From Amoebophrya sp. A120 (lineage: Eukaryota; Protista; Dinoflagellata): a DNA stretch of 64,000 nucleotides. The stretch covers positions 1,328,438-1,392,437 of the forward strand of contig CAJINV010000005.1 in assembly GCA_905178155.1 (NCBI GenBank), read 5' to 3'. The position numbers and the translations under genes were made by a program. A model generated the notes under the pieces. It made no database searches and was not told where the DNA came from. It was given only the letters and a program-made list of their open reading frames with translations. This document shows, piece after piece, positions 1 through 64,000 of this stretch (the first letter of the stretch is position 1; every line of letters begins with the position of its first letter).

Positions 1-168
1 ATATCCGAGGTATTATTTCTTCATCTATGAAATAAATCTGTGAATCTCGAATGAATTTTATTTAATATCCCCCTTAAGAATGTAGTCAATCTATCTTCAT
101 TTTTCTCAAATTTATCTGGATATATTCAATGATTTTGAAAATATCCTACCAAATATTTCAATGATTTT

Positions 169-1430
169 CAGGCAGCCGGCCCGAGGCATTTTCCGCTAGT
201 AAAATTTTTTTAAAATGTCACTAATTCCGGGAATCGCGGGCCGGTTGGCTGGGTGTGGCACCCTTTGGGCACGCGCCGCATTCGGGGAGGGGGGCGCGGC
301 ATAGTGTGGCGCCCCCGCTTTTTGTTTTCCCGGGTGTCGTAAGCTTCCGGGCCGTCTCCCCTGGTTGTGTGTTCTCCCCCGTCCTCTTGGGGGTGGGGGC
401 CGCTTATCGTTGGGCCTTTTCGCGCGCGCGGCGCCTTGGCTTTTGGTGGTGGCCTGCCCTCGGGCGCTCTTTTCCCTTACCTCAGGGAATGTCTCGGGTC
501 GGGCCCTTGCCCGGGCCTTCGGTTTTTCTTTGTCCGGTATCTTTGCAAGGGAGGGGGGTCCTGTGGTGTGGTTTGGCACACAGGGGCTGCTCCTCGTGGC
601 CATGGCTCAAATCCACCGGGGCCCGGCGCCTTTGCATTTATGGGGGGCAGCGCGCAGTGGGCCCGGCTCTGGAAATCGGGCAGGAGTGAGGCCGGGGCTT
701 TTTGGTCTTTCAAGCACCACCCCGATCCCGGGCGGCTAATGAAGAGGGTAATCCCGGCGGTAATTTCCGGGGTTAATCTGACCACAACGAAATCGGGAAG
801 GTTTCGTTGGTTTTGAAATTAGACCAAAAATTAGACTACAGATTAGACTATAAATTAGACCACAAATTACCCCAAAAACCCAAGGAATTAACCTGCCCCC
901 GGGGGGCAGTCACTCCGCCAGAGCATTGGGTTTTCAGTTGGCGCCATTTGCCACCACTTGTCCTGCTTTTTCTCGGCAGGCCGCCCGCCCGCAGTTCCCG
1001 CCCGCCCGTGGCCTTTGCGTCTTTGAATGGATTCCCCCCGACCGGTGCCTTTCCCAATTTGCCCCGAAGATTGAAGGGGTGGCGCTCTGGAAACCCACAA
1101 ACAACAGGCCCGCCGGGGTCGCGTTCCGGCCTCCGTTGTGATTTGGTGGAGGCCCCCCGCGCGCAGGCTTCGCAGTCTCCTAGGCCTTTCTTCGGTGCCG
1201 GGGCACCCTTTGGCGCCTTTCCCGGCGCGCGCCCGCCTCCCCTTCAGGGGGGCGCGGGGGGGGTGCCCGGAGGGCGGCGCCCGCGATGGCTATGCGCCCC
1301 CGGAAGTATGGCGGCACCCCCGGCGCGCTTTCTAGTCGGGTCCCTCTTGCGCCTGCCCTCCTTCGCTTTGGGGATTAGCCAAACTTCAGCCAGGAATTAA
1401 CGAAATAGCTTGCCACGGGCCGGCTGCCTG
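169..1430. mobile_element. GC-rich non-autonomous hAT-like TIR element
   Basis: 20-bp TIR caggcagccggcccgaggca / tgccacgggccggctgcctg (19/20 match). 8-bp TSD atgatttt (161-168) / atgattta (1431-1438). CAG termini. GC-rich body inside AT-rich DNA. No transposase ORF seen. Confidence 0.85.
816..875. repeat. ~12-bp tandem AAATTAGAC repeats inside the hAT-like element
   Basis: aaattagaccaa aaattagactac agattagactat aaattagaccac aaattacc; the same motif recurs at 63252-63298. Confidence 0.8.
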
Positions 1431-2303
1431 ATGATTTAAAATAATAAATTCAAATCATTTGAAATTCGAAAAAATTTAAATTATCGAAAAATTTTCAAAA
1501 AATTTCGAAACATGATGGAATTTCGAAAAATTTCGAAATTATTATGATGAGGTTTTGATTTTCTAAAAGTTTTTGGCATTCTCTGAAGAATTATCATTAT
1601 CAAAAATTTTATTGTAAATTTTATTTCATAAATCTCTTATTCTTTCCGATTTATCTTCCAGGAATACATGGAGCCATATCATTGAAAAATTCAAAAATTT
1701 TTTTCAATCCCAGACACCTTTATTGATCTTTCTATCTTTCTTTTCATCCCCAGACATGAAAATGAATTTTCTTAAAAATATCGATCCGATTACATTTTCA
1801 CATTTTTCAAATCATTCAATCCGAGAAATGAATCTCATCACATCCGATAATCCATTTGATTCATTTCTTTTCTTTCTGGTCATGTCTGGGCATGACTCAA
1901 ATTTGTCGTAGACCCGATCCGAGATTATCCTTCATTTTTTCATCATCAACTCGCTTTTCCTCAAAAATAAGATATAGATAAAGATGATAAAGATAAAGAT
2001 GACAGAGATAAAGTTAAAGATCCATTTGATTCAATCCAGAATCATATAATCTTTGAATCAAACAATTGCAATCCATAACTCAACACATGATAACTTGAGA
2101 TAATTCGCGACAGGTAAAGATCAAAAATCATCATTGACAAGAACGTTCATTTCAGGTATGACAATCCCTGCAGGTCGTGTAGGAAGGTAACAAGATCTTT
2201 TTGATTTGCTCAAGCTTCATTTTGGATTTTCTTTATTTTTTGCTTCGTTCTATTTTTTGCAGTGCAGTTTCTGCTATGTAGTTTGTCTTTCCATACCGCA
2301 GCA

Positions 2304-5300
2304 CTATTTCGTCCTTTTCGATTTCAATTCAATCAGTTTCACCGCCTCATCCCATGTGACTCCCGGCTCCTTCTGCAAATAATCTTCTTCAAACCCTTTC
2401 TCTCCCCGTTTCGCTCTGCCCACAATGGCCGGCCAGGAATAGGAGTTGTTATTAGCCGCGGTATTGTTGGTCTGACAGTAGCGATTCCCGACCACATTCC
2501 TGATTTGCACGTATTTCCCGTCGCAAAACGTGGTAAATTTGTTGCGAAACGCCTCGGACTTTTCGAATTTCTTCTCCACGGACACGAGCTTTACCAGAAT
2601 CCGCGCAAACCGTTCCGGCCGAAAGATGGCCAGCATCCGCCACATCGCGAGGCGGCGGTTCCCCGTTCCCGCCACGAAGAGGATGTTGCTGCTGGTGACA
2701 TCACAAGACGAACTTCCATAGCCACCACTAGAAGCGGACGTGGCCTTGCATGACTCCCCAAACCGTGGATCCCAGCACACCTCCAGGCAATCGAGTGTCT
2801 TGGGCAGTTTTCCCTGGTTGTCACAATCCAACACCTCCTCCATGGTGTCCAAAATTCCCTGGTCCTGCAGATGCACCCCGGTCCGCCAGTCGTCGCAGTC
2901 CGCAAATTTTTGGTGCACGGAGTCGTGCGCAAACCGGATGTGCAGCGGGGAAATCCAGTGCAGCGTGTTGGGACGCGTGTAGGCCTTGGACGGCAGTTCG
3001 TAGTAGGACATGGCGTCATGTTGGTGTTGATCTAGGAAATTGCTATCCTGGTCGGAGGCTGGAATTTCTTGGCTGGTATCATGATTATCGTACAAATTGT
3101 TCGTTGAAGAAGTTGAAGATGCTGGCAAAGTTCCATCCTTCGCGTAACTTTCGATAGCATTCTGATTTTGTGTAGCTCCACCATTTTGATCACGCGTTGG
3201 CGGAACAAAATGCTGCTTATTCCTTGAGTCGTCATGGCTCATAAATGACCCCGCCGCCGATTGGGCACCAATGAGGAGCGGTTTAGTTGTGCTGTCGGCG
3301 GCTGCAGGAGCGGTTCCGGTTTTGTTGTTCACCTGTACTGCGGCGCCCTTCTGTTTCTTCTTTTTAGCTGAAGCAGAAGGAGAAGCGCTGTTCACAGATA
3401 TTGTTGCTTTGTTGTGCGAAGAAGCTTTGATTTCCTTGCTTGTTTCCTGTGCTTGTGCACTTGCAGAACTATACGAAGAAGCCGTGTTATTGCAGCAAAC
3501 CAAGTGCCTCGCCAACCCGGACACGCCGTTGTATTTTTGTTGGCAGAAGGGGCAATTGGCTACGCAGTTGCCGTTTTCGAAAATCAAGCCCGTTTCTTGT
3601 GATGAAGCGTTTATTTGGTCTGCAAACGAACTCGCGACTGCTGCAGCTACTGCATTTGAGGTTCTTCCCTGTTGATTTCCAGCTTTGTTCTTGGCCCCTT
3701 GCGTGACCCAGGTTTGCGCGCAGGCGGTACACAGCATCGCGGGGTCTTTGCACAAGCAGGACTTCTTGTTGTCGTACACTAAAATCGCGGGTACGATGTC
3801 GTCCTTCAGCAAGTCCGAATACTTGCGGTAGCACAAACTACACTCCTTCTCCTCCGCATCAACTTTTTGACATCTGTGCGAGGCCATCTGCCATTGCGGC
3901 ATGCGCTCAAAACACCAGAGACAGTCGTGGGGGGCGTACGGGCAAATTTGCTCGTGGTGTGGCAGGTACTGCACCGGCCCCTGCCAACCGCACCCGGCAG
4001 GGTGCTGCGGACAGGAAACGATGCGCATTTCGCAAGTGTTTTCTTGGTGGTATTGAAGTTCCGAAAACCGAATCCCGGGTAACTGGCAAACTTCGCAAGT
4101 GACGGACCGCCCGGCGCATTCATGATTCAAATGGTGCTGGAGATTTTGGAACTGGACTTGTTTTTTGTGCGCATTGCACCCCAGGTTGGGACACTTCACG
4201 AGCCGGAGTTTGCATTTCTGGGACAAGTGCTTTTTCAAACTGGTGCCCGGAGCGAGCTGTTCGCCGCAGTCGGGGCAGATAGTAGCTGTTGCGCCGGCGT
4301 GGCCATGGGCTGCCGATGATGTTGCCGCTTTGGCTTGCTTGCTTGCTGTGGTCGTTGGTTTCTTTTGCTTCGTCTCGCTTGGTGTGACGGGGATTTTGAT
4401 CGGTTCGCTTACTGGTGCACAAGCTGTAGCAAGAACCGGTGTAGAAGTAGTTGCAGTGTGGGTCGTGTCCTCGTCCACGCCTGTCTCAACATTTGCAGCC
4501 TGCTCAAAAACCTCCTGCTGCAGCCGCGGCTCGGCGACTGGATCAGATTCGACGAATATTGGCGCCTCGGAAGGCGCTTCTCTACTAACTTCGTCCTGCA
4601 CTTGTTCATCTGCATCCTGTTCCTCCAGCGCTGCCTCGAGCTTCTGCTCCTCCTCCGCGTTTTCTAAACCGTGAATGCATTGGTCCTGTAGCTCCTCTAC
4701 CAATTTCACAATATGCGGCACGCGCCGGTTCAAGACGGCCAAGTCTATGCGTCGCGGTATAGCTGATGTTAATATTCCACGTTCAACATCATTCTCGTCT
4801 TCGGAGCAATTACCTCCAGAGGACATCATGGGCAATAACGTGTTGGTCGGTAAACAGGCTGCAATACTTGCTGTGCCTTGTCCACCTCCTCCACCCCCTC
4901 GTCCGTACAGAATCCACTCACAGACATCCATCACCTGCTCGATTTCCTTTTTCCACTCCTTCAGATCTACCGCGCAGACACTCGCCCCCGCTTCGTAAAA
5001 TTTCTCGTATGCGGCACGGTACAGCTTCGCGGCGTACTGCGTCATTTCCTGCTCCTCAATGTCGTCCCGAACTACCCCTTGCCGATCCGCCAACAGCTGC
5101 CGTTGCCGCGCCACCTCCTGCTTCGCCGATCGTTGGCAGTCCACGCTGCGACTGTTCATCTCGAAGTTCGACCGCAGCATGGCGCAGAATCCGCTGCTGT
5201 TTTTCCCGTCCTCTTCGACCGAGTCGACCGCAAGCCGGAGGTTCCGAACCTTCACAGCAATCGTCTGTCCGTTCGTCAACGCCACTTGAACCCTGGTGTC

Positions 5301-6589
5301 GTCCACGTCGTCCACGGGAGCTAGGTATGACATGCAAATATGTCTGGGTCTGGAAGATTCCGAGGCTTGTCATGCAGATTTTCCATGATCCATGTCGTCT
5401 GGAATGCAGGGCCTACTTAGCATGACAGATTCTGTGAGATCCCTATCATGCCTATCCTGCATGAGAAACTTCCTCTCAACTACTTGGCACTCATGCAACT
5501 TTTGGCATTCATGCAACACAGATTTTTGCACGATCCAGAATTAGCATTACAAGCTGCATCCTTCCAGACCCAGTGATTTTTGCAACACATACTTGGTCCG
5601 GCGCGGCGCGGTTCGTCAGCAGCGTCGCCAGCGCACCATTGTACATCACCGCGCGATATCCTGTGCAAAAGTATCGTACTCGTACTAATTGCAGACATGC
5701 ATGACAAATCCAACTTTCTACCTGAAATAGCATGACAAATCGCATTTTTGTTCTTGGGAAAATTTGTAATGCAATACATACTAGTACGATACTTTTGCAA
5801 TGCATACGCGACCCGCTTGCAACCCGAACACCTTCACCGTGGTCTGCCGTTTGGTCAGTCCCGGGATCACCTTCAACGGGCGGGGGTGGAGCTGGTACCC
5901 GATTTTCAGTTTTCTTTCCAGAAAATTCCGCCACAAATTCACCCCGCCGATCTCCTCGAAAAACACGTCGGGGTCTTTCAGATTCGCGTGGGTCTCCTCC
6001 AACAGCATTCCATTCCCGGTGCCAACTTTCACACTTTCCACCCCCGCGTGCAGATGGTACGCCACCTGCGCCCGGGTTTGTTCGAACAGGTCCGTGACTT
6101 CTTTTTGGTAGCCCTGTTTGTAGGAAAAGTCGTGGATCGCGTCCTTGTAGTAGGGTCCGGTGTCTGCGTATGAAAGTGCACAACCCCCCCTCCCCCTCAG
6201 TTCTGTAGCATGAACAGCAACACAGGCGTCAGCAGAAATGCAGGTTTTGCATGACAAACTTGCACAAATAGCACGACGTGCTATTTCGGGTGCCAGAACT
6301 TGTCATGCAAACCGTGCCAAAAGGCAAACACGCTTGGCTATGGTATTTTGCATGACAAATGAGGGGGAGGGGGAGTTCGAGTTGTGCACTCTCTTACTGC
6401 GCCGGCGTACTTTGCTCCCTCCTGAATGAACCACTGGATGGAAACGGAGTAAACTTTTTCGGCGAGCAACCGGAGCGACGGGATAGTTGTGGAGAATACG
6501 TTTTCATCACCGTACCTGTGTCGTGGGTGTATTGTTGGCGTAGTTCTTGCACCATAAAGTCGAACCAACTTGCTCGTTCCCACGAACAT
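2304..6589 (-). CDS. TRAF-type zinc finger / RING-like protein (putative E3 ligase), 4 exons
   Basis: Repeated C-x2-C...H-x3-C TRAF fingers (CPDC...HLSQKC, CPNLGC...HLNHEC, CPQHPAGCGW...HEQIC). Removing three introners joins the frames into VKVFGLQAGRAVMYNGALATLL...RVQVALTNGQTIAVKVRNL. Confidence 0.75.
5326..5591. mobile_element. Introner family A (non-canonical intron)
   Basis: TIR tat...tgtctgggtctggaag / cttccagacccag...cata; TSD ctagg/cttgg; frame restored (PDQ|APVDD). Confidence 0.9.
5657..5806. mobile_element. Introner family B
   Basis: TIR tgcaaaagtatcgtac / gtacgatacttttgca; perfect TSD cgcga; frame restored (LQAGR|AVMYNG). Confidence 0.9.
6169..6396. mobile_element. Introner family C
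   Basis: TIR agtgcacaacc...cctccccctca / tgagggggagggggag...gtgcact; TSD ctgcg. Confidence 0.88.
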
Positions 6590-7043
6590 GTAAAATTGAA
6601 AATCAATCGTGTGCTCGCTTCTTTAGGCGAGCGAGTGACTGTCTATCGTACTATCTATATTCCTGCTTGTAAGTAGCTGGCGATCGGTGTCTAAACCGGT
6701 CACCACCTAGGTCTGGAGAAACACCGCCCGTTTTAGTGGTGAACCAACCGACCTGGGGAGTTGCCCGAGGGAAAGTGAGTCGAGACCCCCAATCACCACT
6801 GGCTTCAGAACGATGCACTACTACCGCCTCCGCAGTGCTTCGCTCAACCTCCGCTGAGCCACAAGGTCCGAAGTAAGCCGCCTCTGCTTACCCTTCCTTG
6901 CGTCAGAACAGGCGCTATAGAAATGCCAGGTCCTAAGCAAGACTCCTCTTCTTGCCCTTCCTGGCTGCGCTACCTGAGCCGGAGCTCTGTACAGCGGTAC
7001 GTAAAATTGAAAATCAAGAAGTAAAATAACGATAAAACAAACT

Positions 7044-8144
7044 TTACTTTCTCTTTGCGTGTTCTTTCTGGAATCTGAGCGGAAGCAAGTCCGCAGCTTT
7101 CTCCAAACAGCACGCAAAATCGAAGTCGAAGAGTTCGTCCTCGTCGGTCATCAAGTCGGTTTTTTTACTGGATGCGGAGGCCAACATTAGCGGCAACGCC
7201 TCCCGCCTCGCACACAGTTTCATCCAGAGCAGGAAGTCCGCACAGATGGAAGCCGGCGTACTGTCCGGATTGTACGCCCCTCGCATGTTTCCCCCGCACC
7301 ACTGCATGTCGTCGTGAACCCGCATGCGGTAGCAGTCGATTAGCCACTCGCACTGCTCCTGTTTGATTTGGAGCTCCTTTGCCTCCGGTGTGAGTTCCCG
7401 TTTTCGCTTCTTATTTCGGATAAAGTGCGCCCACCGCCGCAGCGGACTGTCGCAATCTTTGTCTTGGAGATGCCGTGCCAGTTGCTTGTTGCTTTGCGCC
7501 TTGTTTTTCACGTTGTTCGCCCCGCCGAAGATTCCCTTACTCCCGCCCGCGAAATCGAAGCTGAAGGTTGCCAGGTTATCGTCCTCCATGTTGTTCGCTT
7601 GCTCCAGCAACGTTTTCCGTTGCGCATCCGCGCCATGCCGCACCTCTTCTACCGCGTTCGACTGCTTCAACCCGCTTTGCTCTTTCAACCTTTTCTATCG
7701 CAAGAAAAAACTGTTTCACTGTGAACTTGTGATGCAAAGAGTGGAGCACATGACTATTTGTCTTGCTACACCTGCAAGGCATTGGATTTTTTAGCGTGTT
7801 TTCCCTTGGAAAGCGCGCATGGCAAATTTTCTGTGTCATGTGTAGCAAACTTGTGATGCGGATTTTGCAAAACCATCACAGTGAACAGTTTTTTCGTGGC
7901 ATATTTTCGTCAGGTTCTTGATCTGTAGTTTCGTGAACGACTCGAAGGACTTGTTTTCCTTGACCAAACTCGCCCGGTACTCCGCGGGCGTCCAGTCCGG
8001 GTGTTTTTTAATAAGAGCGGTGAGCTCCGTTTTCAACTTCGCATCGAGATTGGCCGCTGTGTTCATCTCGCTAGTTGCAGTGGAGGAAGAACTTGAGGAG
8101 CTCGAAGTGCCTCCGGCCGCGGTGCTCGAGGCAGAAGAGGACAT
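7044..8144 (-). CDS. Hypothetical protein, 2 exons
   Basis: ORFs 7836-8144 and 7044-7688 join in frame (NLTK|RLKEQSG) after removing the family D introner plus one TSD. Confidence 0.7.
7696..7903. mobile_element. Introner family D
   Basis: TIR tatcgcaagaaaaaactgtttcactgtga / tcacagtgaacagttttttcgtggcata; TSD ttttc. Confidence 0.9.
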
Positions 8145-9345
8145 GGCTGATGAGAGCAGCAGAATCAGTTTGGTGTCTATGAGTTGTATGTAGAAGATGA
8201 CATCAAAGTCGTGTGAATGTGTTTGGTTCTTCCTTCGCTTCCGTTAGAGGCAGACGATACTAGTAGTTTTGCGGCACGACATCGACAAAACCAAAAGGAA
8301 AAATGGTAAGGGTAGTTGAAGTTGTCACGTTGAGCTAGTATGCGATACTGAATAGAATAGGGGCACAGAAGTACAGGCAGGCAAAATACATTGGTAAGTA
8401 GGTCCAAGAAATTGATATTGCCTAATCGCAACTTATATAAAAATGACGTGAAGTAGTTGTAATTCGTAGACCCGGAAGCAGTGGGGGGCCTCTGGCTCTG
8501 CGATGATTTTTAAAAAACGATGTTTGCACGACGATAATTTCATATAAGTACTGCGTTCTTTGCTGCAAGAGATGGAGATCCACTTGTAGTTGCTGATCCT
8601 ACGTACCACACGCACAGGTACTACTACGTGCACGATCTCAATGCTTGCGTACATCTTGCTACAGCTGCTAGCACTACAGCAAATGGAGATGTTTTGTGGT
8701 CCGGTAAGCATCCATAGATCTAGAGCAACTACAAGTTGCGAGGTCTTTCTTTTTTCACTTGTCATCCCGGCCGATGAGTTGATCTTTACCGAGGAGATTG
8801 AATAAGTACCGCGTTACTAGCATGACGCCCACCTTTTTTTCTCTTTGTCGATTATGTTCATGGCAAGAGCTTGAGCTGCTCGTTGTCATATTTGCTACTC
8901 TCACCGCTACCGCACATCCCAAAAAAAGAAGCTGCCGAGAAAGTCAGTGCGGATCATGCAAACAGCTTGGACACCGACGCAATCGTTTCGTGCCCACATC
9001 AGGAGCCGGCTTATCCCCGACAGGGAAGGAGCTCTGCGCAGGCAAGCCGAAACGCAGAAATCACAAATCCGCCGAGTGCAATCGTGATTGCGAGATAGAT
9101 ACTTCAACTTCTGATACTTATACTGCACAATAAAATGGATAAAAAAACAAAGTCATCAGAGGGTCTTTGTTTATTTTTTGCAAAAGAAATATCATTTTCT
9201 CGCAATTAAGCGGATTTTTGAGTTCCATCAGTGAACTGAAGGAACTGTAAAAGACGTTGACGTTATGTGGTGTTTATTTCCACGACTAGTGATGAAATAC
9301 TCGATGGAGGTGTTAAGATACCTGTCGTGGTAGCTCATAACAGAC

Positions 9346-9606
9346 TATCAAATGTAAAAATGTCTGGGTCTGGAAAAGTGTAGACTTGTCATGCAGATTT
9401 TCCATGACCCGTAAGGTCTGAAATGCGGGACTTAGCATGACAGACTCTGCGAGGTTTCCGCCATGCCTGTCCTCCATGAGAAACTCCCTTCCAATTTGGT
9501 CAAAAGTGGACAGCTTTTGGCACTCATGCAACACAGATTTTTGCATGCTGGAGATTTACCATGACAAGTTGCAACCTTCCAGACCCAGACATTTTTGCAA
9601 TCCATA
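9346..9606. mobile_element. Introner family A copy in apparently non-coding DNA
   Basis: Family A TIRs; TSD cagac on both sides. Confidence 0.88.
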
Positions 9607-9686
9607 CAGACACCAGAAAGCATCTATGGAAAATTCCGAGGTAAAGTCGAGGATTCCTTCGACGTGTACGTGGTAATCACAATATA

Positions 9687-9895
9687 TATCGCAAGAAAAA
9701 TCTGTTTCACTGTAAACTTGTGATGCATAGAACGGAACGCAAATGCGTTTGTCTTGCTACACATGCAAGACATTGGATTTTTAGCTGTGTTTTCCCTTAG
9801 GAAGCACGCATTCCAAGTTTTTTTTGTCATGTGTAGCAAACTTGTGACGCAGATCTTGCAAAATCATCACAGTGAAGCAGTTTTTTCGTGGGATA
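9687..9895. mobile_element. Introner family D copy in apparently non-coding DNA
   Basis: Homologous to 7696-7903; TSD atata on both sides. Confidence 0.88.
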
Positions 9896-10308
9896 ATATA
9901 ATCGAGGAGAATACAGCAAGACTTACAGCCGCATTCCATAGTCATAATATATTAATTTATTTTCAAAAAGGTAAAATCGAAGTTTTGGCGAAGCCACTCT
10001 AGCTTCATCTTTCGAAAAGTTTTGATTCATCAAGTTGGACTTGTATCAGCAAATGCAAAAGATTAAGACTTATTTGATTTCTCGAATTTAATTGTAATGA
10101 TTTTCTTGCAGTGAATACCGCCAGTTTCAACAAAAGAAAGTTTCAAATTTGCCAACTGGTTGCAAATCGGTACTAAAATTTAATTGGTGTTTGGTGTTGA
10201 AAAATTTTTAGTGCAGTTCAACATCAATTGATCACGTAGTACTTTTTTACTTACAACGACAGTTTTCTCGGCGTTGGATGAACAAGCAGATTTCGTACGT
10301 CCAACTAC

Positions 10309-13138
10309 TTAGTCCCGGTGCTGGTTCTTGTCCCAGATCGTGCTTGGATCCGGCTCCACACCAAACAACAGCGGCTTATGGCGTTCTCAACTGTTACATT
10401 CTCAACTGTTACATGAGTTTGTCATGCGAAACTACCATCATACATTATCCGCACGATGTAGCTGATTCGCATAAAAAATCTACGAACAAGGGCTAAACAG
10501 CACCGCAATCTGTGCGAAATTTGTAATGCTACGTGTGCAGCCTCCCCCTTTTGACTTTTGCGATAATTCTCGCATTACATATTCGTGTAACAATTGAGAA
10601 TGTAACGTTCGAGAATGCCATACGGTTCCTTGCCGTGCCTGTCCTGCGCGGTCAGGAGCGACACCCGCGAAGTGATGGTGACGCCGTCTGGGGAGGGGCG
10701 GGAACAGTACGTGGGGGACGTGGTCTGCATGCTGTCGAAGAGAGAGTACAGACCTCCTCCGCCCGCCAAAGTGCAAGAACTCGCGTCCGAGGTATCGTTA
10801 TGCATTGCAAAAGTATTTGTATTGTATCGCAGCAGCAGTGATTCTGATTGCATCACAAATTGTTCTTCCAGGAGGAAAGGTGGAATTTGTCATGCAGAAA
10901 ATAAATTAGGTTGCAGTATCGAAGCACGTGCCCATCTGCTATGCCATTGGTTACAATTATTACTATGTATTAGTACGAGTACGATACTTGTTTTGCAAGC
11001 ATGCGTAAAAATCGTTGAAGGACATCAACTTGATGTTGCTCCCGGCCACGATGTACTGGTTGTGAAAATCCAAGTCCATGCCAAACTATTGCAATGAAAA
11101 ATCCCCCCTCCCCATATCGAAAAGGCACGTCCCAGAAAATTTGTCATGCTGATTTGTGACCTCAAATCGTCTCTGTCTTGCAAGAACGCAACCGCACAGG
11201 CTCTGCCGCACTCTGTTGGCGGTTTGTGATGCTGTTGGCCCTACAGACTACACGTTTGCCATGCTCAGCGCCTAGCTCAAAACTTCCCAGTTCGGGCTTG
11301 ATATAAGCCTGCCGTCCTCTCCAGCAAGACAAATCTGATCTGTGTACGCAAATCCAGCATCACAAACTTCGTTTTGATATGGGGAGGGGGGATTTTTCCT
11401 TTTGATACAAACTCGGTGCTCAGCAAACTATCCCACGCCCGGTAGTAGAAGAGCACTCTGCCATATCACAGTGCACAACTCCCCCTCCCCCTCATTTGTA
11501 TTGCATGAACAGCAATACAAGCATCAGCAAAAATGCCGCCTTTGCATGACAGATTTACACTGGATTACAGTGCTATTTGGGATACCAGAACTTGTCATGC
11601 AAACAATGCCAAGAGGCCAAGGGTGGATTGGGTATTTTGCATGACAAATGAGGGGGAGGGGGAGTTGTGCACTGTCATATGCCATATCACAGTGCGCAAC
11701 AAGAACTTCCCTTCTCCCTGACTTCTTGTCCTCACATGGAAAAGAACTACCCCAAAAAATCTCTTTCACTGGCTGAGTTTGCATCACAAGTTCATCCTGG
11801 ACGATCATGGGACCCGAGACAGTCTTGTATCTGTACTACCACTTCTCTTGTCCAGGTGAAAATTTGCACTTTCCATGCCGAAACTGCAGCGTTGCTGTTT
11901 TCACTAGTGTTGCTGTGGATGGTACAACTCCTCTGTAAAAAAAAAGCGGGGGAAGATGAAGTAAAACTCGCTGCGCACTGTCATATGCCGGTCAACGGAC
12001 AATGAAACGGCGTCCCTTCCCAGTCGTTGCTGTACTGTTTATGGCGTTCTCAACTGTTACATTCTCAACTGTTACATGAGCTTGTGATGCAAGAATGACA
12101 AAACTGAAAGGGGGAAGATTGCGCCTTTTGCATGACAGATTTGGCACAGATTCTCACCCTGTTTGTCCCTTCGGGAATTTGTCATGCGAAGCAGCTTGGT
12201 CGCGTCAATTCTGATTGGAATTCTGCATGACAAATGATGTGACAGTTGAGAATGTAGCATCTGAGAACGCCATACTGTTTGGTCTCCATCCATTCGGTGA
12301 GCTCGTTCTTATATGCAGGAGGGAAACTGCAAATGCGCTAGTCTACGTCTGTGATGCGAATATAAAAACCTAGTACCAGAGGGTTGCGTCTGTCATGCTG
12401 GTGATGGATTATATGGCCCATTGCTGTTTAACAACAGCAACACCATAGTTTTCGCAAACTACATGCGCATGGCAAGTTTTCGCTGTCATGCCAGGCAGAT
12501 TTGTTATGCTGGTGTTCTTCGCTTAGAGACGTTACACTTAAGACGACGTTTTTTTTCAGTGGATATCTTGTTTTCCGGTAAGATAACTTCATTCGGTGTC
12601 GCCGAGCACAAACTTTTCACCGGTTTTCCCGCCACATACTTGCCCAACCCATGCAACGCGATCCACGCCGGGTGCGCCGCGAACACGTGGTGCGCGGGCA
12701 GGTCCCCCAGGCGGCAAGCGGACACGGTGCACAGGTACGGGTGGATCTGACGGGTGGCGGGGAGGAGGTGCTTCTGCACGAACTCGTCGTGCGCATTCAC
12801 CACCGCCCAATTGACGCGGCGGCGCCGTTTGGTGTCGTGCGCATGCTTCCAAAAGTGACCGGTGCGAGCAAAAGCGGCAGCGAACAAGGTATTCTCTGAA
12901 AATTAACCATTCCCAATCCCATGCATGCTGTCATGCAAAGCAACGGACGGAATACTAGATTCGGCTCCTGTACTGCAAAAATTGGCTTCGGATGGTGAAT
13001 TTTCAGGAAATACACGGCTTTCGACACCCGCGTGTGCTTCTCACGACTCTTTGGCTGTTGGTTTTTCGGGGTCTGAAAGGACTGCTCGTGGTCGCTCTCG
13101 CTTTGCGTGGTATTTGTCGAGCTGCCCGACAGCGACAT
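10309..13138 (-). CDS. Hypothetical protein (~290 aa) split by 8 introner insertions
   Basis: Removing each element plus one TSD gives one open frame: MSLSGSS...KAVFAAAF...PENKNELTEWMETKQYSNDWEGTPFHCPLTGRVLFYYRAWDSLLSTEFGMDLDFHNQY...GKEPLLFGVEPDPSTIWDKNQHRD*. No family recognised. Confidence 0.75.
10377..10622. mobile_element. Introner family E
   Basis: TIR tatggcgttctcaactgttacattctcaa / ttgagaatgtaacgttcgagaatgccata; TSD cggct/cggtt. Confidence 0.88.
10799..11010. mobile_element. Introner family B (reverse orientation, degenerate end)
   Basis: tatgcattgcaaaagtat...gtacgatacttgttttgca; TSD atcgt; frame restored (SFN|DTSD). Confidence 0.75.
11087..11407. mobile_element. Introner family F
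   Basis: TIR gaaaaatcccccctccccatatc / gatatggggaggggggatttttc; TAT/ATA ends; TSD caaac. Confidence 0.88.
11464..11679. mobile_element. Introner family C (left member of tandem pair)
   Basis: Family C TIRs; TSD tgcca on both sides. Confidence 0.9.
11685..11985. mobile_element. Introner with C-like ends (right member of tandem pair)
   Basis: tatcacagtgcgca / tgcgcactgtcata; TSD tgcca/tgccg. Confidence 0.85.
12040..12274. mobile_element. Introner family E
   Basis: Family E TIRs; TSD ctgtt. Confidence 0.88.
12312..12565. mobile_element. Degenerate introner
   Basis: TAT/ATA ends, weak TIR, TSD tctta/tcttg; frame restored (ENK|NELTE). Confidence 0.7.
12890..13012. mobile_element. Short introner (123 bp)
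   Basis: TIR tattctctgaaaattaacca / tggtgaattttcaggaaata; TSD caagg/cacgg; frame restored (KAV|FAAA). Confidence 0.8.
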
Positions 13139-13971
13139 CTTGCTTGAGATCTTGAACAGATGAGTTCAAGTTTCACCAAGAAGCACTCAACACGAATGCC
13201 AAAAAAATCTCTCAACACGACTGATTCCTCGTCGTGCTAGTGGTCGGTGGTGCTGACCTAGAAGAGACAATCAAGATTTGTTTGTGCGAAACAGTTTTTT
13301 TTCCTTGGTTTGTAGAAGTTTATTCGTTGTAGTTTGATGATGATGACGGTTGAAATCATTGACTGCTGGTGATCTGCTGAATTCCTCTTTCATTAAATGT
13401 GTCTCTTGTCGAGCTAGATGTTGTTTTTGCGACTAGAACAAAAAACATTTTTTCGCTTGTTGGAATCTTTATGAGTGAACCTGAACACCAACGGAGTGGG
13501 CTAGGATGCTCTTTCTATCACCGTCTCGACGTGCTGCGGCAAACCGAATTCACCCGGTCTCACACTTTTTTTTTTGTCTGGATTTCAGTGGACTTTTTGC
13601 CATTTTTACACTTGTTTTCCTAACGCCGAAACGCGGGGTGGATTGCTGTTGCTGACACAGAGCCACCTGGTCCTATTGAAGACACCTTCAGAGGTCTTGG
13701 CTGTTTCACATACAAGTTGGTTGGTTTCTTGAAGAAGTAGAAACTGCGTTCCTTCAAAGGGGAGCGAGTCCTATCCTGTTGCTTGTTAGATTTGAATAAG
13801 GTTGAATGTTGAGAAAATTGAATTTAGTTTGTTTATGTGTTTGAGCGGAACTGAGATGAGGACATGAGCTTTTCCTTTTACAAATTCTTCTCACGCTGCA
13901 GTGCCAGTGGCCTCGCTTCGGAGTGCAGCTATTTGAGGCCGCTGTAGACACCGCTCCTAGTGCAACAACCG

Positions 13972-16900
13972 TCAGTTAAACCGCTTGTTCAGTGTCGTGT
14001 TGTAGCTTTTTTTCAGCAGTCCCTTCGACACCTCGTACGCGCCGGGTCCCGGCGCCATGGCTTTCTTGTTCGGCCGCAGACTCTGGGACTGCGCGGGGAC
14101 GTGACCGAGCCGCGGTCTGGTCGCGTCCGCGATCTCCCCGAACACGTGGGGAGTGTACTCCCCAGGCCCGGGTTTTTCATCGTATTCCCCACCGGTCGCG
14201 CGGCTGGAGCTGCTGCCGAAGGAAAGATGGTCGGTTCTGGGGAGCCGGTACGGATTGCGGTAGTCCGTTTTGATCTTCGGATCGTACGCACCCGGCCCGG
14301 GGCCTTGAAAGCGCTTGTTCCGTCTTGTTTGGTTCTGTTGCGGTCCGGTGGGTGGTGCTCCGGGGTGGGCGTTTTGGGTCTGCTCCACCGCGAGCCGGGA
14401 TGCAGGGCGGTTGTTATCTGTTATTTTTTTCGATATAAAAGTAGAAAATGCAGCTTTTTCATTGTTTATCGTGGTTTCGCTTTCTCGACGACGTCGGGAA
14501 CATAGATTGCTTGCGTGTCTCTGTCTCACGTCGGTGTTGTAGTTTATCTGTGAGAAATCAGCTAGAGTATTTTCTTTGCAACGAGGCCCATCTCGTCACA
14601 TACTACCTGCCTCCGTCCCGCCCGCATGCGCTGGCTGCTGCGTGCTTGTTGCAGGCGGTTTTCTCGTTGGTCGCACTGGTTTCCTCTGCCGAAATTCGTC
14701 ATCGCCGTCGAAGCGAAGAGATGTGCTTTTGAACATGCTGCTTTCGCCACCGTAGAGCGAATCTTTCGGCGGCGAGCTGGACATAGACCTGGGGGATCAT
14801 AGGATACTAGTATTCCAGATGTACGACGACCAGCATGACAGTAGAATCTAGAAACAGTGAATAATTTGTTCCACGCACATAGCACGATCACAACTTCTGT
14901 ATCTGCCCGCCAAAAAAGATTTAAAGACATAGACATGCGTAAAGGTGCGCGTGCGCAACACATAACCATCATTCTGTACTCCATCTCTAGCAGGCTGCCA
15001 AAGCCGCCCTGCTCCGGTTTCTGCGGCGGAAATCTTTCCGCTCGGGAGCCGAACACACCGAGCTTCCCCACGGACGCTTTTTGCTCGACTTTCGCGGTGA
15101 TGCTGCCGTAGAGCTTGTTTATGTTTTCGTAGTAGGTGCCGGGTGGTGGTGCCAGCTCTACCGCGCGGTCTTTGTGACAGCTGCGCACGTCGCTGCTGCA
15201 GAAAGCCGAGAGAGGGACCCCTTCCTGTAGTGAGAGTGTGATGTGAGGACTTTTTTATGTTTCAAAAGCGATCAGTATGTATGAGTATGAGCGTAAGTAA
15301 TATTTCGAAGCTGGACTGCACAATCACGTTCTTTAATGGTTGGTATGATTCTTAGGTGTAACACAGCATATATCATAATTTTGAATACCATTTCCTGCAA
15401 CGCCATTATCACAGCCGGGTTGTGCACGCCAACGAATTTGCTTTTTTTCTTGGGTCCAGCACTTGCCTCTACGCGGTACGCCCCGGGGCCTGGAACTGCC
15501 TCTGCTTTATCAAATGTAAAAATGTCTGGGTCTGGAAGATTTCTAGATTTGTCATGCATATTTTCCATGAGCCATGATGTCTGTAATGCATGGTCTGGCA
15601 TCACATATTTTTAGAGGCCTTCCTGATGCCTATCCCGCATGACAAATGCCCTCCCCGCGTAGCACAAACTGGGCTCCTATTGCTGGTCATGCAAGACAAT
15701 CTTTTTAGAGTCCAAAGCTAGCATCACAAGTTCCAACCTTCCAGACCCAGACATTTTTACATTTGATATGCTTTCTTGTCCTGCAATCTTGCTACTTTAG
15801 ACCCAAAGTCGAAGCGGTCGATCACCCACTTGGGTTTCGGATTTATCGTGGCCTCGTGGTACCTGGGTACGATTATGGAAGCATTTATTTTCGTTACTTT
15901 TCCCGCTTTTTGGCATGGAAAAGGGCTCGGGGTAAGCACGGAGGCACGAAAAAAAAACATCCAATACTCCCCCGGTCCTGGGCCCGTTGCAGTCGTCGTC
16001 TTTTGATTTCTCTGATACGGCAGCAATGTTTTTGACTTGAACTGGAAGCTTTCGTGATCCACAGGCTCCTCTTTTATCGCTGGTATTTGGTTGTACTGCC
16101 CAGGGCCCGGGGTTTCTATCGAGCCGCCCCCGCCTGGGGTTGGACGAAGCACTTTCGAGGAATGGAAATCCGAGCCGCGTTTCGGTTTCGTTTTTGACTT
16201 GTCTGGGTGGAACTGGTCCCGTTCCAGCTCTTCCTGTTTTGGAATTGATGTTCAATTATTTTTGTACTTAAACTTATTTCTGTTGCATGCTAGTATGGGA
16301 AAAGGAAGTCGTCATACGAAAGTTGTCGTTCAGATGCAGAAGTCCCATCATCTCAAGCAATAGAAGGTCGTTGTTCATCACAGTTAAATTGTCAAGAACC
16401 TGCAGCTTCTCCCTAACGATTTCGTCTCTTTGCAGCAGTTGATCCGGCACGGAGGGTATGAGTTGCAAATATGTGGTCTGGGTCTTGTTCTGGAAACCGA
16501 AACTTGTGTTACTGAGTCCTGCATGATTAGCACCTTTCCTCATACAGCCAAGCATGACAAAATTTTGGGATACAAGTCGTCACTTTTGAAGACCACTGGC
16601 ACTAGAAGTCGTCACTTCATCTCAAGATCCAGACATCTATGCATTCCATAGACGGTGCGGTTTTACTCGACAGCACCAATCCCCCGGTCCGCTGCGGCTC
16701 CGGCTGCTTTGGCCTTTTACTCGACGAGCTGCTCGCGCCGATCTCATAGGTCCCCGGCCCCGGCGCATCTACCGCGGTTCCTAACCCGCCGAAATCCCCT
16801 AATCTCGGTGCGGAAGAGCGGAAGTCCGCGGACCCGGCGAGAATCTCCTTGTCCGTCGGCAATCCGACCGGAACGTCGTACGCACCCGGTCCCGGTGCGC

Positions 16901-17324
16901 CACCCTTCTATGACCCGGTCAGACGTTACAATCTCAAGCGTTACAATCGAATATGGAAATCTGTGACGCAAGAGGTGCATGATCTAACCAAGTCTCATAG
17001 GACTGCGCATGACAAGTTCCGGAGTCCCAAACCGCACTACAATCTGCCGAAATTTGTATTGCAAAAGGTGGAACGCTGTGCGAGTCTGTCATGCTCATTA
17101 TGCAACACAAATTCGAATTCCAGAATCTATTGTAACGTTTGAGATTGTAACATCTGAGCAAGCCATACCTTCTTCACCGAGTTTCTATCTGCCATGGAGA
17201 GAAACGGGGCGCCCGTTCCGGGGGCCGCGCCGAGGGGGGCGCGCACATCGTACGTCCCCGGGCCGACGTCGTGGGGCCCGCGCTCCGTCGGGAGACGCTC
17301 GGAACGGGTCAGCGTGAGCGCCAT
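13972..17324 (-). CDS. Sperm-tail PG-rich repeat (SHIPPO/STPG-like) flagellar protein, multi-exon
   Basis: Many PGPG(A/T/E/Q)Y repeats across exons (VGPGTYD, APGPGAYD, PGPGQYN, PGPGAYRV, PPPGTYY, PGPGAYDP, APGPGAYEV). Internal exon boundaries only partly resolved. Confidence 0.8.
15508..15768. mobile_element. Introner family A
   Basis: 31-bp TIR tatcaaatgtaaaaatgtctgggtctggaag; TSD tgctt. Confidence 0.92.
16457..16650. mobile_element. Degenerate family A-like introner
   Basis: TAT/ATA ends; gtctgggtcttg / caagatccagac; TSD gaggg/gacgg. Confidence 0.72.
16909..17167. mobile_element. Introner, E-related family
   Basis: TIR tcagacgttacaatctcaagcgttacaat / attgtaacgtttgagattgtaacatctga; TSD ccttc. 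Confidence 0.85.
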
Positions 17325-18977
17325 GGTGACTGGGAACGCGCGGTTGGAGGGTGGTTACAGTCCTTGACTACGCCGGGTTCGTGTGGCCGAGGCTATCAGC
17401 TTCGTGGTTGCTGGGAAATCGACTGAAGCTGAAGGGGCGAGCCTCGCTTTATTTTGCTGCACGTTCTTCAGAAGAACCACGCTGATGTGCCACGCAGTTA
17501 AAGAAGATCACTCGTGAGAGCCAAGGCTACTGCGTTCCATGTTGAAAGTTTCATGATCTTGTGCTGTGCTGTGCCGTCACGTTGTAGTGCTGCTTGCTGG
17601 TTGAGGTTGGAGTGGTGCTCTGAAAAAGGTTCGGTTTTTCTGTACGAGTGCAAAACGTACCTATGGGCCTTCACATCAACAAAAGGACAAAGAAAATTTA
17701 GTAAAAACAGAAGACGAAATCGATAAGAATCAAGGAACGACTTCACGACGATGAAATAAGCAGAAAACGATCATCGCTCTCTTTCCTCACATTCTCGCAA
17801 AGGTCATCGACGAGCCGAAAATTACTGACGTCGTGCCGTCGAGCGAAAAAAAAAACCTCAACGAGTTGCAGATGCGATGTGGTATCAAACTAGCGACGGA
17901 AGGATGTACAACCAATACTGATTTAATCAGTTATACGGTGGAAAGGAAATAAGACCATAACCACAAACACATCGAAAAACAGAAGAGGACCTGAAAGCAT
18001 CGACGATGACTCGGTTCGGTCGCACGAGCACAAGAGATTTTTTTGGGATTGTTCGAAGTAGTCCTACGTTGGATATTAAAATTGTACAGGTACAAAATCA
18101 TTTAGTTCAAGACGGAGCATGATACATTGTTTGGCAGAAAATATTTGTTCACATAATTTCCGGCATTTCATTGCTTTAGCTCATCTCGTTGCTACAGAAT
18201 CAGGAAGAGAACTACTGTTCGTTGTGTGCATTTTGACTAGAAACAGAAAAGGTGTATTAAAATCAGGTTTGCTTTTGTCATCACTGAAATCGAAGAGAAT
18301 GCAAGTTTGCTTCCACCGTCCCCGACAAGAATCAGGAAAACGGTTGACGAAACCATCGCGCGCTAGAATACGAATACCGCTACGTTGTTGGCATTATACA
18401 TCAATCCTGAACGTCGAAAAGGTAGCAAAAAATGGCAGTTCATCCTGCGCTACAAGACCAGGAAACTGCCATCCATGCTCAATAGTCTGTGGATCCTAAT
18501 TTTCATGATTTTTCTCTGTTCACCTGCACTGGACTCGTCCAGGCTGCCGGTAGAAGTACTATCGATGCGTGCTTTTCTGGTATGTACAAACAAAATGGAA
18601 GAGCTTTGCATGAGGTTAATTTCATCGGCATCGACATCGAGGCAGCAGGAGCTGCACAGCCACAGGCGAAAATAGGAGCTACTCTGCAAAATACATTTTC
18701 GGTAGCGGAAAACTGTGTTCGCATAGATTGATAAGTACTACTGCGTCTGTATCCGATTTCTCACGTCCTTTTGGAAGACGAATTTTCCTAGTGTATTGAG
18801 GTCATTATACCTGTGTGTCAGTTACTGTTACGTCTAGATGAGTCTTATTTGTGAGACGAGCAAGCTCGAGCTCTGTTTGTCTGTGGTCAAATACTGCTTC
18901 GTACTACTTGAAGCAACGTGTCAAAAGTTTTGAAAACTTCCGTACCCTGCTCGACCTCCAGCACTATTGTTCTCCCC

Positions 18978-21900
18978 CTACATCTATCCTGTGCAAAAGT
19001 ATCGCACTCGTAGTAACAGCAATTGCATTTATGCATTACAAATCTCTTTCGCTTTCCCAAGGTAAATCAGCACTACAAATTCAATTTGTAATGCTGGGCT
19101 AATTTGTAATGCATTTATACGATTACGATACTTTCGCAATTCATAACATCAGCTTCACCTCCCCGGCCTTCGAAGCGATGTCCATCAATTTCTGTTCCTC
19201 TTCCGGCGACTATAACAGTGCACAACTCCCCCTCCCCCTCATTTGTGTAGCATGAACGGCAATACAAGCATCAGCAAGAGTGCCGGTTTTGCATGACAAA
19301 TTTGCAGTGGAGCATGGTGCAGCTATGTGGGCTACCAGAACTTGTCATGCAAACAGTGCCAAGATGCAAAGGGTGGATTGGGTATTTTGCATCACAAATG
19401 AGGGGGAGGGGGAGTTGTGCACTGTCATAGCGACCGTCTCGGGTACTGCCGTAGCAGCATGTGCTGCATGTCGCTACTCCGCCTCCGCGCGGCCTCCCCC
19501 GCCCGCAGCATCACGTCCCCACCGGACACGCTGTAGTCCCGTCCCATGTTCACTTCCGGTTTGAACTTCGATCTCGTATCCAACGACGGTTTCAAACCCT
19601 CCCGCTTTATCCTCGCTTCTCTGTTCGCTTCGAGATCCAGCAAGAACCTCGCCTTCTCCGGGGAAGAAATATGCCGTTCCGGACTCGCCGCACCGTGGGT
19701 CTTGTCTGCGCGGAACCTGGCCGGCATGGTTTGCCGCAGCCAATCGACGTTCTGGGACTCTGGGAGGGTTCCCTTCTCCTTCGTGAGAAAGGATTCCCAC
19801 TTCCGGATCTTCAGCATCTCCCGGCTCGGGTCTTTACTCACCCGGGAAATCGGCTCCGCGATGGTTTCTTTCAGCTGCGCCAACCGCTGCTCCGCGGGCA
19901 TGTGGACAGAGGAGTCCTGTTTTTTCCTTCTCCTTTGTTCCTCCGGCTTCTTCGGCTTGAGGTGGTCCGGCGCAAATTCGTCGTAATCCGGGCGCCAGGA
20001 CAGAGATTTCGTGTCGGAGAAGGTGCGTCGCAGAACTTTCTCGGCCAGTTTCCCGGTGGTCTGCTGCGCCTGCTGGGCGGCGTGGGTCGTGGATTCTTGT
20101 CTCCCGTAAAGGCGTTCGAAGTTCCACTCGTTACTGGCTTTGGTCAGCCGGTCCGGGAACGGGATTTCGGACAGTTTGATCTGCTTCCGGCTTTTCTTGC
20201 CGGGGCCACCTGATAGAAAAGAATTGCCGAATGAAGTTGATGAAGCGGAAAAAGTCGTGAGGCGGACAAGTTGCATATGCAAGAATAGATTGGCAGATGG
20301 CTTGTGCTTGGTCATGCATCTATCTTGCCGTCTGAAGAACAAGATCGAGAATGGATATCATCATCATGAAATTGAATCTTCGCAGCAAAAATAAAAACAA
20401 AATACCAGTCACGCTCCCTCTCTTCGGTTTCAGCACACTCGCCTCTTTGACTTGCGCTACTCCCGGGTCGACCTTCTTCATTGGTTTCCAGTTCGCCACC
20501 CACGGTTTCTCCGTCGTTTGCGTTAATTCCTTGAAGATCGTCAGTGGTCGGAGCGAGTCCGGTTCTGGCGCGGCTTTCACCTGCGATACTGTGTAGGATT
20601 TCACTTCGACCAAGCTGATTCCCTTCGACTTTTCCTGCAACAACTCCGCTTCTCTTCGCTTGTGCTCGTTCTGCAGGTCCTGTTCCGCCCGGAGTTTTCC
20701 GTAGTACCGGTCGTACAGGTGAATCGACGTTTGCATGTACAAAGAGTTCTCCTGCGTCTCCAGCGCTTTGGTTCCGTGGAGCTTGTGCATCACCCGGAAC
20801 CCCTGGTAGGCGAAGAGCAGGGATTGTCGCAAAACTCGTGGCAGGTACCAGGTCAGAGTTTTCGAGGTTGTCTCCGGCCCGAGAGTTAGGGACACCCAGG
20901 GCTTTTTGTAGAACACCGTGTCGGAGAGAATCAGCTTCTGTCTGTCCTCCAGCGACTTCTGGACGAATTTGTGGTCCACCCCGATCTATCAAATGTAAAA
21001 ATGTCTGGGTCTGGAAGATTCTGACACTTGTCATGCAGGTTTTGCATGAGCACTGATGTCTGTGATGCATGCCCTAGCATCACAGATTTTTTGAGAGCTT
21101 CTTGATGCCTATACCGCATGACAAATACCCTCTCCGCGTAGCAAAAATTATATTCCCTTTGGTACTCTTCATGCAATACAGATTGTTTTGGAATCCAAAT
21201 GCAGCATCACAAGTTGCATTCTTCCAGACCCAGACATTTTTACATTTGATACGTTCAACTCATCTTCCCTATCCCTCCCGTCCGATCCGAAAAAGGTATC
21301 TAGCGGCCAGATCTTCACGTCACCAGCTTCACCGCAGCTAATCAACGCGTGCACGCCTGGAACTATTCTCAGGGAGGAAATCTTCCCGCTGTCGTGCGCC
21401 TTCCAGGTGCAGATTGTTTCCCTATGAATCACCAACACCTTTCCGCCGAACACGTGCGTGGTTGTCGGCGTGGCGTGCGCGATGTCCGGCGTCATCGTTT
21501 CTGGGGTCGTCCCCGCAGGTACATTCGAGGCGGACGCGTAGAGCCTCCTTGGAGTTACCCTTTCCGGGCGGATTTTCACGAGCGAAATCTCGCCCTTCTC
21601 GTTCCCCAAAGCGATGATGCAGGACTGGTCTTTCGACTCCGTGTAGGGCTGCGGCTGTTTGAACAAATCCTTCGCGCGCTCCTTGTACTTCACGCGCCGT
21701 TCGTAGAGGTCTCTTGGATCTTTCACGCGCTTTTTTGTGACTTTCGGAATTCCGGAACTGCCGGACGGACTAGCCGGGGAAGACTCACCGCCATGGTCCG
21801 GCGACGGCGCAGCTGCTGCTGCTGAATCTTGTTGTGCCACTGCCGCTACGGCTGCATTTGATGATGGTTTCGCTTCCGGTTCGTCGTCTGTGTGGTGGGT

Positions 21901-24900
21901 GTCGGCTGGTAACGCGGATTTTCCCATCAGGGACTTTTTCAGCTTCCCGGTAGTGGAGACTAGTTGATCAGAAGTGTCGTCGATCGGATTCCCGTCCGGG
22001 CCCCAGAAACTTTCGTCGAGTTTCCCGATGATAAACGACCACGCTTCCATCAACTTCGGGTCGGAAAAGTATTGTTTCAACCTCGCGTTTTCCAGATCCT
22101 GCAAATATCCGAAGTCCGTTGCCAGTTCGGACGCCGCCTGAATCTCGATGTCCGTTCGGTTTGCCAAATCGTAAAGAACGGAAAGAAATCTTTCCACCAC
22201 TTCCTTCTTCTCCGGCTGCTCCTGGGTGTTCATGGACTTGTGAATTTCCTCCCCCTGTCTCGGGTCCTGGGTCAGGAAGAAGGACTGCTTTTCGAACAGA
22301 AAAGCGGACGCTTCTAAGTCCCTAGCGGCCGTGTGGATGTAGTTCTCTTCTGGCACCGCTGCTGATTGTCCTCCCTGCTCTCCACCACTTTCATTATTCG
22401 CCGCCGGCCCTGCGGCGCCGGAGAGTTGCAAAGTAGCGGCCCTGGTGACGCCGACCTCGGCTTTTTTCAAGGCGTCCGTTTTCTGTTTCTGCGCCTCGTC
22501 GTACAGGTTCCTCTGCCGCAACTGCCGCACTTCCGGGAGCCAGCACTGCTGTCTTTCTAACTCCGCTCTTCGCAGCTCCACGCCGTCGGGTAAGTCCCCG
22601 CGAATGGATCGCCCGTACGCCTGCTCCACGACTTTGGCGAAGTCCTTGAAGAAAGGAAACTGCAGAAGGCCCTCCCACGGTGTTGTGGGCGCGGTGGCGG
22701 GGTCCGGGAAAGAGGCCAAGTCGGCAAGTTTCGTCCGCGACGCTGCTTGCTCCGCTGTGCTGGGTGGGGTTTGCGCCGGGGGACGGGAAGCGAAATCTGT
22801 GGTGAACAAGTTTTGCTGGTTTGAAAATAGTACTGTCGAAACAACGACAAGAAACTTTGAGGCCAAGAACAGGATCCTCGTGCAAAATAAAGCATTGACG
22901 TCTACACTTACATCATGTTGAATGCAAAGAAATAGAAACGGCGCGGAAGCTGCAGATGCAGTCGCAAAATTTCATCAGTACTGACAGGCCCCGATTTCTT
23001 GGTCGGGTCCGCCCATTCCACGTTCATCACATCGTGCTCCAGCACCGCCAGACAGGTCGCCCGGAAGTTTACGTCCCTTACCTCGTCCTTGTGGATGACC
23101 GACTTCTGGTGCAGAAATGACGTTTCTACCTCCCCCTTCTCCATGTTCATCACACACACCTCGCCACTATGCGCGTCCACCGAAAACCCCAAATTGTTGC
23201 CGTACTTCCGCTATGAACTGCAAAAGTATCGCACAACTCGTAGAAATGCATTACAAATTTTCTGCACTATCCGCAGATGGGTCATCCTGTGGGATGAGCA
23301 ATTCCTTCTGCGGAGGAGTGAAGGCGCCCGAATCATGGAGGGGGTGGGATGAGCAATTCCTTCTGCGGAGGAGTGAAGGCGCCCGAATCATGGAGCACCA
23401 ACCCCTCTCCTGCCAGAAGAAAGCAGAAGGGTCTCTGTCCGTTTATAGGCACGAGACCGCATGAATCATCCGCAGACCAGTGCAAAACGATACATCCCCC
23501 GAGGGGGTGAACCAGGGTGGGAGGGACGGCAAAACTAACAACAGACCCGAGGGCCATCTTCACACACATACAACTTTCTCAGGTTCTGGCTACCGCACAA
23601 CATGCTAGGGCGGGGCCGATACATAAAATACCGCCCGCCCAGCCTCAGCCTTGGCTCACAGGCTCGCAAGACTGCTGCTGCCCGGGCATACATTTATTCG
23701 TCAGCATGAGAAATAAAATTTGTCATGCTGATCTGCCTCAAGAAAAAGATTTGTCATGCATGATTGCAATACGAGTACGATACTTTTGCACAGGATATCC
23801 GCCACTTCACGCCCGCGGAGTGGTTCACGACTTCTCGCGTTTTGTCGCTCTGCATCATCTATCAAATGCAAAAGTGTCTGGGTCTGGAAGAATGCAACTT
23901 GTAATGCGTATTTCAGAACACAGCAAAGTCTCTCATGCATACGTAGCAAAAGCTCCCCACTTTCTGTTAGCAAAGTAGGGGACTTGTCATGCGGGTTCGG
24001 CATTGCGGAAGCTTCTCGAAACCTGTGACGCTAGAGCTTCCATGCCAGACCTTCTGTGTCATACAAAAACAGCATGACTCTTCCAGACCCAGACATTTTT
24101 ACATTTGATATCATCGCAATGTTCGCGGGCGCCATCATCGCCTGTGGATTGTGGGCCCCCGCTGCGACCATTGCGGGCGAGGCAGCCGCGGAGGAGGAAC
24201 TCGTAGCAGGAGCTGCTGCAGCCCCTGTGGAGGTCGTCCCGGTGACAGAATTTGTCAAATGTTCGAAGTGCAATTGCTGTTCGGTTTGCTGATGCGCTAG
24301 TCTATCGTTGTTCTGAATCGGAATCACCCTTGCCGGGTCCCCCTGGTCGAGGTGCGGTTCCCACCACTTGATTTCGGTATCCGTCATAGAAACGAGGTAG
24401 CCGGATTCAAAGTCAAAATAAAAGTTCTTCAAGCGGTGGCACTCCGGGCTGTAAGTTAAGCGGATCAATAACGGGTAGCCCCGCGCTGGATTGTCCTCGA
24501 CCAGCAAAATCGCGCCGTCGGACCCGGCAGACGCGATTATTGCCTCGGGGAGGTTCAGCGGCTGTCGCAGGTGGTGCTCCACTTCGGGGAGGTAGTGCTC
24601 GTATTTGGAGTCCGCAACTTTCTCGGTGATCTCGGACATCAGAGCGCGCTTTTGGATCGCGTAGTCGTAATACCTGGTTTATTTTTGACAGTGCGTTGCA
24701 ATACGACAAGCCAGGAAGCAACAAACAGAATTTTTTTTGTAAGTACTAAAATCAATACATGTTCCTGTACTCTGACTTGGGTAAAATCAGTACTTACCTG
24801 TAATGCCCGATGTTATCGTGCATTTTCGGAATATACACCAGATGCGTCACCGCTCTTCCGGTGTCGTGCGTGTTCCGTAACCTGGGGCAGATTGGCTGGA

Positions 24901-27900
24901 AGGATTTGTTATCGACGATAATGATTTTCCCGCGATCACTTCCGAGTATGAGCCTTGCGTGCGCCCCGTCAAAGCAGGCGGCCTGGATGGTTTCCATCCC
25001 CTTATTGTCTTTTCTCAACTCCTGGTTATCCTCCAAAACATGCTCGTTGGTTTCCTCTTTGTCGAGTTCATAGCTCTGCTGCAACTGTTCTAACTTTGCC
25101 GCGACCGATTTCGGGTTCTTCTTCTTGTCAGTTCCGTTATTATTTCCTGATGGGAAGAAGCTACCGGAGTGGGTTTTCGACATTTTAGAACTGTTGAATT
25201 CCTCCGACTGCTCATGCCCAGGGGCGAACAAGTCGTCAAATGCGGAGAGGGACTGGTTATGCGGATCCTTGTTCGTACTTGCGGTCGAACTAGGGCCGGC
25301 GCCGCCGAAGAAGGATCCGGCGGACGTTTGGTGCATTTTGTTTTTCGTACCGTCGAACAAACTAGAAGTTGAGGACTTTTTGGGTTTTTTGTCAAACCCA
25401 ATTCCGTACTTCTTCTCTAACGCCAGCTTCTGCAGTTCCTTCTTGCGGTGAACGCGCTTTTCCTTGATTTTCCCCGTGAAAGCCCTCTCCACTGACGTTT
25501 GCAGCCGACTGTCTGCTTCCCGACTATCGGTCCGCTGGGACCGCGAGTCTTCTTCTTCAAGGGAGAGACCCATTTTGCCGAGCTGTGAGTTGTTTGGTCG
25601 GGTAGAAGGCTAGAAGAGTGGGGGAGAACGTGAAATAGCAATCTCGACATAATTTCGGTGCTTGACTAAAGTCGCGGCGTCATCCATTTTTGCTTTTCAC
25701 CTAACGCAAACCATAACCATCAACCTCATATCACTAATTCGAAACTTACATCACCTCTGCCAAAAATACCGTCGACGCCTGACTCTTCATTTGGTTCGCG
25801 ACGGACTGCGAACTGTGGCTCGCCGTGGCCGGAATCCCTTGAATGGACTCCAACGTGATTTCGCCCTGGTCCCGGTCCTTTTCCGGGACATTCTCCTCCG
25901 CGTTTTGAAAAATCGTCGCCGCGGACACGCACTCGAGCTGCGCGCCGGTCTCGCAATGGAAGGAATATACAAATTGCTCTGTCACGATCACCAAGCTGTG
26001 GTTCAAATAGCAGAAATCGGCGAAAATCACTTGGGGGATATTCCCCGCCTGCTCCGGCTGCCCGATTTTTTTCATCTTCAGCAACCTCTCACCGCCAATG
26101 ACGAAGTCCGCGGTCTCCTGTTCCTTGATGATGTCCGCAACCGTTTCCCTCACGTTCCGACCCTGGTGCCCGAGTTTGTAATACCCGTCTTCTAGCCGGT
26201 AGACCATGGCGATGTTCCCCGCGATGGTTTCGTTCTGGATTAACTGGAAGCACTGGAAGTTGTTCTTCAGATCCCAAAGCCGGATGTACCCGACGTCGTC
26301 ACACGTAATCGCCATGGAACTGCCCATGAACGCGCAGCACGTTAAGCCGGAAATGTGGCCGCGGAGCACGCCGGCGCGCTTGATGCTGGAGGCAGAGCTA
26401 CCGTCGCCGAGGTTGCCGAGGTGGTACAGACTGGCCTCCGGGCCGAAGCCGACGGTGAGGAGGAGGTCCTGGGGTGGTCGTGTTCTCAGAAACTATTTAG
26501 ATGAAGTACGAACTTGCATTTATCCAAGAGAGTCAGATGCAAATCCAAACTGAAACCACATGTGTTGTAATATCATCGCGCAATTCTTACATTTACAACT
26601 TGAAAAAAGTGCTATTATACCATCACAGGATTGAACGCCATCCCCCTCAAGCCGCAGCCGGTCGAGATTCTCTTCAATTGCGCGCCGACCGTTCTGTCCC
26701 ACAGGAGGACATTTGAATCGTAACTCGCCGACGCCATGTAAGCGTCGGGAATCTGGATCACCTGCACCACCTGGTCCATGTGCCCCCGCAAAACCGCACT
26801 GGGCGCGACCAGTTTGATGGACGGATCCCTCGTCGCCCCCGTGGGGACGAGGTTGAAGCTCATCGGGTTGCCGTAGGTTAATCTTAACTTTTCCCGGCTG
26901 TACATCCCCATATTGAAGTCGTCGAACGCACCCACCCACTCGCCAAGCCCCCCGTCGATGAACCACAGCCCGGTGAACGCGATCGCCACTGGGTAGGCTG
27001 CTTGCAATCTCAACCCCCCGTCACCGGATCCCGCGGACCAGAAGCAGAGGTGCCGGGAGGAGAAAATAACCCCGATGACGTCGTTCTTGTCGTCCACCGC
27101 TATGGACACCGGAAACGCGCCTTTTGGGGGCTGAATCACCTGCTTTGGCGGCACCATGATGCGCTCGTTTTTCAGTTTCGATCCCTTCTGCACGTCCAGT
27201 GCAGTTGGCGGCGTGCACATGTTCTGGATGTAATCTGGCAGCGAGACGTCGGACCTGCGGATCAAGCTCCCGCCCGACATGTTGTAGGGGAAGAACGGGA
27301 GGTCGCCACAGTAGATCGGCGGTCCGACATTACTCGTGTAGGCATCGTACACTTTCACGCCGGGGTATTCGCGGTCCGCGGAGAGCAACAGGCCCCAACG
27401 GTGCCAGGCTTCGAGGCAGCAAATGCCACCCTTGTGCGTGGAGTAATCCGCGATCTTGCCGACGGAAAAACGGGGGGCCTCGCGTCTGGGTGGTGTTTTT
27501 TCGTTAAATAATTTGTCTCTCCATCCTTAGCCTAACCTACCTCCACCCGATGCGTCAGCAGTAACCGTGCCCCACATAGGCACAGCCGGACCCCGGGGGC
27601 GCCACTTGGAGGCCGCACCAGTACACCCCTGTTTTGTCCGCAGGTGGCACCATTGGGGGTGCCAAATAGCATCCTTCAACTACACAGCATTACTACGTGT
27701 GCATCCATCCTGCATGACAGAATGCTGCCATCTTCAGACCTAGAATCCCGAACAACAGGCATCAGCACGGCACTACATTTTTGCATCCACGCATGTCATC
27801 GTGCAGAAATGGCAACGTGGTTAACAAGTCGCACGCGTCAACCTAGGGCGGGAGGGCGGGAAAAGAAAAAGTTAGAAGAGCAGCACCATCAGGAGCTTAA

Positions 27901-28880
27901 GGGTCTTCGTCACTCCTGGCCCAGTGTGCAACAACAATTTCATCTACAGCAAGGACACACATGCAGCATCGACATCGGCAGCCATCGGGTGCCATATGAT
28001 TACGAGCGAATTACTTATCATCACATTCTGTGCTGTGTGAAAAGTGGAAAGTCATCGTACAAGTGCGTGAGGTCGTACTTCGACTTCTCACTCTGCTATA
28101 TTGTCGGCACATTTTTGATGAGTGGGTGTGGTTCTGAATCCGAATCCGAATCCTAATCCTATTCCATTCACGCATCGCATGACAAACAAAAAGCGAAGCA
28201 ACAAAATCCTATAAAATACTGTCCTCCGTTGTTTCCGGCAGCTCCCTCCTGTTTGTCTCCGTTATCATCTTGTTTTTTCTGCGTTCGGATCTTCTGGCGT
28301 ATGAAGTGGTCCGTTACCAGAGACCAGGGCAGCTCCCCGAAGTCCTTTACCTGCTCCGCGTGCTGCGTCGCTACTTCCTGGAAGAGCACGCACAAACTCT
28401 CGACGTAAGACTTTTCCTCCCCCTTCTTCACGTCCGAATGCTGCCTCGCAAACTGCCACACGAGCTCGACAAAGGCGAGTAAGTCGATGCACTCGGGCCG
28501 AGCGCGATTGGCTAGCAACGGTTCGATATCAAATGTAAAAATGTCTGGGTCTGGAAGAATGCAAGTTTGTCATGCTTCTCTGGCATGACTCTTAAATCTG
28601 TCATGCACATTACCAAAGAGCCCCACTTTTCTGTCATGCAGAAACGTAGTTTGTCATGCAGAATAGGCAACACCTAGAAGCTCAGAAACCTGTCATGCTG
28701 AGCCAGCAATTGTGGCCTCCTCATGATACGCCACACAGCATCACAAGTTTCCAGACCCAGACATTTTTACATTTGATATTCGATTCTCTTCACCAAGGAT
28801 GCGTCCAGGAAGGACAGCGTGTCACTGGTCTGATACACGCGGTACAGATCACGCTTCTTACTGCCACCGGCTCCCGACAT
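18978..28880 (-). CDS. Large WD40-repeat protein with an N-terminal EF-hand-like region (WDR49/CFAP337-like), many exons
   Basis: WD40 signatures (LRGHMDQVVQV...ASASYDSNVLLWD, LRGHISGLT...CDDVGYIRLWDL, WKAHDSGKISSL...GDVKIW) and an N-terminal LFQEV...LPWSLV segment. Consecutive minus-strand ORFs are joined by introners and GT-AG introns. A single gene is inferred, not proven. Confidence 0.7.
18985..19145. mobile_element. Introner family B at the stop codon
   Basis: Family B TIRs; TSD acatc. Confidence 0.85.
19211..19429. mobile_element. Introner family C
   Basis: Family C TIRs; TSD gcgac. Confidence 0.9.
20987..21251. mobile_element. Introner family A
   Basis: 31-bp TIR; TSD cgatc/cgttc. 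Confidence 0.92.
23212..23797. mobile_element. Introner family B enlarged by a nested ~440-bp insertion
   Basis: Family B ends; TSD tccgc at 23207-23211 and 23798-23802; removal gives in-frame SAGVKWR|KYGNNLGF. Confidence 0.8.
23289..23395. repeat. Exact 52-bp tandem duplication (55-bp period)
   Basis: gtgggatgagcaattccttctgcggaggagtgaaggcgcccgaatcatggag at 23289 and 23344. Confidence 0.9.
23860..24110. mobile_element. Introner family A (reverse orientation)
   Basis: Family A TIRs; TSD tcatc; frame restored (NIAM|MQSDK). Confidence 0.9.
28527..28778. mobile_element. Introner family A (reverse orientation)
   Basis: Family A TIRs; TSD ttcga; frame restored (KRIE|PLLAN). Confidence 0.9.
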
Positions 28881-31806
28881 GATGCTGGTGTGGTCGTTCT
28901 TGCTACGGAGGTCGTTCGGGAGTGTTATGATCCACGCGGCAAGAGTTCTACATTTTCACGCAGTGGTCGTACTTCTTGTCGGGGCTGACCTCCTTCTTCC
29001 TAAAGAGGTCGGCTTCACTAGATTTTTTGGGTCAATCTACTTGCGATGAAATCGTCGAGAAGCACGAGCAGGAGCACGATCGAGACGGACAATACTACAT
29101 CCGAAAGTGCGACAATATTGAAAAAATCAAGTCCGCTCGTCGTTCTCCTGCACACTCACGAACTCAGGCACTCGTCGTACGCTCTCGATTCGACGCGAAA
29201 AAACGCTGTCGTGAATGCAAGATCGAGAGGCCCGGGAATAATAATTACATCCCAGTAGTACGCTACACGACGATATCACGACGCGCCTTAAGCGAAGACG
29301 ACAAGAATGACCGCTGACGATCGACCCCTGACCTGGACGACATTACAAGGGAAAGCGGCTAATTGGCGGGCGATTCGAACTTTTCCAAAACTTTTCATTT
29401 GACTTTTCAGGATTTCAGGGTATTGAAAACGATTTGATAAAGCGAGTCAGAACGAAAAAACGCAGTGAAGATACTCCAAGCGACAGAACAGGGGCGCCTG
29501 CGAGGTCTTGGGCGCCGACGCCTCCTCTTGTCCCGCGGGTGATCGGCGAAGCCCGAGCGACCGCCTTTCCACCCGCCGAAGCGTGCGCGCGCGCCGGGTA
29601 CCCGCCGACCGCACGCAGCCAACGGCTGCCGGCGCGGGCGCCCTAAAGAAAAAGGCCATGACCGCCCATCGCACCCACCCGCCCCCCAGGCCCGGAAGGC
29701 CTACCCGGGAACTGACTAGGAGGAGGGCTACCGACACAGGGAAGGGGGCCGGTCCGCCAGACCCTAAACCCGACGCAACCGGGCACCCGGCAACGCGCGC
29801 CCTCGCCAAAAAACGCGCGCGCCCAAGCCTCACAAACACCCGGAATCGCGGCGCCAGCCCGCGCCTCCTGCCGCCGGCGGGCCGCCACCGCGAAACGGCC
29901 CGACCCTGGCAGCTTTCTGAATGCAAAGCAACCACCGGCCAAAAGCTGCCGGCGGTGTGTGCTGCTGTTTCGCGCTCTTCCACATGAAGAAGATCAAAGC
30001 GCGCCAGCCTGTTGGGCTTTGTTTGACTTCAACGAACCGCCGGCGCCGGGCTCTATCGGTCGCCGACTGATAATACTAACGACGCAGGGGGGCCGACAAA
30101 GAAAAGGGGCACCCCCCTGAGGCGCCGGCCGCGTGGGGTTCTGGCGATTTGGGGCGCGCAAAAGAGCGCCCCAAAAAACTCGCGGCAAATCAGAAAAGCG
30201 AAGCCGCACGACAGGGCCGGGCGGGGCTTCGTTGGTTCGGAGCATTTGGCCGGCCGCGAAAGCGGCCCCCACCTTTTCGCCGGTTTCTATGCGGCGGAAG
30301 CTTTGCAAAGGGTGCCGGCGCGCAAAGAAAAAACACAGAAAAGCAAAAGCGCGCCAAGCGCGCGAGGCCAATCCCCATGCCATGGGCCCGGTTTGCCTTC
30401 GGTTTTAGGGCGCTCCACCGCGGCGCCCGGATCGGCCCCATGCCGCCGGGGCTGGCTTTCGGGCAGGGGTTCTGAAAATTTGGCAAAGAACTGCCATGCT
30501 CTCCAAAAGACGGCCAAGCCACGCGGCATGGCCATACCAAAAGCGGCACGGTGGGCCCAGAAAAAGCACGCAGTGGCTGGCCAGGGCAACGGTCGGCGGG
30601 CAAGGCAGCCAGCGGCACCGACCTCACCACCTCCGCCACGGAGGCTATATTTGGCACGCTGGGCACACGCAGCAGCGGCTTACCGTCCGGCAGCCCCACA
30701 CGTAGCAAGCAAACAGGCCCCGAGGGTAAGTAAGCCCCCACGACGTCCCCTCCCCTACGTCGCACGCAGGGGCGCAGTTCCGCCCGTGCACCAACCACAT
30801 CGCCCGGCGCCCCAATATGGCTCGCCCCGCCCGAAACGGTGTCGAGCGTGCCATGCGGTCCGACGTCGGACCGCACGGTATGCTTGTCGGAAAAGCGAAA
30901 CAGCAAAGGCACAGGCCCCGGCTGACCAGATAGAGACGAAGCAGATCGCCCAATCCCGGCCGACAGGGTGGGGCGCAGGGCGAGCGAAGGGCGAGACGAA
31001 CGATGGGTGGCAATCGGGCCGCCGGCACGTAGAAAGTAGACCCGCGGCGGCGCCGCCCGGTATTCCAGGCGGGCGCGCAGGCAGGCCGGCGGGGCCCAAC
31101 ATGCAGGCGCCCCCCCCACTCAGAGGGTGGGAGGCCCCCAGGCAGGCCGGCTCCGGCCGGCGGGCGCCTGGCGGATGCGGCGGAATCGCTTCGGCACCCC
31201 AAAAGCCCGCCTCCCCCGCCCGGGCCCGGCGGTGCACAGGCGCCACGCCCGCGCGGCTGTTGCCTGCCGGCACACTGTGGCCGGCCCCGGTCTAGGTCGG
31301 TCGCGGGCGGGGGGGCGAAGGACTGGCGCGGCCGGGCCGGGTGTTCCTTCCGTCTATGGGTTTGGGCAAACCACCGCCAACTCCAGCGGCGCCCGGGCCC
31401 CCAAGAGCCCGCCGCCGCAAGTGTGGAGTACGCGGAGCGCATGCCCCGCACGCGCCCCGAACGGCGCAACGCGCCAAGTTCAGGGGGTCGGTAGCAACCG
31501 CCGAAGCCCGGGCGCCCTCTCTTGGTTCGCAGCAAGCGAGCGACACGCGCACCGGCGCCCCCGGGGCGTGAATCCGCTGCCCGGTGGCGCATGCGACAAC
31601 ATAGCGCCGGCCGCCCGCCGGGGCGGAGCCGGCCGCTTGCCTGGCTACGTGCGCAATAACCGCAGGCGTGCCTGCCGGGAGGCTGTGCCTCTTTTCGGGC
31701 GCAAGGCAGCCGCCCGAGGGCGGCCCGGCTGGCGGGCAGGAACAAAGGGCAGGCGCCGGGCGGCGAAACTTTTCCGACCCTCTACCGAAAACTCTGCCGG
31801 AAACTT

Positions 31807-32024
31807 TGCCGAGAACTTGCCGAAAACTTTCCCCCGGACTTTCCCGAAAAGTCGGCGAAAACCTTCCGCGAAACCTTCCCCAAAAATTCTCCCGTTTAAA
31901 AGTCGACCAAAAGTTACAGACCGGGAGTTGAAAAGTCAACCAAAAGTTTTCGGGTCCGAAAATGATCCCGAAGCGGGAAAGTTTCGGGAAAGTTCGGGGG
32001 AAAGTTTTCGGCAAGTTCTCGGCA
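31807..32024. repeat. Internal hairpin (~43-bp near-perfect arms)
   Basis: tgccgagaacttgccgaaaactttcccccggactttcccgaaa versus tttcgggaaagttcgggggaaagttttcggcaagttctcggca. Confidence 0.85.
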
Positions 32025-33561
32025 GATTTTCGGCACTCAGACAGAAGATTTCGCCGCCCCCTCAAAAGCCGAAAAGCCTGAAGGCGTGGCTGCGCATCCG
32101 CCAGGCTTGCGCAGAATCCTGCTGCCCCCCCCCTTTTTTACATGGCTGAGGCGGTCTCCCCGAAAATGGGGACAGAGCCTCCTGGGCGAACTTATTGCGC
32201 GCGCCGGCGCAGCAAGATGTGAGGGGCGCCCCGCGCGTGCCCCTGCTGCGCCGGCGCCCTTTCTACTCGCGAAAAGCCGGCCGCGCAAGGTAGGCCGCCG
32301 CGACCTAGGCGGAGCACTCTGGAGCGGCGGCATGGTCTCGGCGCTTTGTATGTAAGTGCGGGGGGACGGCGAATATGAAAGAGAAAGGGGCAGGCCGGGC
32401 GGCCTCTAGCTAGCGCCAAAAGAAAGGCGCCACGCCAAAACGTGAGGCGCGGGCAGCTCCAGCGAAGCGCGCCACGCCATGCGGCCCGCAGGAACATGCG
32501 AGGCCGGGCCGCGCGGCGTGCTGCGCCCCTACTTCAATGCGCCAAACATAGCCGCCGGGGCGGAGATAATGAGGCCGGCGCCGCTTCTTTGCCCGCCGAC
32601 CTCTGCCCGCGCCACGTTTTTGCTTTTTCTGGGCCCGCCGTGCCGGGGCGGGTAAGGTTATGCCGCACGGTATGGCGGCCGGTTGGGGAAAATGGCAGGC
32701 GTTGGGCAACTTGCCAAAACGCCTTCCCGAAAGCCAACCCCGACGCTATCGGGCCGACCCGGGCACCGCGGGGGGCGCCCAAAAACCGAAGGAAAAGCGG
32801 GCCCATAGGATGCGGGCGGGCTTCGCGCGCTTGGCGCGTTTCTTCTTTTTTGCGTTGTGTGTTATTTTTCGCGCCCGCGCCTTTTGCAAAGCTAGCGCCC
32901 CCCGCTGAGAACCCGGCACAAGGGCGGCCGCTTTCGATTCGCGCCCGGTTTCGCGGCCCTGCCCTACGGCTTCGCTGTTCTGGCTTCGGGCGAGTTTTTT
33001 GGGGCGCCCTTTTGGGCACCCCAAGTCGCGCGCCAGAATCCCACGCGGCCGACGCCTGAGAAGGGTGCCACGTTTGCCGGCCCCCCTACGTCATTTTTTC
33101 AGTCTTTCTACCGGCGGCCGACTGAGCCCGCCGGCGACTGCATTCATTGAAGACAAAAGCAAACAGGCGGGCGCGCTTGGGTTTTTTTCATCTTCAACAT
33201 GCGAAAAAACGCGAGCCAACGCCCCAAGCCCCCGGCCGTTTTTGGCGGTTCTTGTCAGGAAAGCTGCAGAGATAGAGCCGGCCCACGGGGTCGCTACAGT
33301 ACATCTTACAAGAGAAGGCAAACCACCCAGGCACACAGGCTCGTGCTGGAGAGCAACATACCACCCAGAGGGGCCACGGGGCCCCCGCCCGCCGGCTCGC
33401 TTGTGGGGCGGGCCACCCGGGGGAGTTGCGTTATCCATTTCCTGAACCAAAGAACACCCCACCGGGGAAGCCCACCCAACCGGCAGAGGTCGGCCACACA
33501 TCGCGACGCCCGCCGCACGCACGGACGGCCTGGCGCGAGAGGTCGGCCCACCATCGCGCGC

Positions 33562-33597
33562 CATACCATGCGGTCCGACGTCGGACCGCATGGTATG
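33562..33597. repeat. Perfect 36-bp palindrome (imperfect copy at 30846-30883)
   Basis: cataccatgcggtccgac|gtcggaccgcatggtatg. Confidence 0.9.
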
Positions 33598-35164
33598 CTG
33601 CCTCTCTGCTTCTCTCGTTCAAACAGACGAAGCAGAATAGACGGGCAACAGAAATAGACAGGTGGCGCCACCACAACGCGCCACAGACCCATATCACGCG
33701 CCGGCCATCGGGGTGGCCCCCCGACCGCAGGCCCTTGACACTTCTGCCACCGCTAGCGAGACGAGCGGAGGAGCCGCCTCTGCCCGTTGATTGCAAAAGG
33801 GGGGCGCCTTTCTTTGGCGCGCGCTTCGGTCGCGTCGCGTAACCGCGGAAAGGCGGGCAGGATACAGAATACCGGGGCGCGACGGCCTCTATTTTGTAAG
33901 AATGGCCAAGCGGCGGGCCAGAATGTAGGGGGCTAAAGGTACGTAGGACCGCGCGCGGCCGGCGTGCCATCCAAGGCACCGCGGCGGGGCGGCGCGCCCA
34001 TTCGGGCCCTGGCAGCCAGTGCCATTGCTTATTTAAAAGGCGCTCAGGGCGAAGAGGGCCGACGCGCCCCGGCATTTCCGAAGCGCGAGGCGGCGATCAA
34101 CATCCGGGCGAATACTGAAAGGCCAAAGGCCAGCGCCCGCGCACCACTTCAAAAGGTGCACAAAATGCGCACAGGGCCCCACAGCGCTCGCGAATAATCG
34201 CGAACAACCGACCACGGAGGCGCTGCCCGTCCGATGCGCGGCGGGTGGCATTTCCCGCAGCCTGCTTGGAGGCGTCGATCAAAATGGCAGGCAGCTGGCG
34301 GGCACACGCCGCGGCGAAGAGGTGCCGCCCTTTCATGCTCTGCCACTCCCAAAGTGCGGACTTACCAGCAAAAGGCAGCACGGTCCAAACAATTGTCGCA
34401 AAGCATGGATTGCCGACGATCAAAATAGCGACTTTGCCAAAAGTCAAAGTAAAAGTTTTGGAAAAGTCGCTATCCCGTTTCAATTAGCCGTTTTCCCTTG
34501 TAACGACAGCAGGACTGCCAAGACATTTTTTTTCTTGGGCTCTCGCGGTCTGTGACTCTTTCACTTTCTCCGCTTATGTTGAGTTAGTTACGAAACAGAT
34601 GGACGTGGAACAGCGACTAGAAGTCAGGAGGACATTGAACAGCTACAGCACGAAGGACTTTGATAGCAGTTTTTTTATGTAATACGAGCGACATTCTTGG
34701 GGGCCAGCGCTGGCTTCATCTTACACCTAATCACGGATCCGGATGTCCAAACAATCACAAATACAAAGCGAGTTGTTGGGGGGGGTTTTGAAGAAAGTAG
34801 AAGGAGAAGGTTTTTATACAGTGTGTGCTCCGCAGGTGAAAGTGAATTTTGATTTTTTTCATTAGACTCCATCGTTGTAGTATTATCAGTACGCATTCCC
34901 TTTGGAGGCTTCTAATCTATCGCACGCCGCACTAGCTGCTCCTGGCGTGACAATTTAATATTTTTCGAAGTTGTAAATGTAAAGCAAAAACAAAACTGGG
35001 CGACTGTTCTCCTCCTTTCATCAATGCGAAGTAAATTCAAAATTTCGCCGTGATGTTGCACAAAGACAAAGCGTTTGCTTCAGGAGATCGTTTTCTACAG
35101 GAGCGTGTCCCAGCACGTCAATAAGGTAGTGTCTCATCATCTCCACCTACTTCACCCGATGCAA

Positions 35165-36775
35165 TTAGATCAATGCCCACTTTTCTCGCAGCAGCTTCTC
35201 GTGCAGTGGCGCCTTCCAAACCGGTCCTCCGCCCATGAGCATCAGTTCGTGGCTGCTGCACGGCGCCGTTGCTTCGTAGTCGCACTCCAGCTCTGCGTAC
35301 ACGTCCGTCACCAGCCAGCGCACCGCTTTCGCCGGCGTTAAACGGTCCTTCTCGGAGGAGCCGAACACGGTGAAAAAACTCGTCTTCCCTTTTTTCTCTT
35401 CTCCCTCCTGCCGAAACGCATCCGCCAATCCTTTCAGTTCCTTCGCCAGCAGCACGCAGTCGTCTTGCCAAACCAAAGAGGTCGAAACTTCCAGCCCTTT
35501 CGCAGTGTCCTTACCCCCCTCCACGCCCATCGCATCGAGCACCCGCCCGTTTTGCTCGAAGTCATACTTGTTGGCAACACACGATCCCGAGGACACCGAC
35601 CCCACGCTGGCAATAAACATCTCTTTCTCCTCACTCGAGAGGGCGGTTCGCAGCATCTTCGCGCTGGAGTTTCCAAAGGAGAACTGCACCAAGGGTTTGC
35701 ACAAGCCCTGACCCACGCAGGCGACGCCGCTCAGCACACTCGTCGGGACGTACTTCGAGGCGAACCGGGCGAGGCCGAACCCGTGCGGTCCCGCTATGGC
35801 GTTCTCAAACGTTACATTCTCAACTGTTACATGATTTGTCATGCAAAACTTCCATGAACCACCAGACAATCAAGCCACCTCGCATGACAAATCCCCGAAG
35901 GGCTAAACAGCGCCTAAATCTGTGCCGGATTTGTGATGCGAGAGTTGCAAGCTTGCCTCTTTCACTGTTGCGGTTCTTGCATCACAAATTCATGTAACAG
36001 TTCAGAATGAAACGTTTGGGAACGCCATACCCGCGGGCGAGGGGTACGGCACGTTCAGGGCAACGCCGCGGAGATCCGGGAGTTGTTTCTGGTGGGACTC
36101 GTGCGACAATTGCAGTTGCAGAAAACGCCGCAGAAACACCACCGCGTACGGGTGGCCAAGACAGCAGGCGTACACGAACATCTCGTCCAGGGCTTCTTGC
36201 TGCAACACGGCGAGGCAGTTCCGCGCGTGCAAATTCAGGTGGCGCTTCACGGTATCGTCCGCAGAAAAGGTCGGGTTGTTCACCACCTCGGGGGAAGTCT
36301 TCCCAAGCCCGGGACGGTCCACGGCGATGACGACCAACTCATTCGATGGCTTTTTAGACGCGGATGTGTGCGCGTTGGTAAGAACGCCGTCAGGACACCC
36401 GAGGCCAGATCCAGCAGATAAGGCTGCGGCAAAGTTCGAGTTGTCCTCCTGCTTCGTAGACAAGCCTTTCATCGTAGTTCCAGGAGCAGAACTGTTTTCT
36501 TGGAACGGCGCGAAGAACTCAATCACATTGCTGTCGGCGCCCATAGCGTGGAAGACGAGGATGGCAGTTTTCTTTTTCTGCCCTTGTTCTTGGGCAGCTC
36601 CCTGCTCATTCATCGGGGTTTGTCCGGCCTGGTGTCCCCGCCGAAGGGAGAGCACTCGATAGCCCACAGTTGTAGTTCCATTCCCGTCCTCAACATCGCG
36701 GTACTGGACAACACGCTCCTCAGAGCAGCGCCAGGTGTTGGGCATGTTGTTTGGAGAAGTGTTTGAAGTAGACAT
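35165..36775 (-). CDS. Alpha/beta-hydrolase fold protein, 2 exons
   Basis: ILVFHAMG, VIAVDRPGLGKTS, elbow region YACCLGHPYA, C-terminal FGSSEKD...SHELML; frames join over a family E introner. Confidence 0.75.
35795..36029. mobile_element. Introner family E
   Basis: Family E TIRs; TSD cccgc. Confidence 0.9.
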
Positions 36776-37455
36776 CTTCGAACAGTCTCACCCTGAAAAT
36801 CCGAATTGTGGTAGGTGCGAGAAGAAGTTGCAGAAGGACAACAGTCGTCCTGCGCTTTTGTTAGAGAGGTAGACGGACGGCCAACAAAGTATAGCACAAA
36901 AAGACTGGAGCAAAAGTTCTAGATCTAGTAGTACTTCTACGCGACTCGTCGTAATTACAGTGATGGTGTGAGCTTACTTGATATCGTATGCGTACTAGCA
37001 ACGTAAGGGATAATAGCCGCAAACTGTGGGGGATTGAGTGAGCGTCACATGAGGATGGACAACATGCCTGCGTGAGACATTGCATGGCTAGTACGGGTGT
37101 TAGGGAGGTGGATCGCTTGGCTTTCGGATTCAGAGCTTAACAAACTCTTACATCAGACCAGACATCGATCGCGATTTAGATCTTCGTCATCGTGTTTAGC
37201 AATCGGATCTCCGCAAGATCATCAAGTAACAATTTTCGAAAGGGATCATCTAAAAGTTGCACGATCTTCGACTGCGCTACGATTTACGCAGAACAGCTCA
37301 AAGAGAAAGATTAGATGGCTTTTGCTAAACTGATCAACGAATGCTCTTACTGACAGTGGAAAGCTGGTTTCAAGTTCAACCACAACAACGGTGAGGTCGA
37401 GCCGTTTCCTTCTTTCAAAAACTACAAAGAATGGCTGCACAAGAATATCCAACAG

Positions 37456-38229
37456 TCAGATCGCGACACACGCTATCTTCACCAGCAACAGGGTCACACA
37501 AACGTAGCTTGGGACAGTGCAACACAGCAAATGCAATACGAATCCCCGGTCTCGACCTAGCACCACCGGAAACATCGACGGTAGCTTGTGGAAGGTGTAG
37601 TAGAAATAGCTCCTCAACGTCATCCAGACAATCCCGATGGTGTTGACATTCATGCTCTGCAGCGGTGCGAAAAGACTACTTTGGCAGACTTGCTGGAACG
37701 CCGAATTGTCTTGTTGCACATACCCGAAAAATTCGAACTTTTCCGGCGCGAGAACGTAGAATATGTTGAGCCAAAAAAGAGGCAGGAAAACAAGGGATTG
37801 CTCCATCGTGTTCATCACGGTGCGATCCGCTGCAAGCACTTCCGGATCCCGGTCGGAATACTTCACCTGTGCCAGGGTGACTTTATTGGGCTTTGCTGGT
37901 TCAGGTTCTTGCCCGGCTTGAGCAATTGATGTGCTGCGATTCTTCGATATTTCGCCATCGTCTTTCTTCTGTTTTTCCCGTTCCAGTATTTTCCGCTCCG
38001 AGAAACTTTTCAATCCGGCGTAGGACTGGGCGAACAGCATTTGATACCACCGACTGGCCCAGGCTAATGTCAGCAAGCAAGCCACGCGGAGCTGCTGGGT
38101 GCTGGCAGAGGTGAGGGTCAGGGAGCTGTCGAAGAAGTGCAGGTAGACGGTGCGGGAATAGAACAACAGGAAGAGCAGCATGCATTGCAGATGACCTAAG
38201 GCGGGCAGATGCTTTATGAGGTCGAGCAT
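37456..38229 (-). CDS. MAPEG-family membrane protein
   Basis: ADRTVMNTMEQSLVFLPLFWL and GIVWMTLRSYFY motifs; several hydrophobic helices. Confidence 0.7.
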   Translation of the reverse strand: MLDLIKHLPALGHLQCMLLFLLFYSRTVYLHFFDSSLTLTSASTQQLRVACLLTLAWASRWYQMLFAQSYAGLKSFSERKILEREKQKKDDGEISKNRSTSIAQAGQEPEPAKPNKVTLAQVKYSDRDPEVLAADRTVMNTMEQSLVFLPLFWLNIFYVLAPEKFEFFGYVQQDNSAFQQVCQSSLFAPLQSMNVNTIGIVWMTLRSYFYYTFHKLPSMFPVVLGRDRGFVLHLLCCTVPSYVCVTLLLVKIACVAI

Positions 38230-38979
38230 TTTGATTTATTTCGTCTGACGTTGTCGTTCGTTATTGCAAGTACGAGCGTTCTTGACGCAGCTTTTGGGAA
38301 AGGTGAGCGAATGAGTAGTAGAAGCCTAAGGCAAATATTCGATCGTCAGACAGTAACACTAACAATATGCATCGGAGTCGGAGAGTACAATTCAAAAAAT
38401 TACATGGAACCGACTACAGATTACAACAAGGCTAAAATGCTTTACGCGGGAAAAAAGGGAGCACGAGGTAGGCCTAGGTACGAAGAAGATGCCGAGTATA
38501 GCATCAGTGCGTGCGCGCACCAATTACGACGATTCGGATTACGGCACTGTACCGATTCAAAGGCGGGAAAATCAGAACCGATATAATTCTTTACGATGTA
38601 AGAACAATTCTGCTGACGAAGATAAATGGATGTGCTCCCAGTGTTGGCGCTTGCGCTTGCCTGTTTCTGCTTCTTTGCTTCACTAGGGGTACTAGTTTGA
38701 ACTGCAGAAGTTCGTACACATAAATCGATATGAGTGGGAGTTGCAGAAGTTCATGAAGTTAGTAGACATACTCGTGATATAAAATGAAATGAATGAGCAG
38801 CAAAAATTGTGCACTTCCCGACCGTGATGGAATATTAAGCTTCAAGCAAGCTCATTGCGCCGCCTTTGGGGGTAAAAGGTATTATCTTTCATAGTTTTGA
38901 AATCGGTTATTTCGTTGCCCTTCTTACTTATCTTTATGCAAAGCCACACGTTGAAGTCGAATCTATGACTATGTCTATC

Positions 38980-41900
38980 TCACTTCGCCACGTCGTCTTT
39001 CCCGAGCTCCACCTTCCGACGTTTTCTTTCCAATTTCGCTTCTTCCTCCTGCGCCTCTTCAGCCCTGGCCTCTTCTCCGCGCAGCTCCAACTTTCGTTTT
39101 TTCCGTTCCGCCTTCGCAGCCTCTTTCTCCTCCTCTTTCCTTTTTTCCTCTTCTTTCAGCTTTGCCGCTTTGACTTTGGACTGCGCCCGGAGCTGCTCGT
39201 CCGCAGCCCGCTGCTTCAAAATTGCCTCCTCGTGCTCCTTCGTGATCTGCTCCTCGATCGTGTCTTTTGCCACAAACCGGAGGACCTTCACTCTGTCGCG
39301 CTTTTGCCCGAACCGCCGCGCCCGGGCGATGGCCTGCATCTCGGCAGCGCGGGCGGTGTTGAGGTCGCCATTCATTGGGTGGACGAAAAGAACGTGGGAG
39401 GCCTGGAGTGTGTGATTGGTATAAGGAGTTTTGATGTGAATCTTGCATGGATGTATATTACGCATGCAAGTCATCACTGCCATTTTGTACTTATGCTGAG
39501 CAGTAGAAGCAGACCTGTGTCCGACCTTGCACCGCTTTCATTCATGCAATCTCCGCAAAAGCATATCAAAAATGCAAAGCGCGTAGATACAGAGTGAGCA
39601 TTTAGGCCAGATAGTACCTGTGTCAAGTTTGCCCCAGCTGCACAACGCTCCAGCGACATCAACAAAATATCGGGATTTTTTCCAATTTCGCTTCTCGATC
39701 CAAGCACGATGTCCTTTCCATCCGACTCCTTTTGGAAGTTTTCCAGTAGCTGCGCCTGCCGATCTGCAGCTGTTTTGTAGTTTGTGGTCGTTTTTTATTT
39801 ATCGATGACCTTAATATTAGTTTGAGCAGCATGTTGAGTAATCTGGGTGGGCAGTGGATTCCTGGTTACATGAGTTTCGCGCTTCAGGCTCAATGTCATT
39901 CATTCAACACATCAATAAACAGGAACAGCTCTTCTCTAGTACTTGCTCCGAACAGCGAGACGAAGTTGAATCCGAATTCGGTGAAGCAGTGCCGCACGAT
40001 CTTCAACAGAGACTCCCACTGCACGAACACGATGAACTTCGCCTTCGGGTCTTTCGCCCTTTCCTCCTGAATCGTGGCCGCGACTTTCTGAATTTTGGTC
40101 CCAAACACGCTGTGGTCCGTCACGCGGCAGGCCGGTGCAGATTTGTCGGCCTTTTTCGTGTCAAACGCCTTCTGCGCGTCCACGAGCGGCACGCACTGGT
40201 CTATTGGGCGAAAAGGAGTGCGGCATGTCGGGCACTGCTTTTCCTGCTTGTTCAGCGCAAGAGCAGGGTCGATGGGGTTCAGCATCTTGATGCAGTCCTG
40301 GCAGAACTGGTGGCTGCAGGGAAGCAAAACGGCCATGTCATCGTCGGTGAGATCTTCCGCCGCACAGATGATGCAGCGTTCTGCTTCAGCTTCTATGCAG
40401 GGGCTAGCTGCTGCGACAGCCTCGAATGGGACACGGTGCTTCAGATCAATTCGTCATACAGAGTTGTACGCATGTGCTGGTGTCCTCCAGTTGTCATATA
40501 ATATTCAGGGTTCGTCGATGAACAGCATTCACATCTTTTTTCTAAAGACGACCTGTCATGCGGACATCAGAGCTACAGGCACAGTATTGTAGACTTTTTT
40601 GCGACGTTTGGTTTATACAAGACCATGACAAACTCCAGCACCGCCGGGTGTACATTGTTCCAGTTGAGCTTGTCACATCTGAGCAGGCCGTATCTTCGTT
40701 TTCCGTACCGCAGCCTTTGGTCAACTGCTTGAAAAACTGCAAGCGCGAAATGGCGCTCCGGAGCTTTTCCAGAGCGGCGCTGAACCGGTGCATAAACTTT
40801 CCGCGGTGCAATTCAAATATGACATTTTGTTTTTCAAGTTGTTGTTCTCTCTCGATCTGCTGCTGGTCGTTAAAATCAGTAATTCTAACTTGGGTGAGAG
40901 AATGGCGCAGCTGAACGCAGCAGATCATCGTCCTTAGTTCGGACTTCAACACTTCTTCTTCAAGGCTTTGGTTTCGGGTTTTCAATGTTCTCAGGGCACT
41001 GGCTGGCGACGCACTTCCGTTTATTCCGCCGTCAAGATACTTTTTGTCCGGGTCTGTGAGGCGCAATCGTTCGTCCACCGCTTCCAGGTTCGCAAACTCG
41101 CTCTTGCCAGTTTCTGCTTTGATTGCTTCTGTGACTGCTTTGCTTTCCGGAGTCGAGTCAGATGCGAGTGCGCGCAGCTTGGCGTGCACGCCGTTTGGCA
41201 AGAATTTAGGTTCGACTTCGAGTTGCTTTCGAATAGAAATCGGCTCTGAACCCGCATCCTCCCAGGCTTCGACGTTCAGATGCCCGTTGGCACACAGAAA
41301 ATCTAACGCCTTCACAACGAGCAAAACGTTTGCTGATAGGTGTCGGATCCTGCTTCGTTGTGTCCGCAGCTCGAGCTGACAAGCCTCGACTGGTGTTAGA
41401 AGCCGGCCGCTCTTGCTCGTGCTCGCCACCGTGCCAAAGTGGCTGCAGAGACGCAGGAGCTCGGCGCGCTCCTCGGGGGCCTCGGAGATAACTGCGGAGG
41501 AAAGTAGTTGGGGGTTCAGCCGGTACTTCTCTTGCTCGTACAGCGCGCGCTCGGGCTGGGTCAGCTGTACTGGTATTTGTTTTTCCTCGAGCTGGATGCG
41601 GCCCACTTCCTCAGGCGCCGCATTTCGCCGGGCGAAGGTGGAGAGGAAGTTCTGGGCGTTGCGCGTCCAGATGCGGGACCGGTCAAGTGCGTGCTCGAAG
41701 GGGCCGTACAATTTTTTCAGGTGGCCCTGCCTCGCCGAGACAGCAACCTCAATTTGCTTGTAGTAGAAGCAATAGCGGTAGTTGTCAGCTGCCATTTCCC
41801 GCTCTAGAAAAGCCTGTTTCTCTTCTTCATCTTCGTCGGCGTCTTCTACTTCTTTTCGATATCCGCGCAATTTTTCCATAGCGCTGATCCTTTCATCATC

Positions 41901-44900
41901 AGATTGAAGTGCCACAGCAGCACTCCATGCCGCAGAAATTTTGGACTCTTTTTCTTTTCTCACATGAGCTTTCCAGAGCTCCTCCGCTTTGGATCGGCGC
42001 TGCGCTGCAGTTTTTCGCTGCGTGCTTCGCAACCACTCCTCTTCTGTGCGCTGCCGCTCTTCGTCTATTTCTTTCGCGGACAGTCTCAACTGCAGATTTT
42101 CTTCCAACGTCTCGGAGTTTTGGAAGTATCCCTGCGTGTCTACTTTCAGAAAATCACGATCATCACAGTGGAGAATGGTCGCCCCATGAAGTCCTTTCGT
42201 CCGGCAGTTTTCGCAGCGGAAAGCACCCGTCGGACGCGTTTGGAGAGTTGCAGCAGAGCTGTATGCCGGTTTCTCGCCGCACGCGTGGCAACGCCACAGG
42301 AAAACCTCATCCAATTTGAGATAGCGCTCGGACGTCTTCCAGAAAGTAATATTTCTGGGCCAACATTCCCGTCGAGAAATTGAAACATCCTCACCGCGCG
42401 GAGGTAAACCGGGCTGGAGCTTCTTGAATATGTTCGTGTTATCAGCGCCGCTCTTGGTGTTTTGGTTTTCTTCTTCCTGACCTCGAACCGCATAACAAAT
42501 GACTTCCCACCCGTCGGCACGGCCGTTGTCAATATCGTGAGCAGGGGAGAACACTCTATCCCATGACGAAAGTTGTTATGTTAGCCATTCATCCCATGAC
42601 GAAACTTGGACCGTTGTAGACGCACGGAATATTCTTTGGACTCGGAACAAATACAAACAGTTTTTTTATCGGTGCGCATCCACACTTTCTAACTTGAACT
42701 TCGATGCATATGCATAAATTGAAATATGCTCCTTCGGACTTGTTTGCACGTACGGAAGTGTTGTGCAACCGCCAAGAAACTTGGCTACCTGCAAATCTAT
42801 CGACGCGCAAAAGAGAAAGACCTACTACTTGCATACTTTTCTCAGTTTCACAGATGAATGAGCTATACTAACTATATTTGCATTCCCTGTGATATTGTTT
42901 TTCCCAAGCCCACGTGGTTTGGGGAGCGCCAGTGCTTACTTTCGGAGGGCAGAACCGGGGCAGGCATTTTGTCAGCTGGTAAAGCGCGCTGCCACTAGTA
43001 AGGGGGAGTGCTAGTAAATCGACACCGAAAAGCGATGCCATCAACTCGATCGCGCTGACATTGGTTGCGTTCAGGGTGCCCGTCAAAGCCCACATATATG
43101 ATGTGGCGGCATCGAAGTCGTAAAGAAAGAAGCCATACTTTTCTATATGCAGTGCGGTTTTCTGCTCGAGCTGTCTCAGGCACTCGTGAAACTCGTCAAA
43201 CACGACGCGCTTCCATCGGAAGGCGTGCAGCGGCTGCACGACGATCTTCGTGTCGGCGGAGTCAACAGCGTTCGCTTGTTCAGCATCAGCTATGGTCTTC
43301 TTTTGCGCATGTAACTCCGCGAACGCCTTCGCGACAGAGGGCACTTTTTCTTTTCCCTTCTTGCCAGGAGAGAGAGTATCTACTAGACAGGGAAGCAGGC
43401 CGCTTGCCGCCACTTGCACTGCTGGGGGAGCGGCACAGCCGTGGTCCCCGTCTCGGTCATTCGTTGATACGGTACTGGTTGTTGAATTATTTGCGGCCGT
43501 CGCCGTCTGCTGAAGTTGATTCCCTTTTATCTTTCGTTCTCCAGTATTTTCAGCGGCAAGGCCACTGGAAAAAGAGGTGGATGTCGACACTTCACCTCGT
43601 GGCTGTGTTGATGTGATGCGCGAGGCCTTGGCCCATTGCTGCTTGATCTGTAGGTATGACTCCGTCAAAAACAAGCCTGCACTGACCAAGACAATGTCAA
43701 ACGCCTGGAACGGATTTTTGAAAGGCAGGGCTGTGCTGCGCGACTCCGATGTGCTGGGCTGGTGCTTTTTGGTTCTGCCGGGTTCTTCTTCCATATCCAT
43801 GCGAGCGGAGGCACCGACGGCCTGGCCCGGGTCGTGGCCTGCACCTTCTTTGGCTTGGTATTCTTGTTCATCCCCCTTGCGCTTTTTGCTTTTCTTGCCC
43901 CGTCGCGAGGAGCCTGATCCTGCGGGAGCTGTTGTCGAGTAAAGCTTTCTCAAATCCCCTACCGTCGCAATCCGCAACACGCGCGGCCCCCAGTCGGCAC
44001 AGAACCGCTTCGCTTCGTCCTCCCACTGCTTGAGGATATGGCCTGGCGCGACGATTAGGGTCGTGGTCGGGCAATCCATAGCGCTCTTTGCTCCACTGTC
44101 AACCGCTGGAGCAGAAGATGACAAAGTAGACGCCGGGCCCGATGCTGCTGCAGAGAGCGGCCCAGAAGCAGGCTTATCGGCATTAGTTCCCAAAAACGGC
44201 GCGGCGAATCGACCGCGGTCCGACGCGATAAGCGCAAGCATTGTTACTGTCTTGCCATATCCCGTTTCGTCAGCCAAGATCCCGCCGCGCGCCGGAAAGT
44301 GTGCTACCGCTTCGATTTCGACGAACGCCCGGGAGTCACGGTTCTGCTGCGCGATCTTTTTTTGCTGCGCTCTTTTTCCTTGTTTGCTGATCGGAGTGCT
44401 TCTGGTGCCACAGGCACCCTTTGCTTTTGTTGCAGACAGTTTAACATTCGGATCCACTACTTTGGTCTTCGTCTTTGTTTCACTCGGAGGAGCTTTTTCG
44501 GTGTTTCCGTTGCATACAGAGTCACAGCCCGCAACTCTGCCTGCCGCTCCTTCTGTCACATCCTCGTCGCTCGATATGCTCTCCGCGTCGTCGTTTTGAA
44601 TCGGGTAAAAGTGCCGGTAGAGCATCGCAACGTCGGGCGCTGACCGCTCCCGCGCCTGCATCCAAGACAAGGCGCGTTTTTGATCATCACGCAGGGGCAG
44701 CGATTTACTCCATCCGTCGGGAGTGGCTGCGCAGACGTCGCACTCGTTGGACGGGATTTGGAACTGCAGTGTGGCAGAAGCGCTTCTTGCTGCTTTCTCC
44801 TGCGGTTGTTTTTTGGCGCCTGCTGTTGACGTGGGCTTCTGCTGAGACGATCGCGCACTGCTCGAACTCGCTTTTGTTTCCGCCGTTGCTGTGGGTGGTG

Positions 44901-46410
44901 GCAATGCTGCATCGTTAAAATTGTAGTGCTCGAACGCATACGGCCCAAAATTAGAACGAACGATACGGGAGCGCACTTCGATTGACGACGTCGGGTGGCG
45001 CACGTGACGTTTCACAAGATGCCGCCGATAGCCTTCCGGGTCGAACACAGCTGGCATAGATGCCAACCCTTCGGCCGACCTCCCGAATTGGGGGATCAAA
45101 GATTGAGCAGTTCCTGTGCCCCTAGTCGTAGTCGGCACAGCTGACGAAGAGGAACTGAGTCCCGTGTCGTATTTCTGTTTTTCCGATACCAGCAGCGCTA
45201 GCGTGCTGACTCTTGACTGTGTAGTAGATGAACGGTAGGTAATATTTTCGCCAGAGGTGTCCGGGACCATAATTCCACTGCGAACTTTGTCCGGCCACCG
45301 GAAAGCAGACGTCACCAGGTCGTAGAAGCGATTCATCTGGTAATATGATCCATCACGGCCACGGTACTCGGTTTCAAAGCCGACGTCCAACCGGTGGGGG
45401 TTCCAAAAAAACTGCATGGCTTCGGGAGAAAACGAAAATCGCCTCAGTGTGCTCCGAACGTAGCCCCCCATTTTGTGCTTTCCAGTTTCGACACGCGTGT
45501 CGCTTTTCGCCTGCAAATCGGGGTCCGCAAAAACCGCAGTCGCCGTCCAAGGGCCGCACACGGCGCGTTGAGCCGTTCGTTGCTGTTCAAGCTCTCCGCA
45601 AAGGAGCGCCTCCTGGTCAAACACGTCGTTGTTCGCACGTGTGCTGTCCTGCTTCACGTAGGCACATGGCAGATCTTTGGAGCTCCGCGTTGAAGATGCG
45701 AAAGCTGCAGCTGGGGCAAGTGGCGTGTGTTCATCGCCGCTTTCTTTGCCGTTGACATCGCAACCGCGAGTGTCGTCATCAGACGGAGAGAGGACAATTG
45801 CGTTTTTCCCTGACCTTGCTACCCCCTCAGCTACGGTATCGACGCTGAGTAAGCTTTTTGTCGCTCCTACTTTGAAAATGTTTTTTGTCTCGTGTCCGAT
45901 TTTTCTTGCGCCAGTCGCAGTCAACATTGCGGATGATGGAAAAGATGAATCAAATGAGCTGCTGGATCCACCCTCGGAGGTGATATTGCTGTTGATCATT
46001 CCTGTGATTCCTCCCGTTGCAGGGTAGGAGTCGAGTTGTTTTGCGATAAACGTAGTCACGGACGAGCTGGAGCTGCTTGACGAAGCTGAACTCGAGCTGG
46101 AAGCCGAGGAGCTCGCAGGTGCCGGCCTCACACCATGACTGCTGCCGCCGATGTCAATCGAGGCAGCAGATGGACCCAACAGGGTCTTGCGTGTCCGGTA
46201 CACTTCAGCTTCATCTGTAGTCGCGTTGGAGTGATGACCAAGACCAGCGGCGTCAGTCGTTTGATGACTGAGACCTTCAGTGACAGCAAGGTTGTCTCCT
46301 GTCACCAGGGCGGTCTGAATCGAGGCAGAGGCTCTGGCTTCCAGTTCTGCAAACGAAATTGCAAGATCGTCGAGGGTCGTGCAGCTTCTGCCTTGCTGCA
46401 CTCGCTTCAT
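38980..46410 (-). CDS. SNF2-family helicase with RING finger (RAD5/RAD16-like), multi-exon
   Basis: GGILADETGYGKT, TLIVAP..ILKQW, RVVFDEFH, WALTGT; RING (CIIC...PCSHQFCQDC...CPTCR); KFIVFVQW; AAGANLT; QAIARARRFGQ. Confidence 0.88.
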
Positions 46411-47213
46411 CTTGTTTTGTAGTTACGATCGATGTGGTATCAGTAATTGTGCTAGCACTAGCAGATGAGGAGAGAAGTCGAGCCTAGTACTGCATTGAGC
46501 TTCTGCAGCCACCGTGAAAAGCCAAAACCCGTAGTGAGTGGTGCATCCACCGGCCTTCCAATGAATTCAATTTCTAGTTTCTATCTGATAGCAGGTCTCC
46601 CATGATGTGAAGTTAGTTCTTGTGAATCTTCACAGGAGCCGCTAAAGCGTTGAAATTAGCCTGAATATACTTCTTCCTTTCTCGTAGTTTTGCGGAACAA
46701 GAACCTCATTTACGAGCGCAAGAAATACTAAGCCATCTAGTGATCGGACGGATCCATGATGGCGCAGATGTGGGAAGCGTAGCGACATCAACAAATTCAA
46801 ATTCAAATTCACAACCGCACCAAAATACTAGAACGAGCAGCGAGATCAAAGTCCGGAACAAATGATAGCACGCCTGCTAGTAGATAAGCAACCTCTTTCT
46901 TACATCGACAGGGACAGCAATCAGGAACAGCGCATATACACATTGATCTTCTTATTTAAGGTTCTTTCAACAACGTGAACGCGCAAGAAATGCAACAAGT
47001 GCTTGACTTTCAATTCGTCTTCCTTCATCTTGCAGCTGTTTGTTTTTGTTTTATCTTCTACGAATGAATGCAGCACTCAGAATCAAGTTGAGTTCTTCAT
47101 TGGTGATGACAATTTCGCAGACGTACTAGGCTTCATCTTGCAACGGAATCGTGCATAATCAGAGTGCACCAGAGCAGCTTGTCAGCCTCAGCTCTCCTGA
47201 GAACGACCTCCAC

Positions 47214-50200
47214 TCACGTCTCCTCATGCTTCATCGCCAGCTGTGCCATGGTCAAGAACTCCGCACAGGTCACGCCCCCGAAATGGTGCGGATCGTACTT
47301 CCGCAACAGAATCTCTAGGAGCTCCCGCGGCACGCACCGCCGCAGGTCGTGGAAGGTCACCACATACGGGGTAGTCACGCTGTGCAAGTCCACTTCTAGC
47401 GATTTTCCTTCCCGAATCCGGTGCAAATCGGATAGGTTTTCGGTTTGTCTGTCGGTCGTGCGAAGGCCTGCGCTATTTCTATCGAAATTAATGTCGTTCC
47501 GCACATCAAACTTGTTGTTGTTGTCGATTGTTGCGAAGTCCAGTTCTTTCTGGAACATTTTCTTGCTTCCAAGAGATGAACCGCTGCTCTGTCCCAAGCC
47601 GCCGCCAGCTCGCCGCGAAGAAACGGAGCTCGATCCCTGATGCAATTTCACGGCCTGCTGCCTCTTGGTCAGGGGGCTCAGAGACTGCGCTTTGGATGGA
47701 GAGGTGGAACGATTTTTGGCGCTTTCTTGCAGTCTTATTTGCTGCTTCGTGAGTTGGCTCTGAAGAGGTGGACGACCGTGAAGATGTTCAGAAGGTGAAG
47801 GGAATGGATTCACAATCTCATCTCCATAAACTCGGCTCTTCCGTTCATACAGCTGTTTGTGATCCATGCTGGTCACGTTCGATTCCAGGTGGTGCCCCGC
47901 CGGCTGGCTCAGCAGCTGCACCATCCGTCGCTCCGTTGCGGTCTTGGCGTAGGGGTTGGGCTTTAGGCGAACTTTCGTCGGGGAAAGCGATTTGCTGCGG
48001 ACAGCGGTGGGAGAATTAGAATTCATACCACTTGAATGGTCGCCGTGAACATTTTTCGCCACGTTCAACACACCGTGCAGCAGGCGCGCGAAAACGTGGA
48101 TCAAGTCGTCTTCGGAGTACTCGCCGACGGCTTTCCTGCGTAAAATCCGGTGGTATTCCAGCAAACCTGATTTTTCCAATTGCTTTTGCTCGGAATCCTC
48201 CATCGTCTGCCGTATTTGCGTTAGCGTGTTGTTGAACTGGTCCCGATTTTGGAACTTGTCTTGCTGGTGAAACGGATGCTGGTCGGTGTTTGTCGTTCCC
48301 GCAGGAACATGTTGATCTGTCCCGCCACCGTAATTGTCGACCTCCACTAAGTACGCATTGACGTTCTTGAAGTCCACGTTGTCCGTTCCTGCAAAAAGCG
48401 CCCGGTCACTGTCAGCCGTCGACATGTCGATGATCGTGTTTTTCCGAGGATGCTCTCGCAACAGCAGCTCCTCAACGACCGCTGGGTCAGTTCGCCGCGA
48501 TTCCGGCGCCGGAATCCGCGGCAATTGTCGACGAGAGGCACTGGAATTCAAATTCTCGTTTTTTCTCGTCGGTGAAGCCGAGGAAAAATCGTTTCTCACC
48601 ACCTTTCTGCCCGTTTTCTCATCCCATTTCACCTGTCTTCTTGCCAACAGCCGCTGTGCTTGCGGACTTGGACTCCTCGGGTAAAAATTGTCGGCAAGGT
48701 GAGCCTGCGTTGCTTTCTTTTCTTCAATCGGCAAGTACCTCTGCACCTCTGATTCCAAGCGATTTACCATCTGTCTCGTCGGCACCAGCTCTTGAAACGG
48801 CGTCTCGTTACGGAGAATACCGCCTCGCTGCCGGGCGTGCAGGTCTGCCGCGGTACGGAGATTGGGAGATTTCTGGATCGGATCCGGCTTGTTCGTGTCG
48901 GCCATCGCGTGGCGTGATCGTTCTTCGTCTTTCGCTTGCAGAAGCGGATCTTGTTCTCGTGCATTTGCGGCTTGCTGCACGTGCACACCAACTCCATCTC
49001 CAGCATCTTCTCCCTCCTCCCTTTCCATATTCCCCCCACCGCCACCACCTCCAATTTGACACTCTTTCTTGGCCGCTTCCCGCAAAAACGCGAACTTCTG
49101 CTCGTGCCGTTCCAGCCACTGCTCCACCCACTCCTTCCTCTTGTCCTTCTGCTCAACCTTGATTTTTAGCGACACTGTCGCCTCGGCTTTGCCGATGATC
49201 TGCGCGACCAACATCTTCACGGAGTTGTTCACATAGAGCAATTCTCTTTCCTCATCCAAAATCTTCTGCTTGGCTTCATCTGATTTGTCCGTGTATTTTG
49301 AACTCAAACTTCTCGCTTTCGCGGAGAAAGGGTTCATCTGTTGACTCACAGAAGTTATCTCGCCGTCCTCCGGCAATCGTCCGCCGTCGGTAGTTGCTCC
49401 TGCTCCATCCGCGTCTTGCTGGTTCTCAACAGCAGCACCAGCACTATCATTCCTCATCCACTTCTCCTGCAAAGCTTGTCTCTGTTCCTCTCTCGCTTGC
49501 TCCACCTCCTGGTCCTCGTTGTTATTCCCCAGTAGTCTCGCCGCAACCTCATTCGCCATGTGATCGTATGCAAGAAAAAAACTGTGTAAGTGTAAATCTG
49601 TGATGCAGAAAATGCCAAACAGTTACACTTGTCATGCTCGACATGCATGACCGGTTCGTTTCCTATGTCTTTTCCCTTTGTATCTGCGCATAACAAGTTT
49701 GTCCTGTCATGGCAGACAAACTTGTGATGCTGTTTTCCCAAAAGACTTACACTAACACAGTTTTTTTCTTGGATAGATCGGAGTCGTTCATCAAACGCTT
49801 TCTCTCCTTCCTCTGCTTTTCCAATTCCCGCCTTTCCTGCCCCAGCTCGTTCACGAAATCCGCGTGGAGCAGCTTCCTTTTCAGAAAATCGTTTTCCTGC
49901 ACCTTCTTCACGGTCCACTGCCCCGCGAACCGCAACACCTCGCTGGCGGCGGCGGTCATGAGGTCGTCGGGGATGATTGGCGATCGCATGCCGATTTGAG
50001 GTGTGGACGCTTCGGAGAAAACCGGCGCGGGGTTTTCGCGGAGGAGGTTACCGAGATGCAGCGGGTCGTTCCGCAGGACGATGGAACGGGGGGAAGGGAG
50101 ATGAAACAGAGATTGGTCCTCGTCGGAAGGGCCAGAAGTTGCACCTTTCTGTGCTTGATTCCCAGTTGTTGCGACGTTTTCGTTTTGTGCAGCTAGCTCC

Positions 50201-53200
50201 GTGTAGCGACGTAGTTCCTCATCTACTTCTTGTAGTTCTCTGCCATCATCATCTTCCCCTTCACTCCCTGCGCTCTTCTCCGACCCAGAAGCGTCCTCTC
50301 GACCTTCATGTTCAGAGGCACCACTCGAGCTTTGATGTTCTAGCATCTTCCCCTTCAACCTCTCCCTCGCCTCCGTTTCCCCAAACACAAAACTCGAAGC
50401 CTGCGAGGTAGACCCGTGCTGGCTCGAAGCCGACGACGCTTCCGCGGAAGACCCCACTAACGTCGGGATTTTTTCACTGGGCGCTCGGTCTGCGCGGCCG
50501 CTGTAGGGGGCCGGGTCGTTATCGCTGTCCGCAGCATTCATTTTCGACGCTTTTCTCCGGTCCATCACCTGCTGCAACTTCAACGCGGTACTGGCCGCAG
50601 CTGTGATTTTCTCGCTGATTAAGCTCACCGACTTGATCTCCTGCTCGATCTTCTCGCAAACTCGCCGGTGCACCCGGTTGATGATTTTCTCGACCGCCGC
50701 AGCGATCTCCTCCTTCTCCCTCGGCGACCGAAGCTCTTCTGGCGTCGAGGCGCCCGAGCGGGAAGAGGTCGCGTTGGACTGGGATGTGGATTTGTCGTGT
50801 TTGCTCGTTCCGCTGGTCACCGTGTCTTTCTTCCCCTCTGACCGGACGGAGCCGGTAGGATGGCGATGGGCCCCTGCTTGCTCTTCAGTTGTTTCCGCGA
50901 CAAAAGGGATTTTTTTCTGCACGTCGTCCGCCGTGACAACGACGAGACCGCCGGTTTGCAGCTCACCTTCCTCTCCTGCATTTTCATCTTCCGCCAAAAC
51001 CGCTTCGAGTCTTTGCTTCTCTTCCAACTCCAGCCGTTCTTTCTCCTCTTTTTCCTTCCTCACCCGTTCTTCCTCCTCCAATTGAATAGTGACGAGCTTG
51101 CCCTGGAAAGAAGTACTCAACTCCGCGGACAGTTCTTCAGCTCCCTTGTCCGGTGCGTCGGGGTCTTTTACGCCCAGTTTTTGGTCCAACTCCTTCAGGC
51201 GCGCGGACACGTCGCTGGGCGGTTTGAATGCATCGTCCTTTGCGGCAGCTAGTACCCCTTGTTGATGTTCACTCTGGTCTTTATCCTGCTTCCCTGTCGC
51301 ACTTCTTGGGGATTTTGAAGCTACTGAGCCAGCCGGTGATCGTTGCATCTTCGCTTTACCCCTGCTCAGCTGGTCTAGCATGTGAAATCTCTTCGCTGCC
51401 TCCGCTAGGTGTCGCAACTCCGCGACCCAGGCCTTTTCGCTCTCCGCGAGCACAAAAGGCTCGAAGGAGAAATCGGCTTTCTTCTGCTTCATCGCGTTAT
51501 CCATGGCAGTTTGAATTTCGTCGTTCTTCCGTTTCGTTTCCTTGATGATCTCCAATAAGTTCGCAGCCAAAATCAGCCTCGTCGCCTCCTCCGCCTCCTT
51601 TTGCCGGCGGATCTCCTCCTGTTTTTTCCGCTCCGCCTCGCGCTTCTTCTTCGCGGCAGCTTTTTTTCGTTTCTTCAACTCTTTCGGATCGACGGTCGTT
51701 TCGTCCTCTTTGTGGGCGCCTTCGGAAGCTGCAGGGAGAGTTTGGTCTTGTGTTTGTCGTGGTCCTTCTCCTTCGGCTGGTGTGTTGACGCCGTGTGCCT
51801 CGCCGCCCTCGGCTGCAGCTACGTATGCGTTGGCGGAATCAACAGGTACCGCTGTTTCTTCGTAGTTCCCTATGCCTCCAGCGCCGTGAACATCTTTTGT
51901 GGTTTCCGTCGCTGACGTTTTAGATTCACTGCGAACCTGAATAGTAGCAGTGTCTGTGGGGTCACCAGTCTGTTCATCTGGAAGGTGCTGACCAACATCT
52001 TCTGCTCCTCCGACCATGACGGGAATAAAAGTTGTGGCAGCTGCGTTGACACCTGGATCAACATCCTGACCCTCGTCCACAGTAGGGGGGAGCGGAATCG
52101 CTGCAGTTTCCACTTCCGCCAAACCGTTTGCGACTCCATTTTCAGTCACTGGCACTGCAATGAGCGGAACGGCTGCAGTGTCCAACCCCGGATCTACTTC
52201 TTCAAGAGCCCCAGCATCTTCCGCAAAACCAGGTATCATACCAAGCGGAATCGGTATGACACTTCCCGGGTCCGGATCCGCGGGACTAGCACTGTTACTG
52301 TTCTCCACTTCTGCCCGATGCTGCCCCTCACGGTTTGCTCTTCCGGGGCTTCCGAGATGGCTTTTCCGGTTCCGACCTCCAGACGGTGATGTTGTGCCTG
52401 AAGAAGCACTAGCCTGCTGCTCATAATCGTGGTCAGCTTGGTAGTATTTCTGCTTCCTCCTCTTCACCGACTCCACTTCAGTTTCCTCCACCACACCGAA
52501 CCTCACCGCAATATCCGGATCGGAATCCGACGCCGGCGCGATCGCCGTAACGACAGAGGTGGTGGAAAGAGGGAGAACTGACTTGTTCCCTGTCCTCTGT
52601 TGATCCGTCGCGGAAAGGGGCTGCAGCGGTTGCCCATCAGGGCCGGTTTGCTGCTCTCGCATTCTGGCTGCGAGAGGCTTTTTCTTTTCTCTACTTCGGT
52701 GCAGCTCGTCATCGGACGTGATAATCTGTAGTGTCGGTTTCGGCCGGGTTACTACCTGCTGCCCCGCTGCATCATAAACTGTTTCATCTCCGTCGCCCAA
52801 AAAGCCTTGCTCCCGATCGAGAATCAGTTCCTCCTTCTCGAGCTGCAACTGCGCTTCCTGGTCGATCTGTTCCTGCATCAGCACCAACCCCTCGCCTTTC
52901 TCGTGTTCCAGCAAAACCATGTCCTCGCCCGCGTGGTCGCGACTGCGGGTCCTGGACCGCGCGCGCGCTTTCGCGTTCAATTCGTGCAGGTCCTGGGAAA
53001 CTTCCGGGTCGTCGGGTAGAAAGTCTCCTCGACGGAAGCTTTGGTCTTGGTGGGAAAATTGATGATCACTTGTGCCCATTGTTCCTGGCATCATGTAGCC
53101 TCCGTACACGGCTGCTGCTGCGCTCGTGACGTTCGTGTCAAATCTTAACCTCGTGCCCAGTGGCCCGGTGGCCTGCGGAGCACCAGTGGAAAATTCGTCG

Positions 53201-53370
53201 TCGGAGGGGGACGGTGCGGGATGTTCTTGACCGCGAGTAGAGGTCTGTCGCTGCAAATTCTCAGCATCATCGAGATCATCCTCCCCGGGAGCTGCAGCTG
53301 CACCGCCGTCAGCATCAGCGTCTCCCCCTCCTTCCGCCTGCTCCACAGCGGCCGCCCGTTGCGCTTCCAC
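47214..53370 (-). CDS. Large coiled-coil / low-complexity protein with a C-terminal EF-hand-like motif; 5' end unresolved
   Basis: ORFs of 1207 and 781 aa join in frame (NDSD|HMANE) over a family D introner; KYDPHHFGGVTCAEFL near the C-terminus. Confidence 0.7.
49567..49775. mobile_element. Introner family D
   Basis: TIR tatgcaagaaaaaaactgtgtaagtgtaa / ttacactaacacagtttttttcttggata; TSD gatcg. Confidence 0.9.
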
Positions 53371-53623
53371 CGCTTCGAGTTTTTCCAGAATAGCCTTGTC
53401 GATTGTTGTCGTAGAGAAAAGGTTTCGTAATTATTTTGCTGAGCGACCGTACAAGCTCAGTACCCGACACACACACACGCGATCTAGACCGAGAGACCCA
53501 CGAGGTCTTGATCTTGAAGTGATCTGTGTTTTCCAGATAGGACTAGAACAGAGCACATGCTACAAACATGTAGTCTGGGCGCTAATTCCAGAGTATCCCA
53601 AGGTAAGATGTGTGTGTTTGATA

Positions 53624-56600
53624 TTATAGAGCGTACGGCTTCTCATAAATACTGACGTCAACATTGTTTCGAAATGCGATGTCGATGGCTTTGGCGATCA
53701 CTGCGCAGTATTCTTTTTGTCCGCCTGCGCATGAGCCTTGTCCAATTCTGAGCGGGATTGCTACTGATTCTGTCTCGTCTATGATTGACAAAATAAAGTC
53801 GTACAACGCGTTTTTGAAACGAAAAAGGCGAGCTTCTGCTGAGTCATCTGCTGTAAATGCTTCTACCGGTACTACATCTGATGGTCGTGGGACTCTGTTG
53901 AGAACGGGTTTTCCTGGCCAGACCATAGCGTAAATATTGACAATTTTTCCTATCACTTCATATCCTCCTAGTGGTTTCGCAGAAAACGGCTCTCCATAGC
54001 GGTTTGCCTTCGGATATTTTGCAAACAACTGTGCCGCCAAACCGCTGGGTTTGCACGGGACGCAGCATGTGATGTGGACTATAAACCTCTCGCGCGCATA
54101 ACAAATATCCATAATTCTTAACTTGCTCCTAGCGAGCTCGGGAAATTGACGAAAGTAAGGTTTGCGTAAAATTTTTGTAACTTGTGCGCCTATTTCTGTT
54201 TTTTCTCTGTCTCTACCCCAGTCGTGTAGATGCACAGACAACAACAACGTCCAATCTTCGTGTGCTCCGTATACGAGTGGGCACTGCGCTGTGCAAAATA
54301 CCTTGGAACCCTTCTTGTACGTGCAGAACTGTACGAAGTTGGACGCCAGGTCGTAGAACATGGGGTTGATCATCGGCAGCATCAGTGCAAAACGTGGTCT
54401 TTGAGCTACTGGAATTTTTTGGAAGTTGGCGAGGAAGCGAGCTGTTACTATTGCGAGGTGTATTGGTGGGAACCACCAGGAACGCTTGTTATAAAACAAG
54501 TCGAAGATATCGAGCGGATGATTGTGTGCCGTGTAGTATTCCGGGAAACGCCAGTTGTGGTGATCTGCAAAACAGTCGACATTCAGACCCGGTATCTCGC
54601 GCATCACAATGCTCCACGAGCGCTTACACAAAGTTTTATCCGGAAAGGGATCTTTAAACGCAAATAAATGCTCTTCGTGGCGTGACAGTGCGTCGGCGAT
54701 TATGTTCACTTCGCCCGCGATCTTGGCCGCGACTATTTCTGTGCCTGTGCTGGATGCGAAGGATGTCAAGCTTTTCGTCACGTTCTTGAGAATCGGCGTT
54801 GCCGCGGAGCCCTTGTTCGTGGTTCTTTTTGCCGTTGGATTGTCGGTCTTGATCAGGATTATTTTCTGGTGAAAATATGCGTCTCCTAACTTCTCCCTGG
54901 CTGCGTCTAGCACGTGCTGAACTGCCAAGGCCTCTAACTCGTTGATGCTGGCAGTATCTGATGGTGGGAAATAGAAGGAATTTTATTCTTGTAGATTTGA
55001 TGTAACATCAACAAGTATATGTGAAAACCAGAAAAAACAAATCAAAACTACCTGGCACTTTTTCGTCGAAGAGTCCATGGAAATAGTGCTCCGCTACGGT
55101 GCCGCCCCAGCCTCTGTTTCTTCGGTCTTCGCAGTTCTCGATGTCGCCTTTTGCAGCGTCCATGTAGACACCGATAAACAGCTCTGGTCCCAAAGACGCG
55201 AAAAAGGCTTTTCCGAAGGCCAAGACTTCGTGAGACCAAATAAAAGTCTGCTCGCCGTTGAAGAACATTTGTCTTGTGTGGTCGGTCGACAGCAGGTCTT
55301 CCCACAAATCCAAGTCTTCGAAAGCGGCGTCCGAGATTTCGACTGGCGGGTTGAACTGCCTGTTCAGCTTCGCCCACTGCTTCGGTGCTGTTGAAGCTAC
55401 CAGCAACTTGTTCAGCTCGTCCAATGGCCCGCGTGGGTGGATAAGCGCGCAGGAACCTAATTTTCCTTTGATGCTGGCTACGTCTCGGGCTTTCGCTTCT
55501 TTGTTTCTGCCTGCCTGCTTGAAGTCTCGCACTGCTTGCAGGTATTCTTTGCGTCTTTTAGGCTCGAGCATGATGTTGTACGACCTCGGGTCGGTGTTGA
55601 AAACGTTTCCCAGCCAGGGGAAAATTGTTGACGGCTGTATTAGCTTTGATTCCTTGTGGTGAATCTTGATGCCCATGCGGGTTAGGATGTACACTGCTCG
55701 GTCTAGGTCGAACTTGGCTTTATCGAAGTGTGGTTTGCCGTCGACCGGGCTGGTTATAAATCTCACGTCGTCTACGTAGTCGAGTGCTGGCGACGATACT
55801 CCGTTTCTCTTCGCTGCAGCGAGAAAAGCTTTCACGAAGAAATCGTTCTCACCCGGTGCTGGTCTCGGTATGCGTGTGAAAACAGTTTTTTCGGATTGAT
55901 GCACGACAAAAAACCACATGCATCTGGCTAGGTTTATAGTGGAGCCTGTGAGAATTTTCGCTGATCCGTTAAAAAATGTTTTCACGAGATACCGATGCCA
56001 AAAGGACAGTACAAATGTCCTCCTTTTTGTACTGTCCCTTCGAGATTTATTCCAAGCATGCGGCGAAAACGTGCGTGCACCAACCAGTGGCCGAAGGAGT
56101 CCATGAAGTCGATACCACTCCCGACTGAGTTCGGCTTCAGCAGCAGAAACGTATCCCAGTAGGTCTTGTAGTTTACCTCGGTGGAAAAAATGGACTGGTT
56201 TATCAGGGCCCACTCGCTGCTGTAGTCACTGATTACCCTAATCTTGTCGTCGCGTTGGAACAGCAGATTTCCTGGCACGCACGTCAAGTCGCTGGGGTAG
56301 TCGCACACTTCCACATCTTCGCCTTTGTCGTTCTTTTCTGATTTCACATCGTACAGGATGATCTTTTTGCACTCGAAGAAGCGCTTGAACTCGTTATTGT
56401 AGACCTCCGGGCTCTGCTTGGCCGCCGGGTAATTCTCGCATACTATCGGGTCCAGGTGCTCTGCGATCTGTTGGAACTTTATCCCCGTGCAGGCTTTCAG
56501 CAAAACTTCTGGCTGTAGTCCAAACCGTACGCATTCTTCTGGATTTATCGTTAGACCCGCGAAAGCCTGATCGTCCTCTGCTTTGCGCCACCTGTCGTTC

Positions 56601-57136
56601 GGGCCCTCTTGGTCTTGCAGCAGTTTTCTAACTGCTGCTCGTGTCAGAGGTGCACCCGCCTTCTCGTAGTCTTCATTTTTGAAGGGGGAGCACGGCGTGA
56701 AATTAAACGGGTCGCCGAACTCATTCCCGCATGTAAACAGGCGTGACAGGTCTACGGTGTCGATGTCGCACTGGTGGCTTCGTGGCGCTTTTCCCGGCTG
56801 CGGTAAGTAGCTGTCCCATGTCACCACTGCTTCCTGCGGAAAGATCAGCGAGGGGTCGTCCCAGCACGCGTCATATTCTTTCTGCAGATCCTTCTTGCAT
56901 GGCCTCGGCTTATCTTTCATGTTGGATGCCGCATTTTCTTGTGCTATCCAGTGATGAATTTCTTGTGCCGGCTCCGCTACTTTTGGTGGCTTTCCTATTT
57001 GGGCTCCGCAGAAGGAGGCGTGCTGCGATTTGTGTCTTTTTGTCGCTCTCCTGTCCTGAGCATCTTGTGCGCGCAGCGATGCCGCTGAGCGGCCTATTTG
57101 CACCCCGCAAAACATAACGAGAGGTGACGAACGCAT
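53624..57136 (-). CDS. Pol: reverse transcriptase - RNase H - DIRS MT-like - macro domain (3 or more exons)
   Basis: RT: IRVISDYS, IDFMDSF, PFGIG|PAP, YVDD, WLG. RNase H: YMDAA..GWGG, SINELEALAV, TDN, NIIADALSR. MT-like: VDCFADHHN...WWFPP. Macro: DICYARERFIVH...GLAAQLF...VAIPLRIGQGSCAGG. Introns 55864-55991 and 54958-55051. Confidence 0.85.
55869..55991. mobile_element. Introner-like element inside the RT coding region
   Basis: TIR tatgcgtgtgaaaacagtttttt / aaaaaatgtttttcacgagata; removing the element plus 5 nt restores PFGIGPAP. TSD copies are diverged (1/5). Confidence 0.7.
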
Positions 57137-58089
57137 CTTTTTATCTCATTTTTCGTTCATTTTCGATCAGATCAAAAATCCGAAACCTAGATAAATGACA
57201 TTTTGCGTCTGCGCATGCTGCCGCTAGGCCTTCATGTGCGTCCGCGGAGGACGTGGAGAGGAGGTTCGCATTTTTTTGTAGCCAGTTTGATTGTATTTCA
57301 CATAAAATCTCATCTGAGCATCCCCTCAGTTTGCGCATGAAATTACGCTCAATTCTCTCCAGTTTCTGAAAATAACATATTCGCTCGTGAGGCCACCTGC
57401 GCCCACTCACAAACCAAACATGTGTATACGACATCTGTGAAACTGTGTGAGAAGCTTATTGGAATCGACGTTAGCGGGATCGGGCGACGAAATCAAAATG
57501 ACACTGACTATTGGAAAAGACGCAACAAAGTACTGAAAGAACCGGTGCCCTTGCACAGATTGTGATCAAAACGAAAGAAGAACAATCGTGCTGTCGTGGT
57601 CCTCTGTCGTCTGTGTTTTTGTCTATCTATTTTCCGTTCTTGTTGAATCAAGTGTTTCTACAAGATGAAAAAAAAATTTTTGAAATCCACGATGAGATTG
57701 GCACACATCAGTCTAAGTGCTGGTGGACTACATCAAGGGCTTCTTGCGGGTTCACGACCTCTGCATCAGAATCATCATCCGATGATGAAACCACTCGCTC
57801 GTCTTCCGATGAGGATGTGTGTCTGCTCGGTGGCAAGTCGTCATCTAACCTGGTCGAGTGGTATAAAGTATTTTTGTCATGCCAGTATCATCATGATGCA
57901 AACAAAAAACATGTGCCATTGCGCGAAAAGGAAAGAAAGGTAACATTATACGGCTCCGGGTTCAGTTCCAGGTATCGAGCCAAGGCGCGTGCGATTAGTC
58001 GTCCGTTAGTCTGGACGAAGTTGCGTACTGCGATCTGCGACCCGACGATCCGTCCAAGACAACTGAAGAAGAAATTTTTTTAAAGTTGT

Positions 58090-58719
58090 TTAGTCAGAAT
58101 CCGAAGACGGGTATGAGCTATCGTCCTCGGACGAGTCCATAACAATCGGCTTCTGCAAATCTTCCTTCTTGAATTCCTCCTTCTTCTCATCATGCAGAGC
58201 TTTTCCTTCTTTTCGCAAGTTGAACTGCTTCAGGCGGGCTTCTTTGTACTTCTTTTTCTCGTTGTTGTAGAAATTCGCGATGTCGGCTGAGGACTGCTTG
58301 TGGTAGGTGCGATAGATCTGCACTGCGGTGTGGGCGAACTGGCGCGCGAGGAGCACAGACGCCCACTTGCGTCCCATCATCACCTCGTCCTGGGCCGGAT
58401 AATTCCAGATTTCCGACAAGTGGCTATACAGCGAATCAATCGCAGACGCCATCCCCTCCGCTAATTTTGCTTGACATTTTTGTTTGGCACAAATTGCCTC
58501 CAGCGTGTCTAACAGCACATTGCAGGTGCTGCGTAACTCGTTGGCATCGCAATTTTTGGGGAGGGTTTTGCGCATGCACCAGCGATAAGAAGTGACAACT
58601 TGCGAAAAGGTGGAATTTTTCTGCTCCTTCGTACTCAAATCATCAATCATGGACCGCATCGACTTTGCCTGCCGAAGCAACGGCAGTTTCTCGTAATAAC
58701 CGAGATTTCCTAGGTCCAT
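58090..58719 (-). CDS. Hypothetical helical protein within the retroelement
   Basis: 209-aa ATG-started ORF with an acidic tail, co-oriented between YR and RT. Confidence 0.5.
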   Translation of the reverse strand: MDLGNLGYYEKLPLLRQAKSMRSMIDDLSTKEQKNSTFSQVVTSYRWCMRKTLPKNCDANELRSTCNVLLDTLEAICAKQKCQAKLAEGMASAIDSLYSHLSEIWNYPAQDEVMMGRKWASVLLARQFAHTAVQIYRTYHKQSSADIANFYNNEKKKYKEARLKQFNLRKEGKALHDEKKEEFKKEDLQKPIVMDSSEDDSSYPSSDSD

Positions 58720-59457
58720 TTTATTGCGTTCGGTACTAGAAGGATATGTGGATTTCTATTAATTGTCCCTGAAATTTTGGAAATGACAACAAATACCGAC
58801 AAGATTCCGCCCGCTGGACTACTGCGTAAGAAATGCATGCGTACATCAGCGATTGCCCGTTGATGATGCCGATTTCGATCAGAATATACGGAACCTTGTG
58901 AATTTTTGATCATGAGAGTCCGGTAATGAAAGGCTTTCGCTGTGCCTAAAGATGCATATAAATTATGGAATCAAAACTAGAAGTACCATCACGCGCAGTA
59001 TGGTTGTCGTATAGAACTTGGCCAGGAAGGTCCAGTGCTGTGCGGACCGGAAATTGCGGAAGAAATGGTCCACGAGCATTCTATCGTCATCATAGACTGC
59101 GCGCGCCATTAGTTGCGGTACGGTGCTGAGACGCTTTAATAGCAACCAGCATTTCTGGATGGTCACCTTGGTCACAAAGCACCAGAAGCGCCATCCCGAC
59201 AAATGCCCTAGCGGTCGTTCCATTATTTCTGCTGTAAACTGAGGCTGAGCTGCTAGTACTAGGCTAATGATTGTTTGTGGTGATGAAATTTTGGATCTGA
59301 TTTGCACCGTGTGCTACCGCATATATTTCTCTCTGCGTCGCGCCTGCGCTCTGAACTGCTGACGCTCTGTGTCAGTAGCTGTAAACAAGGACAACATATC
59401 ACGTCGTGCAAGAAGCCTGCGTGGCTGAAGTTTACATGCTTGGTGTGAGATTTTTAA

Positions 59458-61797
59458 TTATGAATCTTCGTCACATTTTGACAAAAAATCTAAAATTTTT
59501 CCGTATACTGCCGCATCGCAAGAGCTGCACGTGGCGTGAGAGAAAAGCCTAGGGCATTCCTCCTGGAAGGATTCTAAAGAAGTTCTGTCCCATGCCACCT
59601 TCTCGACCTCGCGCGAAAATTTGATCGCGTCGTCATCGTGTAGGTATATCGTGTGAGCGCGGTCAAGTGCCCTCAGGCTTGCGATATTCGCATAGGTTTC
59701 TAAGCTTTTGGACGAGTGTCTGTTTACCATCTGTCTTAGTTCCATACTCGAGATAGGTGCGTAGTGCACATCGAGACAGTAGCTGTTCCTCCATCCGCCT
59801 TGATAATAAGCTAAACGTCGTGAGACATCATGTTCAATATAATGCTTTGCCCCTCCTTTGCGCAGCGAAATTGGTTTTTCAGGAACCGTTCCTGACAAGG
59901 CGTAGCTAAAAAAGGCTTTGATGTCTTTCCTAATACCATCTTTGCTAGATTTGAATGCACCCCTGGTTTTAATGTTTGCATTCCCTATCACGAAGAAAAA
60001 GGCATCGTCGGGGGCCATTTTTCGTCCTAGTACTATGTCAAAGAAGGCGCGGGCAAATCGCTGGTAATCGGCTATCATTCTTGTGAAATGCGTTGGCACC
60101 CAGGCTTCTGAGCCGAATGAGAGCTGGTCACTCTTTGCTTGAGAAACGAAAATTGCGTACTGCGGTCCCGACCCTGGTGACGCGGTGATTGTTACATCAC
60201 GCAACCGCAACAGTCTGACCTCGTCGTTCCTCCTAACACAGAAGAAAGCTATGACAACTATTGCTAATTTTTGAAGTCGTAAAACTAGATCTATATCGTT
60301 GCACGACATGTTTCTCAAGACTTTCTTCTGGAAATCTCCGTCGCTGTCTACCATGTGCTTGTGGTGTCGCTGCCAGTGCTCCCATTCTGTCGTGTAGGCG
60401 TCGAGCATCTCGGTGGTCGTCGGACACCACTTTGCATCCAGTGGGGCTCCATGGTGTGCTTCTTTTTTGAACCTGTGATATGGAAATATGTGATGATTCG
60501 AGACGAAGTTCCATAATTTATGCTGAGAGAAGACATCATCAAACTTTTAGCCACGAGAAACAAATAAAATGTACCCTTTCCATAGCTTCTGGAAGAAAGC
60601 GCCTCTGTTCTTCGTGGTGTAGCCGCTTAACTCGATTCTCGAGGAATTGAAGGCGTTTATCGCCGCGCTCAATTGTAAAAAAGCGCCCCACCGTATTCGA
60701 TTCGAGTCTTCATTTTTGTAGGCGCTGTGGACCGAGTGAACATGTGCGAACGTCACGAACAGAAGCGATGCCTCGGCATCCGTGGTTATCGGCCACAAAA
60801 TGAAACCAAATTCACGAGCGACGGCTGGGATCACCTTCGACAAGATCGATGTATAGCTTCTCGACGTACCCTCTGTTATAGAGGAGTTGGCGTGGTCCGC
60901 AGTCGCCGATTCTAATAACTGGGCTGCTTGGTCAGAAAGCGGGAAGGCACCGAAAATCTCGCTGATTGCGGCCTTTATTGTAAAATCGATCTTGAGACCT
61001 TCTTCAGAAACTGGCGTGTAATTCTTAGCAGCTTTTCCTTTTGCATGCTGGTAAAAATGTAAAACACTCGATATCGACGGAGTGGGAGTCGTGAGCACTA
61101 TGTTTCCCGGTTTCGATATGATGGCGATGGAGTCTGACGTGGCGTCGCTTGACGACGTTGCGCTCGATGACATTGAACTCGACGACGTTACAGAACCAGC
61201 TGCTGCTCCTTGCGAAGAATTGCATGCACTGGAGATACACAGCGATACATCAGACCAGGCGTTCATGCACATTAGTGCGTCTAGCGGTTTCTTCAACGCC
61301 TCTTTCCGTAATTCCATGTGCTCGAGTATTCCCGTAACTCCGAATAGCGTTGTCGAGAATTTATGCTCCAACGCTGGTGAAGAGACGGCAGTCACGAATC
61401 CAGACGACGGCACGATTGCGCTGAAATCCTCTAGAGCCTCCTCGTGCCAGTCTTCCACACACACTAACTCTGTCTCCACAGCGTCCATCAGAGAGATGTA
61501 GTACTCAGGTGATTTCCGCTTCGATGATGCAGGGGCGATAGATGCGGCTTGTGGTGGCGCGACGATCGGCTTTTTGCTTGATTTCCTTTCAGCGTTCGCT
61601 AATTCTTTCAGCGATGCTGCTACCGCCGCTTGCTCAGCAATTTTGTGTAACTCGCGCTGCCTGACCTCTTGGCCAAGAGCGTCTTTTATCGCATCACTTG
61701 CAATTAATTTGCTCATCGTGAAGTGACTACCTACTAAGGCTGTCATAGAGGTTGCTGGAAGATCTGTGTGTGCCAAAATGCACTCCGGACGCAACAA
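59458..61797 (-). CDS. Tyrosine recombinase (2 or more exons)
   Basis: SITEGTSRSY; LWKG|FKK across GT-AG intron 60473-60574; catalytic FFCVRRNDE, AKSDQ, ISLRKGGA, GGWRNS...VHY. Confidence 0.85.
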
Positions 61798-62011
61798 CAG
61801 GAAGAACCGGGCAACAGACGAAAGAAAGAAAATAAAAGAAAAGGTGAGGACTCACTAATCTCTTGCCATGATCTCTCCTGCGTGACACAACTTCAAAGAA
61901 CATGCCACCGTCGGCGTCGAGCTACATTGACGCCATGGAAAAGGGGGCGCTTGTATCTGCCTTGACTCATGTATTCTTTTATCGATAAAGAAATTGAAAC
62001 AGGTTACTTCG

Positions 62012-63797
62012 TCAGTTGAAGGGGTTGGCATAAGTAGTGACGTTAGAAATGTTGCGCCCTTTTCCACCATTGTTGTTTTTGGTTCTTTTCGCAAACGGTT
62101 GACCTCCATTTCCATTGAACGGACGGAGCAAATTGTTACCAAGACCTTTTTGAAAATTTTGGTTACCACCAAACTGCTGGTTCCCACCGAACTGCTGGTT
62201 GCCACCCCCGTTCTTTCCCGCAAGGACGACCGGGCAGCTCTTGTTCCAGTGGGCTTCTCCGTTGCACTGCGGGCGTGGGCACTTGATGTAGCACGTGTTG
62301 TTCGAGTCCGAGCAGGCCTTCAAGCCCATCTTCTTCCCCACGTGATGGTTTCCTGGACCTTTGCCGCCCATGAGGCAGTTGACACAGCTCTGGGTTTTCT
62401 GCATCCACTGCGACAAAATCGCTTCGCTCTTGGCTTTCGCCGTTTCCATCGCAGCGTATGCTCCTGCGGTGGTGCGCGGTGCCTCGGTCATGATACGGTT
62501 GATCTCGTTGTACAGCTGCTGATTCTTTTGCTGGATCGCGTTGTTGCCCGTGGGGTTCTGTCCCAGCTCGGGGAAGGCGTTCCTGCCGCTGCCTCCTGCG
62601 ATCATCGACATGAAGCTTCCGCCCATCTGCATCATGCGCTGCATAATACTGGGCTTGCATAAATTATCGCAAGCCGCCTGTGTCATTGCACAGGCGTATT
62701 CGAGGTTATAAAAAGCCTCGTCGACCGCGGACGCGACGTACTTGTCAGGCAGCCGACCCCGGGCATTCTCCAAGGCTTAAAACTTGCTATCTTTTTTCTA
62801 ATGTTACGAAGGAAAACAAAAAAAAGAAAGTGGCGGCAATGCCGCCAAAGACAACACCCAGCCCGAAGGCCACCGGGCAGAAATCACGTTGGGCGGGACA
62901 ACAAAAACGAACGGGGCCAAGAACTTCGCGGCCAAATACCGAACGCCGCTGGGCTCTTCCCATCCAGAGAGAAAATGGCCCAGAAGGGAGGCGGCCCCGA
63001 GGGGGGGTCAGGCGCGAGATGCAAGATTAGGGGTGGCGGCAATTCGCCCACACAAAAAGCCGGGAAGCCGCCCGGCAAAATGATCAACACCAACCGCCTA
63101 GCCGGAAACAGGCCGGGCGGGGCGCCTCTTGCCTCCGGCTAATTCCTTGCCTAAATCGATGCTAAGGCAAGCGACTAACTTCGCGCCTAATTTCCTGGCT
63201 AAATCACGGCTAATTTTTTTCATTGCAAATCCCCCCACATTCCCTATGCTGGAATTAGAAACAAATTAGACGCGAAATTAGAGCCCAAATTAGACCCCCC
63301 CCCGCCCCACTTCTGCGCCCCTCGTGAACCCCGGCCGGGCGGGCCGGGGCCATTGATGTGCGGCCCGAGACAAATGGAAAACAATCGCGCTGCCTTCCTT
63401 CTGGGGCGCAAACATCGCAGGGGCGCAAACCTTGGCAACCCCGGGCCGGATGCGCCCCGGGCCCTGGAGACCCCGGGGCGGGCAATCTTCGCCAAACAAT
63501 GCTAAAAACGCAAATCCCCAGCGCCCCAGCTTCCAAAACCTGCAAAAACTACCGACGACAAAACCCGTGCCCGGACTACCTCCAGAACCCTCGGGGCCCC
63601 AGACTCGCGGGGCCACGACGAAAAGAAGCAAGGGGGGCGCCATGCCGGAACAATGTGGGGCCCACAATATTAGAAAAAAATCGGCAGCCTTTTAGGCGGC
63701 AAATTTGCGAGCCATCGGCCGGCTGATACTTCTTTTTGAGGGCGGCCGCAAAATCTTTGATGAGAAAATACCTGGCTTTTGTAATTTTTGTGATTAC
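62012..63797 (-). CDS. Gag-like protein with CCHC knuckles, interrupted by a hAT-like insertion
   Basis: CVNC...H...C and CPRPQCNGEAHWNKSC knuckles, GGNQQF tail; removing 62746-63725 plus 8 bp gives in-frame FAAALKKKYVASAVDEAF. Confidence 0.7.
62746..63725. mobile_element. GC-rich hAT-like non-autonomous element, related to 169-1430
   Basis: Left end caggcagccgaccccgggca matches the 169 end; right end ...tcggccggctg; TSD gtacttgt/atacttct; internal AAATTAGAC repeats. Confidence 0.78.
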
Positions 63798-64000
63798 CTA
63801 GCGAACAATCGCATGAGAGTTATGTGGTGGTCTGCATGGATATTTGCTTGTGTGTCACGAGTCAGGACGAGAGCAACATGAGAGGAAATTGTCTGTACAG
63901 TTGATAATTGTAATTCAAGGACAAATTCTTCTTGGCCACGGAGTTTTTGGTCAGGGCGGCTGACTTTTTTTCGTAGAAGGTCACGGGCCACAAGAAATAT

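What the first reader, a model, noticed from the sequence alone, without database searches (positions are those of the whole stretch)
5326..49775. Shared internal motif TGT(C/G/A)ATGC in all introner families
Families A-F have unrelated TIRs, yet each carries several copies of ttgtcatgc/ttgtgatgc/ttgtaatgc or the complements gcatgacaa/gcatcacaa/gcattacaa, in both orientations (e.g. 5368, 5699, 6299, 7727, 10419, 11141, 23719, 35836, 49629). By eye the motif is scarce in the long exons. A common motif across families suggests one trans-acting factor: a transposase binding site or a host splicing-recognition code (inference). It also appears in some introns lacking TIRs (14832, 28177, 40555), which may be aged introners.
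Basis: partly seen in the sequence, partly recalled or inferred. Interest (0 to 1): 0.8.

Follow-up and report, generated by a model that had tools for sequence, protein, structure and literature searches.

The report
Helically spaced motif in parasite introners
The jumping introns of a marine parasite (Amoebophrya), though unrelated inside, all carry several copies of one short DNA word spaced by whole turns of the double helix, likely the docking site of one unknown protein that would help move them and that the host seems to keep using afterwards.

Summary
Observation confirmed and sharpened. TTGT(C/G/A)ATGC occurs 56 times against 1.5 expected; 53 of 56 lie in 25 elements covering 10% of the window. 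The elements are Amoebophrya introners: TAT...ATA ends, a 5-bp target duplication shown by empty orthologous sites, and removal from transcripts without GT-AG. With a close relative's contigs, all 374 elements of up to 400 bp carry the motif, though most family interiors do not align. New here: the sites avoid the first ~31 bp and are spaced with a 10.4-10.5-bp period, on either strand of the RNA, which points to double-stranded DNA recognition. They outlast the TIRs in copies that lost an end. The best form stays about 8-fold enriched in non-coding DNA with no element homology. Two corrections: the TIRs are not unrelated, and the motif is not a general intron code (0 of 9 canonical introns had a strong site). 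Best reading: one DNA-binding protein, used for transposition and kept for a host role, probably intron removal. The protein was not found.

The parts
5326..5591 (.).
   Evidence: orthologous copy in L054
5657..5806 (.). TIR introner (cluster 0); motifs 42-, 73-, 108+
6169..6396 (.). aged cluster-1 element; right end reads TTA instead of ATA, 5-bp duplication intact, three exact motifs kept
7696..7903 (.). TIR introner (cluster 5); motifs 32+, 63+, 121-, 156+
9346..9606 (.). TIR element (cluster 3), four matrix hits
9687..9895 (.). TIR element (cluster 5); motifs 32+, 63+, 138+, 156+
10377..10622 (.). TIR introner (cluster 2); motifs 43+, 145+, 195-
10792..11005 (.). aged cluster-0-like element with decayed ends and two exact motifs; limits approximate
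11087..11407 (.). TIR element (cluster 7), six matrix hits including three 32-33-bp pairs
11464..11679 (.). TIR element (cluster 1), five matrix hits
11685..11985 (.). diverged TIR element abutting the previous one, one motif
12040..12274 (.). TIR element (cluster 2); motifs 43+, 90-, 140+, 185-
12310..12567 (.). aged cluster-8-like element, four matrix hits; limits approximate
   Evidence: profile hit E 1e-14
12890..13012 (.). short TIR element, one motif at 39+
14789..14979 (-). canonical GT-AG intron holding one CTGTCATGC (14833), no TIR
   Evidence: bin depth 43 in DNA contigs
15508..15768 (.). TIR introner (cluster 3), removed from RNA contigs as element plus 5 nt
16457..16650 (.). aged element with decayed TIR and one exact motif; inferred to be removed as element plus 5 nt
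   Evidence: a gene model with this cut gives exactly the 2,477-nt contig length and a 612-codon open frame
16909..17167 (.). TIR introner (cluster 13), five matrix hits
18985..19145 (.). TIR introner (cluster 0), removed as element plus 5 nt
19211..19429 (.). TIR introner (cluster 1), removed as element plus 5 nt
20987..21251 (.). TIR introner (cluster 3) with an imperfect duplication; the 5' cut lies 0-2 nt upstream of the TAT on the sense strand
23212..23797 (.). cluster-0 introner carrying a ~435-bp motif-free insert; removed whole as element plus 5 nt
23860..24110 (.). TIR introner (cluster 12), removed as element plus 5 nt
27486..28219 (-). predicted 734-nt GT-AG intron with two strong motifs (27712, 28177), no TIR; not seen as an RNA joint
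   Evidence: open frame restored in silico
28527..28778 (.). TIR introner (cluster 4), six matrix hits
35795..36029 (.). TIR introner (cluster 2); motifs 42+, 87-, 137+, 184-
40390..40650 (-). probable intron in the SNF2-domain gene with one strong motif (40553); ends ambiguous
49567..49775 (.). TIR introner (cluster 8); motifs 32+, 63+, 78-, 121-, 156+

Best explanation
All TAT-ended, 5-bp-duplication introner families of this Amoebophrya carry 3-6 copies of the word A-W-Y-T/C-TGT(C>G,A)ATGC-A/T, spaced by whole DNA turns, likely as binding sites for one unidentified double-stranded-DNA-binding protein that would help pair and cut the element ends during transposition and that the host likely keeps using after insertion. 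Shown: the motif, its universality, the ~31-bp free zone at each end, the 10.5-bp phasing, indifference to the transcribed strand, the 5-bp duplication and exact removal from RNA contigs. Inferred: that a protein binds; that a DDE-type enzyme occupies the first ~30 bp while the factor sits on one helical face further in; and that the host role is to mark these introns on DNA for removal during transcription.
For: Universality: 374 of 374 elements of up to 400 bp have a matrix hit and 341 have three or more; the core 7-mer is in at least 60% of members of 15 of 17 clusters; masked interiors align in only 4 of 136 cluster pairs. DNA geometry: between bases 10 and 28 from an end there are essentially no hits, and inward sites peak at 32-34, 42-44 and 52-54. 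71 non-redundant same-orientation spacings give R 0.55 at 10.4-10.5 bp against 0.29 at 11 bp, p 3e-4 allowing for the period search, and the signal stays without the 30-34 peak. Spacers of the 31-33-bp pairs are only about 30% alike, so they are not tandem duplications. Strand: 332 sense to 287 antisense in elements, 33 to 27 outside. Selection in families: core columns 0.95 conserved, interior 0.77. After insertion: in 66 copies that lost a TAT/ATA end, motifs are kept at 64 of 75 sites against 56 of 98 TIR control sites (young copies 308 of 337 and 349 of 420). In 71.8 kb of low-GC relative DNA left after masking all element homology, TGTCATGC is the top 8-mer, 22 against 2.6 expected; the G/A forms are not enriched (5 against 4.6), although they are 47% of sites in young elements (p 4e-4 against a neutral-relic model). 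Other mobile inserts in the window (6590-7000, 23265-23700, 29330-34510) have no hit.
Against: No protein was identified and no transposase was found in the window or in the long elements checked. In 8 orthologous element pairs, core substitutions (1 of 203) are not significantly fewer than interior ones (19 of 1,083; p 0.23), and indels shifted the spacing by 3-4 bp in 3 of 8. The 12 aged copies with non-coding flanks keep motifs about as well as coding-flanked ones, so retention is not clearly tied to splicing need. Aged bins mix dead copies with divergent subfamilies, and some 'lost end' calls may be alignment errors. Residual sites are sparse (about 0.3 per kb) and lose the 10.5-bp phase (R 0.05 over 25 pairs). 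The matrix was trained on the elements, the relative's loci were picked with a three-motif pattern, and spacings within one element are not independent. X6 is only guessed to be RNA.
Confidence: 0.45

Rival explanations
1. The word is only a subterminal binding site of the transposase itself; copies outside elements are leftovers of decayed elements and do nothing for the host.
For: Free zone, phasing to the ends and absence from other mobile inserts; phase is not kept after insertion; several residual sites prove to be aged elements under profile search; indels are frequent inside elements and could erase homology faster than they hit an 8-mer. Subterminal transposase sites in both orientations are known from Ac/Ds and En/Spm (recalled). 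Gozashti 2025 reports TIR elements with integrase-like ORFs in A120.
Against: Residual sites are almost purely the best C form, and one-mismatch variants are barely raised (57 against 49); motifs outlast TIR control sites in copies that lost an end.
Confidence: 0.27
2. The word is the site of an ordinary host chromatin or transcription factor (for instance a nucleosome- or nucleoprotein-positioning factor) that elements captured because it aids their spread or tolerance, with no role in splicing.
For: Intact sites in unique non-coding DNA on both strands; retention in copies with non-coding flanks; the word shares CATGCA with the apicomplexan AP2 site TGCATGCA (PMC4117751, passage).
Against: No site in two intergenic stretches of the window; TGCATGCA itself is not enriched (4 against 3-10 expected); fixed phasing to element ends needs a link to the ends.
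Confidence: 0.14
3. The word works in the pre-mRNA: opposite copies pair to stiffen the hairpin, or an RNA-binding protein reads it, and this directs GT-AG-independent splicing.
For: In predicted folds 43% of 564 motif instances pair with another motif, and motif bases pair more often (0.78) than other interior bases (0.60). Splicing is exact although the duplications show no G or AG preference in 156 coding insertions. U1 snRNA was not found in these strains (Farhat 2021, passage).
Against: 48 of 374 elements have sites in one orientation only, and cluster 6 shows about 1% motif-motif pairing; no strand bias; a 10.4-10.5 period over 90-125 nt fits B-DNA, not single-stranded or A-form RNA; 0 of 9 canonical introns have a strong site.
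Confidence: 0.1
4. The word is an inert trace of one ancestral element, multiplied by internal duplication.
For: All families share TAT, the A-run and the 5-bp duplication, so a remote common ancestor is likely; the terminal bases resemble a degenerate outward copy of the word.
Against: Cores are conserved where interiors no longer align; spacers of the 31-33-bp pairs are unrelated.
Confidence: 0.04

Closest known systems
Amoebophrya A120 introner elements (Farhat et al. 2021, PMC7789003; seen: abstract, passages, sections 12 and 16, supplement text search and part 3; figures not visible)
   Same: Inverted repeats starting TAT, seven variable bases, then a run of A; 5-bp direct repeats; non-canonical splice ends; many families; no transposase found.
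   Different: The text seen describes only terminal repeats; 'CATG' and 'subterminal' have 0 hits in the main text and 'CATG' 0 in the supplement. No internal motif, phasing or retention outside elements is described. Figures 3, S19 and S25 could show it unnoticed.
A120 family 38 and Ginger2/Tdd integrase-type DNA transposons (Gozashti et al. 2025, PMC12130899, section 6 and two supplement searches; Bao et al. 2010, PMC2836005, passages)
   Same: TIRs with a 4-5-bp duplication (5 bp in TDD-4/5); an integrase-like ORF in a TIR element of the same strain is a candidate mobiliser.
   Different: Ginger ends are TGTNR and Ginger2 prefers RTATAY targets; here the ends are TAT and the target is unbiased. 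I could not see family 38's sequence.
Transposons with arrays of subterminal binding sites: Ac/Ds and Hermes (hAT), En/Spm, Tn7, Mu (all recalled, no call)
   Same: Repeated short protein sites inside the TIR, in both orientations in hAT and En/Spm; Tn7 and Mu make 5-bp duplications.
   Different: Those sites are family-specific and not known to be kept in host introns; here one word serves at least 17 clusters and persists in unique DNA.
Apicomplexan AP2 site TGCATGCA (PMC4117751, passages)
   Same: Shares CATGCA; related alveolate lineage.
   Different: Not palindromic here, and TGCATGCA is not enriched. A lead only.

Membership tests
Amoebophrya A120-type introner elements | Inverted repeat starting TAT + 7 variable bases + run of A | tested here: met
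   end logo against the paper's description; clusters 2, 11 and 13 depart from the A-run
Amoebophrya A120-type introner elements | Direct repeat of 3-5 nt at the boundary | tested here: met
   5-bp repeats; 3 filled against empty orthologous sites
Amoebophrya A120-type introner elements | Removed from transcripts at non-canonical ends | tested here: met
   6 of the 15 joints shown (20 in all) skip element plus 5 nt; the run is only guessed to be RNA, but the same contigs also lack 9 GT-AG introns
Amoebophrya A120-type introner elements | Host is Amoebophrya (strain A120) | tested here: inconclusive
   the only protein hit is Amoebophrya sp. A25 at 67%; genus supported, strain inferred from element ends only
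Ginger2/Tdd DNA transposons | TGTNR termini | tested here: not met
   ends are TAT
Ginger2/Tdd DNA transposons | 4-5-bp duplication | tested here: met
Ginger2/Tdd DNA transposons | RTATAY target preference | tested here: not met
   flat composition over 301 sites
Ginger2/Tdd DNA transposons | Gypsy-like integrase in an autonomous partner | not testable with these tools
   no whole genome held; no such ORF in the parts checked
hAT elements with subterminal repeats (features recalled) | 8-bp duplication | tested here: not met
   1 pair at 8 bp against 96 at 5 bp; a 5-bp hAT subgroup is recalled and not excluded
hAT elements with subterminal repeats (features recalled) | Short subterminal sites in both orientations | tested here: met
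Transib/RAG transposons (features recalled) | CAC termini with a GC-rich 5-bp duplication | tested here: not met
   5 bp yes, but TAT ends and no clear target bias
General intronic splicing signal | Present in ordinary introns, on the sense strand | tested here: not met
   0 of 9 at 12 bits, 2 of 9 at 10 bits; no strand bias
ApiAP2 TGCATGCA site | Enriched palindrome TGCATGCA bound by an AP2 domain | tested here: not met
   4 seen, 3-10 expected; binding not testable

The most novel reading that the evidence does not exclude
A single DNA-bound protein, possibly a domesticated transposase subunit, reads helically phased sites to mobilise thousands of unrelated introner families and also tells the splicing machinery, from the DNA template, what to cut out: introns defined by a mark on DNA rather than by GT-AG or U1 pairing.
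Probability: 0.22. Interest if true: 0.9.

Novelty: new variant of a known kind. Interest (0 to 1): 0.68.

Why it matters
How Amoebophrya's tens of thousands of non-canonical introns move and are spliced is an open question: Farhat et al. found no transposase in A120 and no U1 snRNA. A 12-bp word with a fixed geometry, shared by all families sampled, gives a bait for pull-down and a mutable element for reporters, so the question becomes directly testable. It also implies one mobilising system behind families now filed under diverse superfamilies, and offers a signature for finding aged introners and correcting gene models.

Tried and rejected
No whole genome is held, and the relative's contigs are not searchable by handle, so nothing is genome-wide. 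No listed holder is on record as RNA. Raw-read runs X9 and X10 laid only 2 reads each, so they gave nothing. A TA duplication (mariner type), suggested by eye, was rejected for 5 bp (lengths 2-3 were not scanned). Viral scans: the motif-pair pattern gave 55 hits, near a rough chance figure of 28-47, and none was reported with a TIR pair; one TIR pattern gave 0; another gave 11 hits in a shared viral sequence without element structure. 9 of 115 metagenome loci are not from the relative; of 4 looked at, 2 are tandem repeats and 2 look like chance. ORFs in three long elements were listed; only one ORF, from L023, was scanned and it had no Pfam hit. Selection for G or AG inside the duplication was not found. 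My GT-AG predictions around residual sites are unreliable and were used only for strand. The SNF2 region search found nothing at 1e-20. Structure searches for two retroelement-like ORFs found nothing. Literature searches that did not show the motif; Gozashti 2022 and the mirusvirus and K. veneficum-parasite papers were seen as passages only; Roy et al. 2023 was not seen; 12 of the 14 supplements of Gozashti 2025 were not opened.
Full report
The observation. The word TTGT(C/G/A)ATGC occurs 56 times in the window against 1.48 in shuffles, and 53 of the 56 lie in 25 short elements that cover 6,128 bases. The fuller word is A-W-Y-Y-TGT(C/G/A)ATGC-(A/T/G).

What the elements are. A scan that assumed no particular ends found inverted-repeat elements of 120-590 bp that start TAT, end ATA and sit between 5-bp direct repeats. 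This matches the introners described for Amoebophrya A120 (Farhat et al. 2021, passages), and the only protein hit for a window gene is from Amoebophrya sp. A25 at 67%. The strain is inferred from the element ends. A pattern scan of metagenome contigs returned 115 loci, 106 from one assembly of a close relative. L054 is orthologous to window 4480-11055 at 92-99% identity; three elements present there are absent here, where one copy of the 5-mer stands. So the repeat is a target duplication made on insertion, and two families have moved since the split. Contigs of run X6 (guessed to be RNA) skip six TIR elements as exactly element plus 5 nt and nine other introns at GT-AG; 15 of 20 joints were shown. 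A gene model that also removes the aged element 16457-16650 in this way reproduces the 2,477-nt contig length. The duplications show no sequence preference (301 sites) and no G or AG bias in 156 coding insertions.

The motif across families. Window and relative gave 381 distinct elements in 17 clusters of three or more, plus 34 in smaller groups. All 374 of up to 400 bp have a matrix hit, mean 4.2. The matrix was trained on these elements and the loci were chosen through a three-motif pattern, but a plain 7-mer count puts the core in at least 60% of members of 15 of 17 clusters, most of them bystanders of the search. With motifs and ends masked, only 4 of 136 cluster pairs align (z of 10 or more), one reaches 6 and the rest 4 or less. 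The TIRs are not unrelated: they share TAT, C/G at base 4 and an A-run at 11-15. Motif columns are conserved at 0.95 within families, interiors at 0.77.

Geometry. Apart from a degenerate copy at base 3 in some ends, there is almost no hit in the first 31 bp; inward-facing sites peak 32-34, 42-44 and 52-54 bp from the end. Same-orientation spacings peak at 31-33 and recur near 53, 74, 84, 94 and 124. For 71 non-redundant spacings the best period is 10.4-10.5 (R 0.55; 0.29 at 11), p 3e-4 with the period left free, and the signal stays when the 30-34 peak is removed. Spacings within one element are not independent, so the p-value is generous. The spacers are about 30% alike, so tandem duplication does not explain the peak. 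Sites face either way in the RNA (332 to 287; gene strand could be called for 142 of 346 clustered copies). This is the geometry of protein sites on one face of B-form DNA (inference). RNA pairing between opposite copies is predicted for 43% of sites, but 48 of 374 elements have one orientation only.

Is it a host splicing code? Not a general one: 0 of 9 RNA-supported canonical introns have a strong site, against 6 of 6 TIR introns. Yet the word is kept after insertion. In 66 copies that lost an end, 64 of 75 motif sites survive against 56 of 98 TIR control sites. After masking all detected elements, BLAST and profile hits, relaxed TIR pairs and locus edges, 71.8 kb of low-GC DNA of the relative still has TGTCATGC as its top 8-mer, 22 against 2.6; the G and A forms, 47% of sites in young elements, are not enriched, and one-mismatch forms barely. 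A neutral-relic model is rejected at p 4e-4. A looser mask gave 41 against 3.8, and part of that excess proved to be aged elements. Against this reading: the eight orthologous pairs are too few to show protection (1 of 203 against 19 of 1,083, p 0.23), indels broke the spacing in 3 of 8, residual pairs lose the period, and 12 aged copies with non-coding flanks keep the word as well as coding-flanked ones.

Mechanism. The 5-bp staggered duplication with random target points to a DDE enzyme of the integrase type (established knowledge; enzyme not found). I read the first ~30 bp as its footprint and the phased words as sites of one DNA-binding protein or domain that helps bring the ends together; phase would matter for spread and not afterwards. 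Retention of the best form in dead copies and unique non-coding DNA suggests the host needs the protein bound there. Since about three quarters of placed copies have coding flanks (336 of 456), are cut without GT-AG, and U1 snRNA was not found, marking introns for removal during transcription is the likeliest host role, but it is the weakest step. I give the two-role model 0.45, transposase only 0.27, unrelated host factor 0.14, RNA code 0.10 and inert trace 0.04.

Known and new. The elements are known. Gozashti et al. 2025 (section 6) report A120 TIR introners with integrase-like ORFs that lack Ginger ends, which fits; Ginger membership fails on termini and target. I found no description of the internal word, its phasing or its retention in the texts and searches listed under Tried and rejected, but figures, most supplements and Roy et al. 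2023 were not seen. Verdict: a real and apparently undescribed cis-element of a known class; new variant of a known kind; interest 0.68.

Noticed in passing
window 29340-34510: A ~5.1-kb GC-rich foldback: ~70-bp inverted ends and nested inverted blocks about a centre near 31,915 (one search shows the central arms). No matrix hit. Sequence quality may be poor.
   Followed up: partly
window 53600-62780 (- strand): Cluster of intron-free ORFs that by eye resembles a tyrosine-recombinase (DIRS-like) retroelement: a YVDD word in one frame, an R..E..H/Y-like pattern in another (labels recalled). No Pfam or PDB hit.
   Followed up: partly
window 6590-7000: 411-bp insertion absent from the relative, bounded by a direct repeat of about 17 bp read from the sequence, raised depth in DNA contigs, no motif: a different mobile element.
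   Followed up: partly
window 23265-23700: Motif-free insert with a short internal duplication inside a cluster-0 introner; the whole 586 bp is still removed as one intron.
   Followed up: partly
window 14418-26620, canonical introns: 5 of 10 canonical donors read GTAT and 9 of 10 GTA; all nine commonest A120 non-canonical classes in the paper's Table S4 begin N-T. The introner's TAT may serve as bases +2 to +4 of a 5' splice site with a free +1.
   Followed up: partly
element ends, all clusters: Bases 3-13 of many TIRs resemble a degenerate outward copy of the motif, and outward sites at 33-36 and 45 lie about 3 and 4 turns from it.
   Followed up: partly
cluster 3 (window 5326, 15508, 20987 and relative loci): Orientation to the gene is skewed 20 to 5 (p 0.004 uncorrected); other clusters are less skewed.
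   Followed up: no
window 4480-7630 against L054: Coding stretches differ by 3-5% while the neighbouring non-coding stretch 8150-9345 differs by 0.5%: a fast-evolving gene or a recombined segment.
   Followed up: no
L023 476-2934, L037 4911-6486, L060 5583-6479: Long TAT-ended elements swollen by unrelated inserts; L023 holds a 415-codon frame without a Pfam hit.
   Followed up: partly
window 1-2300 and 62800-64000: Low-complexity, patchy AT- and GC-rich sequence that looks noisy or repetitive.
   Followed up: no

What the first reader, a model, noticed from the sequence alone, without database searches (positions are those of the whole stretch)
53431..64000. Intron-containing YR retrotransposon with gag-YR-ORFs-RT/RH/MT-macro architecture
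Seen: all retroelement domains are co-oriented, and conserved motifs are split by frame-restoring introns: GT-AG 60473-60574 in YR (LWKG|FKK), GT-AG 54958-55051 in RNase H (VP|DTASINELE), an introner in RT motif B, and a probable GT-AG intron at 57850-57951 in an accessory ORF. Known: retrotransposition through spliced RNA normally erases introns. YR upstream of RT is the trypanosomatid VIPER/TATE layout, whereas an MT-like domain after RNase H is typical of DIRS. Inference: a distinct YR-retroelement lineage that replicates from unspliced RNA, or a domesticated locus that has gained introns.
Basis: partly seen in the sequence, partly recalled or inferred. Interest (0 to 1): 0.88.

Follow-up and report, generated by a model that had tools for sequence, protein, structure and literature searches.

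The report
Intron-carrying tyrosine-recombinase retrotransposon family
This is a low-copy jumping gene of the tyrosine-recombinase (DIRS/PAT) kind whose genes are interrupted by predicted introns, some shared between copies and some missing from one copy, so it likely copies itself from incompletely spliced RNA, which is rare for elements that move through RNA.

Summary
The element is real: gag-like ORF, tyrosine recombinase (YR), accessory ORFs and a 1096-aa RT/RNase H/MT-like/macro-like polyprotein, all on the minus strand. Removing the three claimed inserts restores frames that align to relatives. Read contigs show about 3-4 copies, an edge at 53402 and a 181-nt terminal repeat at about 13 copy equivalents, so it is a mobile family, not a domesticated gene. 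The introns are polymorphic: one contig lacks the RNase H intron, one lacks the RT introner, and about two copies lack a 988-nt insert in gag. Those copies keep a newly found gag intron candidate. No intronless joint was listed for the YR intron. No RNA junction could be tested. YR-before-pol is shared with unnamed protist relatives, and shuffled YR/pol order is published for dinoflagellate DIRS. Introns in YR retroelements have precedent from recall only. Best reading: a divergent PAT/DIRS-type family in an introner-invaded genome that gains introns while resident and passes some on through incompletely spliced RNA. New variant of a known kind; interest 0.5.

The parts
53402..53582 (-). 3' terminal repeat of the element (181 nt); host sequence begins at 53401
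   Evidence: single-copy contig ends 30 nt inside it; an X8 contig matches 53402-53582 exactly with other flanks on both sides; about 13 copy equivalents; no second copy in the window
53624..57136 (-). pol: RT, RNase H, MT-like, macro-like; 1096 aa once two inserts are removed
   Evidence: profile of relatives, 476 bits
53627..54175 (-). predicted macrodomain at the end of pol
   Evidence: ESM Atlas 0.94, 24 of 30 hits in the Macro set; phrog_335 'phosphatase' E 0.007; low-confidence model, Foldseek macro rows at E 0.03; wide search without a clear match
54302..54730 (-). MT-like (Dam-like) domain, approximate limits
   Evidence: aligned to relatives, two of which hit Pfam Dam; no direct Pfam hit
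54958..55051 (-). GT-AG intron in RNase H, absent from one other copy
   Evidence: joint 54960->55066 with 15 exon letters between, depth 41.9 against single-copy 44.7, repeated in X2; letters checked
55864..55991 (-). 128-nt introner-like insert with terminal inverted repeats in RT motif B, absent from one other copy
   Evidence: joint 55863->55992 at depth 43.5 and 27.2
57710..58719 (-). accessory ORFs of unknown family (58719-58090 and about 58062-57710), possibly one spliced gene
   Evidence: no family hit; two displayed substitutions synonymous
57850..57951 (-). candidate GT-AG intron, in frame, with stops
   Evidence: no relative and no RNA to test it
58963..59397 (-). small accessory ORF with an in-frame stop that a 54-nt GT-AG candidate intron (59264-59317) would remove
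   Evidence: a copy 9% diverged covers this stretch without gaps
59458..61716 (-). tyrosine recombinase ORF, 718 aa once the intron is removed
60473..60574 (-). GT-AG intron in YR, in frame with a stop; no intronless joint listed
   Evidence: not among the 3 joints; 12 joints were not shown
62012..64000 (-). gag-like ORF with a Cys/His knuckle-like motif, open to the window edge (5' end outside)
   Evidence: no family hit
62745..63732 (.). 988-nt repeated element with short imperfect terminal inverted repeats, inserted in gag of this copy
   Evidence: joint 62744->63733 at depth 75.2 and 37.8; depth over the insert about 9 times single copy
63798..63898 (-). candidate GT-AG intron in gag (101 nt), kept in copies that lack the 988-nt insert
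   Evidence: opens a 299-codon frame from the window edge; contigs 63733-64000 run through it

Best explanation
This is a low-copy YR retrotransposon family of the PAT/DIRS type whose genes carry predicted spliceosomal introns, and which likely makes new copies from incompletely spliced RNA, so that some introns are inherited and others are lost. Shown: the coding layout, 3-4 copies, a repeat edge at the element end, inserts present in some copies and absent in others, and frames kept open around the inserts. Inferred: the host's abundant introners and other TIR elements land in resident copies; inserts that the host can splice leave gag, YR and pol usable, so they persist; the spliced mRNA makes the proteins; RT copies a full-length RNA that is not always fully spliced; YR integrates the cDNA circle at the terminal-repeat junction (the DIRS/PAT model). 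The young-looking RT introner and the 988-nt insert are most likely gains after integration; the canonical RNase H intron is more likely a precise loss in one copy.
For: Depth is single-copy up to the element end and about 3-fold inside it, so copies are not segmental duplicates that include this flank. Contigs lacking the 988-nt insert run through the gag intron candidate. A copy 9% diverged covers the 54-nt candidate without gaps. No joint at the YR or accessory intron among the 3 joints. One contig at single-copy depth lacks the RNase H intron at the predicted exon join. Of 12 displayed indels outside the 988-nt insert, 10 lie outside modelled exons that make up 79% of the element; of 17 displayed exon substitutions 10 are synonymous. 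The host genes hold many TIR introners. DIRS-1 can reverse-transcribe RNA that keeps an engineered intron (PMC7192593, passages).
Against: No RNA read or contig shows any splice junction. Contigs are short and cannot be phased, a filter drops some, and 12 joints were not shown, so sharing of the YR intron is inferred from absence. The gag and 54-nt introns are candidates without a homologue. The contig lacking the RNase H intron seems 4 letters longer than an exact join. The indel and substitution rows are the tool's best-supported subset (394 and 599 substitution rows hidden). This copy's gag is broken by the 988-nt insert unless that too is spliced. Gain of both pol inserts after the copies split fits the data as well as loss.
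Confidence: 0.5

Rival explanations
1. All introns were gained in resident copies, and shared introns spread at the DNA level: gene conversion between copies, or a DNA circle released by recombination between direct repeats and put back by the YR. Copies made through RT are intronless where the RNA was spliced.
For: Introner-rich host; fresh inverted repeats and an empty site for the RT insert; both inserts missing from another copy lie in pol; the closest contig relative L001 shows no intron-sized break in its pol match.
Against: The repeat boundary coincides with the element end; several candidate introns would have to be spread together; no DNA-circle route is shown for this family.
Confidence: 0.3
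2. The element is a dead relic; the inserts are never spliced and simply break it.
For: Broken gag in this copy; 4-nt frameshifts in another copy; no transcript junction found.
Against: Three AT-rich inserts of 94-102 nt with GT-AG ends, each removable to a clean frame; no other stop or frameshift in 1096 + 718 codons; indels avoid exons.
Confidence: 0.1
3. A domesticated locus that gained introns like a host gene.
For: Intact frames and host-type introns.
Against: Three to four copies, a terminal repeat at about 13 copy equivalents, the whole element kept rather than one domain, an insert in gag.
Confidence: 0.05

Closest known systems
PAT-like YR retrotransposons (Pat1, Toc, Kangaroo; PMC4157794 and PMC3266345, passages)
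   Same: RT/RH followed by an MT-like domain; YR; gag-like ORF with a Cys/His motif as in Pat1-like; a terminal segment that occurs with different flanks
   Different: YR upstream of pol in the same orientation; accessory ORFs between; macro-like tail; introns; split direct repeats not shown
Symbiodinium DIRS (SymbioDIRS; PMC5890265, passages; figure 1e and the main supplement not seen)
   Same: Divergent RT poorly matched by Pfam; separate YR ORF; shuffled integrase/Pol order; extra domain in Pol; A-coding-B-A-B repeats reported
   Different: No Dnmt3 domain here; those were annotated as intronless; whether the RT clade is the same could not be tested
VIPER/TATE (PMC6681497, background section and passages)
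   Same: gag-like, YR, RT/RH listed in that order; split direct repeats with a non-autonomous A2-B2 derivative (SIRE), which could parallel the excess of terminal repeats here
   Different: VIPER lacks MT (PMC3266345); no reference sequence was available for a tree
Penelope-like elements (PMC8557442, passages)
   Same: Retroelements that keep introns through retrotransposition
   Different: Different RT class, GIY-YIG endonuclease, no YR
Amoebophrya introners (PMC7789003, section 10 and passages; PMC12130899, passages)
   Same: Short intron with inverted repeats and non-canonical or shifted splice sites; many TIR families in host genes
   Different: Here the target is a retrotransposon's RT; no second copy of this insert in the window; the host's identity was not tested

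Membership tests
Order DIRS (YR retrotransposons) | RT and RNase H of DIRS type | tested here: met
   relatives hit RVT_1
Order DIRS (YR retrotransposons) | tyrosine recombinase instead of DDE integrase | tested here: met
   Atlas 0.95-0.96 with Phage_integrase and NDC10_II sets; weak match to YR of relatives; own fold model unusable
Order DIRS (YR retrotransposons) | gag-like first ORF | tested here: inconclusive
   position and Cys/His motif fit; no family hit
PAT-like | MT domain after RT/RH | tested here: met
   aligned to relatives with Dam hits
PAT-like | split direct repeats A1...B1-A2-B2 | tested here: inconclusive
   one 181-nt terminal repeat with other flanks elsewhere; no second copy in the window; 5' end outside the window
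DIRS1-like | inverted terminal repeats with internal complementary region | tested here: inconclusive
   no long inverted match to the 3' end within 52000-64000; 5' end outside
DIRS1-like | YR ORF overlapping or following pol | tested here: not met
   YR lies 2.3 kb upstream of pol
Ngaro | no MT domain | tested here: not met
   MT-like domain present
VIPER/TATE | gag-YR-RT/RH order | tested here: met
VIPER/TATE | no MT domain | tested here: not met
VIPER/TATE | RT/RH falls in the VIPER-like clade | not testable with these tools
   no named reference proteins could be fetched; tree has unnamed rows only
SymbioDIRS-Dnmt3 | Dnmt3 domain in Pol | tested here: not met
   no DNA_methylase hit; the pol tail is macro-like
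Introner (insert 55864-55991) | inverted repeats at the ends and an empty site | tested here: met
   joint
Introner (insert 55864-55991) | repeated family, spliced from RNA | tested here: inconclusive
   no second copy in the window; no RNA cover for a test

The most novel reading that the evidence does not exclude
An undescribed protist clade of YR-first, MT-bearing retrotransposons, one family of which is stably intron-rich in every gene (five to eight introns), carries a macrodomain on Pol, and packages unspliced or partly spliced full-length RNA as a rule, so that it ferries introners and spliceosomal introns to new sites and records intron gain and loss copy by copy.
Probability: 0.25. 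Interest if true: 0.75.

Novelty: new variant of a known kind. Interest (0 to 1): 0.5.

Why it matters
Retroelements are expected to lose introns in each cycle; Penelope-like elements are the usual exception. A family with introns in gag, YR and pol that differ between close copies would allow intron gain (by introners) and loss (by reverse transcription) to be read off one small tree, and would test which RNA a YR element packages. The macro-like domain would add an ADP-ribose-related accessory function to DIRS Pol. Novelty is limited because YR-first order is known or shared and, from recall, introns were already noted in some YR retroelements.

Tried and rejected
No whole genome is held, so copies could not be collected. 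No RNA holder listed. RNA runs X4-X6 gave 0 reads on 52001-64000, host flank included: no test. The RNA-guess contig sets X7 and X8 cover the flanking host genes at depth 1-11 but the element hardly at all (X8: 53402-53582, 56450-56787 and a trace near 64000); no joint shown; this is no evidence on expression. YR homologue search: none at E 0.001 among 1187 candidates, lengths 185-590 only. Close relatives of the RT piece: none in viral or metagenome contigs; the alignment scan gave 15 loci, one in the same clade (L001, without a YR on its 4.4 kb). Single-sequence folds were poor (pLDDT 44 and 35); PDB sequence and phage tblastn searches for the macro part found nothing clear. A suspected intron near 61763-61857 was rejected: no frame-restoring join, and another copy has indels there up to 61735, so it is read as spacer. 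A 10-letter likeness between an X8 loose end and 63836 was set aside as chance, since it falls in the gag intron candidate. Likeness among the introns is slight (3, 7 and 20 of 500 shuffles reach it; 10 pairs tested) and may be composition only. Cluster look-up for names could not be made. Earlier findings: none. Literature searches turned up no description of an intron-bearing YR retrotransposon or a macrodomain in DIRS Pol in the passages read; Goodwin and Poulter 2004 is not held.
Full report
Observation. The region holds, on the minus strand, a gag-like ORF (window edge to 62012), a YR ORF (61716-59458), accessory ORFs (59397-57710) and pol (57136-53624). The RT insert is 55864-55991 with imperfect inverted ends. 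Removing it and the RNase H intron gives one 1096-aa frame, which a profile of 20 relatives aligns without a gap at either joint (476 bits). Removing the YR intron gives 718 aa, weakly aligned across the joint to relatives. Many other GT-AG pairs would also reopen these frames, so frame restoration alone is weak; homology and DNA empty sites carry the case.

Domains. The window's own proteins have no Pfam or NCBIfam hit for these domains. The RT-RH piece finds 28 proteins at 25-45% identity among 1.84 billion; of 24 scanned, 9 hit RVT_1 and 2 hit Dam. The Atlas places the YR part with phage-integrase-like clusters (0.95-0.96) and the pol tail with Macro clusters (0.94). The macro call has only weak further support and stays a prediction. 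The YR has R, S-L-R, W and Y in the usual order, with the His of the recalled H-x-x-R motif replaced, as in relatives P0005 and P0015.

Copies. Contigs of runs X1 and X2 (one sample, possibly the window's source, so not independent) show single-copy depth up to the element and a median of 2.9 and 3.1 times that inside. At some positions all laid contigs differ from the window, mostly synonymously, so the window's own short contigs may be filtered out and the count may be four. The edge is 53402. An X8 contig matches 53402-53582 exactly and has other sequence on both sides; this segment stands at about 13 copy equivalents. It is a terminal repeat, but whether the ends are split direct repeats cannot be told, as the 5' end lies outside the window.

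Intron polymorphism. One search listed three joints. One, at single-copy depth, removes the RNase H intron: its 15 intervening letters equal the exon letters 55055-55069, though the stated coordinates imply 4 extra letters. One, at single-copy depth, removes the RT insert. One, at about 1.7 copies, removes a 988-nt repeated element from gag; at the empty site gag reads on, and a further GT-AG candidate (63798-63898) opens it to the window edge. The contigs lacking the 988-nt insert run through that candidate. A copy 9% diverged covers a 54-nt candidate at 59264-59317 without gaps. No joint was listed at the YR or accessory intron; one search showed 15 of 27 joints. Of 14 displayed indels that I classed, 2 in the 988-nt insert were dropped; 10 of the other 12 fall outside modelled exons. 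Of 20 displayed substitutions, 17 are in exons, 10 synonymous. These rows are a subset chosen by the tool. They point to purifying selection on the frames between copies; one copy also has a 4-nt insertion in YR.

RNA. No test was possible (see Tried and rejected). Splicing is predicted, not shown.

Relatives. In an RT/RH tree of 29 rows (12 of 41 scored rows dropped as too short, among them the two closest, P0001 and P0002), the window's protein lies on a long branch in a 99/98 clade of 21 rows, apart from ordinary DIRS- and Ngaro-like contigs. That clade was gathered by searches seeded from this protein, and it has no named member. Three members are EukProt gene models with YR ahead of RT, RNase H and the MT-like domain (P0005, P0032, P0033); P0015 shows the same order. 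These are predicted models, so they do not inform on introns. YR-first with MT is thus a feature of a wider protist group, not of this family alone.

Host. Host genes in the window carry several families of short TIR repeats, one at very high depth. This resembles the introners described for Amoebophrya (PMC7789003, section 10 and passages; PMC12130899, passages). The host's identity is an inference and was not tested.

Mechanism. Because the repeat boundary coincides with the element's end, the copies most likely arose by transposition, not by duplication of a larger block. Introns shared between copies then passed through the cycle, and a copy lacking one shows either precise loss or later gain. 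I favour incompletely spliced RNA as template (0.5), with precedent in DIRS-1 carrying an engineered intron (PMC7192593, passages). DNA-level spread of introns gained in place is the main rival (0.3). A dead relic (0.1) and domestication (0.05) fit poorly.

What is known. PAT-like elements have MT and split direct repeats, Ngaro and VIPER lack MT (PMC3266345, PMC4157794, PMC3783388, passages), and structural features are homoplastic in this order. Symbiodinium DIRS have divergent RT and shuffled integrase/Pol order (PMC5890265, passages; figure and main supplement not seen, and they may bear on clade and order). Penelope-like elements retain introns (PMC8557442, passages). From recall only, the abstract of Goodwin and Poulter 2004 names spliceosomal introns among the features of some YR retrotransposons; the paper is not held. 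Also read in passages without finding a match: PMC6681497 (plus background section), PMC12477816, PMC13465315, PMC6338049, PMC5718144, bioRxiv 10.64898/2026.05.21.726589 (supplements closed); the text supplement of PMC7789003 has no mention of DIRS.

Verdict. A real, divergent YR retrotransposon family that works like a PAT/DIRS element; membership of PAT-like is open until the ends are seen. The combination of introns in every main gene, copy-to-copy intron differences and a macro-like tail was not found in the papers read. New variant of a known kind, interest 0.5.

Noticed in passing
window 49562-49779: Host TIR introner with depth above 100,000 at its end against 25 for single-copy DNA in X2, so thousands of copy equivalents.
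   Followed up: no
window 5326-5592, 9346-9607, 15508-15768, 20987-21251, 23860-24110, 28527-28779; 6169-6377, 11464-11679, 19211-19429; 10377-10623, 12040-12274, 35795-36030: At least three further families of 210-265 nt repeats with inverted ends inside host genes.
   Followed up: no
window 29343-34503: A 5.2-kb GC-rich (0.65-0.70) block bounded by 65-nt inverted repeats, with a 690-nt internal inverted repeat; likely a large non-autonomous TIR element.
   Followed up: no
window 49747-53401: A long host ORF is open right up to the element's 3' end, so the element may sit in an exon or just before a splice acceptor of this gene.
   Followed up: no
P0005, P0032: Related gene models end in a cupin/JmjC domain or a DEAD helicase; accessory domains or gene-model fusions.
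   Followed up: no
window 58090-58062 and 58986-58946: Further possible short GT-AG introns that would join or extend the accessory ORFs; untested.
   Followed up: partly
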